DNA of 64,000 nucleotides. It comes from Thermodesulfobacteriota bacterium. GTDB lineage: Bacteria > Desulfobacterota > Desulfobaccia > Desulfobaccales > 0-14-0-80-60-11. The DNA is taken from assembly GCA_049322355.1 (NCBI GenBank), contig JBMORG010000011.1:186597-250596 (forward strand). Direction: 5' to 3'. Of the stretch, positions 1 to 64,000 are shown piece after piece (within the stretch, counting starts at the first letter, position 1; each line of letters opens with the position of its first letter). The notes under the pieces were generated by a model. The model was not told where the DNA came from. It did not search any database and worked only from the letters and a program-made list of their open reading frames with translations. The translations under genes and the position numbers were made by a program.

Positions 1-6
1 TCTGCC

Positions 7-312
7 CTAAAATTTTTCATTCTGGAAAAAATCTGCCGGCATACCCTTGAACCATAATTCTTTGCCGGTCCAGTGCCATGAGGCCGGAAAGTTGTCCATG
101 GTTGTCCGCTGCACCCCGGTCTGGAGCAAACGTAGGATGAAGTTAACCTAACCGGCTCAAGTCCAATATGGGGAACCTCTATGCAACTGGAAAATCTAAT
201 AAGGGTCGACGCCACCCGGGCGTCAGCGGCTCAAAGTTTCTCAGGCGCTAAGCAATACCGGCGCCCAAAGAGCCATGCAGGTTATCAAAGCCAGCCAAAG
301 GTTTCTTTTCAT
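7..312 (-). pseudogene. Probable disrupted gene for a secreted protein (signal peptide followed by stops)
   Basis: GGAGGAG RBS, ATG at 312, MKRNLWLALITCMALWAPVLLSA then TGA (241-243); further stops follow, then a protein-like stretch (..MDNFPASWHWTGKELWFKG..) ending near the window start. Confidence 0.4.
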
Positions 313-770
313 AGCTCCTCCCTGAATCAAGGATTTCACCCCATCGTCTGGTTAAAAAACCGTATACCAAACCCACCCCCTTAGGGGCCCACATAACGCC
401 AGCTTTTCTTAATATTGGAATAACCAGCTGATTGCATACAAATACTGTCGTTTTTAAATGAACAGGAACAGACTATACTATTTTAATATACTATATAATC
501 ACAATTTTTCAGGAATCCAGTTCGATGCCAAAAATTATTTACCCGATAACAGGTTTAACGTGGCGAACCATACTCCTCTTTTTCATTTAAATTAATAATA
601 TAATTTAAATTAAATATTTTTAAATTTGACGTGAAATAAGCAATGAAAGAGTCCCGGCTTGATGTTGTCCCCCGGCTATTCTCATCTGCAGATTGGCCAA
701 CTGCCCCTTTGCGCCTCCTTATTAGCGACGAAAGTTTAACCCTCTTATTGGATTTGTGGTAAAGTTTGGG

Positions 771-3700
771 ATGATGGAAGTCATCGCTGACCTGCATATC
801 CATTCCCACTTCTCCATCGCTACCGGCAGGGATGCGGACCTTGCGCACCTGGATCTCTGGGGCCGCTACAAAGGTTTGCAGGTGGTGGGTACCGGTGATT
901 GTACCCATCCCCAGTGGCTGGAGGAACTGGCCGAAAAACTTTCGCCTACCGGGCCTGGTGTCTACAGCCTCAAACCGGAACTGGTGCAGCCCTTAAATCT
1001 CCAGGGACCGCGCTGGGAGACAGTGGCGCCGGTTAACTTCGTGATTACCGGCGAAGTGAGCACCATCTACAAGAAAGACGGCAAAGTTCGCAAAGTCCAC
1101 CTGCTGCTAGTGCTCCCAGATCTTGAGGCTGCCCGAAAACTCTCCCAGCGCTTGGGCCGCCTGGGGAACGTGGCTTCCGACGGCCGCCCCATACTGGGCC
1201 TGGACGCCCGGTTTGTGCTGGAACTGGTGCTGGAAATCGATCCCCAGGCCCTGGTGATCCCGGCTCATATCTGGACCCCCTGGTTTTCGGTCCTGGGCAG
1301 TAAAAGCGGCTTCGATTCTCTGGAGGAGTGTTTCGGGGAAAGCACCGCCCATATTTATGCAGTGGAGACCGGGCTGTCTTCCGACCCCGTCATGAACTGG
1401 CGGGTTTCCGGCCTGGACCGGTTTGTCCTGGTGTCCAACTCCGACGCCCACTCCCCCCAGAAGCTGGCCCGGGAAGCCAATATCTTTCACGTCGCTCCCA
1501 CATATCCCGATCTGGCCCGGGCACTGCGCACCAGGGAAGGTTTTGGAGGCACTCTCGAATTTTTTCCCCAGGAAGGCAAGTATCACCTGGACGGCCACCG
1601 CCAGTGCGGCCTCAGGTTGGAGCCGGAAGAAGCCAAGCGCTTGGGCGGCCTCTGCCCTCATTGTGGCCGACCCCTAACTTTGGGGGTAATGCATCGAGTT
1701 TTGGACCTGGCCGACCGGGAGGACGGGGTGCGCCCGCCGGAAGCCCGGCCTTTTGATTCTCTTATTGCTCTACCGGAAATTCTGGGCGAAGTGCTTGAGG
1801 TTGGCACCGCCAGTAAGAAAGTGCGCCAGACCTATTTCCGGCTTTTGGAAAAGCTGGGGCCGGAATTGGAAATCCTGCGCCGCGTGCCGTTAGCAGAGAT
1901 AGGCCGTGAAGGAGGAATCCTGCTGGCCCACGGGATTGACCGGATGCGACATGGAGAAGTGCACATCGCGGGGGGCTATGACGGGGCCTATGGGGAGATT
2001 CGCCTCTTTACCCCTGAAGAACGCAGCATTTTGCAGGGGCAATCGGCCTTTTTTCATTCATGTCCGGCACTGCCTCAAAATACTGGGAGTCCATTTCTGG
2101 ACAGTCCTGTATCAATTCCAGTCACCCAAGAACTCCCTTGTCCTGTCTTGGAGACAGATGCTGATCCCTTGCTGTCGGGTTTAAATGTTGCGCAGCGGGA
2201 GGCAGTGGTCCATCAGGGTCAGCCTCTTATTGTCAAAGCCGGGCCGGGCACGGGTAAAACCCGGACCCTCACTCATCGCCTGGCTTATCTGGTCGCCCGC
2301 CGGGGTGTTGACCCTGGAAGGATTCTGGCCCTGACCTTTACCCGTCAGGCCGCGGGCGAGATGGCAGAGCGCATTAATCGTCTGCTAGCCGCGGTACCGG
2401 ACCGGTCCCGCCTCACCATCAAAACCTTTCACGCCTTGGGCCAACAGATTCTTAACACCGGACAGGACTCCGGAAGAGGGGTGGCGGACGAAGAGCAGCG
2501 CCGCCAGCTTATCAGAGAGAGCGCCCAGGGGCATCATTTGCCCTTTGCTGATCTGGAAAAACGGATTACTGGCTGGAAACAGGCCCTTTTTTACCCTGCG
2601 GACTTGGTTGCTTCCAAGCCCGCAGTCCAACTGAATCTGCTGGCCCCTGCTGACCAGGGCAGGGCCCCCGGCGCTTCCGGCCATGAAACCGACTCGCAGT
2701 ATGTTGCAGCCTTTGCCGCGTATGAAGCTGCCCTCAGCCGGGAAAACCTTTGGGATTACGAAGATCTGGTGGCTCGACCGGCTCTCCTCTTGGCCCAAGA
2801 CCGGACCATCCGGGAGGCTTACCGAAGCCGCTTCCGGCATGTGCTGGTGGACGAATACCAGGATCTGAACGAAGCCCAATACAGGTTGTTTCGCCAGTTG
2901 GCCGGCCCCGGTGCGGAAATCATGGTCATCGGCGACCCCGATCAAGCGATTTATGGATTTCGCGGGGCCCGCCCGGAATATTTCAACCGCTTCCAGGAGG
3001 ATTGGCCCGAAGCTAAAGTGTGCCGTTTTGAGGAAACCTATCGCCTGCCCGCACCCATTCTCAGAGCCACTTCGCATCTCAGAGGTGGCGCAGGCGAAAG
3101 GAAATCCGAAGTCTTCCGCACGTGGCAAACCGGCGGCCATCCCCTCATTCTGTTGGAAGCCGCAACCCCCCGGGGTGAAGCCCTGGCCATCGCCCGCCAG
3201 ATCGAGGCCCTGGTGGGAGGCTTATCTCACTATGGCTTGGAAGATGCGCAATTGCGGCGCCAGGGTCCGGAGGGTAAAGCCGGTTTCCGGGATGTGGCCG
3301 TCCTCTACCGCGTTCATGCTCTGGGATCAGAACTGCAGCGTATTCTATCGGAGGCGGGCATCCCGTGCCAACAGGCCAGAGAGGGGATAGGACCGGATTG
3401 GGACGATATCGATCTGGCGGCCGAACGGGTAAAGCTTCTCACCTTGCACGCCGCCAAGGGGTTGGAATTCCCCTACGTCTTTATCGCGGGGTGCGAAACC
3501 GGGCTCATCCCCTGGGAACCGGAAGCTGAGGCCGGCGCTGACCTCGAGGAGGAAAAACGACTCTTTTACGTGGGCCTTACCCGGGCCTCCCGGCAGGTCT
3601 TCCTAAGCCGCGCCCGGGAGCGTACCCTGTGGGGCCGCCGGCGGCGGACTCAATTTTCTCCCTGGGTTCTGGCCATGGAGCCGGAGGTGCTCCAGCGCCC

Positions 3701-3785
3701 TGCCGAAGAATCAAGACCTCGGAAGGGACGACAACCTGTTTTGTTTCAGGAAATTGTCTCTCCCCGCGGCAAAAGGTCGAGATAA
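771..3785 (+). CDS. Endonuclease Q-like PHP domain fused to a UvrD/REP SF1 helicase
   Basis: N-terminal DLHIHS..GTGD..HIWTPWFS..ETGLSSD..SNSDAHS, GKYHLDGHRQC..CPHCG; helicase motifs AGPGTGKT, LTFT, VDEYQD, IGDPDQAIYGFRGA, TLHAAKGLEF, EEKRLFYVGLTRA. Confidence 0.9.
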   Translation: MMEVIADLHIHSHFSIATGRDADLAHLDLWGRYKGLQVVGTGDCTHPQWLEELAEKLSPTGPGVYSLKPELVQPLNLQGPRWETVAPVNFVITGEVSTIYKKDGKVRKVHLLLVLPDLEAARKLSQRLGRLGNVASDGRPILGLDARFVLELVLEIDPQALVIPAHIWTPWFSVLGSKSGFDSLEECFGESTAHIYAVETGLSSDPVMNWRVSGLDRFVLVSNSDAHSPQKLAREANIFHVAPTYPDLARALRTREGFGGTLEFFPQEGKYHLDGHRQCGLRLEPEEAKRLGGLCPHCGRPLTLGVMHRVLDLADREDGVRPPEARPFDSLIALPEILGEVLEVGTASKKVRQTYFRLLEKLGPELEILRRVPLAEIGREGGILLAHGIDRMRHGEVHIAGGYDGAYGEIRLFTPEERSILQGQSAFFHSCPALPQNTGSPFLDSPVSIPVTQELPCPVLETDADPLLSGLNVAQREAVVHQGQPLIVKAGPGTGKTRTLTHRLAYLVARRGVDPGRILALTFTRQAAGEMAERINRLLAAVPDRSRLTIKTFHALGQQILNTGQDSGRGVADEEQRRQLIRESAQGHHLPFADLEKRITGWKQALFYPADLVASKPAVQLNLLAPADQGRAPGASGHETDSQYVAAFAAYEAALSRENLWDYEDLVARPALLLAQDRTIREAYRSRFRHVLVDEYQDLNEAQYRLFRQLAGPGAEIMVIGDPDQAIYGFRGARPEYFNRFQEDWPEAKVCRFEETYRLPAPILRATSHLRGGAGERKSEVFRTWQTGGHPLILLEAATPRGEALAIARQIEALVGGLSHYGLEDAQLRRQGPEGKAGFRDVAVLYRVHALGSELQRILSEAGIPCQQAREGIGPDWDDIDLAAERVKLLTLHAAKGLEFPYVFIAGCETGLIPWEPEAEAGADLEEEKRLFYVGLTRASRQVFLSRARERTLWGRRRRTQFSPWVLAMEPEVLQRPAEESRPRKGRQPVLFQEIVSPRGKRSR

Positions 3786-3829
3786 AGGTTGCGTATTTAT
3801 AAAAACTTGCACTTAGGGTAAAAGGAGTA

Positions 3830-5791
3830 ATGCAACAAAGAATTCGGGTGGCCGGGATTTGGCTAAACTGGCTCTTGCCCCTCATCCTGGTGATGACCCT
3901 TTTGGGGCGTTCCCAGGTTCTGGGGGCCGAATTCACAACCCCTGAGACCGTCGTCCCTGAGGCCACCACCCCGGCACTTCCCCCAGAAGAACCTCAGGAG
4001 GTCCCCGCCCCCCCAGTTGAAACCCACGCTCCCCGCTCGACGGAGCTCAGCCTCAAATCTTTTCGCATTGCCGGGAATAAAACGGTCAATACCAAGGACC
4101 TGAAGAAGCAATTATCCGAAAGATTGCCGGCCTTCTGGCCCCCCTGGGGCAAGCCTCCCACCTTCCGGCTGCAAGACCTGGAATACGACATGGAGCGCCT
4201 CAGAATTTATTACCGCAGTCAGGGATTTTACCACACCAGGATCACACCCGAGATCATCCATGGCCCGGGAGGGCAGGTGAACGTTACCCTGAAGATAGAT
4301 GAAGGCCCCTGGGTCAAAGTTATCGACATCAACGTCGAAGTCGCCGGGGTGGTGGACCTCTCCGATCTGCGGCAGAAATGGCCTCTAAATCCAGGGGATC
4401 GCTTCGTCGAAAAGAAGTATGACGATCTCAAAAATCTCTATCTCAACTACTTGCCCAATAATGGCTACCCCAAGGTCAAGGTGAAGGGACGGGTCTACCT
4501 CAACGAAGAACAGAACACCGCTAAAATTCTTCTAAGCGTCAACCCCGGCCCTTTGTGCTTTTTTGGTGGAGCCAATATTAAAGACGAGGAAAAACTGGAA
4601 ACCCCGGCCGCGGCCATCCGGGGGAAGATCACTTTTAAGGCCGGTCAGATCTTCAAGCTGGATGAGCTTTTTAATACCCAGAGGAAGCTCTATGCCACCG
4701 ATCTCTTCAAAAGCGTGGTCCTGACGCCGGAGCAGGTGCCACCCCAGGAATCCACCATTCCCATTGTCATTGAGCTGGAAGAGAAGAAAAAACGGTCGGT
4801 CAAGTTTGGCTTGGGCTATGGCGATGAAGATAAAATTCGGGTCAGGCTGGGATTAAAATTTCGCAACCTCGGGGGTGGTGGCCGGTTCCTGGAGATGGAC
4901 GCCCGTTATTCCACCCTGGGTTATTTTTACTCCCAGTCATTTACCAATCCCGTGGTGTTTGGCACCTCCTTTGACTTTGTCAACGAGACCGGCGCCCGGC
5001 GCCGCTACCTGCCGGGGTTCAACGACCAGGCTTATTTCACCCAATCCCGTTTGGAACGGGACCTTCCCCGGCAGTTCCGGGTTTATTTCGGCCACGGCTT
5101 GGAATTTGCCCGTCCCTTCAATATCCCCGTGGAAACCCTGATCCTCCTCCAGGACACCCAGCCGGAACAGATGTACCGGGCTTCCTTTGTCGTCCTGGGT
5201 ATTCGCCAAGACACCACCGATAGCCATATCGAACCTCGTCGCGGCGGCACCTTGGCCTGGGCTAACCAATTCGCCCCCACCTTTTTGGGGTCTGGACTTC
5301 AATTCACCCAATCGGTGCTTGATTTGAGGCGCTATCAATCCATAGGTGATACTAATTTTGTGGCCGCAGGGCGCATCCGGTGCGGCCTCATCCAACCTAT
5401 GCAGTCCACCACCCAGATCCCCATATCCCGACTGTTCTTCGCTGGCGGGGCTACCAGCGTCCGGGGGTATCAACTGGACTATCTGGGGCCCCGTAATGCC
5501 AGCAACAACCCCATCGGCGGCGAGGCGGTCCTGGAACTCAGTTTAGAAGGGCGGTTTCCTCTGCCGATCTACCAAAAAATCGGGGGGGTGATCTTCATAG
5601 ACGCGGGCAATGTCTTCACGAAAATTCACAACTTTGACCTGGGGCAGCTCAAATATTCGCCGGGGTTCGGATTCCGCTATCTTTCCCCCATCGGCGCCAT
5701 CGGGGTGGACATCGCCTTTCCTACCAACCGCATCAATTACCAGTTGGACAGCCCTTACCAGATCCACTTTACGGTGGGCTACGGGTTTTAG
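3830..5791 (+). CDS. tamA: Omp85/TamA-family outer membrane protein (POTRA + beta-barrel)
   Basis: Signal peptide, POTRA-like repeats, FFAGGATSVRGY motif, C-terminal HFTVGYGF; directly upstream of a TamB-like gene. Confidence 0.8.
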   Translation: MQQRIRVAGIWLNWLLPLILVMTLLGRSQVLGAEFTTPETVVPEATTPALPPEEPQEVPAPPVETHAPRSTELSLKSFRIAGNKTVNTKDLKKQLSERLPAFWPPWGKPPTFRLQDLEYDMERLRIYYRSQGFYHTRITPEIIHGPGGQVNVTLKIDEGPWVKVIDINVEVAGVVDLSDLRQKWPLNPGDRFVEKKYDDLKNLYLNYLPNNGYPKVKVKGRVYLNEEQNTAKILLSVNPGPLCFFGGANIKDEEKLETPAAAIRGKITFKAGQIFKLDELFNTQRKLYATDLFKSVVLTPEQVPPQESTIPIVIELEEKKKRSVKFGLGYGDEDKIRVRLGLKFRNLGGGGRFLEMDARYSTLGYFYSQSFTNPVVFGTSFDFVNETGARRRYLPGFNDQAYFTQSRLERDLPRQFRVYFGHGLEFARPFNIPVETLILLQDTQPEQMYRASFVVLGIRQDTTDSHIEPRRGGTLAWANQFAPTFLGSGLQFTQSVLDLRRYQSIGDTNFVAAGRIRCGLIQPMQSTTQIPISRLFFAGGATSVRGYQLDYLGPRNASNNPIGGEAVLELSLEGRFPLPIYQKIGGVIFIDAGNVFTKIHNFDLGQLKYSPGFGFRYLSPIGAIGVDIAFPTNRINYQLDSPYQIHFTVGYGF

Positions 5792-5806
5792 GGAAAAGGA
5801 GGCCTG

Positions 5807-8800
5807 ATGCGGCATGCCAAGATAATCATGTTGACCCTGGCGTTGTTCCTGGGATTGGAACGGGTCGGCAATTGTTCAATACTGCCGGATGTTACCAACT
5901 GGGGGGGCGCCTCTCTGCTTACTCTGATCCAAGGTAAAGTAAACGGGAAAGTTTCAGCCGGTGAAATCTCAGGCAACCCCATATCTGGCATCACCTACCG
6001 GAATTTCCAAATTACCGGGGGCGACGGCAAGACCTTTCTAGCCGCCGACCGATTAGATGTCCGTCTCTCCCTGTCCTCCATTGCTTCTTTCCGACTGAAC
6101 TTGGCGAATCTGACCTTGACAAAACCTCGGATTTACCTGTCCCGGGAAAAATCCGGTCAATGGAACGTCAGCCAGCTAATCAAAGAGGTCCCCAAGCCCG
6201 CCAAGCCGGAAGGTCTGGCAGATAAGATAATCGCAACTTTTCTGCGGGCAATAGACCTCTCAAACCTTGAAATGCAGCAGGGGGAGGTGCAGATCACCAA
6301 GAACGGCGAGGTCAAAACCTTCACCAACCTGGACCTAAAATCCAGCGTAACCCTTCTCCAATGGGGCCAACCGCAGCAACAAGCCAAAGTTAATCTGCGT
6401 TCCCTGGGGGTTACAATGCCCCAGGGCAGGGCCGAACTGGAGACCCGGCTGGCATATAGCCATGGCCTCGCCCAAATCGACTCGTTAAACTTGAAATTGG
6501 CCGGCCAAACTGTGGTCTCTTTAAGGGGGGAGATTTGCCGGCCCTTGTCCAAACTCACTTGTACATTGACCGGTACCATCGGTCCTCTCCCAGGGGAGGG
6601 GATTCACGGCTTTTGGTCCCGCTGGCCCGCTCTTTGGGACCTCTCCGGGGCTTTCAGCCTCACCAGCACTCCCCAGGGAGGGAAAATTGACGTTAAGGGC
6701 AAGATCGGCCAGTCCGATTACACCGTCCGGGGCGACCTTAACTCCCTGGTCGAGCCCGGCGTCTTTCATTTGGATTTGGACCTCAAGGGTCTGACCACGG
6801 CCCAGCTTCAGGCCATTAAGGACCTCAAGACGTCTGAAATCCAGGGTTTGAGCCCCGTCAACGCCCGCCTGCGCCTGGAAGGCCGGGGCTTGCCGTGGAA
6901 ACCCGAGTCTCTTACGACCCGCCTGGCACTGGAACCATTCCAGTACCGGGATCTCAAAGTAGATAAGCTGGAAATGGACCTGTCCGGCAATGCCCGGCGC
7001 CAGAACCTCCAGGCCTCGCTGGCGGGGAATTTCGGCTCCCTGGACCTCAAGGCCGGCGGTCATCTTCTGCCTCTGGGGGAAGTGACAGGGCTTTCCGGTG
7101 ACTTGACCGTGCAAACCAAGGATTTGCAGCCTGCCAGGGTGGGGGTGGCAAAACTCAAGGGTACCAGCCTTACCGGTTTGTTCACCGGCAAGTTTCGGGT
7201 GCCCCCCAGTCTCTCCCTGGCGCAGGTTTATCTGGCCGGGAAACTTGATGGCCGTGGTAGCATTGATAACCGACCCTTGCAGGGCCTGTCTGCCAGTTTC
7301 ATCCTGGAAGGACGAAAATTGACTGTTTCCCAAGCTAACCTCCAGATGGCAGGTATTGCCGCCTCTCTAAAGGGAACTTTGACGGAGTCCGGAGTGGATG
7401 TCACCTTCGATGCCGCGGTCTCCGGCTCCCGGACCCTGCCCTTGCCGTCAGTACCCTCCTTCGCCTCGCTCAAAGCCCAGGGGGCGGTGCGGGGAACCTG
7501 GAAGGCTCCCCAGATTAGTTTGGCAGGCCAGGTGCATAAACTATCCCCCAACAAAAACCTCAACCTGGAGTTGGCTAAACTGAATGCCACTTTGTCCGGT
7601 TGGCCGCCCCAAACCGGAAACGTACAGTTGGTGGGCAGTCAGCTTAACACGCCGGCCGGAACCTTTAGTTGCCTTAACCTCAATGCCAGCGGTGCCGGTG
7701 GCCAGTGGCAATTCCAGGCGGCCGCCACCTCTCCTAAGGAACCCAAGTTTGAAATGGCGGGGACTGCGGACCTTACGGCCAGGCCCCTGGTCTTCCGTGT
7801 AAGTCAGGTCTCTTGGCGCAGCCAGGGACTAAAGGTCAAGAACCAGACGCCTTTCCAGGTTCATATCCTGCCCGGCTGGGAAATCTCTCCGGTGACCTTC
7901 CTAATGGATGGCGGCACGGTGACCCTGGCCGGACTGGCTCGTGATCAGGAACTCTCCGGCCACCTGGAGGTCCGGCAGCTTAACGCCGGCCTCTTAGCTC
8001 CTCTGGGTTTGCCAGCCGAAGGCAAACTCAACGGCCGCCTGACCCTGGCCGGCAATCCCCGAAGCCCCAGTATTAACGGCCAGATTAGCCTTAATGACGG
8101 AAAGGTCCAAAATTTTCCCCTCCGGACTCTGACCACCACCCTGGCCTATCAGGATAATCAGGCTCAGATTTCCGGCTACCTGGAAATCGGTCCGCAGCAA
8201 GCTCGCCTGGTCTGGAAAGGTTCGGTGCCGGTCCAGCTGTCGTTGCTCCCCTTTAAATTTGCCCTGGCCGAAGATGGCCTGGATCTGCGACTACACAGCG
8301 AGCGGGCCAACCTTTCCCAATTAACTGCCGTTAGCAAAGAGGTGCAGGCTGCGGAGGGTCTCCTGGAGGCAATGGTGGAAGCCCGGGGCAACCCGCGTCA
8401 ACCCCGGGTCTCGGGTTATGTGCGTTGGAAAGCCGGTTACCTGCAACTTCGCCAGGCGGGGACGCCGTACCGCCTGGTCCCCGGCGAAATTCGCCTCCAG
8501 GGGGACAAGATTGTGATTCCGGGCCTGATCCTGGAAAATGACGGGACCGTAAGCCTATCCGGTGAAATTGATCTGGCCGGACCACTTCTGGTGAAGACCA
8601 GGCTCCAGGCCGAAAACTTTCGACTTCTGGACCGCGGCGGTAATGAAATGTGGACCAACGGCGCCGTTGATCTTAACGGCCCTTTATCCGCCCTGATGGC
8701 CAAAGGCCGCCTGACGGTGCCCAAGGCCCGGCTGCGCCCCACTTTATTCCGCACCGGCCAGGACCCCGATGTCATTATCTTGCCCCTTAAACCCGGGCCT

Positions 8801-9559
8801 AAGGGGCCGGTTGCGGCTCCCGGTCTCTATCGCAACATGAGGATCGACGTTATCATTGAAGCCCCGGGAAATGTCTTCCTCATGGACCCCATGGGCAAAG
8901 TGGAACTTACCGCAAATCTCAAGGCCGTCAAGAACCCTGACCAAAAGCTGGTTTTGGGTGGGGATATCCGCGCCCTCAGCGGCACCCTGGACATCGAAGA
9001 AAAACCTTTTAAAGTCGAGCGGGCCATCCTCACTTTACCCGGGGTCGCCGGCAGGCCTATTCTGGTGGATGTCAAAGCCATCCACGAGATGGAAGACATC
9101 ACCCTGGTCCTGACGGTGATGGGCACGATGGCCAACCCCAAAATTCGCCTGGAAAGCGAACCTCCGCTGCCGCCCGCCGACGTGCTCTCGTACCTGGTGT
9201 TTGGCGGACCGGCCGCCACCCTGAGCAAAGAACAATATCTGGCCCTGGGAGTGCAACAATTGGGCGTGTTGGGAGGCGTAACCACCAACAAGTTAAGCGA
9301 AATTTTGGGGTCTACCATCCCCCTTTTAAGCGGTATCAAAGTCAAGAGCGGCATGCTGGGCGGGCGGCCCACGGTGGGCCTGGGAAAAGAGGTTGCCAAG
9401 AATGTCAACATCTTCGTGGGACGTAATTTCAATGAGGAACGGGGGACGTACGAAAATCAGGTGGGACTTGAATATAAATTCAATAAAAACTGGAGTGTTG
9501 AGTCCCAGATCGGTTCCAGGAACTCCGGCGCCGATGTGTTCTTTAATTATGATTTTTAG
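5807..9559 (+). CDS. tamB: Translocation/assembly module TamB (DUF490)
   Basis: 1250 aa, beta-rich; C-terminal GTMANPKIRLESEPPLPPADVLSYLVFG...GADVFFNYDF. Confidence 0.8.
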   Translation: MRHAKIIMLTLALFLGLERVGNCSILPDVTNWGGASLLTLIQGKVNGKVSAGEISGNPISGITYRNFQITGGDGKTFLAADRLDVRLSLSSIASFRLNLANLTLTKPRIYLSREKSGQWNVSQLIKEVPKPAKPEGLADKIIATFLRAIDLSNLEMQQGEVQITKNGEVKTFTNLDLKSSVTLLQWGQPQQQAKVNLRSLGVTMPQGRAELETRLAYSHGLAQIDSLNLKLAGQTVVSLRGEICRPLSKLTCTLTGTIGPLPGEGIHGFWSRWPALWDLSGAFSLTSTPQGGKIDVKGKIGQSDYTVRGDLNSLVEPGVFHLDLDLKGLTTAQLQAIKDLKTSEIQGLSPVNARLRLEGRGLPWKPESLTTRLALEPFQYRDLKVDKLEMDLSGNARRQNLQASLAGNFGSLDLKAGGHLLPLGEVTGLSGDLTVQTKDLQPARVGVAKLKGTSLTGLFTGKFRVPPSLSLAQVYLAGKLDGRGSIDNRPLQGLSASFILEGRKLTVSQANLQMAGIAASLKGTLTESGVDVTFDAAVSGSRTLPLPSVPSFASLKAQGAVRGTWKAPQISLAGQVHKLSPNKNLNLELAKLNATLSGWPPQTGNVQLVGSQLNTPAGTFSCLNLNASGAGGQWQFQAAATSPKEPKFEMAGTADLTARPLVFRVSQVSWRSQGLKVKNQTPFQVHILPGWEISPVTFLMDGGTVTLAGLARDQELSGHLEVRQLNAGLLAPLGLPAEGKLNGRLTLAGNPRSPSINGQISLNDGKVQNFPLRTLTTTLAYQDNQAQISGYLEIGPQQARLVWKGSVPVQLSLLPFKFALAEDGLDLRLHSERANLSQLTAVSKEVQAAEGLLEAMVEARGNPRQPRVSGYVRWKAGYLQLRQAGTPYRLVPGEIRLQGDKIVIPGLILENDGTVSLSGEIDLAGPLLVKTRLQAENFRLLDRGGNEMWTNGAVDLNGPLSALMAKGRLTVPKARLRPTLFRTGQDPDVIILPLKPGPKGPVAAPGLYRNMRIDVIIEAPGNVFLMDPMGKVELTANLKAVKNPDQKLVLGGDIRALSGTLDIEEKPFKVERAILTLPGVAGRPILVDVKAIHEMEDITLVLTVMGTMANPKIRLESEPPLPPADVLSYLVFGGPAATLSKEQYLALGVQQLGVLGGVTTNKLSEILGSTIPLLSGIKVKSGMLGGRPTVGLGKEVAKNVNIFVGRNFNEERGTYENQVGLEYKFNKNWSVESQIGSRNSGADVFFNYDF

Positions 9560-9590
9560 TTCCTGGCCAGTTGCCAGCGGTCAGCCAAAT

Positions 9591-9702
9591 GTAGGGCGGG
9601 CACCGTCCGCCATAATATCTGCGCACCTTTTCTGCACTCCTTAGCTGCACTTAACTCATGGGGCCGGCAAAGCCAATAGCGTAGGGTGCGCACTGCGCAC
9701 CT
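9591..9702. repeat. GTAG-type REP-like palindromes (two)
   Basis: GTAGGGCGGGCACCGTCCGCC (9591) and GTAGGGTGCGCACTGCGCACC (~9682); related copies near 20411, 20886, 26590 and 31276. Confidence 0.65.
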
Positions 9703-9711
9703 TTTCTTCCC

Positions 9712-10737
9712 CTAACCGCGCTTTCCTCCGGCAGCCGGCAAAGTTTTCATCAACTCTTCCAGCCTGGGAAAGGTCCCGGGGCGCTCGGCCAACCGCCGAC
9801 GCAGGCCCTCCACCGCCGGAGGAATGTAGCGGGCGAAATAATCCTTGCCCTTAACCTTAGTGAGATAGCCGTAGGCCCCCAGGATCTGGAGATTGCGGCA
9901 GAGAGCCAGGTGGTAATACTGCTCCCGGAAAGCCCTGGGGTCCACTTGCAGCCGGGCGGTTACCAGGTCCAGGTAATAATCCAAGAATTCCTGTTGCCGG
10001 GCCGGGCTCAGATTGACATAGGGGTCGATGAGCAGAGAAGCGAGATCATAGCCCAGGGGACCCAGCCGCCCCCCCTGAAAATCGATAACCCGCAGCCGCC
10101 CGCTGGTAATGAAAAGATTCCTGGATTGATAATCCCGATGCAGAAAATAATTGGAGCCAGAGGGCAAGGCCCCGGTGAGAAGACGTTCAAAATCCGGCGC
10201 TAAATCCTCCATGGTGGTTTTCAACCGCAGATAGTTATTCAGGAAGGCCCGGACGAAATAACCGCACTCCCGCTCCCACAGAAAGGGCCGGTGCAGCGTG
10301 GGAGTATCGAAACACCAGGCGGTATCGAACCCCTCTCTGCCCTTGATTTGCATATTTACCAGGACTTCCAGGGCCTGCCGGTACCAGTGGCGCACCTGAC
10401 TCTCCTGGGGCTGCCGCTTGATGACGGTTTCCAGACTGATGTCCCCCAGGTCTTCCAGAAGCAGCCAGAACTCTTCCCGGCAGTAGGTGTAGATTTCCGG
10501 CACCGGCACCCCGTTTGCCTTAAGATGCCGGCCTATATGGTAATAGGAGTCGTTTTCATTAAATTCTTCTCCGCCCGCCGGCGACGGGTGAAAAAGCAGG
10601 ACCGCGGTGGGAGACCCCAACAGGCGATAGAAGCGGCGGTCGGAGCCGTCTCCCGCCAGGGTTTGAGGTGAAGTCAGGCTGACTCCTCGGGCTTTGGCCG
10701 CAGCCTCCAGGCGGGCGGTCCAGAGATAATCCGGCAT
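9712..10737 (-). CDS. APH/choline-kinase-family phosphotransferase, AmgK-like anomeric MurNAc/GlcNAc kinase
   Basis: LAGDGSDRRFYRL, LLEDLGD, HRDYQSRNL, IDFQG, YDLASLLIDPY; adjacent to a nucleotidyltransferase. Confidence 0.8.
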   Translation of the reverse strand: MPDYLWTARLEAAAKARGVSLTSPQTLAGDGSDRRFYRLLGSPTAVLLFHPSPAGGEEFNENDSYYHIGRHLKANGVPVPEIYTYCREEFWLLLEDLGDISLETVIKRQPQESQVRHWYRQALEVLVNMQIKGREGFDTAWCFDTPTLHRPFLWERECGYFVRAFLNNYLRLKTTMEDLAPDFERLLTGALPSGSNYFLHRDYQSRNLFITSGRLRVIDFQGGRLGPLGYDLASLLIDPYVNLSPARQQEFLDYYLDLVTARLQVDPRAFREQYYHLALCRNLQILGAYGYLTKVKGKDYFARYIPPAVEGLRRRLAERPGTFPRLEELMKTLPAAGGKRG

Positions 10738-10779
10738 AAAAATCCCTTCCCTATGCTTCCGGGTTCAAGGTTCAAAGTT

Positions 10780-10935
10780 GATGAATTCGCAAAAAGTCAT
10801 TTTCCCCTCCCCTGGTGGGAGGGGAATAAGGGGAGGGGGAGATAACTGATCGGATATATAAATAAATCATCTTACCCACACCCTAACCCTTTCCCCTCAA
10901 GGAGGAGGGAGTTGTTAACTTTTTGTGAAGCTATC
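10780..10935. mobile_element. MITE-like element with imperfect TIRs and an AAAGTT flanking duplication
   Basis: Ends GATGAATTCGCAAAAAGT / ACTTTTTGTGAAGCTATC; AAAGTT at 10774-10779 and 10936-10941; internal CCCCTCCCC..GGGGAGGGG / CCCTAACCCT hairpins. Confidence 0.7.
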
Positions 10936-10975
10936 AAAGTTCAAGGTTACACATTCCAACCTCGCCCGTCGAACT

Positions 10976-11920
10976 TTAAACTATAATTTGCCCCCGGGCG
11001 GAATCTATTACCTGGACCCCGGAGGCCACGATACAACTCTCCAGTTCCACGCCCGGAGCAATGACGGCCTGGTCCCAGACCACGGTATTTTTCAGGGAGG
11101 CCCCCTCCCCTACCACTACGTCCTTCCCCAAACAGACGCCGCCCCGGAACGCCACTCCGGCTCCCATCCTGGTCCCGGAGCCCATCATGGGGTCGGTTAT
11201 GGGTGCGAAATATCCGGTCAATTTCCCGGCTTCCCCTTGGAGGAGCCGCCGGTGGGCCGCCAGGTAATTCTCCGGCGTGCCGATATCCTGCCAAAAATGG
11301 CCGCTCACCGTTAAGTAAGCCAGCCGCTCCCCCGCGGCCAGGGCCTCACGCCAGGCCGTCACCAGATCATATTTCTGTCCAGCGGGGGGAAGATACTGCA
11401 GCATTTTCGGGTCCACTATCTGGATGCCGGTGTAGGCCAGGGGCGGCCCGCCTCCTCCTGGCGGTGGTCCGCCGATGCTTGCCACCCCACTTCCCGCCAC
11501 CCAGACGTTGTTATATGCGGGGAAGTCATGGAGCACCAGGGTGCTGACCGCGTCTGCCTTATGGCTGTGGTATATCTCGGCCAGGTCCAGGTCCGTCAGG
11601 ATGTCGGCGTTGACTGCCAGAAACGGCCCATCCCGCAAAATCTCCCCTAATTGCCGGATGCCGCCCCCGGTACCCAATATTTCCGGTTCCGGACTTACAC
11701 TTAGGTTGAAACTCCAAGGCTCAGACCGCAGAAAGTCTTGCACCCTGTCGCCCAGATGGTGGGTATTTACCGCCACCTGGAAACAGCCCGCAGCCTCCAA
11801 CTGGGCCAGCACCACCCCCAGCAGGGGACGGTTCAACACCGGCAACAAAGGCTTGGGAACGATATCCGTGAGCGGCGCCAGCCGCGTCCCCAACCCCGCC
11901 GCCAACACGGCAGCTTTCAA
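10976..11920 (-). CDS. Sugar-phosphate nucleotidyltransferase (MurU-like), C-terminal left-handed beta-helix
   Basis: LAAGLGTRLAPLT..PKPL, LGTGGG, VNAD, WQDIGTPE; TTG start with AGGAG RBS. Confidence 0.8.
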   Translation of the reverse strand: MKAAVLAAGLGTRLAPLTDIVPKPLLPVLNRPLLGVVLAQLEAAGCFQVAVNTHHLGDRVQDFLRSEPWSFNLSVSPEPEILGTGGGIRQLGEILRDGPFLAVNADILTDLDLAEIYHSHKADAVSTLVLHDFPAYNNVWVAGSGVASIGGPPPGGGGPPLAYTGIQIVDPKMLQYLPPAGQKYDLVTAWREALAAGERLAYLTVSGHFWQDIGTPENYLAAHRRLLQGEAGKLTGYFAPITDPMMGSGTRMGAGVAFRGGVCLGKDVVVGEGASLKNTVVWDQAVIAPGVELESCIVASGVQVIDSARGQIIV

Positions 11921-12073
11921 AAAAGCTCCTGGTTTGCGGTTTTCGGTTTTCGGTTTTTGGTTACAGAGTTTGCCATAAAATTTCTGCTGAGGTTGGTTTT
12001 TTAAATCCCCCTAAATCCCCCTGCGCCCCGGCATTGGCGGCAGTGCCTCTGCTTACTGCTCACGGCTCACGGC

Positions 12074-12556
12074 TCACTTCTTATAACCGAATTTCCGCAA
12101 AATATCCCGGCGCCAGGCGCGGCCGGCCTCATCTTCCACGCCCTTGGGAGAAAAGCCGTCCACCACTCCCAGGATTCCCCGTCCCTGTTCGGTCTGGGCT
12201 AGGATAACTTCCACGGGGTTGGCGGTGGCACAAAAAATGCGGCAGACCTCGGGACAGAGTTTCACCGCGTTGAGCACGTTGATGGGAAAGGCATCTTTGA
12301 GCAGTATATTAAAGGTGTGGCCCGCAGCCAGGCGCCGGGCGTTCTCGGTGGCTGCGGCTTTCAGGTCGTCGTCATTGCCTTCCACCCGGATGAGGCAATC
12401 GCCGGAGGACTCGGAAAAAGCCAAGCCGAATTTGATGCCGGGCGAGGCGCCCACCAGAATTTCATACAGGTCTTCCACCGTTTTTATGAAATGACTCTGG
12501 CCCAAAATGAGATTAGCTCCTTCGGGAATGATGATTTTCTCCAACTTCAATTCCAT
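12074..12556 (-). CDS. Adenosine-specific kinase family protein (DUF355)
   Basis: NLILGQSHFIKTVEDL, FGLAFSESSG, IFCATANPVEV, GRGILGVVDG..GYKK. Confidence 0.85.
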   Translation of the reverse strand: MELKLEKIIIPEGANLILGQSHFIKTVEDLYEILVGASPGIKFGLAFSESSGDCLIRVEGNDDDLKAAATENARRLAAGHTFNILLKDAFPINVLNAVKLCPEVCRIFCATANPVEVILAQTEQGRGILGVVDGFSPKGVEDEAGRAWRRDILRKFGYKK

Positions 12557-12644
12557 GGGCGCACCTCGTTCGGCCTGGCCGGAATTCCTTCCCGGCTATG
12601 GTTTTTTCTGGTATTATAGATACGATATGCCCAGAGAACAAGAT

Positions 12645-13856
12645 ATGAAAAGATTTTGGGCGGCCAAGAGACGAAGGGAAAAATGCGAAGATAAACAAAG
12701 GGCATTTTTCCTTTTCGCCTTTTTCCCTTTTCGCCTTTTCGCCCTTTCCACTAAGAGACTGCATCTCGTTGCCGTGTGCTTACTATGTTTGTCGTCTCCG
12801 GCCGTGGCGGAAATCAAGATCGGCGTGTATCTTCCTATGACCGGGTCAGCCGCGGCCATGGGCCAGATGGTGTGGGAAGGCGTGCAGGTGGCGCACCGGC
12901 TCCAGCCCCAGGTGCTGGGGCAGCCCGTCAAATTAATCCTGCTGGACACCCGGAGCGACCGCATCGAAGCGGCCAACGCGGTCAGCCGTCTCATCGAGCA
13001 GGACAAAGTGGCGGTCATCATCGGCGAGGTAATCAGCAGCGACACCCTGGCCGGAGTCCCCATCGCCGAGCGGGCCGGGATTCCCAATATCTCTCCCACT
13101 GCCACCAACCCCCTGGTGACCCAGAACCGGAAGTTTGCCTTCCGGGCCGCATACGTGGACGACCTCCAGGGCAAAGTCGCGGCCCGTTATGCCTGGGAAA
13201 ACCTGAAGGCCCGGCGGGTGGCGGTGCTCATTGACCAGGCCCAGGATTACTGCGTCGGTCTGGCCAAGTTTTTTATGGACGAATTTAAAAGTCGGGGCGG
13301 TCAGATTGTCTCCATCAGCTATATTCAGACCGGCGACCAGGATTTCAGCGCCCAGATTTCGGCGTTGAAGGGGGCCAACCCCGACCTGATCTATGCGCCG
13401 AACTACTATACCGAAGATGCCCTCTTGGCCAAGCAGCTCCAGGATTTGGGGGTCAAAACTCCCATACTCACCGGGGACGGGGCCCAGGTGCCGGAATTGC
13501 TCAGCATCGGCGGCGACGCGGTCAACGGCATGTATTTTACCGCCCTCTTTCACCGCCAAGGCATTAAAACCGAGATCGGGCAAAAATTTCTCCAGGCCTA
13601 CGAGGCCAAGTATAACAAGGCCCTGGATGCCTTTGCGGCCCTGGGCGGCGATGGCTATTTTCTGCTGACTGCGGCAATTAACCGGGCGGGCACCACTGAC
13701 GGCGCCAAAGTGGCGCAGGCCCTGGCCGCGACCAAGGACTTCCCCGGGGTCACCGGCACCATCACCATGGGCGAAAACCACAACCCCGTCAAGGGGGTGA
13801 CGGTTATTAAGGTGGAGAAAGGGCAGTTTGTTTATCAGACGACGATAAACCCATAG
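12645..13856 (+). CDS. Branched-chain amino acid ABC transporter substrate-binding protein (LivK/LivJ-like), no adjacent permease
   Basis: IKIGVYLPMTG, SPTATNP, GDQDFSAQIS, FPGVTGTIT; signal peptide carries an in-frame insertion. Confidence 0.85.
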   Translation: MKRFWAAKRRREKCEDKQRAFFLFAFFPFRLFALSTKRLHLVAVCLLCLSSPAVAEIKIGVYLPMTGSAAAMGQMVWEGVQVAHRLQPQVLGQPVKLILLDTRSDRIEAANAVSRLIEQDKVAVIIGEVISSDTLAGVPIAERAGIPNISPTATNPLVTQNRKFAFRAAYVDDLQGKVAARYAWENLKARRVAVLIDQAQDYCVGLAKFFMDEFKSRGGQIVSISYIQTGDQDFSAQISALKGANPDLIYAPNYYTEDALLAKQLQDLGVKTPILTGDGAQVPELLSIGGDAVNGMYFTALFHRQGIKTEIGQKFLQAYEAKYNKALDAFAALGGDGYFLLTAAINRAGTTDGAKVAQALAATKDFPGVTGTITMGENHNPVKGVTVIKVEKGQFVYQTTINP

Positions 13857-13872
13857 TATCTCTTAAATAATT

Positions 13873-14178
13873 ATGAAACAAGCCAAAATAGATATCCCCA
13901 GAGACAAAATTGAAAACTTCTGTAAAAAATGGAAGATTGCTGAGTTTTCCATCTTCGGATCGGCATTACGCCAGGATTTCTTGCCAGATAGCGATGTTGA
14001 TGTGCTGATCAGTTTTGAACCTGATATTCCCTGGAGCCTTTATGATTGGGTAGATATGATTGAAGAATTACAGAGTATCCTTGGACGGGAAGTTGACCTG
14101 GTGGAGAAATCGGGTCTGAGGAATCCTTTCCGGAGACACGAAATTCTTAATAACAGACAGGTCATCTATGCCGCATAG
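13873..14178 (+). CDS. MNT minimal nucleotidyltransferase antitoxin, copy 1
   Basis: FGSALRQDFLPDSDVDVL (GS..DxD), GREVDLV. Confidence 0.9.
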   Translation: MKQAKIDIPRDKIENFCKKWKIAEFSIFGSALRQDFLPDSDVDVLISFEPDIPWSLYDWVDMIEELQSILGREVDLVEKSGLRNPFRRHEILNNRQVIYAA

Positions 14179-14527
14179 AAAGGCTGACCCGGCATTTTTA
14201 TGGGATATGCTCGATGCAGCCAAGGCAATTCGAGACTTTGTCACCGGCAAGACGTTTCACCATTACCTGACCGAACGTATGTTGCGAGGCGCTGTAGAAA
14301 GGCATCTGGAAATAATCGGTGAAGCCGCTAAAGGAGTATCTAAGAGTTTTCAAGAGGCTCATCCGGAAATTCCCTGGCATCGAATAATCGCTCAACGCCA
14401 TGTTTTGGCGCATGAATATGGGGAAATTAAACATGAATTGATTTGGCGGGTTGCTACGCTGCGTATTCAAGAGCTTATTGAAGTTCTTGAACCCTTGGTT
14501 CCGCCGTCGCCTCCGGAAGAAGGTTAA
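14168..14527 (+). CDS. HEPN/DUF86 (HepT-like) RNase toxin, copy 1
   Basis: AVERHLEIIGEA, PEIPW, RHVLAHEY (R-x4-H-x-Y); 11-bp overlap with the MNT gene. Confidence 0.9.
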   Translation: MPHRKADPAFLWDMLDAAKAIRDFVTGKTFHHYLTERMLRGAVERHLEIIGEAAKGVSKSFQEAHPEIPWHRIIAQRHVLAHEYGEIKHELIWRVATLRIQELIEVLEPLVPPSPPEEG

Positions 14528-14529
14528 TA

Positions 14530-14838
14530 GTGAAAATTAAGTCTGGCATTGACATCCCTCTCCACAAGATAGCTGCCTTCTGCCGCCGGTGGAAGATTAA
14601 AGAGTTTGCCCTTTTCGGGTCGGTCCTGCGAGAAGACTTCCGCCCCGATAGTGATATAGATGTGCTGGTAAGCTTTGAACCGGGCGGCGGGATTACCTTC
14701 GATAATCGGGTGGAGATGCAGGACGCACTGGCTGAAATTTTAGGCCGGGAAGTCGATATAGTCGAAAAGGATGCTATTCGCAACCCATTCAGGCGCCATA
14801 ATATCTCAACGACCAAAGAGGCCGTTTATGCCGCTTAG
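14530..14838 (+). CDS. MNT minimal nucleotidyltransferase antitoxin, copy 2
   Basis: FGSVLREDFRPDSDIDVL, GREVDIV; paralog of 13873-14178. Confidence 0.9.
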   Translation: MKIKSGIDIPLHKIAAFCRRWKIKEFALFGSVLREDFRPDSDIDVLVSFEPGGGITFDNRVEMQDALAEILGREVDIVEKDAIRNPFRRHNISTTKEAVYAA

Positions 14839-15190
14839 CTGGAGAGACCCGGCAAATCTCTGGGACATGTTGGAAGCTGCCGAACGAATCCAACATTTCC
14901 GGCATAACAAAACTTTTGAGGACTTTATGAAGGATGACATGCTGAGGGCTGCGGTGGAACGAAACTTCGAGATTATTGGGGAAGCGGCGCGCCGAATCTC
15001 TGATAACCCCAAACAGGAACATCCTGAAATCCCCTGGCGCAAGATCGTTGCCCAGCGCAATGTCTTAATACGTGAATATGATGATATCGATTATAAAGAA
15101 ATATGGGAGGTAGTCTCTTTCCAGGTGCCTCGTTTGATTGACCTGATCAGGCCGTTGACACCGCCGCTTCCTCCAGAGGTCGAAAGTTGA
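14828..15190 (+). CDS. HEPN/DUF86 toxin copy 2, catalytic His replaced by Arg
   Basis: AVERNFEIIGEA, PEIPW, RNVLIREY; ATG 14828 gives the same 11-bp overlap as pair 1. Confidence 0.85.
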   Translation: MPLSWRDPANLWDMLEAAERIQHFRHNKTFEDFMKDDMLRAAVERNFEIIGEAARRISDNPKQEHPEIPWRKIVAQRNVLIREYDDIDYKEIWEVVSFQVPRLIDLIRPLTPPLPPEVES

Positions 15191-15198
15191 TGATTTAA

Positions 15199-15292
15199 CC
15201 CTCGTCCCAAGCTGTGCTTGGGAACGCGCTTTAAGGAGCCAAGCTGAGCTTGGCATCAATTGTCGTTCCCAAGTGCAACTTGGGAACGAGGG
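15199..15292. repeat. Palindromic repeat family CTCGTTCCCAAG..CTTGGGAACGAG
   Basis: Three hairpins; degenerate second copy at ~43455-43544. Confidence 0.7.
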
Positions 15293-15307
15293 ATTTAAAA
15301 TAATCCT

Positions 15308-17848
15308 GTGTCTGACAATAAACAACCGAGCCTATTCAATATGATGGAAGCACGCGCTGTACCTATCAACATCGAGGATGAGATACGTAAGTCGTATCTG
15401 GAATACGCCTTAAGCGTCATTATCGGCCGGGCCCTGCCCGACGTGCGGGACGGGCTCAAACCCGTGCACCGCCGCATACTCTTTGCCATGAGCGAGGCGG
15501 GCAACGACTGGAACCGCCCCTACCGCAAGAGCGCCCGCATCGTGGGCGACGTCATCGGTAAATACCATCCCCACGGCGACACCGCGGTCTATGACGCTAT
15601 CGTGCGCATGGCCCAGGACTTTTCCCTGCGCTACCCGTTGGTGGACGGCCAGGGCAACTTCGGCTCCATTGACGGCGACGCCCCCGCGGCCATGCGTTAC
15701 ACCGAGGTCAGGCTCACCCGTTTGGCCCATGAGCTGCTTCAAGACCTGGATAAGGACACCGTGGACTTCGTGGGCAACTATGACGGCTCCCTTAAAGAGC
15801 CCCTGGTGCTGCCCACGCGGCTCCCCAATTTACTGGTCAACGGCGCCTCGGGCATTGCCGTGGGCATGGCCACCAACATCCCGCCCCACAGCCTGGACGA
15901 GGTCTGTGACGCTCTGCTGGCCACCCTTAACAATCCGGAGATCACCCTGGAAGAACTGATGGCTATCATTCCGGGCCCGGATTTTCCCACCGGCGCCTTT
16001 ATTTACGGGGCTGAAGGCATCGCCGAGGCTTACCGTACCGGCCGGGGCCTCATCCGCCTCCGGGCCAAAGTCACGGTGGAGCGCAAAGGGGGCCGGGAGT
16101 CCCTGATCATCCGGGAGCTGCCCTACCAGGTGAACAAGGCCCGCCTCATTGAGCGCATCGCCGAACTGGTGAAAGACAAAAAGGTGGAAGGCATTGCCGA
16201 CATCCGGGATGAATCGGACCGGGAAGGCCTCCGGGTGGCCATCATGCTCAAAAAAGACGAGCCGGCCCAACCCATCCTGAACCAGTTATACCTCCACACC
16301 CAAATGCAGGTCACTTTCGGCATCAACCTGGTGGCCATTGTCCACAACCGGCCGGAGCTCCTCCCCCTCAAGGACCTGCTGCGCTATTTCCTGGAGCACC
16401 GCCGGGAGGTGATCATCCGGCGCACCCGCTATGAGCTGAAGCAGGCCGAGGCCCGGATGCACATCCTGGAGGGCCTGCTCATCGCTCTGGATTGGCTGGA
16501 TGCGGTTATTGCCTTAATCCGGGCCGCAGCCACCCCGGCGGAAGCCAAGCAGCAGCTCATGGCCGGTCTGTTCATCCCAAAGGCCGAGCCCGGCGCCACC
16601 CTGGAGGAAACCCGGAGCCGCTACGCCCTGTCCGAAATTCAGGCCCAGGCCATCTTGGACATGAGGCTGCAGCGCCTCACCGGGATGGAGCGCCAGAAGA
16701 TCCTCAATGAAGCTAAAGAGGTGGAGGCTGCCATAGCCCGCTATCGGCAGATTCTGGCGGAAGAAGCCGAAGTCAAGGCCCTCATCGCCCAGGAATTGAC
16801 CGAACTTAAGGAACGCTACGGTGACGGCCGGCGTACCGAGATCGTGCCCCAGGCCCAGGAGATCACTGCGGAAGATCTCATCGCCGACGAGGACATGGTG
16901 GTGACCATCAGCCACCGAAGTTACATCAAGCGCACCCCTTTGACCATTTACCGCAGCCAGCGCCGGGGCGGCAAGGGCCGCATGGGCATGATCACCCGGG
17001 AAAACGATTTCGTCTCCCAGCTCTATATCGCCTCCACCCACAGCTACTTCCTGGTGTTCACCAATAAGGGCCGGGTGTTCTGGCTCAAGGTCCACGAGAT
17101 CCCCATCGGCTCGCCGACGGCTCAAGGCAAGGCCATTGTCAACCTGTTGCAGTTGGGAGAGGGCGAAAAGCTGGCCACCATCCTGCCGGTGCGGGAATTT
17201 ACTCCAGGCCCCTCCTTGGTGATGGCCACCCAGCGGGGCATCATCAAGAAAACCGACCTGATGAACTTTCAGCGGCCCCGGAGCGGCGGCATCATCGCCC
17301 TGAGCCTGGACCCGGAGGACGAACTGGTGAGCGCGGCCTTGAGCGAACCGGACCAGAGCATCCTCATCGGCACGCGTTTAGGCAAGATTATCCGCTTCCC
17401 CTCGGTGGAGGTCCGGGATATGGGACGGGCCGCCCGGGGCGTCAAGGGCATGGAGGTGGCCCCGGAGGACCGGGTCGTGGGCATGGAGGTGCTGCGGCCC
17501 GAAGGCACCATCCTTACGGTGACGGAACGGGGGTTCGGCAAGCGCACCGATCCGGGAAAATACCCGGAACACCACCGGGGCGGCCTGGGGGTCCGGGGGC
17601 TGAACATCACCGACCGCAACGGTCCCATTATGAGCATTCTCCAGGTAAATGAAGATGACGAAGTCATGCTGGTCACTGATGGCGGCAAGATTCTGCGTCT
17701 CCCTGCCAAGGGCATTTCTTTGATCGGACGGGTCACCCAGGGCGTCAAACTCATGGACCTGGAAAAAGAAGAACGGGTAGTTAGCCTGGCCAAGGTGGCG
17801 GAAAAGAGTGATGACAGCGAAGCCGAACCAGACCTCGGAATCTCCTGA
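15308..17848 (+). CDS. gyrA: DNA gyrase subunit A
   Basis: [32 protein letters not shown], GyrA-box QRRGGKG. Confidence 0.98.
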
Positions 17849-18866
17849 GGCCAAAGCCGTCGCAGTGATCGGGGCCGGTAGTTGGGGCACCACCCTGACT
17901 CAGCTCCTGGCGGAAAAAGGCCAGGACGTCCGCCTTTGGGTTCGGGAGCCGGAAGTCTATGCCGGCCTGAATCGGGATCACATAAATCACACCTTTTTGC
18001 CCAAGGTGCGACTATCCCCCCGGATTTACTTCACTCAGGATTATCCGGCGGCCCTGAAAAACGCCGGGCTGATTCTGATGGCTGTGCCTTCCCACGGGTT
18101 CCGGCGGGTGGCGCGGGAACTTGCGCCGCACCGGCCTCCGGGCGCAGTCTTAGTAAGTGCCACTAAGGGCATGGAGATGGACTCTCTCCTCACCATGGAG
18201 GGAGTGGTGAGGGAGGAAATGGGACCGGCAACGCCTTACGCGGTGTTGGCCGGACCCAGTTTTGCCCAGGAAGTTGCCCAAAAACAGCCCACCGCGGTGA
18301 CCATCGCCTCCCGGCAGCGGGAAATCGCCCACTTTCTCCAACGGATCTTTTCCGCCTCCTACTTTCGGGTCTACACCTCCCACGATGTCACCGGGGTAGA
18401 GTTGGGAGGAGCGTTAAAGAACATCTTTGCCATCGGTACCGGTATACTTTCGGGCATGGGTATGGGAGACAACCCCCGGGCGGCTCTCATTACCAGGGGG
18501 CTGGCCGAAATGGTCCGGTTGGGAGCCCGGCTGGGCGCCAACCCCATGACCCTAACTGGCCTGGCCGGGCTGGGAGACCTGATTCTTACCTGCACCGGCA
18601 GCCAGAGCCGCAACTTTCAGGTAGGGGTGAAGTTGGGGCAGGGCATCAGCCTGGACCAGATTTTGACCGGGATGACCATGGTGGCGGAAGGGGTAAAGAC
18701 CTCCCAAGCCGTATATTCCCTGGCAGAGCGCCTGGGAGTGGAGATGCCCTTGGTGGCTGCCATTTACAAAATTCTTTATGAAGGTCTGGCCCCCAAGGAA
18801 GCCATTAAAAAGTTGATGGCCCGGGAATTGAAAGATGAGATGGAAGCCATGACCGAAACCTGGTAA
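17808..18866 (+). CDS. gpsA: NAD(P)H-dependent glycerol-3-phosphate dehydrogenase
   Basis: [37 protein letters not shown]. Confidence 0.95.
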
Positions 18867-18947
18867 GATTTGACTCTTGTATGGCGGGCAAGTAGGGTTT
18901 AAGATAGAGCATCTGCCATAAGAGCGGCTGGATAACGTGTTGAGGGT

Positions 18948-20315
18948 ATGGCAAAAAAGCCCACCGGAAAGCAGGCCACTATGACTTATGAACATTTCCA
19001 AACCGAGATTCCCACTCTGGGGGAAGCCAAGGTAAAATCCCCTATCCGGGAATTTCCCATGGTGGACCGGCAAGGCCGGGCAGTCCAGAAGTCTTTTGTC
19101 TCAGATTCTGAGCGGATTCTGGTCCATGACTCCCTGGAATATTGGGAAAGCCTGAAGGGAGAACCGCCCCTGACCCTGGAAGTGGCCGGACCCCGGGCCC
19201 ACATCTACTTTGACCCCTCCAAGGTGCATTGCGCCATTGTTACCTGCGGGGGTTTGTGTCCCGGGACTAATGACGTCATCCGGGCCATCGTTTTGGAACT
19301 CTATCATCTTTATGGGGTGCGTCATATCTACGGGGTGCGTTACGGCTTTCAAGGATTCATTCCCAAATACGGGCATGATTTGGTTACTCTCGATCCCGAG
19401 ACGGTGGCCAATATCCATACTTTCGGAGGCACGATCCTGTCCACTTCCAGGGGTCCACAGGACACCTCTGAGATCGTGGACGCCCTGGATCGCATCAACA
19501 TCCGCATCCTGTTTCTCATCGGCGGCGACGGCACTCTGAGGGCGGCCGCGGAGATTTACCAGGAGATCGCCCGCCGGGAGTTGCGCATCAGCGTCATCGT
19601 CATTCCCAAAACCATTGACAACGACATCCCCCTGGTGAATCGTTCCTTCGGGTTTGATACTGCCGTGGAGGTGGCCACCGGGGCCATTCATGCGGCCCAC
19701 ACCGAAGCCATCGGCTCCCCCAACGGCATCGGCCTGGTGAAACTCATGGGCCGCTTCTCCGGGTTCATCGCGGCCAACGCTACTCTGGCCCTGCGGGAGG
19801 TCAACTATGTCCTGATCCCCGAGGCCGATTTCGATTTGGAGGGTCCGTGCGGTTTGCTGGCTGACCTGGAATACCGTCTGCAACTGCGCCGCCATGCCCT
19901 TATCGTGGTGGCGGAAGGCGCGGGGGAGCGTTATTTCACCGACGAAAACCGCGAACGCGACCCTTCAGGCAACATCAAGCCCGGCAACATTGGACATTTC
20001 CTCCAGGACGTGATCAAGAACCATTTTAAGCAAAAAAATATTGAGATTAACTTGAAGTATATCGACCCCAGTTACCTGATCCGCAGTATGCCGGCCAATT
20101 ACAATGACCGGATCTACTGCGGCTTTCTGGGGCAGAATGCGGTCCATGCCGGAATGGCCGGAAAGACCGCCATGCTGGTGAGCCGCTTGCACAGCCATTA
20201 CGTGCACATTCCCATCGCGGCCACAGTGGGCCGGCGCAAAGAGGTGGAACTGGATTCCCCGTTGTGGCGCAGTGTCCTGGAATCCACCGGCCAGCCGCCC
20301 TTGAAAAACTTGTGA
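18948..20315 (+). CDS. pfkA: ATP-dependent 6-phosphofructokinase
   Basis: TCGGLCPG, GGTILSTSRG, IGGDGT, PKTIDND, KLMGR, YIDPSY. Confidence 0.9.
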   Translation: MAKKPTGKQATMTYEHFQTEIPTLGEAKVKSPIREFPMVDRQGRAVQKSFVSDSERILVHDSLEYWESLKGEPPLTLEVAGPRAHIYFDPSKVHCAIVTCGGLCPGTNDVIRAIVLELYHLYGVRHIYGVRYGFQGFIPKYGHDLVTLDPETVANIHTFGGTILSTSRGPQDTSEIVDALDRINIRILFLIGGDGTLRAAAEIYQEIARRELRISVIVIPKTIDNDIPLVNRSFGFDTAVEVATGAIHAAHTEAIGSPNGIGLVKLMGRFSGFIAANATLALREVNYVLIPEADFDLEGPCGLLADLEYRLQLRRHALIVVAEGAGERYFTDENRERDPSGNIKPGNIGHFLQDVIKNHFKQKNIEINLKYIDPSYLIRSMPANYNDRIYCGFLGQNAVHAGMAGKTAMLVSRLHSHYVHIPIAATVGRRKEVELDSPLWRSVLESTGQPPLKNL

Positions 20316-20469
20316 AACAGGCTGTTAGCTTTCAACCATCGGCTTTCAGCTAATGAATACTGTTGCCACTTAATAATGGGGCAGGCCATTGTGGCTCAAG
20401 CCTCCGTGCAGTGGGGCGGGCCTCCGAGCCCGCCATCCTTAAAATACTCGTGTCTTAAGAAAACTTGCC

Positions 20470-20880
20470 ATGAACAACTACCTTAAAACACCCGTATTCC
20501 AATGCCGACAATGCGGCGACTGTTGCTCCGGCCGGGGAGGCATCTTTGTCAGACCCCAGGAAGTGGAGGAGATGGCCGCGCTGCTTAAGTTGCCCGTAGC
20601 GGAGTTTTGCGGCCGCTTTGTGGAGGCTTCAGACCTGGGCCCCCGTCTTACCGTGGCCGACAACGGCTTCTGCGTCTTTTTGATGGAGGGGAACCTCTGC
20701 CAGGTGCATCCGGTGAAGCCTTTCATCTGCCGCCAGTGGCCTTTCCTGCCGGCGCTGCTGGTGGACGCCGACGAACTGGAGAACGCCAAAACCGCCTGCC
20801 CGGGGATCAATCCAAGTTGCACCCACGAGGACTTTATCGAAGAGGCGCTGAATCGGGGTTCTAAAGCAGGAAATCAATGA
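20470..20880 (+). CDS. YkgJ-family cysteine cluster protein
   Basis: FQCRQCGDCC, CVFL, CQVHPVKPFICRQWPF, CPG. Confidence 0.85.
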   Translation: MNNYLKTPVFQCRQCGDCCSGRGGIFVRPQEVEEMAALLKLPVAEFCGRFVEASDLGPRLTVADNGFCVFLMEGNLCQVHPVKPFICRQWPFLPALLVDADELENAKTACPGINPSCTHEDFIEEALNRGSKAGNQ

Positions 20881-20930
20881 TAAGCGCAGGGAGGGTTTGA
20901 AACCCTCCCTGCAGCGCGCAAAGGCGAACC

Positions 20931-21167
20931 ATGGCCGACGACTTGCACTTTTTCATGTTTTTAGTGGGGCGGCTGTTCCAGGGTGCCGAAATGATGATCA
21001 AACACAGCGAATATATCGAGGCCGACGAAAACAACTTGATGTATGACTTTGTCGCGGCCCGGGAGGCTACCAAGGAAGCCTTGAAGGATGTCAGGGAGTT
21101 TATGAAAAAGACCTCTTCCCAGGATTGCCCCGATGAGCCGAAATTTAGAGGAGAGTTCCAGGATTAG
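20931..21167 (+). CDS. Small hypothetical protein
   Basis: 78-aa ORF with plausible helical composition, co-oriented with neighbours. Confidence 0.5.
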   Translation: MADDLHFFMFLVGRLFQGAEMMIKHSEYIEADENNLMYDFVAAREATKEALKDVREFMKKTSSQDCPDEPKFRGEFQD

Positions 21168-21170
21168 CTG

Positions 21171-21301
21171 GAGACTCTTGCAAAAAGCCGTTTTGTCATC
21201 CTGAGCGCAGCGAAGGATCTCTTATTTCCTCTACTTATTGAGATTCTTCGGTCGCTCCGCTCCCTCAGAATGACATTAAAGGAGACTTTTGCAAGAGGCT
21301 C
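21171..21301. mobile_element. MITE-like element with 15-bp TIRs and GCTG flanking duplication
   Basis: GAGACTCTTGCAAAA / TTTTGCAAGAGGCTC; internal GTCATCCTGAGCGCAGCGAAGGATCT..AGATTCTTCG..CTCAGAATGAC hairpin. Confidence 0.75.
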
Positions 21302-21348
21302 GCTGGATATAAATTATTAATCAGAGCATGGAAGAATTTTTTTGCTTT

Positions 21349-21530
21349 TCTCCCTCCCCCTTGATGGGGGAGGGTTGGGGTGAGGGTGAAAGGAATTACT
21401 TTTATGCTCTGAGTAATTGTCCGGAGTGTTGGACTTGTCAGATTAAATCCCCCTTTGCAAAAGGGGGATTTAGGGGGATTTCAAATACTTATAATAATCC
21501 CCCTGCTCCCTCTTAGAAAAAGGGGGGAAA
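21349..21530. repeat. Cluster of CCCTCCCC..GGGTGAGGG and CCCCCTTT..AAAGGGGGATTTAGGGGGATT palindromes
   Basis: Related sequences at 10803, 12004, 36141, 37300 and 43641-43728. Confidence 0.7.
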
Positions 21531-21563
21531 AATGATGGCGGCTTCGCATCTATTTTTAGAGGA

Positions 21564-22343
21564 ATGGGACATTTGATGGCATTACGGAAAAGCAGATTAA
21601 CCATTTTATGGATCATCATGATCACCGGGCTGTGGTTGGGAACAGCACAGGGGGCATCTGAAAAAAACGCGGCCCAGGAACCCTTTGAGCAAGGCCTGAA
21701 CGCTTTGAGCCAGGGCAACCCCACCCAGGCCCTGGAAAAATTTACCGAGGCCATAAAGCTGGACCCGGACATGGCAGAGGCCTACATCAACCGCGGTATC
21801 GCCGAAATGAAGCTGGACCTGTGGGCCGACGCGGTGGGGGACTTCGACAAGGCCCTGGATTTGGTCCCCAACTCTCCAGAGGCCCTCTACAACCGGGGCC
21901 TGGCTTACAGCCGCCAAAAGGTCTTCGACAAGGCCCTGGCGGACTATACCCGAGCCTCGAAATTCTCCCCCAAGGACTGGCAGATTTATTACAACCGGGG
22001 TAACACCTACCTGGACCTGGACCAACCCCAGGAGGCCCTCAAAGACTATAACCAGGCCCTGAAACTGCATCCCCAAGGCCCGGACATCCTGTACAACCGG
22101 AGCCTGGCCTACCTGACCTTGAATCAGCCGGAGCCGGCCCTGGCCGACGCCGATAAAGTAATAGAACTCAATCCCAACTATGCCAGGGCCTTTTTCAGCC
22201 GGGGCCGGGCCCTGGAAAAACTGGGGCAGAAGTACGAGGCCCTGGCTGCCTACCGGCACTTTTTGAAAACCGGCAATCCCGAAACCGACGGCCCCTTGCT
22301 CCAGCAGTCTCTGGGGAGCATTAAGACTCTGGAGGGTAAGTGA
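21564..22343 (+). CDS. Exported tetratricopeptide repeat protein
   Basis: Signal/TM segment and ~6 TPRs (AYINRG, ALYNRG, IYYNRG). Confidence 0.9.
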   Translation: MGHLMALRKSRLTILWIIMITGLWLGTAQGASEKNAAQEPFEQGLNALSQGNPTQALEKFTEAIKLDPDMAEAYINRGIAEMKLDLWADAVGDFDKALDLVPNSPEALYNRGLAYSRQKVFDKALADYTRASKFSPKDWQIYYNRGNTYLDLDQPQEALKDYNQALKLHPQGPDILYNRSLAYLTLNQPEPALADADKVIELNPNYARAFFSRGRALEKLGQKYEALAAYRHFLKTGNPETDGPLLQQSLGSIKTLEGK

Positions 22344-22448
22344 TGGTTTTCGGTTTTCAGTTAAAGTCTTGGGGGTTCCTTTTTTAAATTTTTATTCTTC
22401 GGCTCCCAGGCCGCTGCGATTCAATTAATTTAAACAAGAGAATATCTG

Positions 22449-24020
22449 ATGGTATTGACCGAAAACCGAAAACCGAAAACCCAAAACACCTTCTACATCA
22501 CCACCCCCATCTATTACGTCAACGCCGAGCCCCACATCGGCCATGCCTACACCACTGTGGTGGCCGATGCCCTGGCCCGCTTTCACCGCCTCCTGGGGGA
22601 GGAGGTGCGCTTTCAGACCGGCACCGACGAACACGGCGACAAAGTGCTGGACGCCGCGGCTGCCGCAGGGTTGCCGGTCAAGGAGTTCGTGGACCGCATC
22701 AGCGCCCGTTTCCGCCAGTCCTGGGATGACCTGAACATCAGCTATGACCACTATATCCGCACCACCGACCCGGAGCACGTCCGGGCGGTCCAGGAGGTCT
22801 TAAGCAAGGTGCATGACTCCGGGGACATTTACTTCGGGGAATACGGCGGGCTCTATTGCTTCGGCTGCGAATGCTTTTACCTGGAGCGCGACCTGGAGAA
22901 CGGCCTCTGTCCGGACCACAAGATCGCCCCCACCTTTCTTAAGGAAGAGAACTACTTCTTCCGCATGAGCAAATATCAGGACTGGCTCATTGAACAGATC
23001 GCCAGCTACCCCGACTGGATCCGGCCGGAACGCTTCCGTAACGAGATGCTGGCCTTCCTCAAAGAGCCCCTGGAAGACCTGTGCATCTCCCGGCCCAAAA
23101 GCCGCATGGATTGGGGCATCACCCTGCCCTTCGACGAGCGCTACGTCACCTACGTCTGGTTCGACGCGCTCATCAACTACCTCACCGGCCTGGGCTACCC
23201 CGAAAGTGAGGCTTATAAAAAATTCTGGCCTGCCCAGCATCTCATCGCCAAGGATATCCTCAAGCCCCATGCCATTTATTGGCCCACCATGCTCAAGGCC
23301 ATGGGGGTGGAACCCTTCCGCAATCTCAACGTCCACGGCTACTGGCAGATGGCGGCAGGCAAGATGTCCAAGAGCTTGGGAAACGTGGTGGAACCCAGGC
23401 CTTTGGCCGAGCGTTTCGGCGTCGATCAGATCCGCTATTTCTTTCTCCGGGAAATGGTCTTCGGCCTGGACGCCCATTTCAGTGAGGAAGCCTTGACCGC
23501 CCGGATCAACGCCGACCTGGCCAACGACCTGGGCAACCTTTTCGCCCGCAGCCTGGGTATGGCCTTCAAGTACCGCCAAGGTGTGGTGCCTGCCCCCAAC
23601 GTGCCCAATTCCCTGGATCAGGAGGTCGTCACTGCGGTGCAGGCCATGGCCGCGGATTTCCTGCGCCTGTTTCCTAATCTGGAATTTGCCAAGGCCCTGG
23701 CCGGCCTCTGGGAATTCATCGGCCTGCTCAACCGTTACATCGTGAGTTCGGCCCCCTGGGAACTGGCTAAACAGCCCGAAGCCGCGGGGCGGTTGGACAC
23801 GGTCTTGTATCACCTGTTGGAAGGCCTGCGCTGGATCGCGGCGCTGCTGCGTCCGGTGATGCCTGCCAGCGCCCTCAAGATGAGCGAGCAACTGGGCCTG
23901 GGTCTGGCCTTGTGGGATCACCCCCTGCCCCAGGCGCTGACGTGGGGCCGCCTGACGCCCGGCAGCCGCCTGGCCAAGGGTCCAGCCCTGTTTCCCCGGA
24001 TAGAGACCGAAGCAAAGTGA
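22449..24020 (+). CDS. metG: Methionine--tRNA ligase (short form, no C-terminal tRNA-binding domain)
   Basis: FYITTPIYYVNAEPHIGHAY, GTDEHG, YVWFDALINY, KMSKS, LFPRIE. Confidence 0.97.
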   Translation: MVLTENRKPKTQNTFYITTPIYYVNAEPHIGHAYTTVVADALARFHRLLGEEVRFQTGTDEHGDKVLDAAAAAGLPVKEFVDRISARFRQSWDDLNISYDHYIRTTDPEHVRAVQEVLSKVHDSGDIYFGEYGGLYCFGCECFYLERDLENGLCPDHKIAPTFLKEENYFFRMSKYQDWLIEQIASYPDWIRPERFRNEMLAFLKEPLEDLCISRPKSRMDWGITLPFDERYVTYVWFDALINYLTGLGYPESEAYKKFWPAQHLIAKDILKPHAIYWPTMLKAMGVEPFRNLNVHGYWQMAAGKMSKSLGNVVEPRPLAERFGVDQIRYFFLREMVFGLDAHFSEEALTARINADLANDLGNLFARSLGMAFKYRQGVVPAPNVPNSLDQEVVTAVQAMAADFLRLFPNLEFAKALAGLWEFIGLLNRYIVSSAPWELAKQPEAAGRLDTVLYHLLEGLRWIAALLRPVMPASALKMSEQLGLGLALWDHPLPQALTWGRLTPGSRLAKGPALFPRIETEAK

Positions 24021-24178
24021 TTTTTCTGGGGAAGGGGACCAGGGCCGACGGCCCTGCCCCCTTCCCCAACCCCTATAATAGAAAAGTAAATTCTGTTTTC
24101 TTCTCCTGCCTATCATCTTATAACAATGGACAAATCTTTTAATTTCTGGCAATATAGGAACAAAAATGGCAGAGAGCT

Positions 24179-25270
24179 ATGCGCCTGCGTCTGACCAAAA
24201 TTGATGAATTCCAATTCCTTACTTGTCTCAAGCATGAGGTTTGGGGAAGCAAGAAAGCTCGTTTTAAAGAATGGAAGGAAGGGGATTACCTTGCATTTAT
24301 AGTGGATAAGGCTATTGCCGGACTTGCAAAGGTTTCTGGTAATCCTCTTTTTTCTGATGAAATAATTTGGGACAACGGCTTATATCCTCATCGCATTCCT
24401 ATAACCTTTCTCCATGCAATGCTTCCACAGAACCGTCCCCCGATCTTAGGAGAAATTCGCGATGCTTTAACATCAGAATGGGGGTTGGGGTATGGTTGGG
24501 GAATTGTTAATCAATTTGTTCTTCCAGAAAAATCAACTAATACTATCGTAAGTGCAATTACTTCACATAAAAATGATTTATCAGATTTAAATTCTAATAT
24601 TGAATTATATTTAGCTGAAGCTGATCAAATTCGCAAAAAGGGAAAGACAAAAACAATTAAGAAAAAAGAAATTAAGGATATAACTAATATTCAAATTGAA
24701 CCAATGGAACCATCTACCTCGATTCAAGAAGACGAATCGGCACATTCAAAAGTTCAAAAAGCTCTCATAAGATTAGGCAAAATTACAGGATGCTCCGTTT
24801 GGATAGCTTTAAATGATCGTAACCGTAATTTTCAAGGAAAACCGTTAAGCGATGGATGCCTAACATCACTTCCAAATCTCGGGTTAAGTGAAGAGGCTGT
24901 AAAAAGAATATCGCTTATCGATATAATATGGATTAAACAAAATGCTCCAGTTTGTGCTTTTGAGGTCGAAACAACAACCTCAATATATTCTGGTCTACTC
25001 AGAATGTCAGATTTACTATCTGTTGTACCTGCCTTGAATATCAAGCTATTTATAATTGCTCCCAAAGAACGCCAAGGAAAAGTATTGGCTGAGCTATCTC
25101 GTCCGACATTTCAAAAAATTGGCCTCAGCGATTTCTGCCGATATCTTCCATCTGAGGAATTAGAGTCGTTAGTTGAGAAAGTTAAAGGTTTTCATGGACA
25201 TGTGCAGCCTAGCATTTTAGATGCCATAGCTTTAGGATTAGAAGAACCAATAAAAGGCTCATTAGAATAA
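24179..25270 (+). CDS. EVE/PUA-like domain + PD-(D/E)XK-type nuclease, putative modification-dependent restriction enzyme
   Basis: N-terminal VWG..KEGDYLAF..IAGLAKVS..IW..YPHRI; C-terminal H..Q..LG...IDIIW..AFEVETTTSIYSGLLRMSDL; visibly AT-rich. Confidence 0.7.
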   Translation: MRLRLTKIDEFQFLTCLKHEVWGSKKARFKEWKEGDYLAFIVDKAIAGLAKVSGNPLFSDEIIWDNGLYPHRIPITFLHAMLPQNRPPILGEIRDALTSEWGLGYGWGIVNQFVLPEKSTNTIVSAITSHKNDLSDLNSNIELYLAEADQIRKKGKTKTIKKKEIKDITNIQIEPMEPSTSIQEDESAHSKVQKALIRLGKITGCSVWIALNDRNRNFQGKPLSDGCLTSLPNLGLSEEAVKRISLIDIIWIKQNAPVCAFEVETTTSIYSGLLRMSDLLSVVPALNIKLFIIAPKERQGKVLAELSRPTFQKIGLSDFCRYLPSEELESLVEKVKGFHGHVQPSILDAIALGLEEPIKGSLE

Positions 25271-25276
25271 CCATTC

Positions 25277-25831
25277 ATGACAATTACGCCTCTTCTGAGG
25301 ATTGTTGCATTTATCGCCCTGCTTACGGGCTGTGCCGGGGCCCCGCCGCCGCCACCGCCGCTGGGTCCCATTGCCCCGCTCCCCGCAGTGGGGCGCAACC
25401 CCCGGGAGGTCGCCATGGAACAGGCCCTGGGCGATTTCCATGGCGCTCCCTACCGCGCCGGGGGGACCACCCCGGAAGGGGTGGATTGCTCCGGATTGGT
25501 CCAGGCCTTGTTTCAACGGGCCGGGGTACGGGTGCCCCGGACTGTGGCCCAGCAGTTTCAAGAGGGCAGAACGGTGGAAAGGAATGAACTGCGATTTGGT
25601 GACGTGGTCTTCTTCAACCGCTACTGCCAGACCCGGGGCCGGGACTTTTTTCTCGCCGGCATACTCTCTTCCCCGGCCTTTGCCGACGAAGTTTGCCACG
25701 ATGGCGTCTATTTGGGCGGCGGCCGCTTCATTCACGCCTCCCCCAAGGGGGTGTTTATCAGCCGCTTGGACGCGGAGGTTTGGCGGGTTTCTTATCGCGG
25801 GGCCCGGCGCTACCTCCCTGACGGGAATTAA
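25277..25831 (+). CDS. NlpC/P60 (C40) peptidase lipoprotein
   Basis: Lipobox LLTGC, PYRAGG..GVDCSGL, HDGVYLGGGRFIHAS. Confidence 0.9.
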   Translation: MTITPLLRIVAFIALLTGCAGAPPPPPPLGPIAPLPAVGRNPREVAMEQALGDFHGAPYRAGGTTPEGVDCSGLVQALFQRAGVRVPRTVAQQFQEGRTVERNELRFGDVVFFNRYCQTRGRDFFLAGILSSPAFADEVCHDGVYLGGGRFIHASPKGVFISRLDAEVWRVSYRGARRYLPDGN

Positions 25832-25877
25832 TCTAAGAACAGCGGCATAATTCATGAAGAAATGTTAGGAATCTCTC

Positions 25878-25970
25878 TTTGTCATTCTGAGCCGCCGTAG
25901 GTGGCGAAGAATCTCCTTCCTGCAAACAAGAGACCCTTCGTGTGCGGCTCAGGGTGACAGAAAGGGCGCC
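25878..25970. repeat. GTCATTCTGAG..CTCAGGGTGAC palindromic repeat
   Basis: Same family as the cargo at 21194, 37389, 49242 and 55818. Confidence 0.7.
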
Positions 25971-26037
25971 GCTAATTGATATGAATAAGTCCAATTACTT
26001 AAGAGGCTGCGATAAACTCTCGACTCTGGAGGCCTTC

Positions 26038-26559
26038 ATGGGAAGAATTAAGCACCGATTACTGCTGTGGCTGGGCTTGTTTCTGTGGCTTGGGTTATTC
26101 CTCAATGTTTCGCCGGTTCAAGGGCAACCCGGTTTTCTCAGCGATTATACCTTCGGCTTCTGGGGAAACGCCCGGGAAGACAGCCGGCTTAACCGGGAAG
26201 ATATTATCGCCCGGGAGGGTTACTGCCCCACCGGCGGCTGCGTTCTCCGCCTGGACCGCGTTGAGGTGAAGCCCAACCGGTCCCGGAGGGGCGATACCCT
26301 GCTATTGAGCACCACCTACACCATTCTTACCCCGGAGCAGGTGGCCCTGCCGGTGGCCATTACCCGGGAGATTTTCTATCAGGGCAAATCTTTAGGAAGA
26401 ACCAAAAGCATTGAAACTAGGCGTCTTAACGGCACCTGGACCCAGGACATCGATTTCACCCTGCCGCCCAATGCCGCCCCCGGCATTTATAAGCTCACCA
26501 CCCTCATTACCACGGGCTACGGCTCGGCTCAGGATACCACGGAGTTTCAGGTGGATTAA
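26038..26559 (+). CDS. Exported hypothetical protein with an Ig-like beta-sandwich C-terminus
   Basis: GGAGG RBS, signal peptide, FTLPPNAAPGIYKL..TEFQVD. Confidence 0.7.
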   Translation: MGRIKHRLLLWLGLFLWLGLFLNVSPVQGQPGFLSDYTFGFWGNAREDSRLNREDIIAREGYCPTGGCVLRLDRVEVKPNRSRRGDTLLLSTTYTILTPEQVALPVAITREIFYQGKSLGRTKSIETRRLNGTWTQDIDFTLPPNAAPGIYKLTTLITTGYGSAQDTTEFQVD

Positions 26560-26693
26560 ACGGTTTTCTGTTTTCGGTTTCCTTGTAATGTAGGGTGCGT
26601 CCTACGAGCCATTTTTGGCGCGTAAGACGCCCCCTGCGAAGGTTATTTTCAGGCCACGATTCAATAACTGAAAACCGAAATCCGAAAACTATA

Positions 26694-26954
26694 TCAACCG
26701 TACAGCCGCACTGCCTCACCCAGTGGCTTAAGACTCCTGGCGGCCTCCATCTGGGCCACCAGCAAACTGATACGTCCGCATCCCTGGGTGACAAGGAAGT
26801 GCCAGGCGTCCTCCACGGCGAAAAAGCCTTGTTCCTGCCCCACCACAGCCACTTGGTCCGCGGGCTGTCCCAGGGCCCTGGCCGCGGGGGCGGGGTCGAA
26901 ATCCTCCGGCAGCTCGACATCGCCCACCAGGTACACAATCAAGCCATTTTTCAT
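26694..26954 (-). CDS. 86-aa hypothetical protein downstream of a cobalamin riboswitch
   Basis: GGAGGA RBS + ATG; the only ORF in the riboswitch-controlled unit. Confidence 0.75.
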   Translation of the reverse strand: MKNGLIVYLVGDVELPEDFDPAPAARALGQPADQVAVVGQEQGFFAVEDAWHFLVTQGCGRISLLVAQMEAARSLKPLGEAVRLYG

Positions 26955-27027
26955 CCGATCCTCCAGTGCTGCAAGATTTTAGGAGACCAAGCCTCCCGGG
27001 AGCCGAGACGCCCCCCTGGCCGGCGCC

Positions 27028-27060
27028 AAAAAAAAACCCCGGGTCTGAATAGACCCAGGG
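27028..27060 (-). terminator. Intrinsic terminator in the riboswitch expression platform
   Basis: Minus strand CCCTGGGTCT-ATTC-AGACCCGGGG followed by a T9 tract. Confidence 0.8.
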
Positions 27061-27150
27061 ATGCACCCAGCTTTCTTAGTCCCAGGGGGGCCCGCAGGCA
27101 CGGGGCCTCGGGCCAGCCAGCCGTCCCCTCCTCGGGGCACGGCGGGCCAA

Positions 27151-27316
27151 CCAGACGGGCAGGTCTTCTGACTTCCGGATCCGCCTAATCCCTACGCCTT
27201 CCCATTGCCTTGATCAGGCAACAGTGGCACTTGCAGGTTTCGTCCCCGGATACAGCGGCGGGACCGTGCCGGATTCACACCGGCTTCCCTCTTAGACCCT
27301 CACGGGCACCCATCGG
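27151..27316 (-). ncRNA. Cobalamin (B12) riboswitch
   Basis: Minus strand GGTGCCC..AAGAGGGAAGCCGGTGTGAATCCGGCACGGTCCCGCCGCTGT..GCCACTG..GGGAAGGC..AAGTCAGAAGACCTGCC. Confidence 0.95.
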
Positions 27317-27328
27317 CTCTTGGGGAAA

Positions 27329-27357
27329 AGCATAAGAAAATGCCTCTCGAGTGTCAA
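27329..27357 (-). promoter_or_regulatory. Sigma70-type promoter for the riboswitch leader
   Basis: TTGACA-17 nt-TATGCT on the minus strand, just upstream of the aptamer. Confidence 0.75.
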
Positions 27358-27428
27358 GGATAAAAAAATTCTGAAACCGGCCCGCTCAATAAGTTATAAT
27401 TTAATTACTACGTTCATTTGGAGATACA

Positions 27429-28394
27429 TTGCCGGGACCCATCAATTACCTGCGGATTTCTATCACCGATCGCTGCAATCTCCGCTGTTTCTATTGCACC
27501 TCCTGGGGGGATTGGCAGAAACTGCCGTGCCAGGAGATTCTGCGCTATGAAGAGCTGCTGCGCCTGGCCGGGGTGGCAGCGGCTGCGGGCATTCGCAAGA
27601 TTAGGGTCACCGGCGGCGAACCCCTGATGCGCCGGGGCGCCCTAGATTTCATCCGGCGTTTGCGCCAGGTTCCCGGCATTCAGGAAGTCTGCCTCACCAC
27701 CAACGGCGTCCGCCTGATGGAGCTGGCCGCGGACCTCTACGCCACCGGTTTGCGCCACCTCAATCTTAGCCTGGATACCCTGCGCCGGGACCGCTTCCGG
27801 GAGTTCACCGGCGGAGACCACTTCGGGGATGTGATGACCGGCATAGAAGTGGCCTCAGCCCTGGGATTTTCTCCCATAAAAATCAACTGTGTAGTCCTGA
27901 AAGGCCTTAATGACGACGAACTTCTGGACTTTGCCCTCCTGACCCGGGAACATCCCTTTCAGGTGCGCTTCATCGAATTTATGCCTACAGTGGATGAGAC
28001 CCGCTGGCGCCGCCATTTCCTGCCCATAGACGAGGTCCGTAGACGCCTGGCCAGGCTGGGCCCCCTGGAAGCCGTTACCCCGCCCGCCACCGCCGGCCCC
28101 GCCCGGACATTCCGGGTACCAGGGTTCAAAGGAGAGTTGGGCTTTATCAGCTCTGTCAGCGATCATCACTGCCCCACCTGCAACCGTCTGCGTCTAACCG
28201 CAGCCGGCATGCTGCGGCCGTGTCTCTTTGCCGCGCCGGAACTGGACCTGAAGACGCCGCTGCGCCAAGGCGCGTCCGACGAAACCCTGGCCAGTCTTTT
28301 TCAGGAAGCCATCCGCTTAAAAGGCTGCGTCTCACCCGCTCCTGCACTTGCTTCCGCTGCTCGCGGCCGGGCCATGGTGAGCATCGGCGGCTAA
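27429..28394 (+). CDS. moaA: GTP 3',8-cyclase MoaA
   Basis: INYLRISITDRCNLRCFYC, TGGEP, CPTCNRLRLT..LRPCL, MVSIGG. Confidence 0.95.
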   Translation: MPGPINYLRISITDRCNLRCFYCTSWGDWQKLPCQEILRYEELLRLAGVAAAAGIRKIRVTGGEPLMRRGALDFIRRLRQVPGIQEVCLTTNGVRLMELAADLYATGLRHLNLSLDTLRRDRFREFTGGDHFGDVMTGIEVASALGFSPIKINCVVLKGLNDDELLDFALLTREHPFQVRFIEFMPTVDETRWRRHFLPIDEVRRRLARLGPLEAVTPPATAGPARTFRVPGFKGELGFISSVSDHHCPTCNRLRLTAAGMLRPCLFAAPELDLKTPLRQGASDETLASLFQEAIRLKGCVSPAPALASAARGRAMVSIGG

Positions 28395-28501
28395 TCCCGA
28401 CGGCTACTTCTTTTTTTTCGAATTTTCCAGCACGAAATAATTAACGTTTTCTGCGACCTAAGAGTATATTAACAAGATACTAATGCAGGAGAGTTGCTCG
28501 T

Positions 28502-29191
28502 ATGAAGCTGAGTATCGTCATGCCGATTTACAATGAAAAAGATACGTTGGAAGAAATCTTTCGCCTGGTTCAGGCGACTCATTACGACAAAGAGATCATC
28601 GCGGTGGATGACGCCTCCACCGATGGCTCCCGGGATATCCTGGACCGCCTGGCCCAACAATATGAGAATGTCAAGACCTTTTACCACCAGGTCAACCAGG
28701 GAAAGGGGGCCGCGCTGCGCACCGGCTTTGCCCAGGTGACCGGTGATGTAGTCATCATCCAGGACGCCGACCTGGAATACCGCCCCGCAGATTACCCCTT
28801 TTTGCTGGAACCCATCGAACAGGACGTAGCCGACGTGGTTTACGGCACCCGCTTGGTGGGCGGCCGGCCCCACCGGGTCCTGTTTTTCTGGCATTATATG
28901 GGCAACAAGATGGTGACCACTCTGTCCAATATGTTCACCAATCTCAATCTGTCAGACATGGAAGTGGGCTATAAGGTTTTCAAGGCCGAGGTTTTGAAGG
29001 GGATTCAAATAAAATGCAACCGCTTCGGAGTGGAGCCTGAGCTTACCGCCAAGATCGCCAAGAAACGCTGGCGCATTTACGAGGTCCCCATCCAGTATCA
29101 TGGCCGGGATTATGCCGCAGGGAAAAAGATCACCTGGAGAGACGGAATTGCCGCTGTCTACCATATCCTCCGGTTTAGATTTACCGATTGA
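28502..29191 (+). CDS. GT2 polyprenol-phosphate glycosyltransferase
   Basis: SIVMPIYNE, VDDASTDGS, NQGKGAA, IQDADLEY, FGVEPE, GKKITWRDG. Confidence 0.9.
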   Translation: MKLSIVMPIYNEKDTLEEIFRLVQATHYDKEIIAVDDASTDGSRDILDRLAQQYENVKTFYHQVNQGKGAALRTGFAQVTGDVVIIQDADLEYRPADYPFLLEPIEQDVADVVYGTRLVGGRPHRVLFFWHYMGNKMVTTLSNMFTNLNLSDMEVGYKVFKAEVLKGIQIKCNRFGVEPELTAKIAKKRWRIYEVPIQYHGRDYAAGKKITWRDGIAAVYHILRFRFTD

Positions 29192-29228
29192 GCGGAACCA
29201 GCCAACTTTTTAGCTTCAGGATATTTTT

Positions 29229-29759
29229 GTGGTTTTTACCGAAAACCGAAAACCGAGAACCGAGAACCGTCTTTTATGGCTCTGGCTGGTGAGGTTAATC
29301 CTCGCTCTCTGGGGGCTGCAAGTCTTGTGGTTGTTCTGGCACTTTGGGCCGGAGGCTGGCGAAGTGGCCCGGAGAGCGGCCCACGGCAACATAGGGGCCG
29401 CCATCCGCCAGGAAGACCCGCTGTACCGCTGGGCCACCGCACTCAAGGTCGTCATTCCAGAGAACGCCGCCTATGTTTTTCTGGATGATTACGCCGCGGG
29501 CAAGGAAATCGAGGTCCGCTACTATATGGCGCCCCGGCGCCACATCTTGATGTCACCGGAAGTGCCGGCCAGTTTTCTCTTCTCTAGGCTGCACCAGGAG
29601 AACGCCTCTTTTCTACTTCTGCGGGAGTCGGCGCAGTCTTTGGGACCCGGGGTTCAGGCTGCCCTTCAAAGTCCAGCCTTTCACCGGCTAAACCTGCCGG
29701 GCCCAGGCCAAGTCTTTCGGGTGGACGCAAAGCTTTTGCACTGGGGCTTTTATGATTGA
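29229..29759 (+). CDS. Membrane-anchored hypothetical protein
   Basis: N-terminal TM helix; overlaps the next gene; start uncertain because of GAAAACC repeats. Confidence 0.65.
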   Translation: MVFTENRKPRTENRLLWLWLVRLILALWGLQVLWLFWHFGPEAGEVARRAAHGNIGAAIRQEDPLYRWATALKVVIPENAAYVFLDDYAAGKEIEVRYYMAPRRHILMSPEVPASFLFSRLHQENASFLLLRESAQSLGPGVQAALQSPAFHRLNLPGPGQVFRVDAKLLHWGFYD

Positions 29760-31134
29760 AACCTTAGTCGCCCTGCTGCGCCTGCTCCTGGGACTGGGGG
29801 CCGTGTTTTTCCTCGGATATGCCTGGCTGACCATTCTCGCCCCTCATCCCCGGGATTTCACTTTCCAGGAGCGGGCTGCCTTCAGCTTCGGAGTCGGAGC
29901 CCTGGGCCTCACCTTTTGGATGCTGGCGCTGACGTGGTGGGGAGTGCTCTTCAACCTTGGTCTGATTTTAGTCCTGCCCCTGGCCCTGGCCATCATTCTG
30001 CTGCTGACCCCCAGGGGCCGCGCCGCTCTCGTCCAGGACTTTAAGGCTTTTCGCGTTTCGGGGCGTTTACGGTTAAACGGATGGGACTGGCTCTTCCTGG
30101 GGTTGCTGCTGGCGGTGTTTATGTTTGCGCTGCCCCGGGCCGCCCTTTACCCCATGTGGGCCTGGGATGCGGTGGCTACTTGGGGCTGCAAGGCCCAAAT
30201 TTTTTATAGCAGCCGGGGTCTGGACCTGACCTGCGTGGACGCCCACAACTACTACCCCAACCTTATTCCGCTTTTGCTCAGTTACCTTTATTTCTGCATG
30301 GGGCAAGTGAACGATGCTTTGGTCCAGGCCGTTTTTCCGCTCTGGGGGGCGCTCCTCCTGACCCTGCTCTATTCATTTTCCCGGCGCTTGGGGTTGAGCC
30401 GCACCCAGGCTTTGGGACTGACGGCTTTCCTGGCGTTGAATGGCACTGTCTTCATCGTGCACCTCTACATCGCCTACGCCGACCTGCCCCTGGCCTTCTT
30501 CACCTTGGGAGGGGCTGGTCTCCTTTATCTCTGGCTGGCGGACGCGGCGCCCCGGGGCAGCCTGAGCCTGGCGGCCTGCTGTCTGGCAGCTATGGCCTGG
30601 TGCAAGTATGAGGGCCCTCCCCTGGCCGCCACCCTGCTTTTGGCTGCGGCGCTGACTTTGGTCTGGCTGCGCCCCGCCCACTGGGTCAGCCGGCTCAGCA
30701 GCCTGTCCATCCCCCTGGCCGGCCTCATTGGTGGCTACCTTCCCTGGCGGCTCTTCGCAATCCAGCAAAAAATGGAAATCGGCGCCGACCACATCCAGAG
30801 TTTTTATCCTCACCAGATGTCTAAAGCCGGATTCTATCTGCTGGCCGGCCTGGGGGAGCCCTTTTATTTCGGGATTCTCTGGCCAGCCTTGGCTCTGACT
30901 CTCATCTTCGCAGGGGCACGCCTGTGGCGCTCCCCCCGCCTCTTCCTGGCGCTCGTCGTGGGCGGCAATCTCCTGGCCATCCTCCTGGCCTATGCCGTGG
31001 CTCCCACCGCAGCAGCAGAGTTTCCCGCCTATGTCCGGGCCACCCTGGACCGCCTGCTGCTCCACCTCACCCCCGTAGCCGCGCTGCTGTTGGCTTTGGG
31101 GCTTAAGGATTTTGGGCCTGAAAGCGGGTTTTAG
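29752..31134 (+). CDS. Polytopic membrane protein, probable GT-C fold glycosyltransferase
   Basis: Many TM segments; PMWAWDA..W..KA, YPNL, YADLP, KYEG motifs; follows a GT2 gene. Confidence 0.65.
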   Translation: MIETLVALLRLLLGLGAVFFLGYAWLTILAPHPRDFTFQERAAFSFGVGALGLTFWMLALTWWGVLFNLGLILVLPLALAIILLLTPRGRAALVQDFKAFRVSGRLRLNGWDWLFLGLLLAVFMFALPRAALYPMWAWDAVATWGCKAQIFYSSRGLDLTCVDAHNYYPNLIPLLLSYLYFCMGQVNDALVQAVFPLWGALLLTLLYSFSRRLGLSRTQALGLTAFLALNGTVFIVHLYIAYADLPLAFFTLGGAGLLYLWLADAAPRGSLSLAACCLAAMAWCKYEGPPLAATLLLAAALTLVWLRPAHWVSRLSSLSIPLAGLIGGYLPWRLFAIQQKMEIGADHIQSFYPHQMSKAGFYLLAGLGEPFYFGILWPALALTLIFAGARLWRSPRLFLALVVGGNLLAILLAYAVAPTAAAEFPAYVRATLDRLLLHLTPVAALLLALGLKDFGPESGF

Positions 31135-31382
31135 GTTTTGGGTTCTGGGTTCTGACGGCAGGTTTTGGGTTTTGCTAACATCGAGTTGCGACTCTGCGAA
31201 AGTCTCGTGTACGACAGCCCCTGGCGAGGATACCTGTCCTCCACATTCTTCATCATTCTTGCCTTACAGACAGGGGTAGGGTGCGCACCGCGCACCATTT
31301 TTTGCGGAATGCCCGCCCCAATGCTGTTGCTCGGGCCTTGAGGACGAAACCCCCAGAACCCAGAACCCAAAACCCAGAACCC
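31134..31382. repeat. Inverted heptamer arrays (GGTTCTG)n ... (CAGAACC)n enclosing a GTAG REP
   Basis: ggttttgggttctgggttctg at 31134; cccagaacccagaacccaaaacccagaaccc at 31352-31382. Confidence 0.7.
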
Positions 31383-32431
31383 TATTTATGCCCCTTACAA
31401 AGAATCTCCCCCGGTGCCCCCAGATCTCCCCGAACCTCAAATTTTGGCTTCAAAAACTGCTCAATTACCCAGATATTGGTGAGGAGATGCGAGGTAACAG
31501 CTTCGGTGGTTATGATGGATGGTCCCCGGGCCAGAGCCAAGTAGAGAAGAATCTGGTCGGCTAAATGAAGGTCCAGGGCGGCCCCGCTCTCTCGAAAAGC
31601 CAGATAGGCATCTACCACTTCATCCGCCACCTGCTCCGCCGGCTTGCCCCGGGCCCCCAAGGCGCTGAACCCGGCCCGGGGACCCCACAGAAAGACAAAA
31701 CTGCCGGGAGCCTGGCCGCTGGCGGAGATGATCTCCACCGGCACCGCTTCTCCCAGGCGGGCCGTGAGCCTGGCCCCTTGGCGCCGGGCCACGTGCTCCG
31801 GCAATTTGGAGGACCCGGATAAAGCCCGGAAAGCAGCCGGGATGGCAGGGGTGCGCCACTCGATGCCGGCAAGGGCGCGGGCCGGCATGATTTTAAGGCA
31901 TACCTCCCCACCGCCTTTGGGGTACCAACCCCAGCGCTCCAGTGATATTTCCGCCCTGGCCCCCAATAAAGCCAGGGCCGGCAAAAAAACCTGGCTGAGG
32001 TAATGGACCGGGGGACTCCAGGGCACGTGGGTCCCCCCTTTGAGGATAACTGTGGCGGGCGTCTTAGCCTTCAGGAGGGGAGGCAGCAGGGCCTGGGCAA
32101 TGAGGCTGACGGCCCCGGCACTGCCGGTGGTTTGCGCCACGTCGAATGAATATTGGCCCCCTTGGGGGGTGCGGGGCTTGAAAGTGAGTTCCTGGCTGCC
32201 CAGGTGGGCCCCGGTGACCTCCGCCTGGGAAACCCGGGCCAATGCTTGAACTGCGGTGAGGTGCTGGGGCCGAAGGCCCGGCTTGGGGCGGCCGGCCCGG
32301 ATACGTTGAATCTGGACTGGGACTCCGGTTACAGCCGCCAAAGAGAGGGCGGTGCGCAGAATCTGCCCGCCCCCTTCGCCATAAGAACCGTCCAGATGCA
32401 GCATTGCGCCTGAGGAACTATGGGCCGACAC
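31382..32431 (-). CDS. rtcA: RNA 3'-terminal phosphate cyclase
   Basis: DGSYGEGGGQILR, RPKPGLRPQHL, GGTHVPWSP, GWYPKGGG, HLADQ, HLLTN. Confidence 0.95.
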   Translation of the reverse strand: MSAHSSSGAMLHLDGSYGEGGGQILRTALSLAAVTGVPVQIQRIRAGRPKPGLRPQHLTAVQALARVSQAEVTGAHLGSQELTFKPRTPQGGQYSFDVAQTTGSAGAVSLIAQALLPPLLKAKTPATVILKGGTHVPWSPPVHYLSQVFLPALALLGARAEISLERWGWYPKGGGEVCLKIMPARALAGIEWRTPAIPAAFRALSGSSKLPEHVARRQGARLTARLGEAVPVEIISASGQAPGSFVFLWGPRAGFSALGARGKPAEQVADEVVDAYLAFRESGAALDLHLADQILLYLALARGPSIITTEAVTSHLLTNIWVIEQFLKPKFEVRGDLGAPGEILCKGHK

Positions 32432-32482
32432 TCACTAGGTCGGCCCGGATAATTTGGTGCATTTCAATACAAAAATGCCAGC

Positions 32483-32695
32483 TTAATCCAGGATAAAGAT
32501 AACCTCCATCTTCACCCGGTAGGTACTGATCTTGTTATCCTTAACCGAAACCCGCTGCTCCACGATACGCAGACCGGTGATACCCCGGAGGGTGCTGGCG
32601 GCCCGGTTGAAACCCACCTGTACCGCATCATCAAAGCCCTTGGGGGATTCGGCGATAATATGAGTTACCCTGGCGACATTTGTACCGTTTGACAT
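32483..32695 (-). CDS. Dodecin-family protein
   Basis: VARVTHIIAESPKGFDDA..RAASTLRGI..YRVKMEVIFILD. Confidence 0.85.
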   Translation of the reverse strand: MSNGTNVARVTHIIAESPKGFDDAVQVGFNRAASTLRGITGLRIVEQRVSVKDNKISTYRVKMEVIFILD

Positions 32696-32902
32696 GGCTC
32701 ATACCTCCTTAGGGATGTTCCGGCCGCTCTTTGCCGGTTTGATGCCGCAGCTTTGCCTGGATGCTGACTTCCTTAAGGTAAGGCCATTTATCGGCAATGC
32801 AAGGGAGATAGTAAAAGATTAAAGAAATTTGCAGCAAGGACAAGGCATCGAACTGCAGAATTTAATAGGCGAAAAAATATAATGACCAAGGCGTTAGGAA
32901 TT

Positions 32903-33637
32903 CTAACCTCCTCCACTATTCACCAGGTATGGGATTGGATCAAAGGCGCCCGCGGCCTCGAAGCCCTTAAGGCGCAGCCGGCAGGAGGAGCATCGCCCGC
33001 AGGCCCTAACCTCGTCCTGGTAGCAGGACCAGGTGAGTTCGAATGGGGCGCCCAACTCCAGACCCAGGCGCACGATGCCGGCTTTGTCCAAGTCAATCAA
33101 GGGCGTATAGATACGGATGTGGGTTTCGGGCCGGGTGCCCAACTCAATGACCCGCTCCAGGGCCTCAAAATACTCGGGCCGGCAGTCGGGATAGCCGGGA
33201 TTGTCCAAGACATTGGCGCCGATGAACACCGCCTGCGCTCCCAAAACCTCGGCCCAGGCCACCGCCGCGGCCAAAAGATTGGTGTTGCGAAACGGCACAT
33301 AAGTGGAAGGGATGCCCGGGGGTTCCAGCTCGTCGATGGGTACTGCCATGGAGAGGTCCGTGAGACTGGAGCCGCCGATTACCCCCAGGTAGTTGAGATC
33401 CACCTCCAAGGTGGTAGCCGCCCGAAAGAAGACCGCCTGAGCTCTAAAGGCCTCCAACTCCCGCTCCAGACTGCGCTGGCCATAGTTGGCATGGAACATG
33501 GCCAGACGGAACTCCCGGCGGGCCACAGCCGCGGTCACACAACTGTCCAACCCCCCGCTGGCCAGGACCACGGCGGTTTTCGGTTTCCGGTTTTCGGTTC
33601 TCGGTGATGCACCATAATTCTTTTTGACAGACATCAT
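32903..33637 (-). CDS. queC: 7-cyano-7-deazaguanine synthase
   Basis: SGGLDS, YGQR, TYVPFRN, GYPDCRPE, TWSCY..CGRCSSCRLR. Confidence 0.95.
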   Translation of the reverse strand: MMSVKKNYGASPRTENRKPKTAVVLASGGLDSCVTAAVARREFRLAMFHANYGQRSLERELEAFRAQAVFFRAATTLEVDLNYLGVIGGSSLTDLSMAVPIDELEPPGIPSTYVPFRNTNLLAAAVAWAEVLGAQAVFIGANVLDNPGYPDCRPEYFEALERVIELGTRPETHIRIYTPLIDLDKAGIVRLGLELGAPFELTWSCYQDEVRACGRCSSCRLRLKGFEAAGAFDPIPYLVNSGGG

Positions 33638-33731
33638 AAAACCTCATTTCTGAAAACAGGGAAAATCGCTGGACTGATTCAGAATGCCAGGCAAGGAGCT
33701 TTTACCGAAAACTGAAAACCGAAAACCGTCT

Positions 33732-34373
33732 TCACACTCCTCTTGCCTCCGGTCCCCAGATATATTTGTGGAGTTGGGGGTTCAAGCGCAAGGGCAGGCC
33801 GCTGTCCACAATCCAGGCCGCAGCCTCGGAAAGCGGAATTTTCCCGAATACCGGAGAGATCAGCACGGCCAAACGCTCCGTTAACCGATAATTTTTAATA
33901 ACTTTTAGACCCCAGGTGAAATCAGACCGGTCGCTCACCACGAACTTGACTTCATCCTGGGAGGTCAAAAGCTCCAAATTGGCCCAATCGTTGCGGTCCG
34001 CCATGCCGCTTCCCGGACACTTTATATCGACAATTCGATGCACCCGCTGATCTACGGAGCCAATGGACACGGTGCCGTTGGTTTCCAGGCAGACAGTGAA
34101 GCCGGCATCACACAAGTCCGTCAGGAGCACCGGGGTCGCGGTCTGGAGCAAAGGTTCGCCGCCCGTAACCAGGACCAGGCGGTGGGGCTGGGACCGGGCT
34201 GCCATAACCAGGTCCGTCACGGACATGGCCGAGCCACCTTCATAAGCGAATGGCGTATCACAATAACTGCAACGTAGATTACACCCTATCAGGCGGATAA
34301 AATAAGCCGGTAATCCTGCGCGGCTGGATTCCCCCATCAGGCTGACAAAGGTTTCGCTGACCTGGAGAGCCAT
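33732..34373 (-). CDS. queE: 7-carboxy-7-deazaguanine synthase (radical SAM)
   Basis: FVSLMGES, FIRLIGCNLRCSYCDT, TGGEPLLQ, ETNG, QLHKYIW. Confidence 0.9.
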   Translation of the reverse strand: MALQVSETFVSLMGESSRAGLPAYFIRLIGCNLRCSYCDTPFAYEGGSAMSVTDLVMAARSQPHRLVLVTGGEPLLQTATPVLLTDLCDAGFTVCLETNGTVSIGSVDQRVHRIVDIKCPGSGMADRNDWANLELLTSQDEVKFVVSDRSDFTWGLKVIKNYRLTERLAVLISPVFGKIPLSEAAAWIVDSGLPLRLNPQLHKYIWGPEARGV

Positions 34374-34684
34374 ATAATCCTATTTCCGATTTCAGTTCAG
34401 TATCAGTTATAATTATCCGCGTTGACCGCAATGAAAGCAACCATCGCCTCCATCCAAAAAAATTCTTGCTGAAAATTTCCATGAAGTCCTTTGATTGCTT
34501 GTTGGAAAAACTCCAAATTAAGCAAAATCTAACTTTTCTTCACGCATAACTTTTTTTAACTCCTTTTCCTTATTTTCTTCTATACAGTAACAAGCCGTGA
34601 TTATGCATTTTTTCACATGATTTTTCCATTGCGTTTGGGACTGACCTGCCATAAAATAGTTTCCGTTTCGGGGGAAAAGACAGT

Positions 34685-35218
34685 ATGAGCACACCTGGCC
34701 CCGCCACGCCAGTTAAGCCCGTGGTCAGTTTACTGTTGGCCAGGGAAGACCTGGGGCCGGCTCTGGTGGAACGACTTGCCGAATATTTCGGACCTCCTGA
34801 CCTTGTAGGACCCTGGTGGCCGTTCGACATTACCGCCTACTATAGCTCGGAAATGGGCTCAAATCTGGGCCGCCGCCTGGTATCCTTCCTCCACCTGGCC
34901 GATCCCGCCGGCCTGGCGGACTGGAAGGTGTTTACCAACGAGTTGGAGCAGACTTTCAGCCTGGGGGAACGGCGGCTGGCTAACCTGGACCCGGGATATG
35001 TGGCCAGAGAACGACTGGTCTTGGCCACCGGCAAAAACTACTCTCACCGCATTTACCTGGATCAAGGCATTTACGGAGATTTAACCCTGCTCTATGAACA
35101 GGGAAGCTTTCGGCCCCTGCCCTGGAGCTACCCGGATTACGCCCAGGGGGAGATGCCGGCGCTGTTGGATTTGGTGCGCCATAAATACCTCTGGCAATTG
35201 AAGGCGATGGCGGATTGA
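34685..35218 (+). CDS. DUF4416-family protein
   Basis: TAYYSSEMG, NLDPGY..LVLATGKNYSHRIYL..GIY..PWSYPDY. Confidence 0.85.
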   Translation: MSTPGPATPVKPVVSLLLAREDLGPALVERLAEYFGPPDLVGPWWPFDITAYYSSEMGSNLGRRLVSFLHLADPAGLADWKVFTNELEQTFSLGERRLANLDPGYVARERLVLATGKNYSHRIYLDQGIYGDLTLLYEQGSFRPLPWSYPDYAQGEMPALLDLVRHKYLWQLKAMAD

Positions 35219-36105
35219 TCAAGAGCATGACCGCGTATGGGCGGGGGGAAGTGGAGACCCCCGGCTTCAAGTGGGTGGTGGAACTAAAAAGCGTCAACCA
35301 TCGCTTCCTGGAACTCTCCCTCAACCTGCCCCGGCGTTTCTGGGCTCTGGAGGACCGGTTCCGCAAACTCATCAAAGGCCGCCTGGCTCGAGGCCGGGTG
35401 GATATGCAGCTCTCCTGGGAATCCTTGGCCGCAAAGTCTTTGACTCTGAGGCTGGATGAAGGCATGGTAGCCGAGGTCCGGGCAGTGCTGGAGAACCTCC
35501 GGCAGGCCGGCACTGTCTCGGAATCGCTGAAGCTGGAGCATTTTTTACATTTCTCGGACCTGATCGTAACCAAGGAACAGGCTGATCTGGACCTGGAGAT
35601 GGAAGAAACCTGGGAGACGGTATCCCAGGCGGTCAATCAAGCTCTTGATCTCTTGGAGGAGATGCGAGTTACCGAAGGCCTGGCCCTGGCTGCCGACCTG
35701 GCCGGCCACCTTGAGGATATCCGCCAGGAAGTCAACCGAATTAATCTCCAGGCCCCCCATTTGCCTCAACTCTGGAGGGAGCGGGTCGCGGCCCGGCTGG
35801 CGGAGCTTTTTCCCGAAGGTGCGCCGGTGGATGAAATTCGCCTGGCCCAGGAAATCGCGTTGATGGCCGAACGCCGGGATGTGGCCGAAGAATTGGCCCG
35901 GCTGGAAAGCCATCTGGGACAGTTTCAACAAACCCTGACCAGCGACGCGCCAGTGGGACGCAAACAGGAATTCTTGCTCCAGGAAATGCTCCGGGAAGCC
36001 AACACCATCGGCTCCAAGGCCAGCGACCTGACCATTTCCCAGTCAGTGCTGGAAATTAAAGGCTCCCTGGAGCGCCTCCGGGAACAGGTGCAGAATATCG
36101 AGTAA
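35215..36105 (+). CDS. yicC: YicC/YloC-family endoribonuclease
   Basis: SMTAYGR, KSVNHRFLE, EELARLESH, GRKQEFLLQEMLREANTIGSK, REQVQNIE. Confidence 0.93.
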   Translation: MIKSMTAYGRGEVETPGFKWVVELKSVNHRFLELSLNLPRRFWALEDRFRKLIKGRLARGRVDMQLSWESLAAKSLTLRLDEGMVAEVRAVLENLRQAGTVSESLKLEHFLHFSDLIVTKEQADLDLEMEETWETVSQAVNQALDLLEEMRVTEGLALAADLAGHLEDIRQEVNRINLQAPHLPQLWRERVAARLAELFPEGAPVDEIRLAQEIALMAERRDVAEELARLESHLGQFQQTLTSDAPVGRKQEFLLQEMLREANTIGSKASDLTISQSVLEIKGSLERLREQVQNIE

Positions 36106-36107
36106 TT

Positions 36108-36207
36108 TAAGGTAATTGTTAAAAGTCCCTTCTTTTATTTCCCCCTCCCCTCAGGGAAGAAGGTTAGTGTGAGGGGGGAAAAGAAAAAACTTTTGGCAAC
36201 TATTACA
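36108..36207. mobile_element. Degenerate TIR-X MITE with CCCCTCCCC..GGTTAG.GTGAGGGG cargo
   Basis: Left end taaggtaattgttaaaagt, right end aacttttggcaactattaca, matching the ends at 49198-49369. Confidence 0.55.
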
Positions 36208-36221
36208 GGAGGATATCAACC

Positions 36222-36503
36222 ATGGATGGTCGCTTAATCAACATCGGTTTCGGCAATACCGTAATCTCCCATCGGGTGGTGGCGGTGGTCATGCCCGGCT
36301 CTGCCCCCATGAAACGCCTGCGGGAGCGGGCCACCCAGGCCGACCGCCTCATCGACGCCACCCACGGCCGCAAGACCCGCTCCATTATCGTCACCGACAG
36401 CAACCACATCATTCTGTCAGCGGTTCACGCGGAAACCCTCTCCCTGCGCCTAAACGGACACGGCAGCAGCTCGCGACCTGAGCCGGGGGAAAAGGACACC
36501 TAG
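36222..36503 (+). CDS. remA: RemA/DUF370-family protein
   Basis: [40 protein letters not shown]. Confidence 0.9.
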
Positions 36504-37114
36504 TGCCCGGGGAAATTTTCGTCATCACCGCCCCCTCCGGGACCGGAAAGACGACTCTCCTAAAGCCATTGATGGCCGAAGACCCCAATCTCCGGTTTTC
36601 CATTTCCTTTACCACCCGGCCGCCCCGGGCCGGGGAGGTTGACGGCCAGGACTACTTCTTCGTCAGCCCGGAAGAATTTCAGCGCCTGCGGGATACGGGG
36701 GCGCTGGTGGAATGGGTGGAACAATTCGGCTTCGGGTACGGCACTTCCCGAGATTGGGTCCGGAAGATGGTGGAGTCGGGCGCTGACCTGGTCTTTGACC
36801 TGGATTCTCGTGGAGCCCGGTCCCTCAAGAGCGAGTTTCCCCAGGCCACCCTGGTCTTCATCCTGCCCCCCAGCCTTCCGGAACTGGAGCGGCGTCTTAA
36901 GGGGCGGGGCAACCTGGACCCTCAGGAACTGGCCCGGCGCCTGGAGAATGGCCGGGCAGAACTCAAAGAAGTGAGTTGGTATGATTACCTGGTGGTCAAC
37001 GACGAGATTCCCGCCGCCCTTTACCGCCTTAAAGCCATTGTCGAATCCGCCCGCTGCCGCACTTCCCAACTTTGGCCTTATCTGGCCAGCCGTTATTTGC
37101 GCAACAATCCCTGA
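36503..37114 (+). CDS. gmk: Guanylate kinase
   Basis: APSGTGKTT, TTRPPRAGEVDGQDYFF, YGT, FILPPS, YDYLVVND. Confidence 0.95.
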   Translation: MPGEIFVITAPSGTGKTTLLKPLMAEDPNLRFSISFTTRPPRAGEVDGQDYFFVSPEEFQRLRDTGALVEWVEQFGFGYGTSRDWVRKMVESGADLVFDLDSRGARSLKSEFPQATLVFILPPSLPELERRLKGRGNLDPQELARRLENGRAELKEVSWYDYLVVNDEIPAALYRLKAIVESARCRTSQLWPYLASRYLRNNP

Positions 37115-37184
37115 TATTTCTTAAATAATAGAAATCCTGGCAAGAAAAAGCAGGGCCATAGCTTACTCTGCCGAGAAGTAACAT

Positions 37185-37533
37185 TATGGCGTTTGCCGAA
37201 GTTGTTGCTGATTATCCGGTTATAGCGTTTGCTAAAAGTTCCTTCCGATAGTCGGTGCCCGTTTTCAAAGGGGGACTTTCAAAGGAACTCCACTAAGTTC
37301 CCCCCTTTGAAAAAGGGGGGTCAGGGGGGGTTGGAGTTTTAGAAGCAAGGCCCGTAATGGAAAAAACTTTTGGCAATGACTCTAGATTTGTCACTCTGAG
37401 CGCGGCAAAGCGATTAAGGATCCAAGAATCTCGCTTTTTTTGAAATTCTTCGGTCGTTTTGCTCCTTAAGAATGACAATCATGGGTGGCTCATAAGTCTC
37501 TCGAACCAAAAGACTCTTTTGGCAATTATTATA
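37185..37533. mobile_element. Nested TIR-X MITEs (inner element 37221-37384)
   Basis: Outer element matches 49198-49369; inner element has the same TATAGCGTTTGC..AAAGTT / AACTTTTGGCAA ends but a CCCCCCTTTGAAAAAGGGGGG cargo. Confidence 0.75.
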
Positions 37534-37611
37534 AAGTTTCGTCAGGGGTTTTCTTTTCCGCCAGAGGGTCGGTCCTCCTCCAGAAACCCCACCAGATCGC
37601 TTTCCACCGCT

Positions 37612-40566
37612 CTAATGGGTGGGATTGGTATAGTCGAATTTAGCGGTTCCGTCCCCATCATACAATCCCCAATGGGGACCGATGTCTCCTTCGTTAACTT
37701 TCCAAGCCTCATCGAACATCTCAAACAAGAAACCGCTCCAGCCTTTGCTGACCATCCAGTTGGATGCAGTCGTGACATATAACTGCTCATTGGCGACACT
37801 GGCCACGGACTGGCCATAGGAAGTTCCGGCGCTGGGCCAACCGGTTTCGCCGATGGTGATATTCTTGCCGGTATTGGCATATAGCGCAGTGAAATGATCG
37901 TAGTTCCAATTCAGGTTGGCCTCGATGGCTGACTGGGTCGCGGGGGTGCCGTTAGGCCCGGCATACCAGGGATAGATGTTGATCATCCAGGCCCCGATAT
38001 AGTCACTGGCATATTGCCGCAAATAACTGCCATGAGCGCCGTCCGCAGCCCCGAAAGAGAGATCGGTGGTGACCGTGACATTTTGGCGGCGACTTGCCGA
38101 AAGGCCTTCATATGCGGTTTTCAAATCGTACACCAAGTCGGCGTCGGTTACATAATTGCTGGCGTGCTGAGGGTCGCCGCTCAAGCATTCGTTGCCGACG
38201 ATAATGCCCACGACGTTGGTGTATGTGTTGGCCAGATTAATAGCGGTTTGCAGGTCAGCCCAGGATTGGCTCGAAGTCACATAACCGCTGTTGGGATCGC
38301 TATAGATCTCAACCCCCAGGACAATTTTCATATTTGGATAATAAGTCTGGGCTATGGATGGTAATTGGTCGAGGCCGTTGCCCACCGTATAGGTTTTCAC
38401 GTAGTCAAATTTCTGCGCCATGATCGCCAGGTCCGATTGCAGCTGGGTAGTACTGATGGTGCTTCCTTGGTTCTGTCCGGGTAAGTGGAACGGCCCATAG
38501 TCGACCCCCACAAATGAACCATCGGCTTCGTAATATCCGCCGCCGAAATAGTAGGCCCCAATGCCCGATTGGATGATGTGGTCATGCTCGCTGGTCAGGT
38601 AGGCGGTGCCCACCGCACTGCCGTTGCTCACCGGGGTGTAAGTTTTCCCCAGCTCATTATCGTAGTAGCTGGTTACATAAACCTGGCCCCCCTGGCCGAA
38701 GTCCGCCGCTGCCACCTCCCTGTTGGAGATGTAGTATTGCCCCCAATTGCCGGTCTCATCCAGGGTCCAATAGGTATAGCCTACGCTATACCCGTAATCC
38801 GCCGGCGCATAGACGTAGCCGTAATAATAATCTCCGCTGCCATAGCAATTCCAATACCAGAAGTCATAGCGGTCCGCCTTGGCATCGGCTTCATAATAAC
38901 CACCCCCGAAATAGTAGGCTTCAATGCCCGATTGGATGATGTAGTCGTGTTCGCTGGTCAGGTAGGCGGTGCCCACCGCGGTGCCGGTGCTCACCGGGGT
39001 ATAGTCTTTGCCGCTCCCCGCATCGTAATAGTTGGTCACATAGACCTGCCCCGCCTGACTGTAATCCGCCGCCGCCACCTCACTGCCGTAAATATAGTAA
39101 TACCCTGAATAGCCAGATTCATCCTGGGTCCATTTGATATAGCCCGGGGTGTACCCGTAATCCGCCGGAGCATAAACGTAGCCGGAATAATAATCTCCGC
39201 TACCGTTACTGTTCCAATACCAGAAGTCATAGCGGTCCGCCTTGGCATCGGCTTCGTAATATCCGCCGCCGAAATAGTAGGCCCCAATGCCCGATTGGAT
39301 GATGTGGTCATGCTCGCTGGTCAGGTAGGCGGTGCCCACCGCACTGCCGTTGCTCACCGGGGTGTAGTCTTTGCCGCTCCCCGCATCGTGATAGCTGGTC
39401 ACATAGACCTGCCCCACCTGGCTGTAATCCGCCGCCCCGAACTCAATGCCGTAGATATAGTAACACCCTAAATAGCCGGATTCATCCTGGGTCCATTCTG
39501 TATAGCCTAAGCTATAGCCGTAATCTGCCGGAGCATAGACGTAGCCTAAATAATAATCTTTGCTGCCATAATAATTATAATAATAGAAGTCATAACGATT
39601 TGCGGGGGTTGTCAAATATATTTCATTGTCAGTGCCATCGAAACCATACCACACAATTTGGCCGTTCACATTTACCTGGGGCTGATAATCATCATAACTG
39701 TCATCAGTTTGCTGTGTAATTGTCCCGGCGCTGTATAGATATATCTCATAGTCGGTGCCATCGTACCCGGACCAATAAATTTGGCTGTTCAAATCCATTT
39801 GGGGTTGATTATCATCATAGCCATCACTAGTTATCTGAGTAATTGTCTCATTGCTGTATAAATAAATTTCATAGTCAGTGCCATCAGATCCAGACCACAC
39901 AATTTCCCCATTAGCATTGATCTGGGGCTGAACATCATCATAATCATCGTAAGTTATCGGCGTACTTGACCCAGCGCTATAAAGATAGATATCATAATCA
40001 GTGCCGTCATAACCAAACCACACAATATCGCCGCTCGCATTGATCTGGGGTCCATAATCATCATAACTATCTTCGGTTATTGGTGTACCGGTCCCCGCGC
40101 TGTATAGATATATATCATAGTCAGTGCCGTCATAACCGGACCAGGCAATGTCGCCGCTCGCATTTATAGAAGGTTGCCAATCATCATAACTATCATTTGT
40201 TATAGGGGTGGTCGTCCCGGCGCTGTACAGATAAATTTCGTAGTCAGTACCATCATGGCCCGACCAGACAATTTGGCCGCTCGCATTGATCTGGGGTTGC
40301 CCGTCTTCATAACTATTATCAGTTATCTGCGTTGTGGTCCCGGCGCTGTATAAATATATTTCATAGTCGGTGCCATCAAAAGCGGACCAAACAATTTGGC
40401 CGCTCGCATTGATCTGGGGTCCCCAAGCATCGTAACTGTCGTCGGTGATTTGAGTCGTAACGTAATTTGCTGCGGCCGCAGGCAATAAGGGCATTGCACC
40501 TATCGATAAAGTTAATGAATAAGCCAGAAGTATCAGGAAGTTCAAAAAACTTATCTTGGTTTTCAT
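37612..40566 (-). CDS. Secreted modular protein: 7x41-aa beta-propeller repeats, 3x121-aa Tyr-rich repeats, GH17-like glycoside hydrolase
   Basis: Signal peptide; QITDxxYDDxxPQINxxGxIVW..DGTDYEIYLY repeats; RYDF..YYEAD repeats with 363-bp period; GH17-type VDYGP, IIVGNE, IGETGWPS, FEMFDEAWK, HWGL. Confidence 0.85.
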   Translation of the reverse strand: MKTKISFLNFLILLAYSLTLSIGAMPLLPAAAANYVTTQITDDSYDAWGPQINASGQIVWSAFDGTDYEIYLYSAGTTTQITDNSYEDGQPQINASGQIVWSGHDGTDYEIYLYSAGTTTPITNDSYDDWQPSINASGDIAWSGYDGTDYDIYLYSAGTGTPITEDSYDDYGPQINASGDIVWFGYDGTDYDIYLYSAGSSTPITYDDYDDVQPQINANGEIVWSGSDGTDYEIYLYSNETITQITSDGYDDNQPQMDLNSQIYWSGYDGTDYEIYLYSAGTITQQTDDSYDDYQPQVNVNGQIVWYGFDGTDNEIYLTTPANRYDFYYYNYYGSKDYYLGYVYAPADYGYSLGYTEWTQDESGYLGCYYIYGIEFGAADYSQVGQVYVTSYHDAGSGKDYTPVSNGSAVGTAYLTSEHDHIIQSGIGAYYFGGGYYEADAKADRYDFWYWNSNGSGDYYSGYVYAPADYGYTPGYIKWTQDESGYSGYYYIYGSEVAAADYSQAGQVYVTNYYDAGSGKDYTPVSTGTAVGTAYLTSEHDYIIQSGIEAYYFGGGYYEADAKADRYDFWYWNCYGSGDYYYGYVYAPADYGYSVGYTYWTLDETGNWGQYYISNREVAAADFGQGGQVYVTSYYDNELGKTYTPVSNGSAVGTAYLTSEHDHIIQSGIGAYYFGGGYYEADGSFVGVDYGPFHLPGQNQGSTISTTQLQSDLAIMAQKFDYVKTYTVGNGLDQLPSIAQTYYPNMKIVLGVEIYSDPNSGYVTSSQSWADLQTAINLANTYTNVVGIIVGNECLSGDPQHASNYVTDADLVYDLKTAYEGLSASRRQNVTVTTDLSFGAADGAHGSYLRQYASDYIGAWMINIYPWYAGPNGTPATQSAIEANLNWNYDHFTALYANTGKNITIGETGWPSAGTSYGQSVASVANEQLYVTTASNWMVSKGWSGFLFEMFDEAWKVNEGDIGPHWGLYDGDGTAKFDYTNPTH

Positions 40567-40834
40567 ATAATCTCCAAGAAGCTTAAATGGGATTACTTCG
40601 ATTTCTTGCCAGGTAGGTCTTATCCTAAAATGGAAGGCCCAGACAAAATCCGAGCCTCAAGGGCTAGGCGCAGGGAACCTTCCACCTCGCAATCCTTCGT
40701 TTTCTCTCTGCATGAGGGCTCCCATCAAACAAGAAAGATATTTGTATATTAAACCATTAAACTTGTATTCTCAACATTTTTTTCCAGCAATTTTTAATAT
40801 AGATGAATTCCGGTAATAGAAATTATACCGGTCT

Positions 40835-43057
40835 TTAGCTGCCCACATCAGCCTCGTAATACCCGCCCCCGAAATAGTATGCCGGGATGCCGGCCTGGAT
40901 GATGTAGTCGTATTCGCTGGTCAGGTAGTTGGTGCCCACCGCGGCGCCGTAGCCTACCGGGGTGTAGGTGTTGCCACTCTCATTATCGTAGTAGCTGCTC
41001 ACATAGATCTGACCCTTCTGGCTGTAATCCACCGCGGCCTCCCCCTTGCCGCAGACATAGTAAAACGCCCAGTTGCCGGTCTCGTCCAGGGTCCAATGTG
41101 TATAACCTACGCTATACCCGTAATCAGCCGGCGCATAGAGGTAGCCGTAATAATAGTCCCCGCTGCCATAACAATTCCAATACCAGAAGTCATAGCGGTC
41201 AATATTGGCATCGGCTTCATAATATCCGCCCCCGAAATAGAATTGCGAGATGCTGGATTGAATTATGTAGTCGTACTCGCTGGCCAGATAGTCGGCACCC
41301 ACCGCGGTGCCGTAACTGACCGGGGTGTAAGTGTTGCCGCTCTCATTATCATAGTAGCTGGTCACATAGACCTTACCTTTTTGGCTGTAGTCTCCCGCCG
41401 CCGCCTCACTGCCGGAGATACAGTAATACCCCCAAGAACCGGCCTCATCCTGGGTCCATAGCACATCTCCCACGCTATACCCGTAATCCGCCAGCGCATA
41501 GACATAACCGTAATAGTAGTCCCCACTGCCATAGCAATTCCAATACCAGAAGTCATAGCGATTAACGACGTCGGCTTCGTAAAACCCGCCCCCGAAGTAG
41601 AATTCCGGGGCGCCGGACTGGATGATATAGTCGTGTTCGCTGGCCAGGTAGCTGGCGCCCACCGCGGTGCCGTAGCTTAGCGGGGTGTAGGTGTTGCCGC
41701 TCTCATTATCGTAGTAGCTGGTCACATAGACCTTACCCCTCTGACCGTAATCTCCCCCCGCCTCGCTGCCGGAGATACAGTATTGCCCCCAAGAGCCGGC
41801 CTCATCCTGGGTCCAGATCACGTCTCCCACGCTATACCCGTAATCCGCCGGCGCATAGACGTAGCCGTAATAATAATCCCCGCTGCCGTAGCAATTCCAA
41901 TACCAGAAGTCATAGCGGTACAATGGTTGGATGGCGAGGTAAATCTCATAATCGCTGCCATCAGACGCCTCCAGGACAATATCCCCCTTGGCATTGATCT
42001 GGGGGCGATCGTCGTCATCTCTAGGGTAATAGTCGCTGATCCTTATCGGCACCCCCACCGCCCTGGTGTCGTAATAATAAATCTCACCATCATTATAGGT
42101 TTTGTACACCCACCAAACGATCTCCCCATTGGCATTGATTTGGGGGTCGTAGTCACTTAAACTGTTGTCGCTGATATTTAACGGTGCCCCACCCACCCGG
42201 GCGTCGTAATAATAAATCTCATAATCACTACCGTCCAATCCCTGCCAGACGATCTCTCCGCTGGCATTGATCTGGGGAGAAAGATCATTGTAATTGTTCA
42301 TGCTGATCTTTGTCATGCCCCACCCCACCCGGTAATAATAAATCTCATAATCACTGCCGTCATGCCCCCGCCAGACGATCTCCCCGTTGGCATTGATCTG
42401 GGGGAGCGAATCATTTGAACTGTTGTCGGTGATTTGTACAGGATCGCCTCCGAACCGGGCGTCGTAATAAAAAATCTCGGTATCACTACTGTCTAATCCA
42501 TACCAGACGATCTCTCCGTTGTCATTGATCTGGGGACTGTAATCATTGTAACTGTTATTGGTGATCTGTATCGGATCCCCACCCACCCGGGCGTCGTAAT
42601 AATAAATCTCATAATCACTACCGTCCAATCCCTGCCAGACGATCTCCCCGTTGGCATTGATCCGGGTGTGATAGTCGTTACCAATGTTGTTGGTGAGTCT
42701 TTTCGGACTTCCACCCAGACGGTAATAATAAATCTCAGAATCATTGCCGTCAGACCCATACCAGGCGATCTCTCCGTTGTCATTAATCTGGGGGAAACTT
42801 TCGTCGTAACTGTTGTCGGTGATCTGTATCGGATCCCCCCCCAGCCGGGCGTCGTAATAATAAATTTCGCGATCACTGCCATCATGCCCGACCCAAACAA
42901 TCTCACCGTTGGCATTGAGATGAGTGGCATAATCACTGGAGCTGTTGTTGGTGATCTTTGAAACAGTATAATCAACCGCTGCGGCTGGAGAGGTTCCCAG
43001 GACCAGCGCCGCCATCGCGGCCACGATAAGCCATAATTTTACTCCGTTACGTCTCAT
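40835..43057 (-). CDS. Secreted paralog: 8 beta-propeller repeats + 3 Tyr-rich repeats, no catalytic domain
   Basis: GGAGG RBS, signal peptide, 42-44 aa INxNGEIVW repeats, three RYDFWYWNCYGSGDYY..YYEAD units. Confidence 0.85.
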   Translation of the reverse strand: MRRNGVKLWLIVAAMAALVLGTSPAAAVDYTVSKITNNSSSDYATHLNANGEIVWVGHDGSDREIYYYDARLGGDPIQITDNSYDESFPQINDNGEIAWYGSDGNDSEIYYYRLGGSPKRLTNNIGNDYHTRINANGEIVWQGLDGSDYEIYYYDARVGGDPIQITNNSYNDYSPQINDNGEIVWYGLDSSDTEIFYYDARFGGDPVQITDNSSNDSLPQINANGEIVWRGHDGSDYEIYYYRVGWGMTKISMNNYNDLSPQINASGEIVWQGLDGSDYEIYYYDARVGGAPLNISDNSLSDYDPQINANGEIVWWVYKTYNDGEIYYYDTRAVGVPIRISDYYPRDDDDRPQINAKGDIVLEASDGSDYEIYLAIQPLYRYDFWYWNCYGSGDYYYGYVYAPADYGYSVGDVIWTQDEAGSWGQYCISGSEAGGDYGQRGKVYVTSYYDNESGNTYTPLSYGTAVGASYLASEHDYIIQSGAPEFYFGGGFYEADVVNRYDFWYWNCYGSGDYYYGYVYALADYGYSVGDVLWTQDEAGSWGYYCISGSEAAAGDYSQKGKVYVTSYYDNESGNTYTPVSYGTAVGADYLASEYDYIIQSSISQFYFGGGYYEADANIDRYDFWYWNCYGSGDYYYGYLYAPADYGYSVGYTHWTLDETGNWAFYYVCGKGEAAVDYSQKGQIYVSSYYDNESGNTYTPVGYGAAVGTNYLTSEYDYIIQAGIPAYYFGGGYYEADVGS

Positions 43058-43640
43058 GGTCTTACCTCCTTTGCCCCTGTCGGCTTTACTTGCCCCTGGC
43101 TTTGTCCCTAAACAGGCGGAGTGCGCTTGGCTTTCCCGCCCTAAGGCTGTTTTAATCCTGCATCATACTGGGGCCGCGCTGGATAATGCTGTCGGCTGCT
43201 GCAAGCGCCGATTCCCGTACTTAAAGCCCCATGCCGTAACTGCCTTATATTGTTTCTGAAACCTCTGCCTCTGAGCTTAACCTCGATACCACCCCGTTCT
43301 AACGGAGAGAAATATTATCACAATTTTTTTGTAAAAGTATAGTGTAATAAAATTTTTTCTTTATAGAACTACAGAGTCCAACAGCAAATCTTTAATTGAT
43401 TTGCCGCCCCTGATCCCCAGGCCAACACCGCCACTAGCCTTTTCTTCCATCTTTCTAGTTCCCGCTAACTTGGAAACGCCCGAAGTTACTTGCAAGCCAA
43501 GCTTGGCATTCGTTTTCGCTCACAAGTGCAACTTGGGAACGAGGTGAAGACCTTAACGTTCTCTTCCTTAAAACGGGCTTTTTCTGATATGATAGGTTAG
43601 TCGTCTTTTCCGAACACTATGCTTTAGAGCGTTTAACCCA

Positions 43641-43728
43641 AATCCCCCTGCCTCCCCTTTTCAAAGGGGAAACCTGGTGGAATTCCTTAGAAAGGCCCCC
43701 TTTGAAAAAGGGGGATTTAGGGGGATTT
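43641..43728. repeat. AATCCCCCT..CCCCTTTGAAAAAGGGGGATTTAGGGGGATT palindrome
   Basis: Same family as 21446-21530 and 37257-37333. Confidence 0.7.
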
Positions 43729-43768
43729 ATAATCATCGCACTCATACCATAATTACGGAGACTCAGGT

Positions 43769-46252
43769 TTGCCGGAACAAGCAGCTATCGATGCCCCAGA
43801 GGAGTTGGAGCAGCCGGACCCCGGAGAAAAAGAACACCGCCGGGAACTCCATCTGTTTAATCAAATCGCCACCATCACCGCCCATACCCTTGACCTCCAG
43901 GAGATCATCAATGCAGTCCTCACTGCGGTTCTGCAGTTCTTCCACATCGACGCTGGAATGTTACTGTTGTGGGACCGGGTGAGCCAACGCCTCACTTATG
44001 CCGCCTCCCGGGGCTTCCCCCAGGAATACTTGGGAGAGATCTCCGAACGGGCTTTGGAGAGCCTTACGGGCCCTAATTGTTCCCGGGCCGTGGAGCCTTT
44101 AATCATTAAGGATGTCAGGGCAGACCGCCGCCTCCTCTCCTCCACCTTTACCCAGGTGATCCGCCATGACCCCAGGTTCCGTTCGGTTGTCAGCATCCCC
44201 CTGAAATACCGGGACGATATCACCGGGTTTCTCAATCTGGCCGCACAAAACGCTGGACCGTTCCGGGCTTCCCGGCGGCGAAAATATTTCTTCACCATCC
44301 TGGGGAACCAGATCGCTCTGGCCATTGAGAACGCCCGTCTGTATCATGAGCTGCGGCGCTCGGAGAAGCGCTACCGCCGCATCTTTGAGGGGTCCAAGGA
44401 TACCATCTTCATCACCGACCAGGAAGGCCGCCTCTTGGACCTCAATCCCGCGGGTGTAGAACTCTTGAAGTTTCCCTCCAAGACCGACGCTCTAAAATTG
44501 CGCCATCTGCGGGAGGTCTTTCAGAATCCCCGGGATTGGGAGCGTTTTCAGCTCAAAGTGGAAGTTGAGGACTATGTCCGGGACCTGGAATTGACCCTGA
44601 AGCCTCAGGGCGGCGGCCAGGTTCACACCCTGCTCACCGGTATCGTGCGGCGCAACAAAGAAGGACGCATCAACGGCTATGAGGGCATCTTAAAGAATAT
44701 CAGCGAGCGCAAACTGAAGGAGTGGGAACTCCTCCGGGAGAAGCAGACCACCGAGGGCATCCTGGAAGGGTTGCCAGTGCCCACTTTCGTCATTGACCGG
44801 ACCCACCGCATCATCTATTGGAACCGGGCTTGCGAGGAATTGACCGGGTTTTCCCGGCATGAAATGGTGGGGACCTACCGCTACTGGCTGCCGTTCTACA
44901 CTTATGAACGGCCTTCCATGGCCTCCCTGGTAGTGGAACAGAACATCAAGGCCCTGGAAAAATTCTTCGGGGATAAGAACCTTAAACCCTCCCCCATCCT
45001 GCCAGGAGCTTACGAGGCTTATGAGCATTTTGCCAATTTTCGGGGACAGGAACGCTATCTTTATCATACCGCCTCTCCCATCTATGATGAGGCAGGTCGC
45101 ATCCAGGGAGCGGTACAGGTCATCCTGGACGTGACCAAACGTGAGCAACTGGCCCGGGACCTCACGGATTCCGAAGAAAAGTTCCGCCGCCTGGTGGAGA
45201 CCTCTTTGGACGGCATAGTCCTCCACCGCGATATGAAACTTTTGTATGTAAACCGGGCCTGCCTGGAGATGTTCAATTACCAAAAACCCGAGGAGATGTT
45301 GAATCGCTCCCTGGCCCGGTTTGTAGACCCGCAGTACCGGCCGCTGGTGGCCCGCTGGCAGACCCAATTGCAGCGCCGGCCCGCCGCTCCCAGGATCTTC
45401 GAAATGAAGGGGGTCAGAAAGGACGGCAGCACCTTCGACTTGGAGGGCGTCTCCTTTCCCGCCACATACCACGGCAAGCCCGCCATCCAGACCCATATCC
45501 GGGATATTACCCACAAGAAGCATCTGGAGGAACACCTCATCCGGACGGAAAAACTGGCGGCTTTGGGACAATTGGCCGCAGGGGTGGCTCACGAAATCAA
45601 CAATCCCCTGGGGGGCATCTTAGTCTACAGCTACCTGCTCCTTGAGGACCTAAAGCAGGGAGCTCCGGAACGTACCCAGGTGGAAAAAATTGTCCGGGAG
45701 GCCACCCGTTGCAAGGAGATCGTCCAGGGGCTCCTGGAGTTCTCCCGGCACATGCCCTCCAAAATGGTACCCCTGAATATCAACAGCGTTCTGGAAGAAG
45801 TGATTTCTCTGGTGGAGGACCATCTCCAATTACAAAACATCAAAATGGTCCTGGAATTGGATCCGCATCTTCCTACCGTGCTGGGAGACAAGAGCAAATT
45901 GGAACAGGTATTCATCAATCTGTTGATGAACGGCGGAGAGTCCATGAAGGGCGAAGGGAGGCTCACTGTAAGCACCACAACGGCCCAAAGCGATGACTTG
46001 GTGCTCATCCGCTTCCAGGATACCGGTCCCGGCATCCCGGAACCCTTTCTCAGCCGACTCTTCGACCCGTTTTTCACCACCAAGGAAGTGGGCAAGGGCG
46101 TGGGGCTGGGATTGTCCATCAGTTATGGCATCATTCAGAAACATTTTGGGAGAGTCTACGTGGAGCGGACTGGTAAAGACGGGACGGTCTTTGCCATCGA
46201 ACTCCCGGTGCACCGGCAAGTAGGGGACCCTGCAGGTGAAAACCAGACTTAG
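43769..46252 (+). CDS. Cytoplasmic GAF-PAS-PAS-PAS sensor histidine kinase (NtrB-like)
   Basis: ALAIENARLY, PAS repeats, AAGVAHEINNPL, QVFINL, DTGPGI, FDPFFTTK, GVGLGL. Confidence 0.93.
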   Translation: MPEQAAIDAPEELEQPDPGEKEHRRELHLFNQIATITAHTLDLQEIINAVLTAVLQFFHIDAGMLLLWDRVSQRLTYAASRGFPQEYLGEISERALESLTGPNCSRAVEPLIIKDVRADRRLLSSTFTQVIRHDPRFRSVVSIPLKYRDDITGFLNLAAQNAGPFRASRRRKYFFTILGNQIALAIENARLYHELRRSEKRYRRIFEGSKDTIFITDQEGRLLDLNPAGVELLKFPSKTDALKLRHLREVFQNPRDWERFQLKVEVEDYVRDLELTLKPQGGGQVHTLLTGIVRRNKEGRINGYEGILKNISERKLKEWELLREKQTTEGILEGLPVPTFVIDRTHRIIYWNRACEELTGFSRHEMVGTYRYWLPFYTYERPSMASLVVEQNIKALEKFFGDKNLKPSPILPGAYEAYEHFANFRGQERYLYHTASPIYDEAGRIQGAVQVILDVTKREQLARDLTDSEEKFRRLVETSLDGIVLHRDMKLLYVNRACLEMFNYQKPEEMLNRSLARFVDPQYRPLVARWQTQLQRRPAAPRIFEMKGVRKDGSTFDLEGVSFPATYHGKPAIQTHIRDITHKKHLEEHLIRTEKLAALGQLAAGVAHEINNPLGGILVYSYLLLEDLKQGAPERTQVEKIVREATRCKEIVQGLLEFSRHMPSKMVPLNINSVLEEVISLVEDHLQLQNIKMVLELDPHLPTVLGDKSKLEQVFINLLMNGGESMKGEGRLTVSTTTAQSDDLVLIRFQDTGPGIPEPFLSRLFDPFFTTKEVGKGVGLGLSISYGIIQKHFGRVYVERTGKDGTVFAIELPVHRQVGDPAGENQT

Positions 46253-46470
46253 AGAAAAAAAGTACAAATAATTGCCTGGGCCTCACGGCCCCAACAGCCG
46301 TTATCCGGTTGAGACTTTGATATAAGACTTCGATTATTTTAGGCAATCAGGCTAAAATTTTTCTCTCCAGCTATTTGCCAAAAATTATTGACTATGGGGC
46401 AGGGGTATGATAGGTAGGCACATGTGAAAAGAATCATTTTCTCCGGAGGTCAACCTCCGGCGGGAAGGCA

Positions 46471-46704
46471 TTGCGGCAAGACACCAAAAATTTTTTAAAA
46501 GAGCTTTTTTCCGGCGGCTATCGGGCCAGTGCCATCGGCATGGCCTTGGTGTTTGCCATCTTCATCGGTGCCTTCCTGGGGTATTTGCTGGATAATTACT
46601 TCGGTACCGGCTATCTTTTTAAAATTATCGGCTTGATAATGGGAATTATTGCCGGCTTCCGGAACGTCTATATCATGGGCAAAAAGTTCCAGGATAAGAA
46701 GTGA
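46471..46704 (+). CDS. AtpZ/AtpI-family protein
   Basis: IGMALVFAIFIGAFLGYLLDNYFGT..GIIAGFRNVY; first gene of the Fo cluster. Confidence 0.85.
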   Translation: MRQDTKNFLKELFSGGYRASAIGMALVFAIFIGAFLGYLLDNYFGTGYLFKIIGLIMGIIAGFRNVYIMGKKFQDKK

Positions 46705-46717
46705 GGGGCAGGGCCTT

Positions 46718-47149
46718 ATGGATATCATGTCCCCTCGCCACTTGAAAATCGCCAATTGGATAGTTTTGGCAGTACTGGTCCTGGCCGGGTTCTGCTGGCG
46801 GGGCCGGGAATTTGCCCTGGGGGTTCTAGTGGGTGGCCTGGTGGTGGTCATCAATTTCCATCTCCTGCACCAGGCCCTGCGTAACACCTTGGGACAACTG
46901 GCCCAGAACCCTCAGGAGGGTTCAAGCCGAGCCAAGGCTTTTTTTGCCGCCCGGCAGTTGTTGCGGTTTTTTGCGCTGCTGGCCATTATATTCCTGTTGG
47001 TCGGCCAGGGTTGGGTTAATATCTTCGGGCTGCTGGTGGGTCTGTCCACGGTGGTCATAACCTTAATACTGGCCGCAATTAACGAAACGATCAAGCTTAA
47101 GAATAAGGAGGCAAACCCGTCCCATGGAACATCCCATTCTATTCCTTGA
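46718..47149 (+). CDS. atpI: ATP synthase subunit I
   Basis: Four hydrophobic segments, GVLVGG..INF, GLLVGLS; precedes atpB. Confidence 0.8.
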   Translation: MDIMSPRHLKIANWIVLAVLVLAGFCWRGREFALGVLVGGLVVVINFHLLHQALRNTLGQLAQNPQEGSSRAKAFFAARQLLRFFALLAIIFLLVGQGWVNIFGLLVGLSTVVITLILAAINETIKLKNKEANPSHGTSHSIP

Positions 47150-47801
47150 TTTGCTTTTTGAATCCTTTAAGCTGCATATCCCTCCCCATGTCTCTTATGC
47201 CGTGGTGGTTTCCCTCATCCTCCTGGGGTTAGGCATGCTGGCCGGCAAGAAGATCTCCATGGTACCCTCCGGCGCCCAGAACGTCTTTGAATTGATCGTC
47301 GGCGGCCTGGAAGAATTCATGGTGGAGATCACCGGTGAAGAAGGCCGGGCCTTCTTCCCATATATTTGCACCGTGTTTTTGTTCATCATGTTTTGCAACC
47401 TCATCGGTTTGATCCCAGGGTTCTTGTCGCCCACGGCCAACATTAACACGACCCTGTCTCTGGCCCTGTGCACTTTCATGTATACTCACTACCTGGGGAT
47501 CAAGTACCATGGGGCCAAGTATATTAAGCACTTCCTGGGACCCATCCCGGCCCTGGCGCCGCTGTTCTTCCCTATAGAAATCATCGGCCACTTTGCCCGG
47601 GTGCTCTCCCTGACTTTGCGTCTTTTCGGCAATATCATGGGGGAAGATCTGGTGCTGGCCATCCTGCTGTTCCTGGCCGGAATGTTCCTGGCCCCCTTGC
47701 CCATGATGTTCCTGGCAGTGTTCACCAGCGTCGTGCAGGCGTTCGTGTTCACCTTGCTGTCCATGATGTATTTTGCCGGGTCCATGGAGCACGCACATTA
47801 A
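47124..47801 (+). CDS. atpB: Fo ATP synthase subunit a
   Basis: PSGAQN, NLIGLIPG..PTAN, RVLSLTLRLFGNI, QAFVFTLL. Confidence 0.97.
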   Translation: MEHPILFLDLLFESFKLHIPPHVSYAVVVSLILLGLGMLAGKKISMVPSGAQNVFELIVGGLEEFMVEITGEEGRAFFPYICTVFLFIMFCNLIGLIPGFLSPTANINTTLSLALCTFMYTHYLGIKYHGAKYIKHFLGPIPALAPLFFPIEIIGHFARVLSLTLRLFGNIMGEDLVLAILLFLAGMFLAPLPMMFLAVFTSVVQAFVFTLLSMMYFAGSMEHAH

Positions 47802-47931
47802 AAGTAGCTTTCAGCCATCAGCTTTGAGCTATAGTTTTTATTGGCTAAGCGCTGATAGCTGAAAACTGAAAGCTTAATTTCGGAAGAAGGCCAAACTTCA
47901 TATATCCACATTATTTAGGAGGTTTAAGGAA

Positions 47932-48309
47932 ATGAGAAAATCCCTGGTTCTTGGACTGAGTATGCTGGTAACCCTGCTTTGGGCTTCCCTGGCTTTGGCG
48001 GCTGAACCCGCCGCAGGCGGCGCTTCCGCCGGCTTGGGCACCTTTTTCAGCTATGCGGTGATGGCCGCGGGCTTCGGCATCGGCATCGCCGCTTTCGGTA
48101 CCGGCATCGGCCAGGGCCTGGCCGTGAAGAGCTCGGTGGAAGGCATCGCCCGTAACCCCGAGGCTTCCGGAAAAATCACCGTTACCATGCTGATCGGTCT
48201 GGCCATGATCGAATCCCTGTGTATTTATGCTCTGGTCGTGGCGCTGATCATTCTTTACGCTTACCCCATGGCCAAACCCATTGCTACGGCCCTGGGCTTC
48301 AAGATGTAA
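47932..48309 (+). CDS. atpE: Fo ATP synthase subunit c with N-terminal signal-like extension
   Basis: [28 protein letters not shown]. Confidence 0.96.
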
Positions 48310-48323
48310 CCAACTGAAACTTG

Positions 48324-48346
48324 AAGGGGGGCGTTATGCCCCCCTT
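48324..48346 (+). terminator. Hairpin terminator after atpE
   Basis: Perfect 9-bp stem AAGGGGGGC-GTTAT-GCCCCCCTT. Confidence 0.7.
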
Positions 48347-48424
48347 AATTTCAAGTATTTTGTGCTATTTTGTACAAAGTCAGATGGAACTGACACTCAT
48401 AGTGATTGATCGATGCGCTCGGCA

Positions 48425-49060
48425 ATGAAATTTTCCAAAATCCCCACCGCCACAATCACCCGTTTGTCCATTTACTCCAGATATCTTGAGAACTTGTCTC
48501 AAGAAGGGGTGAAGATCATCGCCTCGGACAAATTGGCCCAAAAATGCGGCATTAACCCGGCCCAGATCCGCAAGGACTTGGCGTATTTCGGGGAGTTCGG
48601 CATCCGGGGGGTGGGTTATTTTGTCAAGGAATTGCTCTTCGAAATCAAACGCATCCTGGGCCTCAACAAGACCTGGAAGATGGCCTTGGTGGGGATCGGG
48701 AATCTGGGCTCGGCGCTCCTGGCCCATCAGAATTTTATCCGGCAAGGCTACGAATTCGTGGCGGTTTTTGACATCGACCCGGCCAAAGTGGGACGCCGGG
48801 TGCCCAGCGGCCAGATCATTTATTCCGTGGACGATTTGGAACAGGTGGTCAAGGACAAGGGCGTAGAGATCGGCGTCATTGCCACCCCGGCCGCCAAGGC
48901 CCAAATGGCGGCACTGCGTCTGACTGCCGCGGGCGTCAAAGCCATCCTTAATTTTGCTCCCATCCAATTGCAAGTACCCGAAGGCATGGCGGTGGAAAAT
49001 GTGGACTTCACCGTCAAGCTGGACAATCTGGCCTATAACCTCACCATGGGCGAAGGCTAA
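48425..49060 (+). CDS. rex: Redox-sensing transcriptional repressor Rex
   Basis: IPTATITRLSIY, QIRKDLAYFGEFGIRGVGY, VGIGNLG, ILNFAP. Confidence 0.96.
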   Translation: MKFSKIPTATITRLSIYSRYLENLSQEGVKIIASDKLAQKCGINPAQIRKDLAYFGEFGIRGVGYFVKELLFEIKRILGLNKTWKMALVGIGNLGSALLAHQNFIRQGYEFVAVFDIDPAKVGRRVPSGQIIYSVDDLEQVVKDKGVEIGVIATPAAKAQMAALRLTAAGVKAILNFAPIQLQVPEGMAVENVDFTVKLDNLAYNLTMGEG

Positions 49061-49197
49061 AGACTGTTTCCGGTTTTCGGTTTTCGGTTTAAAAAATTAA
49101 AAAAATCTAGGCCGGTTTGGAAAAATGCTCTTGTGACTACGGCATTATCCCACGGTTCTTCAGGAAATTTGCGATTGTGAGAGTCGTCATTCAGATA

Positions 49198-49369
49198 TAT
49201 AGCGTTTGCCGAAAGTTGTCGCTGAGTTATCCGGTTTGATTTGTCATTCTGAGCGCAGCGAAGAATCTGGCTTTTTTGAGATTCTTCGGTCGCTTCGCTT
49301 TCTCAGAACGACAATCATAGGTAGCTCGTAAGACTCTCGAATAGGAAAAAACTTTTGGCAATTTCTATA
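49198..49369. mobile_element. TIR-X MITE, intact reference copy
   Basis: TATAGCGTTTGCCGAAAGTT ... AACTTTTGGCAATTTCTATA; GTCATTCTGAGCGCAGCGAAGAATCT hairpin cargo. Confidence 0.75.
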
Positions 49370-49429
49370 AAGCCAGGGGACAGACCCGAAGGCCTGCCCC
49401 TTGCCGTTTCCCTGGACCCTTCCAGGCCG

Positions 49430-49561
49430 TTAATCTTCTTTGCCGGGCTTTTTGGTATTGAGCGCCACCCAAACGCTCGCCACCATCAACAACAGACCAT
49501 ATAAAGAGCAACCCCAAGGGCTGAGCTGTCCGAAGTAGCCGATTTCCGCAAGAAATTCCAT
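49430..49561 (-). CDS. Candidate 43-aa single-pass membrane protein (below the ORF-track cut-off)
   Basis: MEFLAEIGYFGQLSPWGCSLYGLLLMVASVWVALNTKKPGKED; TTGCTT-16-TACAAT upstream (49605-49632). Confidence 0.45.
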   Translation of the reverse strand: MEFLAEIGYFGQLSPWGCSLYGLLLMVASVWVALNTKKPGKED

Positions 49562-49698
49562 TGTCTTGTCCACTCAACTTTCTGGAAAAAGATTTGTTAA
49601 TATAATTGTATCTTGCAAAATTGGAAAAGCAAAGGTTATTTCATCATTTTTAATTATACAATAATGTAAAATTGATTATCTGCCGAATGCCAGGAAAT

Positions 49699-52512
49699 TT
49701 AATGCAGCAACTCCCGCAAAAACCGGCCGGTGTGGGATTCGGGGTGGCGGGCCACATCTTCCGGGGGGCCTGCGGCCACGAGTTGGCCGCCGCCGTCGCC
49801 GCCCTCAGGGCCCAGGTCGATGAGGTAGTCCGCGGTCTTGATGACTTCCAGGTTGTGCTCGATGACGATAACCGTGTTACCTTCATTCACCAGGCGGTTG
49901 AGCACCTGGAGCAATTTTTCGATGTCCGCCAGGTGCAGCCCGGTGGTGGGTTCATCCAATATGTAAAGGGTGCGGCCGGTGGCCCGCTTGCTCAGCTCCC
50001 GGGAGAGCTTGAGGCGCTGGGCCTCCCCACCCGATAGAGTGGTTGCCGACTGCCCCAGCTGCACGTAGCCCAGACCTACGTCCGCCAGGGTTTGCAGCCG
50101 GTCCCGGAGGGCCGGAATCGGCCCGAAAAACTCCAGGGCCTGGTCCACCGTCATTTCCAGAACCTCGGCGATATTTTTGCCCTTGTAGCGAATCTCCAGG
50201 CTGGAGGCATTGTAGCGCAGGCCCCGGCAAACCTCGCAGCGCACATAGACGTCGGGCAAAAAGTGCATCTCGATCTTGTTGATCCCCTCCCCCCGGCAGG
50301 CCTCGCAACGCCCCCCCTTAACATTGAAACTGAAGCGCCCGGGCTTATAGCCCCTGAGGCGCGCTTCGGGCACCTGGGAAAAGAGCTCCCGGACTATGGT
50401 GAACAGCCCGGAATAAGTGGCGGGATTGGACCGGGGGGTACGGCCGATGGGACTCTGGTCGATGTTGATCACTTTGTCCAGGGCTTCCAGGCCGACAATC
50501 TGGTCATAGGGCGCGGCGGAAATCTTGGCCTGGTAAAGCTTCTGGCGCAGGGCCAGGTAGAGGGTATCCATAATCAAGGTGCTCTTACCGGACCCGGACA
50601 CTCCGGTGACGCAACTCAGCACTCCCAAGGGGATATCCACCTCCAAACCTCTAAGGTTGTGGCCCCGGGCGCCCACCAGACGCAGAAACCCCTGGGGCCG
50701 GCGCCGGCCCCGGGGCAGATGGATTTCCCGCCGCCCCGACAGGAAGAGCCCGGTGAGTGAGCGGGTATGGTGCAACAGTTCCTGGGGAGTGCCGTCGAAG
50801 ACCACTCGCCCCCCTTCCCTTCCGGCGCCCGGTCCCATGTCCACCACAAAATCGGCCTGGCGGATGGTTTCGGGATCGTGCTCCACCACGATCACAGTGT
50901 TGCCCAGGTCCCGGAGGGCCTTCAGGGTGTGAAGGAGTTTCTGGGTATCCCGGGGATGGAGGCCGATGCTGGGTTCATCCAGGATATAGAGGACCCCGGA
51001 GAGCTTGGAACCGATCTGGGTGGCCAGGCGGATGCGTTGGGCCTCGCCTCCGGCCAGGGTGGCGGTGGCCCGGTCCAGGCTGAGATAATCCAGTCCCACC
51101 TCAGATAAGAACCCCAACCGCTCGGTGATTTCCTTTAAGATGCGCCGGGCGATCTCCGCCTGGCGGGGAGACAGTTCCAGACCGCCGAACCAGGAGATAG
51201 CCCGGGTCACCGTAAATCCGGTCACCTCACTGATGTTGGCCCCGTCGATCTTCACCGCCAGGGCCTCCCGGCGCAACCTGGCCCCGCCGCAGTCGGGGCA
51301 GGGTTTAAAGCTCATGAACTGCTCGATATCCTCCCGCACCGCGGCAGAGTCAGTCTCGTCATAACGTTCCTTGAGGAGAGGAATCACCCCGGGAAAAGCC
51401 CGGGGGCTGTAAAAGCGGCGGCCGCCCTGCTCGTAGAAAAAATTAATGGGATGAGCGTTGGAGCCAAAGAGCAAAGCCTCCTGTACCTCCTTGGGCAGGT
51501 CCCCAAAAGGCGTATGAATGGAGAAGTGGTAGTGCTGCTCCAGAGCTTCCAGCATCTGCTGGTGCCGGAGGGAATGGCGGTGGGCCCAGGGCCGCACTGC
51601 CCCTTCCCGCAAACTTAAAGCAGGGTTGGGGACTACCAGATCAGGGTCGATGACCAGGCGGCTGCCCAGGCCGCTGCAGGCCGGGCAAGCCCCTTGAGGG
51701 CTGTTGAAGGAAAACAGCCGAGGAGTGAGTTCGGGCAGCGATACGCCGCAGTGATCGCAGGCAAAGCGCTCTGAAAACAGCAGCTCTTCGCCGTCCACCA
51801 CCGCAATGCGCACCACGCCGTCCGCCAGCTTCAGCGCCAGTTCCAGGGAGTCGGTGAGCCGGGCCCCCAGGTCCGGCTTGATTACCAGCCGGTCCACCAC
51901 CGCTTCGATGGTATTCCGCTTGTTCTTATCCAGAACGGGAATCTCTTCCAGCTCCATCACTTCGCCGTTAAGGCGGATGCGGCTGTAGCCCTCGCTGCGC
52001 AGCCTCTCCAGGAGCTTTTGATGTTCCCCTTTGCGATTCACCACCACCGGCGCCAAAATCGTGATGCGGCTGCCTTGGGGCAAACCCATGATCTGGTCCA
52101 CCATCTGGGGGACACTCAAAGACGAGATGGGCCGTCCGCACTGGAAGCAGAAGGGGGTGCCAATCCGGGCGAACAGGACCCGGAGGTAATCGTAGATTTC
52201 AGTGGAGGTGGCCACGGTGGAGCGGGGGTTTTTGGAGGCCGTGCGCTGTTCAATAGCTATGGACGGAGACAGCCCTTCGATATACTCCACATCGGGCTTG
52301 TCCATCAATTCCAGGAATTGCCGGGCGTAGGCCGACAGAGATTCCACATAACGGCGCTGCCCCTCGGCGTAGAGGATGTCGAAGGCCAGGGTGGACTTCC
52401 CGGAACCGCTCACCCCGGTAATCACGATAAACTGGTTGCGGGGCAGTTCCAGATCGATGTTCTTGAGGTTATGTTCCCGGGCGCCCCGGATAATAATCTG
52501 GTGTACGGGCAT
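49699..52512 (-). CDS. uvrA: Excinuclease ABC subunit A
   Basis: GAREHNLKN, two GVSGSGKS Walker A motifs, Zn fingers, [20 protein letters not shown]. Confidence 0.98.
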
Positions 52513-52547
52513 TACTTACTTATCTGCAGAGAGCCGGAGCAGAATAA

Positions 52548-52811
52548 TCAGGCGGTAGCCTTGACGGTGGAATCGGTTTTGGGTTGCCGGGCAGCGGGCT
52601 CTTTCTGCTTGGGTTTGCGACCCCGCTTTTTCTTAACTTCATAAGGCACAAATTTGATTCCCTGGGCGCGGCCCGCCCCCCCTGGCCACAACAGCGGGCC
52701 ATTGCCAAAATGACGGGCAATTTCGGCCAGGGTCCAATCCAGATATTTGGATGGTATTATAGTTACTTCTAATTTCAGCCCCATTTCGGGACGGTCTTTG
52801 CCTCTGGACAT
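52548..52811 (-). CDS. Small basic hypothetical protein upstream of uvrA
   Basis: AAGGA RBS; 87 aa with a Lys/Arg-rich tail. Confidence 0.55.
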
Positions 52812-53142
52812 TTATCATTCCTTGCTAATAAAAGGTTAATCCCGGCTCAGGGAAACAACCTGAGCCACAAATATTAATTTTATCCGCTTTCCTTACCGAG
52901 TGCCATAAATTTTATACCGTAGGGTATACAAAGCGATTCCCAAAGTCCTTTACTTCTTATTCTCCCAGGCCTTATGAAGGGAGTCCGGGTGACGGGTCAA
53001 AAAAACCTTCGGCATTAAATGGCCATTGGTTGGGGCTGGCATCAATCCAGCATGACTCAGCCTGAAGGTGACGGGTGCAATGGTTGGGCCGAGGTCTGGA
53101 AACTTCGAGGATTAACTTACGGGCGCAACTTGGAGGAAACGG

Positions 53143-53883
53143 TCAAATCACCAAGCCGTTGCCGGGATTGGCTTTAAGGGTACCGGCCAGGGCATAGCGC
53201 ACCCGGTTGGCCTTCTCACCATTGTGCACCAGAATTCCTTCCTGAAGCAAAAGGTTTAAATAGGCCCAAGCGGTTTTCTTGTTCACCTGAAACCGGGCCT
53301 CAAAGTCCAACAGACGAAACCAGCGGCCCTCGGTCTCCTGGAGAAAGTCCCACAAAGTCTCAGGAGTGAGCTTGCGCCGACCTTTCTCGGGCAAACCGAT
53401 CTTCCCCAGGGCCTGGCGCAAGGCGTCGGTCTTGACCAGTTCCTGTTTTGGCCGAAGTCGGCTGGCCTCAACCAGATTCGGCTTGCCCCCGATCCAGTCC
53501 TGTTTGGCGAAATAGAAACCCACCTCTTCCTCAATGAGGTTGAGAAGTCGGTAAAACTGGGACAAGGTAATCTGCCCCGCCAACTGATTGACCAGATAAT
53601 CTTTGGCCCGTTTACGCACAAAGGAGACCCGCTCCTGGGCGCCGGCCGGCAAACGGGAGGCTTCCAGCATCACCTGGAAAAACATGCCCGCTACCAGGGT
53701 GGTATCAAGTCCGCGCCCCGGTGGCGGCAAAACAGGAGAACTTTCCGATACCCCCAGGGTCCCGACATCCAAGGCCCAATCGGCAAAATCGTCTTCAAAA
53801 TCCTCGACTTTGCTCGGTGAAAACAGTTCCAATACCGGAGGCGTGAGAGTGCGGACTAAAGTAAGGATGGCGTCGCGGTCCAT
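53143..53883 (-). CDS. Hypothetical protein with a C-terminal winged helix-turn-helix
   Basis: AAGGAGG RBS before ATG 53883; FRLLDFEARFQVNKKTAWAYLNLLLQEGIL..G..RVRY. Confidence 0.7.
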   Translation of the reverse strand: MDRDAILTLVRTLTPPVLELFSPSKVEDFEDDFADWALDVGTLGVSESSPVLPPPGRGLDTTLVAGMFFQVMLEASRLPAGAQERVSFVRKRAKDYLVNQLAGQITLSQFYRLLNLIEEEVGFYFAKQDWIGGKPNLVEASRLRPKQELVKTDALRQALGKIGLPEKGRRKLTPETLWDFLQETEGRWFRLLDFEARFQVNKKTAWAYLNLLLQEGILVHNGEKANRVRYALAGTLKANPGNGLVI

Positions 53884-54200
53884 GCCTAAGCCCTCCTTGG
53901 CTCTGGCATGATTATAAGGGATCAAGTGCCTGAGAGCAATGTTATAATAACTAAAATATTTCTCTAAATTATCAAAAGATTATCCAAGTGGGGGTGCAAC
54001 TGTCTTAAATCATCTTATCCTATCTCTAACATCATTTATACATTTTTGGATTTTCATTACAATATAAAGTTCCCGCGAAAATCCTGTCTCTTCACCTTTC
54101 TTGCCATTCTGAGATTGATAACGAAGCCACCAAAGAACCCGCAATTAGGAGATAGTTTTCGAAGCGCAGCATGACATTTCGCAGGAGTTTTGCCAAGATA

Positions 54201-55364
54201 TTAATAACTTATATAATAATAGTCTATAAAGTCAAAAACCATAGCCTGCGTTGGGCTGGTGCCATAGCGAGTCCGATTCCAGTTAATTTTTTCATTGGTA
54301 TATGACAACCCCCACCCAAAATTAAGTAGGACATCACCATTATTCCAATATCCCCTGCCAACCGTGGAGTGACCGCCTGCACTCCACAATATATCTACTA
54401 TCACTGGTCGCCCCGCATCCAGGGCGGCTTTGTAGGCGTTCCAGCCGCCAGAACGATTCCAATAGACATCTCCGTAATAGTAGGTAAATCCCTCCGAATA
54501 CAAGCTGCTAATAGCATATCCCTGGTCCTTAGTATAGTCTAGTAAACCCGGCCCGATTTTATTGGAATATGTGCCAATGTTAGGCAAATATCCCATATCA
54601 TATGCCAGAGTGGCAATAAATGATACATAAGAATCTGGGTTATCCTGACAATATCCGGGGCAATCCAGCCAGTTATTTTGCCAATCAGGAATAATAAGGT
54701 TGGAGTAGCCCGACTTGTCCCAATAGGAAAGCAGGATTGCCCCGGCTACTTGGGAACAGGAACCGCAGTAATCGCTGGGTTGAGTCCAATAAGGTAAATC
54801 CGTTATATAGACTGATAAAAAGTCCGCTTGCTTTTTTGTGCTGAAACTATAAACCGTATCGCCATTGCCATAATACGGGTCGCTAGATGGTACTGAAGGA
54901 TCATACACATATCCCAATTCCACTTCATGTGGCCTATTACTAACAAAAAGATAACTAAAGGTAGCATTGTTTAGGCCTGTGCTGAAAATATAACTACTTT
55001 TTCCACTACTGTCCATATCAAAATAGCCTGTTATATACTCTTGCTTATCGTAAGAGGAGCTAAAACCGTTAGTAATACCAGTGATGTAATAATGACCGCC
55101 TAAAGCCTCCCCTCCCATTTCATCAGGATGGTAATAAATACTTGAGCCTACATTTATAAATGGTCCGGAAGTCTGAAAGTCAGTTGGAGCATAAAGAAAG
55201 CCCGTGTAGTAGTCGCCATGGTTATCGGTATAGAAATATTTAAAATCATATCGACTGAAAAGACCTTCGGCAGGCTGGGCATTATTAGCATTGCTTAAAA
55301 CCGTAATCAACAGCAATAGCCATAATGCAGCCAGACCTCGCAAATCTTTGGTGGAGATTTTCAT
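54201..55364 (-). CDS. Secreted papain-like cysteine peptidase (C10/C39-like) with an N-terminal Tyr-rich module
   Basis: GGAGG RBS, signal peptide, RYDFKYFY..GDYYTGFLYAPTDF; Q..CSQVAGAILLSYW, GGHSTV.RGY, NFGWG; AT-rich. Confidence 0.75.
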   Translation of the reverse strand: MKISTKDLRGLAALWLLLLITVLSNANNAQPAEGLFSRYDFKYFYTDNHGDYYTGFLYAPTDFQTSGPFINVGSSIYYHPDEMGGEALGGHYYITGITNGFSSSYDKQEYITGYFDMDSSGKSSYIFSTGLNNATFSYLFVSNRPHEVELGYVYDPSVPSSDPYYGNGDTVYSFSTKKQADFLSVYITDLPYWTQPSDYCGSCSQVAGAILLSYWDKSGYSNLIIPDWQNNWLDCPGYCQDNPDSYVSFIATLAYDMGYLPNIGTYSNKIGPGLLDYTKDQGYAISSLYSEGFTYYYGDVYWNRSGGWNAYKAALDAGRPVIVDILWSAGGHSTVGRGYWNNGDVLLNFGWGLSYTNEKINWNRTRYGTSPTQAMVFDFIDYYYISY

Positions 55365-55504
55365 AATTCGCCCTCCATGGCGGTAATTCTCAATCCATAA
55401 GTCCGAGTGCCAGAAGTTGCTAACGGCGCGGTTTTCCAGAGAATACTCACGATGCCGGACCTCAACCCCGTTATTTCAGTTATCGTCTCCTTTTTTTCGT
55501 ATCT

Positions 55505-55781
55505 TTAATTTCCCGGCCAATTCCTGTGGGTCTCTGATGGCCGGCAGGCAGGTGAAATCCCGGCAGTGCTACGCCTCCGGTTCCTGTTCTGGCTGGATAA
55601 AGGCGTCAATCCAGGGGAAGAGTTCTTCCTGAGCGGCGCAGTTGCCTGGCTTTCATAACCAGACGCCACTCCGGGTAGCTGGCATACGCCCCCCTGAAGC
55701 AGTGCTAAGGTCCGGGAATTCGGAGGATCCCCCATTAAGGTGAAGTCTAAAGGCGGGGTGAGGGCAAGAACCTGGACGATT
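55505..55781 (-). pseudogene. Degenerate duplicate of the 3' ~280 bp of the neighbouring thioredoxin-domain gene
   Basis: Collinear with 55927-56207, with many substitutions and small indels. Confidence 0.85.
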
Positions 55782-55782
55782 T

Positions 55783-55869
55783 TATAGCGTTTGCCGAAAG
55801 TTGTTGCTGATTAGGTTTGTCATTCTGAGCGCAGCCAAGCATCTCGCTTTTTCGAAATTCTTCGGTCGC
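55783..55869. mobile_element. Truncated TIR-X MITE
   Basis: TATAGCGTTTGCCGAAAGTTG..GTCATTCTGAGCGCAGC..TTCTTCGGTCGC; right end missing. Confidence 0.7.
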
Positions 55870-55918
55870 AGAAATGAGTTAAGTTTCAAGGATTTTTCAC
55901 GTTATGGTCAACTTTTTT

Positions 55919-57982
55919 TCATTTTTTTAATTTCCTATTCAATTCCTGCGGGTCGCTGATGGCCGGCAGACAGGTGAAATCCCGGCAGAGGTACGCCACC
56001 GGTTCCTTTTCTGGCTGGATAAAAGCGTCAATCCAGGGGAAGAGTTTTTCCAGGACGGCGCGGTTGCCCGGCTCTTTCAGGACCAAACGTCGTTCCGGCA
56101 GGTAGCTGTCATACGCCGCCTGAAGCAGAGCCGAGGTTCGGGGGTTCTGGCGATCGCCCACCAGGGTGAGGTCCATAGGCGGGGTGAGGGCAAGGGCCTG
56201 GACTATCCAGAGATGGGAGAAGCCCCAAGGATTTTCCCGGGCATGCCCTTGGAACTGCCTGATAATCCCCTGAGCCCGCTCCTGATGCTTGCCGTCCTCG
56301 GTCAGGCGGAAAAGTCTGAAACTGACCCGGGCCGCCATGGAGTTGCCCGAAGGCAGTACATGGTCATAGAGGCTCTTGGAGCGTACCAGGGGAGTTTCCT
56401 GGTCCCGGTCCACATAAAAATAGGTGCCATCAGCCGGGTCCAGAAACTTTTCATCCATCAGGGTCATGAGGCGCAGGGACTCTCTTACCCAAGCAGGATC
56501 AAAATCAGTCTCGTACAGGTCTAAAAGGGCATTGGCCAGAAAGGCGTAATCCTCTGAGAAACCTGGGACGCTGATCCGGCCAGCAGTCCAGATGCGGTAG
56601 AGGCTGTTCTCCTGGAACATTTCCTGTAAGATGAAACGGGCCGCCCGGACCGCGGCTTCATAATAGCGCGACTCTCCCAGCACCTGAGCCCCCCGGGCCA
56701 GGGCCGTGATTGCCAGGCCGTTCCAGGAGACTATGACCTTTTCATCCCGGTGGGGGGGCACTCGCTTACCCCGAACTTGAAGTAGCCCATCCAAAGCCTC
56801 CTTTAGAATTCGCCCTGCCTGGTCCGGTTCCATGGAAAAGTGCACTGCCACTTCTTCCCGGGACAGACGCCGGGTCAAGATGTTGGCGCCTTCGAAATTA
56901 CCCTCTCGGGTGACCCCCAGGGCCGCAACCGCCAGGGGAGCGGCTTCGGGACCCAGAACCTGCTCCACTTCTTCTAGACTCCAGACATAGTATTTGCCTT
57001 CCACCCCTTCGCTGTCTGCATCCCAGGCCGCGTAAAAGCCGCCTTCGGGGGCCATCATATCACGCAGAAGGAAATCCAGGGTTTCCTGGGCTATGCGCCG
57101 GGACAGGGTGTGGCCGGTGAGTTGGCTGTGGGCCAGGTAGAGGGGTGGCAATAGAGCATTATCATAGAGCATCTTCTCAAAATGGGGTACAACCCAGGCC
57201 GCGTCCACGCTGTAGCGGTGGAAACCCCCACCCAGTTGATCATAAATGCCGCCCCGGGCCATCTTTTCCAAAGTGAAGGCCAATTTCTCCAAGACCTGGG
57301 GTTCCCCGGAGAAGTGATAATAGTGGAACAGAAAGTCCAACTCCAGGGACCGGGGAAACTTGGGGGCGTTGCCCAGGCCGCCGTTCACCGGGTCGAAGTC
57401 TTGCATCAAGCGGTGCGCCGCCGCCTCCAGGGTCTCTTTGGTGGGGTCGCCCCCGGCTCCCGCCGGCTCTCCCAGGCGCTGCAAATGGCTTTCCACTTTA
57501 AGGGAGAGTGTGGTCAACTGCTCCCGATTCTGCTGGTAGGCCTGGCTGAGGGCTAAGAGCAGGCGGGGAAATCCCGGCAGGCCGCCCCGGTCTTCTGGAG
57601 GAAAGTAAGTGCCGCCGTAAAAGGGCTTCAAATCCGGGCTGAGAAAGACACTGAGGGGCCAGCCACCGTGGCCGGTGAGCACCTGTACCGCGTTCATATA
57701 GGTCTCGTCCAAATCGGGGCGCTCTTCCCGATCCAGTTTGATGTTAACGAAATGCTGGTTCATGATGGCGGCAATGGCCGGATTCTCAAAAGACTCGTGA
57801 GCCATGACGTGGCACCAATGGCAGGTAGAATAACCGATGCTCAGGAAGATGGGCTTATCTTCCCGGCGGGCCCGCTCCAAAGCCTCCGGCCCCCAGGGGT
57901 ACCAATCCACCGGATTAAAAGCGTGCTGCTTTAGGTAGGGGCTGGTTGAATCGATAAGACGGTTGGGCTCTCTCTCTGACAT
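55919..57982 (-). CDS. YyaL/SPATA20-like thioredoxin-domain protein (DUF255)
   Basis: [56 protein letters not shown]. Confidence 0.93.
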
Positions 57983-58149
57983 GGCAAATTCCTTTGCTGG
58001 AGTCATGGTCAAGCCTGGAACCGGCAGGACCGTTCAGACGCGACACCTGTAAAGATAATTACGCACCCCCCACTTGCAAGGATTCCTGGCTCCAATTCCG
58101 ACCACAGGGGCCGTCGGAGCCAAGAATCTTTGGAAATGCTGGGGGAGGG

Positions 58150-59490
58150 CTAACTGGTTTTCAAGGACCCGGTCCAGGTTTCGAACACAGGGAAGGGATT
58201 CCCCCGCTCCCCGGCCCGGTAGAAGATGACGTAAGTCATGTTCTTCCAGGGGATGAAAGAATTGTCCTGGGTGGACTTAAAGTAGCGGCCCCGCCAGGTG
58301 CCGGTATTGAGGTAGATCTGTTCCAAAGGATAAGTAGTGGCAGGGGTGCTGCGGATCGCTGACACCAGAGGATCATGGGTATGCCCATAGACTACATACC
58401 GGGTCCTGGGGTCCAGGTGGATAAATTCCTTGGGAGCGGCTTCCAGAAGATCGTCTTTGATAAAATAATCCTTGGCTTTTATGATCATTTCCCATAATTT
58501 TTCGGTGCGATCGAGCCTGAAATTCCGCAAAAGGAAAAGAAAGGCCTGGATTTTATCGGCCTCGTCCCGCCAGTCGGTCCACTTATCATGCCGGGCATAC
58601 CAGCCCTTCACAAAATCAAGACTGTCGAAATAGCCGATAACCTCTTCGACCGTGTCCTCGATAATCTCTTTCAGGGTTCGGGTCTGCTGTACCTGATAGA
58701 GGAGCCACTCCACAACCGACGACAGGGGCCGGACATTTTCGATCTCCTGGAAATTTCTTTTGATGTTTACTTTTTCCTCGGGAGTAAGCCAGGTGACGCC
58801 TTCCAGGCGCCTTCCCAGGGCATAGGGCAAGCGGGTCACCAGTTCCGTGGTGATGGGGTCGCCGATGGGGACTCGCTGGTAATCTTCCCGGGAATAAGCG
58901 GTCCCCCCTTCATAATTATACTTGTCATACTCATGGCCGTGGCGGGCAAAGACCCCATAGGCCAAGTCCTCATAGGTATGGGGAAATGGGTCCCGGGGAT
59001 CATGCCATTCGGGCGAGATACCCAGACAGTCGCAAACTTTTCGCCTCAGGCTGACATACCGGTTGACCAAGCGGTCATGGTTGCCGGGGAGGTAGAAAAG
59101 TCGGGCTTCGATATCCAGATTGCAACGGTTGGGTAAGTCGGCCAGCCACAGCCGGAATCTTTGGAAATTCCGCCATTTTTGCCCCTTTTCATCCTCATGG
59201 TTGTCATTATAGTCCACAATGGCATCAAAGACGGTCTGGGCGTGGACCTCGATGGCATGTTCATTCGTCCCCCAGGGTCTTTCGTCCACCGGGTAACCGA
59301 ACCAGCTTTCGGTGCGCAAGAGATCAAATATATCCCCCAGCAGGACTATCTTGATTTCCTTTATTTCATTGCTGGGTTTGGTGGCGATGGCTACCAGATC
59401 ATCGAAAAAATACTCCAAAGCCCGGTAGGAGAGATTGTGCTCTCCAGCGGAACCATCTACAAAATGTAGGTCACTGATGAATACGAGCAT
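58150..59490 (-). CDS. Calcineurin-like metallophosphoesterase
   Basis: ISDLH, LGDIFD, PGNHD, HGH, YGHTH, NTGTW. Confidence 0.85.
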   Translation of the reverse strand: MLVFISDLHFVDGSAGEHNLSYRALEYFFDDLVAIATKPSNEIKEIKIVLLGDIFDLLRTESWFGYPVDERPWGTNEHAIEVHAQTVFDAIVDYNDNHEDEKGQKWRNFQRFRLWLADLPNRCNLDIEARLFYLPGNHDRLVNRYVSLRRKVCDCLGISPEWHDPRDPFPHTYEDLAYGVFARHGHEYDKYNYEGGTAYSREDYQRVPIGDPITTELVTRLPYALGRRLEGVTWLTPEEKVNIKRNFQEIENVRPLSSVVEWLLYQVQQTRTLKEIIEDTVEEVIGYFDSLDFVKGWYARHDKWTDWRDEADKIQAFLFLLRNFRLDRTEKLWEMIIKAKDYFIKDDLLEAAPKEFIHLDPRTRYVVYGHTHDPLVSAIRSTPATTYPLEQIYLNTGTWRGRYFKSTQDNSFIPWKNMTYVIFYRAGERGNPFPVFETWTGSLKTS

Positions 59491-59731
59491 CTGGCCGCCC
59501 TCCAGTACGTGTATATTTTTTCAGATTTATCTATTAATTAGACAAATTACTGATAATGTCAATGTAAGTTTTTTAAATTTAATATTTTCAACAAAAAATA
59601 GTAGCTTCCTCTTTATTGTGCTGAGCATTAACACCATTTTTATTTTTATTTTCTTATGGCATTTAATCCCCTCACGTCCTTGGGGATGGGGAGAGGAAAT
59701 AACTGATTACGGTAAATCCAGGGAGGAAAAG

Positions 59732-60706
59732 TTAACTGCGGGCCAGGTTAATGAAATCTTCCTGCTGGGTCAGGCGGCCAATTTCGGCCAGGAGATTACG
59801 TAATTCCTGGGCATCCTGAAATTTGATTTCCAGGCGAAAATCAGGGCCTTCAAACGCCGCAGGAGGATGCAGGTGAATCCGGGAATTGCGTTTCCACCCC
59901 AACTTCCTCAGGGCAGTTTCGAAGGTTTCCCGGGCGGCGTTCAGACGGGGTTGGAGCCACCGGGACAACTGCCGCCGCACCGCTGCCGTGCGCTCCTGAG
60001 AGGTGCGGTCCGACTCCATCAGGGCAGACTGGATTTCTTCCCGGGCCAGAACGGCTGCAGGGGTAAGTCCCTCTCGAAGAGCCAGGATCGCCACCTGTTC
60101 CAAAAATTCTTCCTGCTTGCTCTGGCTCAGCCTCAAACTTTCCAGAAAAGGCCATGCCGCGGCCCGGTCGTTAGGGTCCCACTCAGCCAGCGTGGCTGCC
60201 GCAGTGAGGGCTAACCGACCCTGGGAGGCCAGCTGCGGCCAGGGGGGCTCCAGGATAGCCGCTTTGAGTAGGCGTGAAAGTATCGCGGGGGAGGGAGGAA
60301 GGCCCAGGTAAGGAAGGTATTTGGTCGTGATCGTTTCCCGGTCGCAATAATTCAGCAGCCGGGCGGCCAGGGTGGCTTGCTCCCATAAGTTGAAGCCACG
60401 GCTAAAGAAATTGTCTATGAGATGCACCAGCAGGCAGTATGAATCCGGGGTGTTCTCCGGCAGCAGGCGGGCTGTAATCTCCTGCCAACCTAAAATGGCG
60501 GCAACCCTCAAACGCCTAGCCCCGGTGACTACTTGCCAACGCTCTCCGTTGCGCTGCAGCCTCAGCCAAGGAGGGTTCAGCAGCCCCACTTTTTGGATGG
60601 AATCCTTTAGGCGGTTCAGATCGTCAACCGCCACCATCTTCGTCGCAGCCGGATCCTGATCGATTTGGGCCAGGGGAACTTCTTGAAACCGTGTGGCCGA
60701 AGTCAT
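59732..60706 (-). CDS. ParB/Srx N-terminal-domain protein, no ParA partner
   Basis: LKDSIQKVGLLNPP, VVTGARRL, R.FNLWEQA. Confidence 0.8.
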   Translation of the reverse strand: MTSATRFQEVPLAQIDQDPAATKMVAVDDLNRLKDSIQKVGLLNPPWLRLQRNGERWQVVTGARRLRVAAILGWQEITARLLPENTPDSYCLLVHLIDNFFSRGFNLWEQATLAARLLNYCDRETITTKYLPYLGLPPSPAILSRLLKAAILEPPWPQLASQGRLALTAAATLAEWDPNDRAAAWPFLESLRLSQSKQEEFLEQVAILALREGLTPAAVLAREEIQSALMESDRTSQERTAAVRRQLSRWLQPRLNAARETFETALRKLGWKRNSRIHLHPPAAFEGPDFRLEIKFQDAQELRNLLAEIGRLTQQEDFINLARS

Positions 60707-60846
60707 TTTTCTCCTTTAAACCCAAAGATTGTGGGGCTATCAGCCTAAAATGAATGTATACTGTGAGGGGGCTTCGGTCAATATGAATAGCCCCTCCAGC
60801 GGGCTTTTGAATGCCTGGTATAATAAGGGGGAGAAAGGAGAGCGTT

Positions 60847-61986
60847 ATGACGGGGCAATTTAAGGTGGTGGCCATTAACGGCTCCCCGCACGAGGGCTTC
60901 GGCAATACCTCCCAGATGTTGTCGATGTTGGCGGAAAACCTGGCGCCAGAGGGGTTGGAACTGGAAGAGATCTTTCTGAGCCAACACCAGATCGGCTTTT
61001 GCACCGGTTGCGCCACTTGCCTGGAAACAGGCGCCTGCTGGGTGCGGGACGATTACAAAAAGGTGGTCAGGTCAGTCCTGGATGCTGACGCCGTCATCTT
61101 GGCTTCCCCGGTCTATTTTTTTAATGTGACTGCCCAGATGAAAACTTTTCTGGACCGGTCCCTGGGTTACGGCCACCGCCCCCAGGGTGACTGGAAGCCG
61201 GGCCTGGCCGTAAGCGTCTCGGCCGGTTATGGCGAAACCTGGGTGGTGGATTACCTGGGCCGGGTGCTTCGGGCCTTCGGAGCCTTTCCCGTAGGAAAAT
61301 TCAATGCCATCGCTGTAGGCCCCGGTGAATTTCTGGGGCGGGAGGCGGTGGAGGCCAGGGCTGCGGACCTGGCCCGGGACCTGGCTCAGGCAGTTAAACA
61401 AGGCCGGCGTTATCCACCCACGGAGGATGATCTGAGATATTGGCAATTTATGAGCAACCTGATCAAAGAGAACCGGGATTTTATGGTGGCCGATTACGAG
61501 CACTGGCAGGAATTGGGATTGTTTAAAAGCTTTGAGGCTTATGTGGGGCAGACTCGTTCCAGACAAACCCAGGATATCCAGACAAAACTGCCTCAAGCCA
61601 AAACTCAAGAGAAAAAGGCTGTCGCGCCGGCTCTTCCCCCCAAGACCGCGTCTCCATCGGGCGGTTTCTCCACCGCCAGGGAACTCCTGGAGATGATGCC
61701 TGGAGCCTTGAATCCAGCTGCAGCGGAAGGTCTCACGGCCACTTATCAGTTTGAAGTTAGTGGAACCGAAAACTTCACCGCCCACCTGGTGATCGCAGAC
61801 CGGCAAGCCACTTTCCATGAGGGGCCTGCGGACAAACCGAACCTGATTATTAGAACCCCGGCAGAGGTGTGGCTGGCAATCTCACGGGGGGAACTGGACG
61901 GCACCCAGGCCTATCTGGGAGGGCAATTCCGGATTAAGGGGGACCTGGGCCTGTTGATTAAACTAAAAACTCTGTTTGTCAATTAA
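60847..61986 (+). CDS. Iron-sulfur flavoprotein / FMN reductase domain fused to an SCP2 lipid-binding domain
   Basis: INGSPH..GNT, CTGCATC..G.C, LASPVY..AQMKTFLDR; C-terminal YQFEVSG..AYLGGQFRIKGDLGLLIKL. Confidence 0.85.
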   Translation: MTGQFKVVAINGSPHEGFGNTSQMLSMLAENLAPEGLELEEIFLSQHQIGFCTGCATCLETGACWVRDDYKKVVRSVLDADAVILASPVYFFNVTAQMKTFLDRSLGYGHRPQGDWKPGLAVSVSAGYGETWVVDYLGRVLRAFGAFPVGKFNAIAVGPGEFLGREAVEARAADLARDLAQAVKQGRRYPPTEDDLRYWQFMSNLIKENRDFMVADYEHWQELGLFKSFEAYVGQTRSRQTQDIQTKLPQAKTQEKKAVAPALPPKTASPSGGFSTARELLEMMPGALNPAAAEGLTATYQFEVSGTENFTAHLVIADRQATFHEGPADKPNLIIRTPAEVWLAISRGELDGTQAYLGGQFRIKGDLGLLIKLKTLFVN

Positions 61987-62173
61987 TAAAAGTAATCAGC
62001 GAATATTTCTGGTAAGGGGTTTTCCGGTTGCCGTGTAATGGCAAAAGTTTTTCCATTATGGCCCCTTCTGCGTGAATCAAGGAGGGATATAAAGGGTTAG
62101 AAGTCAGCACGTGGACATAATTTTAATAATCTCTAAAACAGCACTCCTCTAACTCTTTGGCAGAGACTACCCT

Positions 62174-62617
62174 ATGACTAAGCAGGATAACTCACCTTGG
62201 AAAGACGGGGTCCACCATACCCAGGTACGGGTGCGCTTTGGGGACACGGACCCATACGGTATCGTTTATTTTGTCAGTTATTTTCGTTACATTCACCGGG
62301 CCATCGAGGAGTTTTTACGAGCTTTGGGCCTGCCCCCTCAAGAGACTTTTAAGAATGTCCGGGAAGGTTTTGGTCTCCCTATCGTGGAAGCCTGGGGCCG
62401 TTTCCGGCGTCCCAGCAAGTACGGGGACCTGCTGCGCATTGAAACCAGGATTCAGGAGATACGGTCCAAGGCGGTCCTGTTCCGCTTTGACTTCTATCCG
62501 GAAACCGGCCGGGACCTGCTGGCCGAAGGCACCGCTACCCTGGTGGCCATCGGCCAGGACTGGCGGGCCCGGGAGCTGCCGGAACGGATTAAAGCAACCT
62601 TTTCCCCGGTCACCTGA
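62174..62617 (+). CDS. Acyl-CoA thioesterase (4HBT/YbgC hotdog family)
   Basis: VRFGDTDPYGIVYF..Y, P..YGD.L. Confidence 0.88.
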   Translation: MTKQDNSPWKDGVHHTQVRVRFGDTDPYGIVYFVSYFRYIHRAIEEFLRALGLPPQETFKNVREGFGLPIVEAWGRFRRPSKYGDLLRIETRIQEIRSKAVLFRFDFYPETGRDLLAEGTATLVAIGQDWRARELPERIKATFSPVT

Positions 62618-62709
62618 CAAACGGACTCCAGGAGGCGAAAACCCTCAGCCCGGGAGCCCTTAGGCATCCCCTTGCCAAAGGTCAACCCAGTCAAAACGCC
62701 CTCCAGGAT

Positions 62710-64000
62710 TCAGCATAGATGGTGACCGTCCAGCAATCGCCGGAGGACCTTATCCAGGTCTCCTGCGAGGATGGGTTTCTCCAGACATTCCTTGACCCCT
62801 ATCTGTTGAGCCCTGGATATCTTCTCGGCTTCGCTGAAGCCGGTGGCCAAAATGATGGGCAGGTTGGGACGCAGCCGCAGCAGCTCCTCGGCCAGTTCCA
62901 AGCCGGACAGTTTGGACATACTGCTGTCGGTGACCACCAGGTCAAAGTCATCCGGATTTTTGCGAAACGCTTTCAAAGCCGAGGGGCTGTCAGTGAAGGC
63001 CGTGACCTGGTATCCCAGACGCTGGAGCAGTTTCTCCTCCAGGCGGCAAAGCTGGGCTTCGTCATCCACCAGCAGGATATGCTTCTTTTGGACCTTGGCG
63101 GTTTTTTGATCGGGCAATTCCTTGGAGGGCCGGATAGCCATTTCCCGGATCAGATCTTTGGCCCGCACTGCGGCTTGCAGCATTTCTTCTAAATTGCGGG
63201 AAACGTTGCTTTCCTTGGGCTGCTCATCCAGGGTCATTTCCGTTTGGAGGATCAAGGAAGATAGGATGTTATTGAATTCATCCATCTTGCCGCTCAACAA
63301 GGCCTCGGAAGCATTGGTTTGGTAACCAAGGCGGAACTCCCCGGTTGGCGACCGGAGCCCGGCCTCAACCTCGCGGCCCAAGACCAGGACTTGGTCCTTG
63401 CCACCGTGTCTTAGCTTGCTCCCAATAACCTCCAGATTCAGATAGCTGCCGTTCTTGTGGCGAACCTGCCAATTTTGGACCACGGCTTCGTCGGCTTGAA
63501 TTATTTTCTGAAGTTGATCTTGGGTTTCCTGGGGTTCCTGATTTAAGAGGACGTTCAGCTTTAAGGAGAGCAGTTCTTTCTGGGTGTATCCCAGGGACTT
63601 AGCCATAAAGCGGTTGGATTCAATAATCTTGGATGTGTCCGGATCGATGACTGCGACGGCTTCCGGCGCGGCCTCCAAAATAGCCCGGAACTTGCCCGCC
63701 GTTGACAAGGCATGCTCCTTGAGATAAAAGTTGCTGCCCAGGCTCACCAGGGCCAGGATCGCCAAAATGCAGGCCATCAAAATGCCGGTCAGGCGATACA
63801 CGCCGACGCGTTCGATGGGACGGAAAAAATAAACTGACCACCCGGCGTGAATAGTTCCGGTATAAGATACCAAATAACTGTGCCCCCCCAGATCCACTCT
63901 GGCCCCGTCTCCGAACTTTGCCGGGAAAATGGCGGGAAACTGCTCTTTGCCGTATTGTTCCTTCAATTCGGCCTTATCCCCCTCCACCGGCCAGAGACTC
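62710..64000 (-). CDS. 5'-partial membrane sensor: TM-PAS-degenerate HisKA-receiver, with no HATPase domain
   Basis: Frame is open to the window end; SGKMDEFNNIL in place of canonical GGIAHDFNNIL; ILLVDDE..DLVVTD..SG..KP receiver. Confidence 0.8.
   Translation of the reverse strand, partial: SLWPVEGDKAELKEQYGKEQFPAIFPAKFGDGARVDLGGHSYLVSYTGTIHAGWSVYFFRPIERVGVYRLTGILMACILAILALVSLGSNFYLKEHALSTAGKFRAILEAAPEAVAVIDPDTSKIIESNRFMAKSLGYTQKELLSLKLNVLLNQEPQETQDQLQKIIQADEAVVQNWQVRHKNGSYLNLEVIGSKLRHGGKDQVLVLGREVEAGLRSPTGEFRLGYQTNASEALLSGKMDEFNNILSSLILQTEMTLDEQPKESNVSRNLEEMLQAAVRAKDLIREMAIRPSKELPDQKTAKVQKKHILLVDDEAQLCRLEEKLLQRLGYQVTAFTDSPSALKAFRKNPDDFDLVVTDSSMSKLSGLELAEELLRLRPNLPIILATGFSEAEKISRAQQIGVKECLEKPILAGDLDKVLRRLLDGHHLC

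Follow-up and report, generated by a model that had tools for sequence, protein, structure and literature searches.

A tyrosine-rich module of about 120 residues, common to the sequences of three secreted proteins (ORFs A, B and C) encoded in the window, that is, the whole 64,000-nucleotide stretch of the Thermodesulfobacteriota contig JBMORG010000011.1 analysed here, is a genuine and so far unannotated extracellular domain of all-beta structure with a strongly acidic, strongly Tyr-enriched composition. ORFs A and B carry three tandem 363-bp modules apiece, and ORF C a single diverged copy. The existence, boundaries, copy numbers, partners and distribution of the module are established, as is the absence of a family or fold match, and the module occurs, though rarely, as a building block in large proteins of the surface or matrix. 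For its function, we tentatively favour an array, possibly stabilised by calcium, that plays a multivalent, at once adhesive and structural, role in secreted proteins of the surface or matrix; within this proposal, we infer export past the cytoplasmic membrane, Ca2+ binding, stiffness and adhesion.

ORF A (984 aa; 37612..40566, on the minus strand like all features given below) comprises a signal peptide, a seven-repeat propeller, three modules and a GH17 domain, in that order. Its propeller repeats, at approximately aa 34-322 (39601..40467), are seven NxxGxIxW units of about 41 aa each; repeat finding returned a period of 123 nt with 6.5 copies, the seven blades were counted by eye, and Pfam gave no match to these repeats at E<=0.1. 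The canonical modules A1 (aa 323-442; 39241..39600; 183.7 bits), A2 (aa 444-563; 38878..39237; 191.6 bits) and A3 (aa 565-684; 38515..38874) follow, with RYDF starting at aa 324, 445 and 566, and Tandem Repeats Finder reported 3.0 copies of period 363 at 38520-39594 (83% matches, 0% indels). The remaining portion (aa 685-984; 37615..38514) is a GH17 glycoside hydrolase/glucanosyltransferase domain, placed in this family by PF00332 at 46 bits (E 7e-12; gathering score 28.2) through an alignment limited to profile positions 225-303. A phmmer search additionally matched the domain to the beta-1,3-glucanosyltransferase in PDB entry 4wtp (E 9e-13), aligning IVGNE and GETGWPS of ORF A with IVGSE and SETGWPS of 4wtp, which we take to be the catalytic Glu motifs of GH17.

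ORF B (740 aa; 40835..43057) is composed of a signal peptide, an eight-repeat propeller and three modules, and its C-terminus lies 3 residues past the final YYEAD. The beta-propeller (aa 28-379; 41921..42976) is of the PD40/TolB/Tricorn_N type: the precomputed assignment is PF26549, called Tricorn_N in the Atlas, and the Atlas structure of aa 28-379 reaches a TM of 0.8-0.9 to propeller clusters (PD40/Tricorn_N). Matches to TolB and NxxGxxAF profiles are weak (TIGR05002 at 26.3 bits vs. a cutoff of 50), the repeat period is 132 nt, and eight NxxGxIxW blades were counted by eye in the translation. The N-terminal repeats of ORFs A and B are of a type shared with the NCBIfam 'choice-of-anchor' NxxGxxAF proteins (TIGR05002) and PD40/Tricorn_N propellers, a likeness that concerns the partner domain and not the module. 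Modules B1 (aa 380-497; 41567..41920), B2 (aa 499-618; 41204..41563) and B3 (aa 620-740, the C-terminus of the protein; 40838..41200) have RYDF starts at aa 381, 500 and 621, and were detected as 3.0 copies of period 363 at 40845-41924 (82% matches, 1% indels) by Tandem Repeats Finder.

In ORF C (387 aa; 54201..55364), a signal peptide is followed by a single module of the cap type (type 2; aa 35-185; 54810..55262) and a putative papain-like cysteine peptidase domain (aa 186-387; 54204..54809). An earlier reading of this DNA from sequence only had tied the N-terminus of this peptidase to the repeats of ORFs A and B, and the link proved significant: when an HMM was trained solely on the six copies of ORFs A and B, the ORF C copy aligned to its positions 2-86 with 24.9 bits (E 0.0016 for a database size fixed at one million) and was the sole further match among 626 window frames of at least 50 aa. 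The same reading regarded the copy as diverged, which holds for its identity to the other copies (34-37%, compared pairwise with 65-86% among the six A/B copies) but misses the copy's membership of a separate cap subtype, which makes it more than a mere divergent copy; the type 2 HMM, of which it is itself a seed, gave it 215.7 bits, vs. 25.1 bits from the type 1 HMM. The peptidase domain lies barely above the cutoffs of PF01640 (C10; 26.6 bits vs. 26) and PF13529 (C39_2; 26.7 bits vs. 24), and a PDB sequence search with it gave no match. The candidate catalytic Cys (GSC-SQVAGA) and His (GGHS) were chosen by eye. A paralogue with 47% identity to ORF C is found elsewhere in the genome, where it adjoins a Bac_transf sugar transferase gene, a weak context hint.

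Combined, these results bear out the repeats of the sequence-only reading (three in ORF A, three in ORF B and a diverged one in ORF C, with the 363-bp period), its GH17 and seven- and eight-blade propeller partners and, by the narrow scores above, its peptidase. The signal peptides that it assigned to all three proteins, and that of a giant module protein of the same genome, were likewise judged by eye. Its count of seven copies in three proteins is correct for the window and incomplete for the genome, which encodes four further module proteins, one with 24 copies. In total, 35 copies are distributed over seven module genes, and 24 of these lie in the giant protein of 5012 aa, whose N-terminal region contains CBM96 (aa 42-195, apart from the modules) and a C-type lectin domain. 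The giant gene holds a 381-nt unit in 12.0 copies (80% matches), a sign that the DNA itself was amplified. This gene adjoins one for an NAD-dependent sugar epimerase/dehydratase, again a weak context hint.

The composition of the module is unusually biased. Tyr accounts for 19-22% and aromatic residues for 25% of the window copies (family mean for Tyr 14.7%), and Asp plus Glu amount to about 12% vs. 2.5-3.3% for Lys plus Arg. Across 386 non-redundant copies, conservation is among the highest at D15, E40, D72, E96, E116 and D118, most of which lie in predicted loops of the AlphaFold2 model, and the YYEAD end is also highly conserved. Two subtypes were distinguished: the canonical repeat, ending in FGGGYYEAD, and the cap variant, usually the final module of its array. 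AlphaFold2 models are all-beta and confident, both for the single module A3 (pLDDT 86.1, pTM 0.81) and for the three modules of ORF B aa 380-740 (pLDDT 89.9, pTM 0.65); the pTM of the latter suggests a defined mutual orientation of the modules, and the C-terminal third of the module differs between the two models.

That the module matches no recognised family was confirmed in each search. No Pfam or NCBIfam family covers it in ORFs A, B and C at E<=0.1 or in 120 homologues at E<=1e-4, and the precomputed columns of a newer Pfam release are empty for array-only proteins. One candidate, DUF4468, reached a summed 39.2 bits in homologue P0001; no single stretch passes and the best one straddles a module junction, and the score was read as weak matches summed over repeats. 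Sequence and profile searches of the PDB gave no significant match for the module, the best being cadherin-22 (E 0.34). A PDB fold search with the AlphaFold2 models returned no matching fold either: the best Z scores (4.7-4.8) were to an FKBP-type sheet and MM3350 with partial coverage of the module, Foldseek TM did not exceed 0.3, and Fab and invasin rows stayed at TM <=0.14.

In overall organisation, the module resembles the extender repeats, bacterial Ig-like (BIg) or cadherin-like, that giant adhesins carry. Like these repeats, it is all-beta and acidic, with conserved Asp/Glu and a comparable length (about 100-120 residues), runs head-to-tail in up to 24 copies with near-zero linkers, has been expanded in copy number at the DNA level, and occurs in secreted proteins of several thousand residues beside lectin and CBM domains. 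It differs in lacking any sequence match (Big, Cadherin and Calx-beta profiles found none on the module in ORFs A, B and C or the 120 homologues) and any such fold among the structure matches, and in that small enzymes may carry it in single copy and some proteins consist of arrays alone. The likeness raises an explanation that we consider unlikely, in which the module is a passive, rigid spacer that sets the distance between head and anchor, with the anchor supplied by another element. Consistent with this, 321 of 380 consecutive module pairs have an effective linker of -6 to 10 residues (mode 0-2), the giant protein combines its 24 tandem copies with CBM96 and a lectin domain in its N-terminal region, the 381-nt unit has been amplified, and separate C-terminal elements follow some arrays, namely a dockerin (5 proteins) or a conserved WAAYWSQ..LLEEE tail (about 19), either of which could be the real anchor. 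Against it, 10 of 170 proteins (by a crude signal-peptide test) consist of nothing but a signal peptide and modules (901-904 aa with 7 modules, for instance) and have no head to space; ORF C carries a single copy on a small enzyme; ORF B and many homologues stop at the last module, which lies within 15 residues of the protein end in 73 of 170 proteins; and the roughly 20% Tyr of the window copies is not needed for a spacer.

The partners of the module are diverse, which upholds the earlier description of a plug-in domain: across ORFs A-C and the 120 homologues it is combined with many unrelated payloads. Among the homologues these include FG-GAP (7), PPC (7), dockerin, Kre9_KNH (5), M10 (4), calpain C2 (4), Calx-beta (4), LGFP (4), CARDB (3), NIDO (3), C-type lectin (3) and GH17 (2), as well as cadherin-like domains, RTX and CBM96, and glycan-related partners extend to GHL15, GH43_C2 and a pectate-lyase-like beta-helix. 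The glycan-related subset, together with the aromatic content and the two module genes that adjoin polysaccharide-synthesis genes, would fit a carbohydrate-binding module that directs enzymes to one particular glycan, for instance a beta-glucan or exopolysaccharide; CAZy CBMs are likewise aromatic-rich beta domains fused to GH17 and other glycosidases, and the module co-occurs with CBM96. We nevertheless regard this explanation as doubtful. Peptidases and adhesion-type repeats, not glycosidases, make up most partners, and neither a CBM nor a lectin profile falls on the module in ORFs A, B and C or the 120 homologues. CBMs are absent from the Foldseek and VIA rows as well, a result that is not decisive, as unlisted families may still match. 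Strong net negative charge and arrays of up to 24 copies, both found here, are unusual for CBMs.

Variable copy number, an often C-terminal position, aromatic richness and attachment to unrelated enzymes are also shared with SLH, GW, choline-binding and LysM repeats; the module differs from these in giving no profile match and in its diderm host. The SLH unit is short and helical, unlike the 120-residue, all-beta module of the AlphaFold2 model. The search for a characterised CBM or SLH-type family ended without a match, and SLH (PF00395) and sorting-signal profiles were both absent from the module in ORFs A, B and C. A further explanation, that a specialised machinery for secretion or attachment recognises the module as a sorting or anchoring tag, as with the T9SS C-terminal domain or PEP-CTERM, is very improbable. 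It could account for the frequent location at the extreme C-terminus, the conserved YYEAD end and the finding that close homologues of the ORF C peptidase occur only in the module-rich genomes G000, G022 and G037, module-fused in each. However, G030, which has the fourth-largest module count (20 matches), lacks a close homologue of this peptidase, no conserved machinery gene was found beside the module genes of this genome or across 13 loci, and the occurrence of modules internally or N-terminally, directly behind the signal peptide, and in 1 to 24 copies per protein makes sorting by a purely C-terminal tag unlikely.

The genomic context and distribution required two corrections to the sequence-only reading, whose core, a real and unrecognised plug-in domain, stands. 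It had proposed a system of three genes, but housekeeping genes separate A/B from C, gene neighbourhoods vary among the genome's seven module genes, and no non-module neighbour recurs across 13 loci, save generic kinases and local synteny. Because no conserved accessory gene was found, the A/B/C module is a domain rather than a system. It had also proposed a lineage-specific domain; of 1,835,955,588 cluster representatives, 274 match at E<=1e-3 (63 at E<=1e-30), and those homologues that are named belong to colony- or mat-forming cyanobacteria, namely Microcystis, Okeania, Synechococcales and Chroococcales. Closer to the source genome, only 5 of the 41 relatives contain the module, as do 2 of 401 genomes of the phylum; 36 of the 41 relatives lack it, and it therefore serves no core function.

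Under the adhesive and structural role that we favour, head-to-tail modules almost free of linkers would make up a rather stiff stalk, with the conserved Asp/Glu positions as probable sites of stabilising Ca2+. The aromatic surface of the array may stick to a cell-envelope or matrix polymer, or to other arrays, and would thereby keep the fused payload, be it GH17 glucan enzyme, propeller or cysteine peptidase, on the cell surface or within an aggregate matrix; given only a Sec-type signal peptide and a diderm host, the periplasm is a possible alternative location. The array-only proteins were counted in favour of a self-sufficient function, and the diversity of partners in favour of a generic rather than substrate-specific one. 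Counted against this role were the dockerins and tails that could anchor the proteins in place of the modules, the disagreement of the two models over the C-terminal third, the lack of the peptidase partner in G030 and the absence of the module from most relatives.

A bolder extension, which we judge rather improbable, is that the module is a new fold for calcium-dependent, cadherin-like cohesion, in which caps and tails mark the ends and tethered peptidases dock on and process the arrays. If true, mutual binding of arrays, whether on adjacent cells or in the matrix, would give aggregates or colonies their cohesion, both in Desulfobaccales and in colonial cyanobacteria such as Microcystis. The module would then have a maturation logic of its own, with the cap module and the WAAYWSQ..LLEEE tail as marks of array ends and with the peptidases, ORF C and its paralogue, docked via their own cap module on the arrays that they process.

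The Tyr-rich module of about 120 residues is carried by three secreted proteins encoded on the reverse strand of the window, ORF A (37612-40566, 984 aa), ORF B (40835-43057, 740 aa) and ORF C (54201-55364, 387 aa), whose signal peptides were assigned by eye. Tandem Repeats Finder returned a 363-nt period of 3.0 copies in both ORF A (38520-39594, 83% matches, 0 indels) and ORF B (40845-41924, 82% matches), and pairwise identity among the six protein copies was 65-86%, confirming the coordinates, period and 3+3+1 arrangement described in the sequence-only reading. The ORF C copy (aa 35-185) is 34-37% identical to these six, and an HMM built from the A and B copies alone aligned with ORF C across profile positions 2-86, scoring 24.9 bits (E 0.0016 at a nominal database size of one million), with no further match beyond ORF C among 626 window frames. 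The N-terminus of the peptidase is therefore significantly similar to the tandem repeats, as had been proposed. Long open frames also run through the repeat arrays at 38569-39108, 41096-41461 and 41783-42160 on the forward strand and at 42493-42975 on the reverse strand, most of them antisense and the last on the same strand in a different frame; such frames accompany modules everywhere, their matches between loci are only shadows of module genes, and they are most likely not genes.

The payloads suggested for the three proteins were likewise borne out, with the peptidase only just exceeding the family cutoffs. In ORF A, the GH17 domain (PF00332) reached 46 bits (cutoff 28.2) in an alignment confined to the last third of the profile, and it matched the beta-1,3-glucanosyltransferase 4wtp in the PDB at E 9e-13, with IVGNE and GETGWPS aligning with that enzyme's own motifs. 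Seven propeller repeats were counted in ORF A and eight in ORF B (periods of 123 and 132 nt, respectively); the ORF A propeller had no Pfam match at E<=0.1, and ORF B aa 28-379 resemble PD40/Tricorn_N propeller clusters, with a precomputed match to PF26549 (called Tricorn_N in the Atlas) and weak matches to TolB and to the NxxGxxAF 'choice-of-anchor' family. An RHS match in ORF B (aa 222-232, E 0.015) was rejected as below threshold and inside the propeller. The peptidase domain of ORF C barely exceeded the cutoffs for C10 and C39_2 and had no relative among PDB sequences.

Searches with Pfam-A and NCBIfam returned nothing at E<=0.1 for the module in ORFs A, B and C, and Pfam had no match to it in 120 homologues (those left of 150 listed matches once the three window proteins and 27 others below 250 aa were set aside). 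Pfam annotations precomputed with a newer release were blank for proteins that are almost entirely module, and a 46-copy profile run against PDB sequences found only cadherin-22 at E 0.34. Two candidate families were rejected: DUF4468 for the homologue P0001, a sum of weak matches across 10 near-identical repeats, and DUF6515, the best ESM Atlas match of the module, with a score of 0.82 that lies inside the chance range. Homologues are named "hypothetical protein" at source or take their names from their other domains, and a full-text literature search returned no paper on the module. The module is a real, rare and undescribed domain family.

This family is wider than the three window proteins. 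In total, 35 matches were found in the window's genome: six in ORFs A and B, one in ORF C, 24 in a giant protein on another contig, one in a 415-aa paralogue of ORF C (47% identity), two in a 294-aa protein and one in a 554-aa protein. The distribution is patchy, with the module present in five of 41 related genomes (1, 20, 35, 44 and 60 matches) and, in a sample of 401 genomes spanning the phylum, in only two, both members of the window's own family. Of 1.84 billion cluster representatives, 274 matched at E<=1e-3, and 63 of them at E<=1e-30; the members that carry a name are from Microcystis, Okeania, Synechococcales, Chroococcales and a Snowella MAG. A pattern scan with a seven-row alignment identified one public MAG only, labelled "uncultured delta proteobacterium", whose contig L019 encodes a module protein of 984 aa, the length of ORF A, at 5116-8067 on the forward strand. 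Near this gene, an ORF at 11588-12328 on the reverse strand shares 64% identity with the one at 29752-31134 of the window, so that local synteny between the two regions is suggested.

The anatomy of the family was described from 170 proteins containing 550 modules, at one to 24 copies per protein. Consecutive modules are closely packed, with linkers of -6 to 10 residues, mostly 0-2, in 321 of 380 pairs, and ten proteins consist of a signal peptide and modules without anything else according to a crude signal-peptide test. In 386 copies (non-redundant at 70%), conservation is highest at glycines, core aromatics and six acidic residues (D15, E40, D72, E96, E116 and D118). The window copies hold about four times as many acidic as basic residues and are richer in Tyr (19-22%) vs the family mean of 14.7%. 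Partner domains include peptidases (M10, C2, M8 and PPC), glycosidases (GH17 and GHL15), lectins, FG-GAP, cadherin-like domains, Calx-beta, CARDB, NIDO, RTX and dockerin. Placement varies among positions straight after the signal peptide, internal positions and the protein end, with a module within 15 residues of the end in 73 of the 170 proteins, many of which are metagenomic fragments.

The highest copy number is that of the giant protein (5012 aa, 24 modules), encoded outside the window at L011:3093-18131 on the reverse strand. It has a signal peptide, an N-terminal CBM96 domain (aa 42-195) and a C-type lectin domain (aa 919-1014), about 1000 residues without a family match (approximately aa 1720-2720), and a 381-nt unit present as 12.0 copies in a run. 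Its gene adjoins an NAD-dependent epimerase/dehydratase gene (L011:401-1384, forward strand), and the paralogue of ORF C adjoins a Bac_transf priming sugar transferase gene (L013:6726-8186, forward strand), such that polysaccharide-synthesis genes adjoin two module genes.

The ORF C copy represents a second subtype, termed the cap, with the motifs FQTS, QP.EMGG and ADR..E.GYA and without the FGGGYYEAD ending of canonical copies. Cap modules, all on the reverse strand, lie at 54810-55262 in the window and at L013:5373-5795, L012:4513-5292 and L014:5619-5996 elsewhere. Of the 550 modules, 45 scored far better with a cap HMM than with the canonical HMM and 37 of these were last in their array, counts that include the seeds of the cap HMM (the ORF C module and five similar copies from the window's genome). 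The cap is followed by a peptidase domain in ORF C, its paralogue and P0001 (16 modules), by a GH17 domain in the homologue P0136, or by an Ala/Ser/Pro linker and a conserved extreme C-terminal tail with the consensus SQAVWAAYWSQ..LLEEE. By regular expression, this tail occurred in 17 of 166 homologues and one ORF of the window's genome, and by reading also in the giant protein; its two copies in this genome lie at L011:3093-3200, the giant C-terminus, and L014:5511-5600, both on the reverse strand. The corresponding DNA pattern was found at three places in the window's genome (two at module genes), at eight in the related genome G022 and at two doubtful places in G037, with none in G030 or G323 and none for a reversed-pattern control. 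The tail is without a transmembrane stretch, and family searches on the tail-bearing proteins returned no known sorting signal. Close homologues of the ORF C peptidase domain are restricted to the window's genome, G022 and G037, fused to modules each time, an occurrence that is not independent of module count. In P0001 (2086 aa), the C-terminal 200 residues form a domain resembling the ORF C peptidase after the 16 modules, with Gly, by eye, at the presumed catalytic Cys of ORF C and its paralogue; this domain may therefore be inactive.

The suggestion of an undescribed system was unsupported by the gene neighbourhoods. ORFs A and B are adjacent paralogues, and the 11 kb between them and ORF C contain a histidine kinase, ATP synthase genes, Rex and UvrA. 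Neighbours of other module genes differ (sugar epimerase, LuxR-type regulator, Bac_transf, PanE, PCMT and PhoU), and when the non-module ORFs of 13 loci were compared all against all, no accessory gene recurred; what they had in common was antisense shadow ORFs, generic kinases and local synteny.

The third module of ORF A (aa 565-684) was modelled with AlphaFold2 from a 46-row alignment as eight beta strands with a pLDDT of 86.1 and pTM of 0.81, and the three-module array of ORF B (aa 380-740) with a pLDDT of 89.9 and pTM of 0.65; the last third of the module was modelled differently in the one- and three-module runs. For both models, Foldseek found nothing in the PDB at E<=0.001 (TM <=0.30), and VIA-align found nothing at Z>=5 among 48,161 chains; its best hits (Z 4.7-4.8, with a typical background of 7-8 by the tool's note) covered part of the module only. 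The FKBP sheet of trigger factor and SlyD and MM3350 were rejected as fold relatives, covering only residues 1-56 or 1-85 at background level. The missing structure matches are compatible with, and do not prove, a fold that is possibly new. A two-copy complex prediction, aimed at self-association, scored 0.01 against a mark of 0.42, run without controls, and favours neither answer.

Combined, the results are best fitted, at a tentative level just short of an even chance, by a generic, self-sufficient extracellular repeat whose arrays would be stiff, would mediate attachment or cohesion and would probably carry Ca2+ at the conserved acidic sites. Two rival readings are considered unlikely, and equally so: a purely passive extender, which would do no more than space the other domains, and a specific carbohydrate-binding module. 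A function as sorting or anchor tag is regarded as highly improbable. The module is of the same familiar general kind as other tandem extracellular repeat domains; from sequence, a periplasmic location would also be compatible.

The module merits a family definition and a structure: it is missing from the Pfam, NCBIfam and PDB sequences searched, and the structure searches found no solved counterpart of its confidently predicted fold. A 5012-aa protein of this organism is built from it, and Microcystis proteins contain it as well; for this bloom-forming genus, the proteins of the colony matrix are, to our knowledge, poorly understood. A family definition would name hundreds of "hypothetical" regions and provide a handle on enzyme retention and sticking in anaerobic aggregate-formers and colonial cyanobacteria. 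Should the fold turn out to be truly new, or the module to be a homophilic adhesion unit, its importance would extend well beyond that of a routine new DUF.
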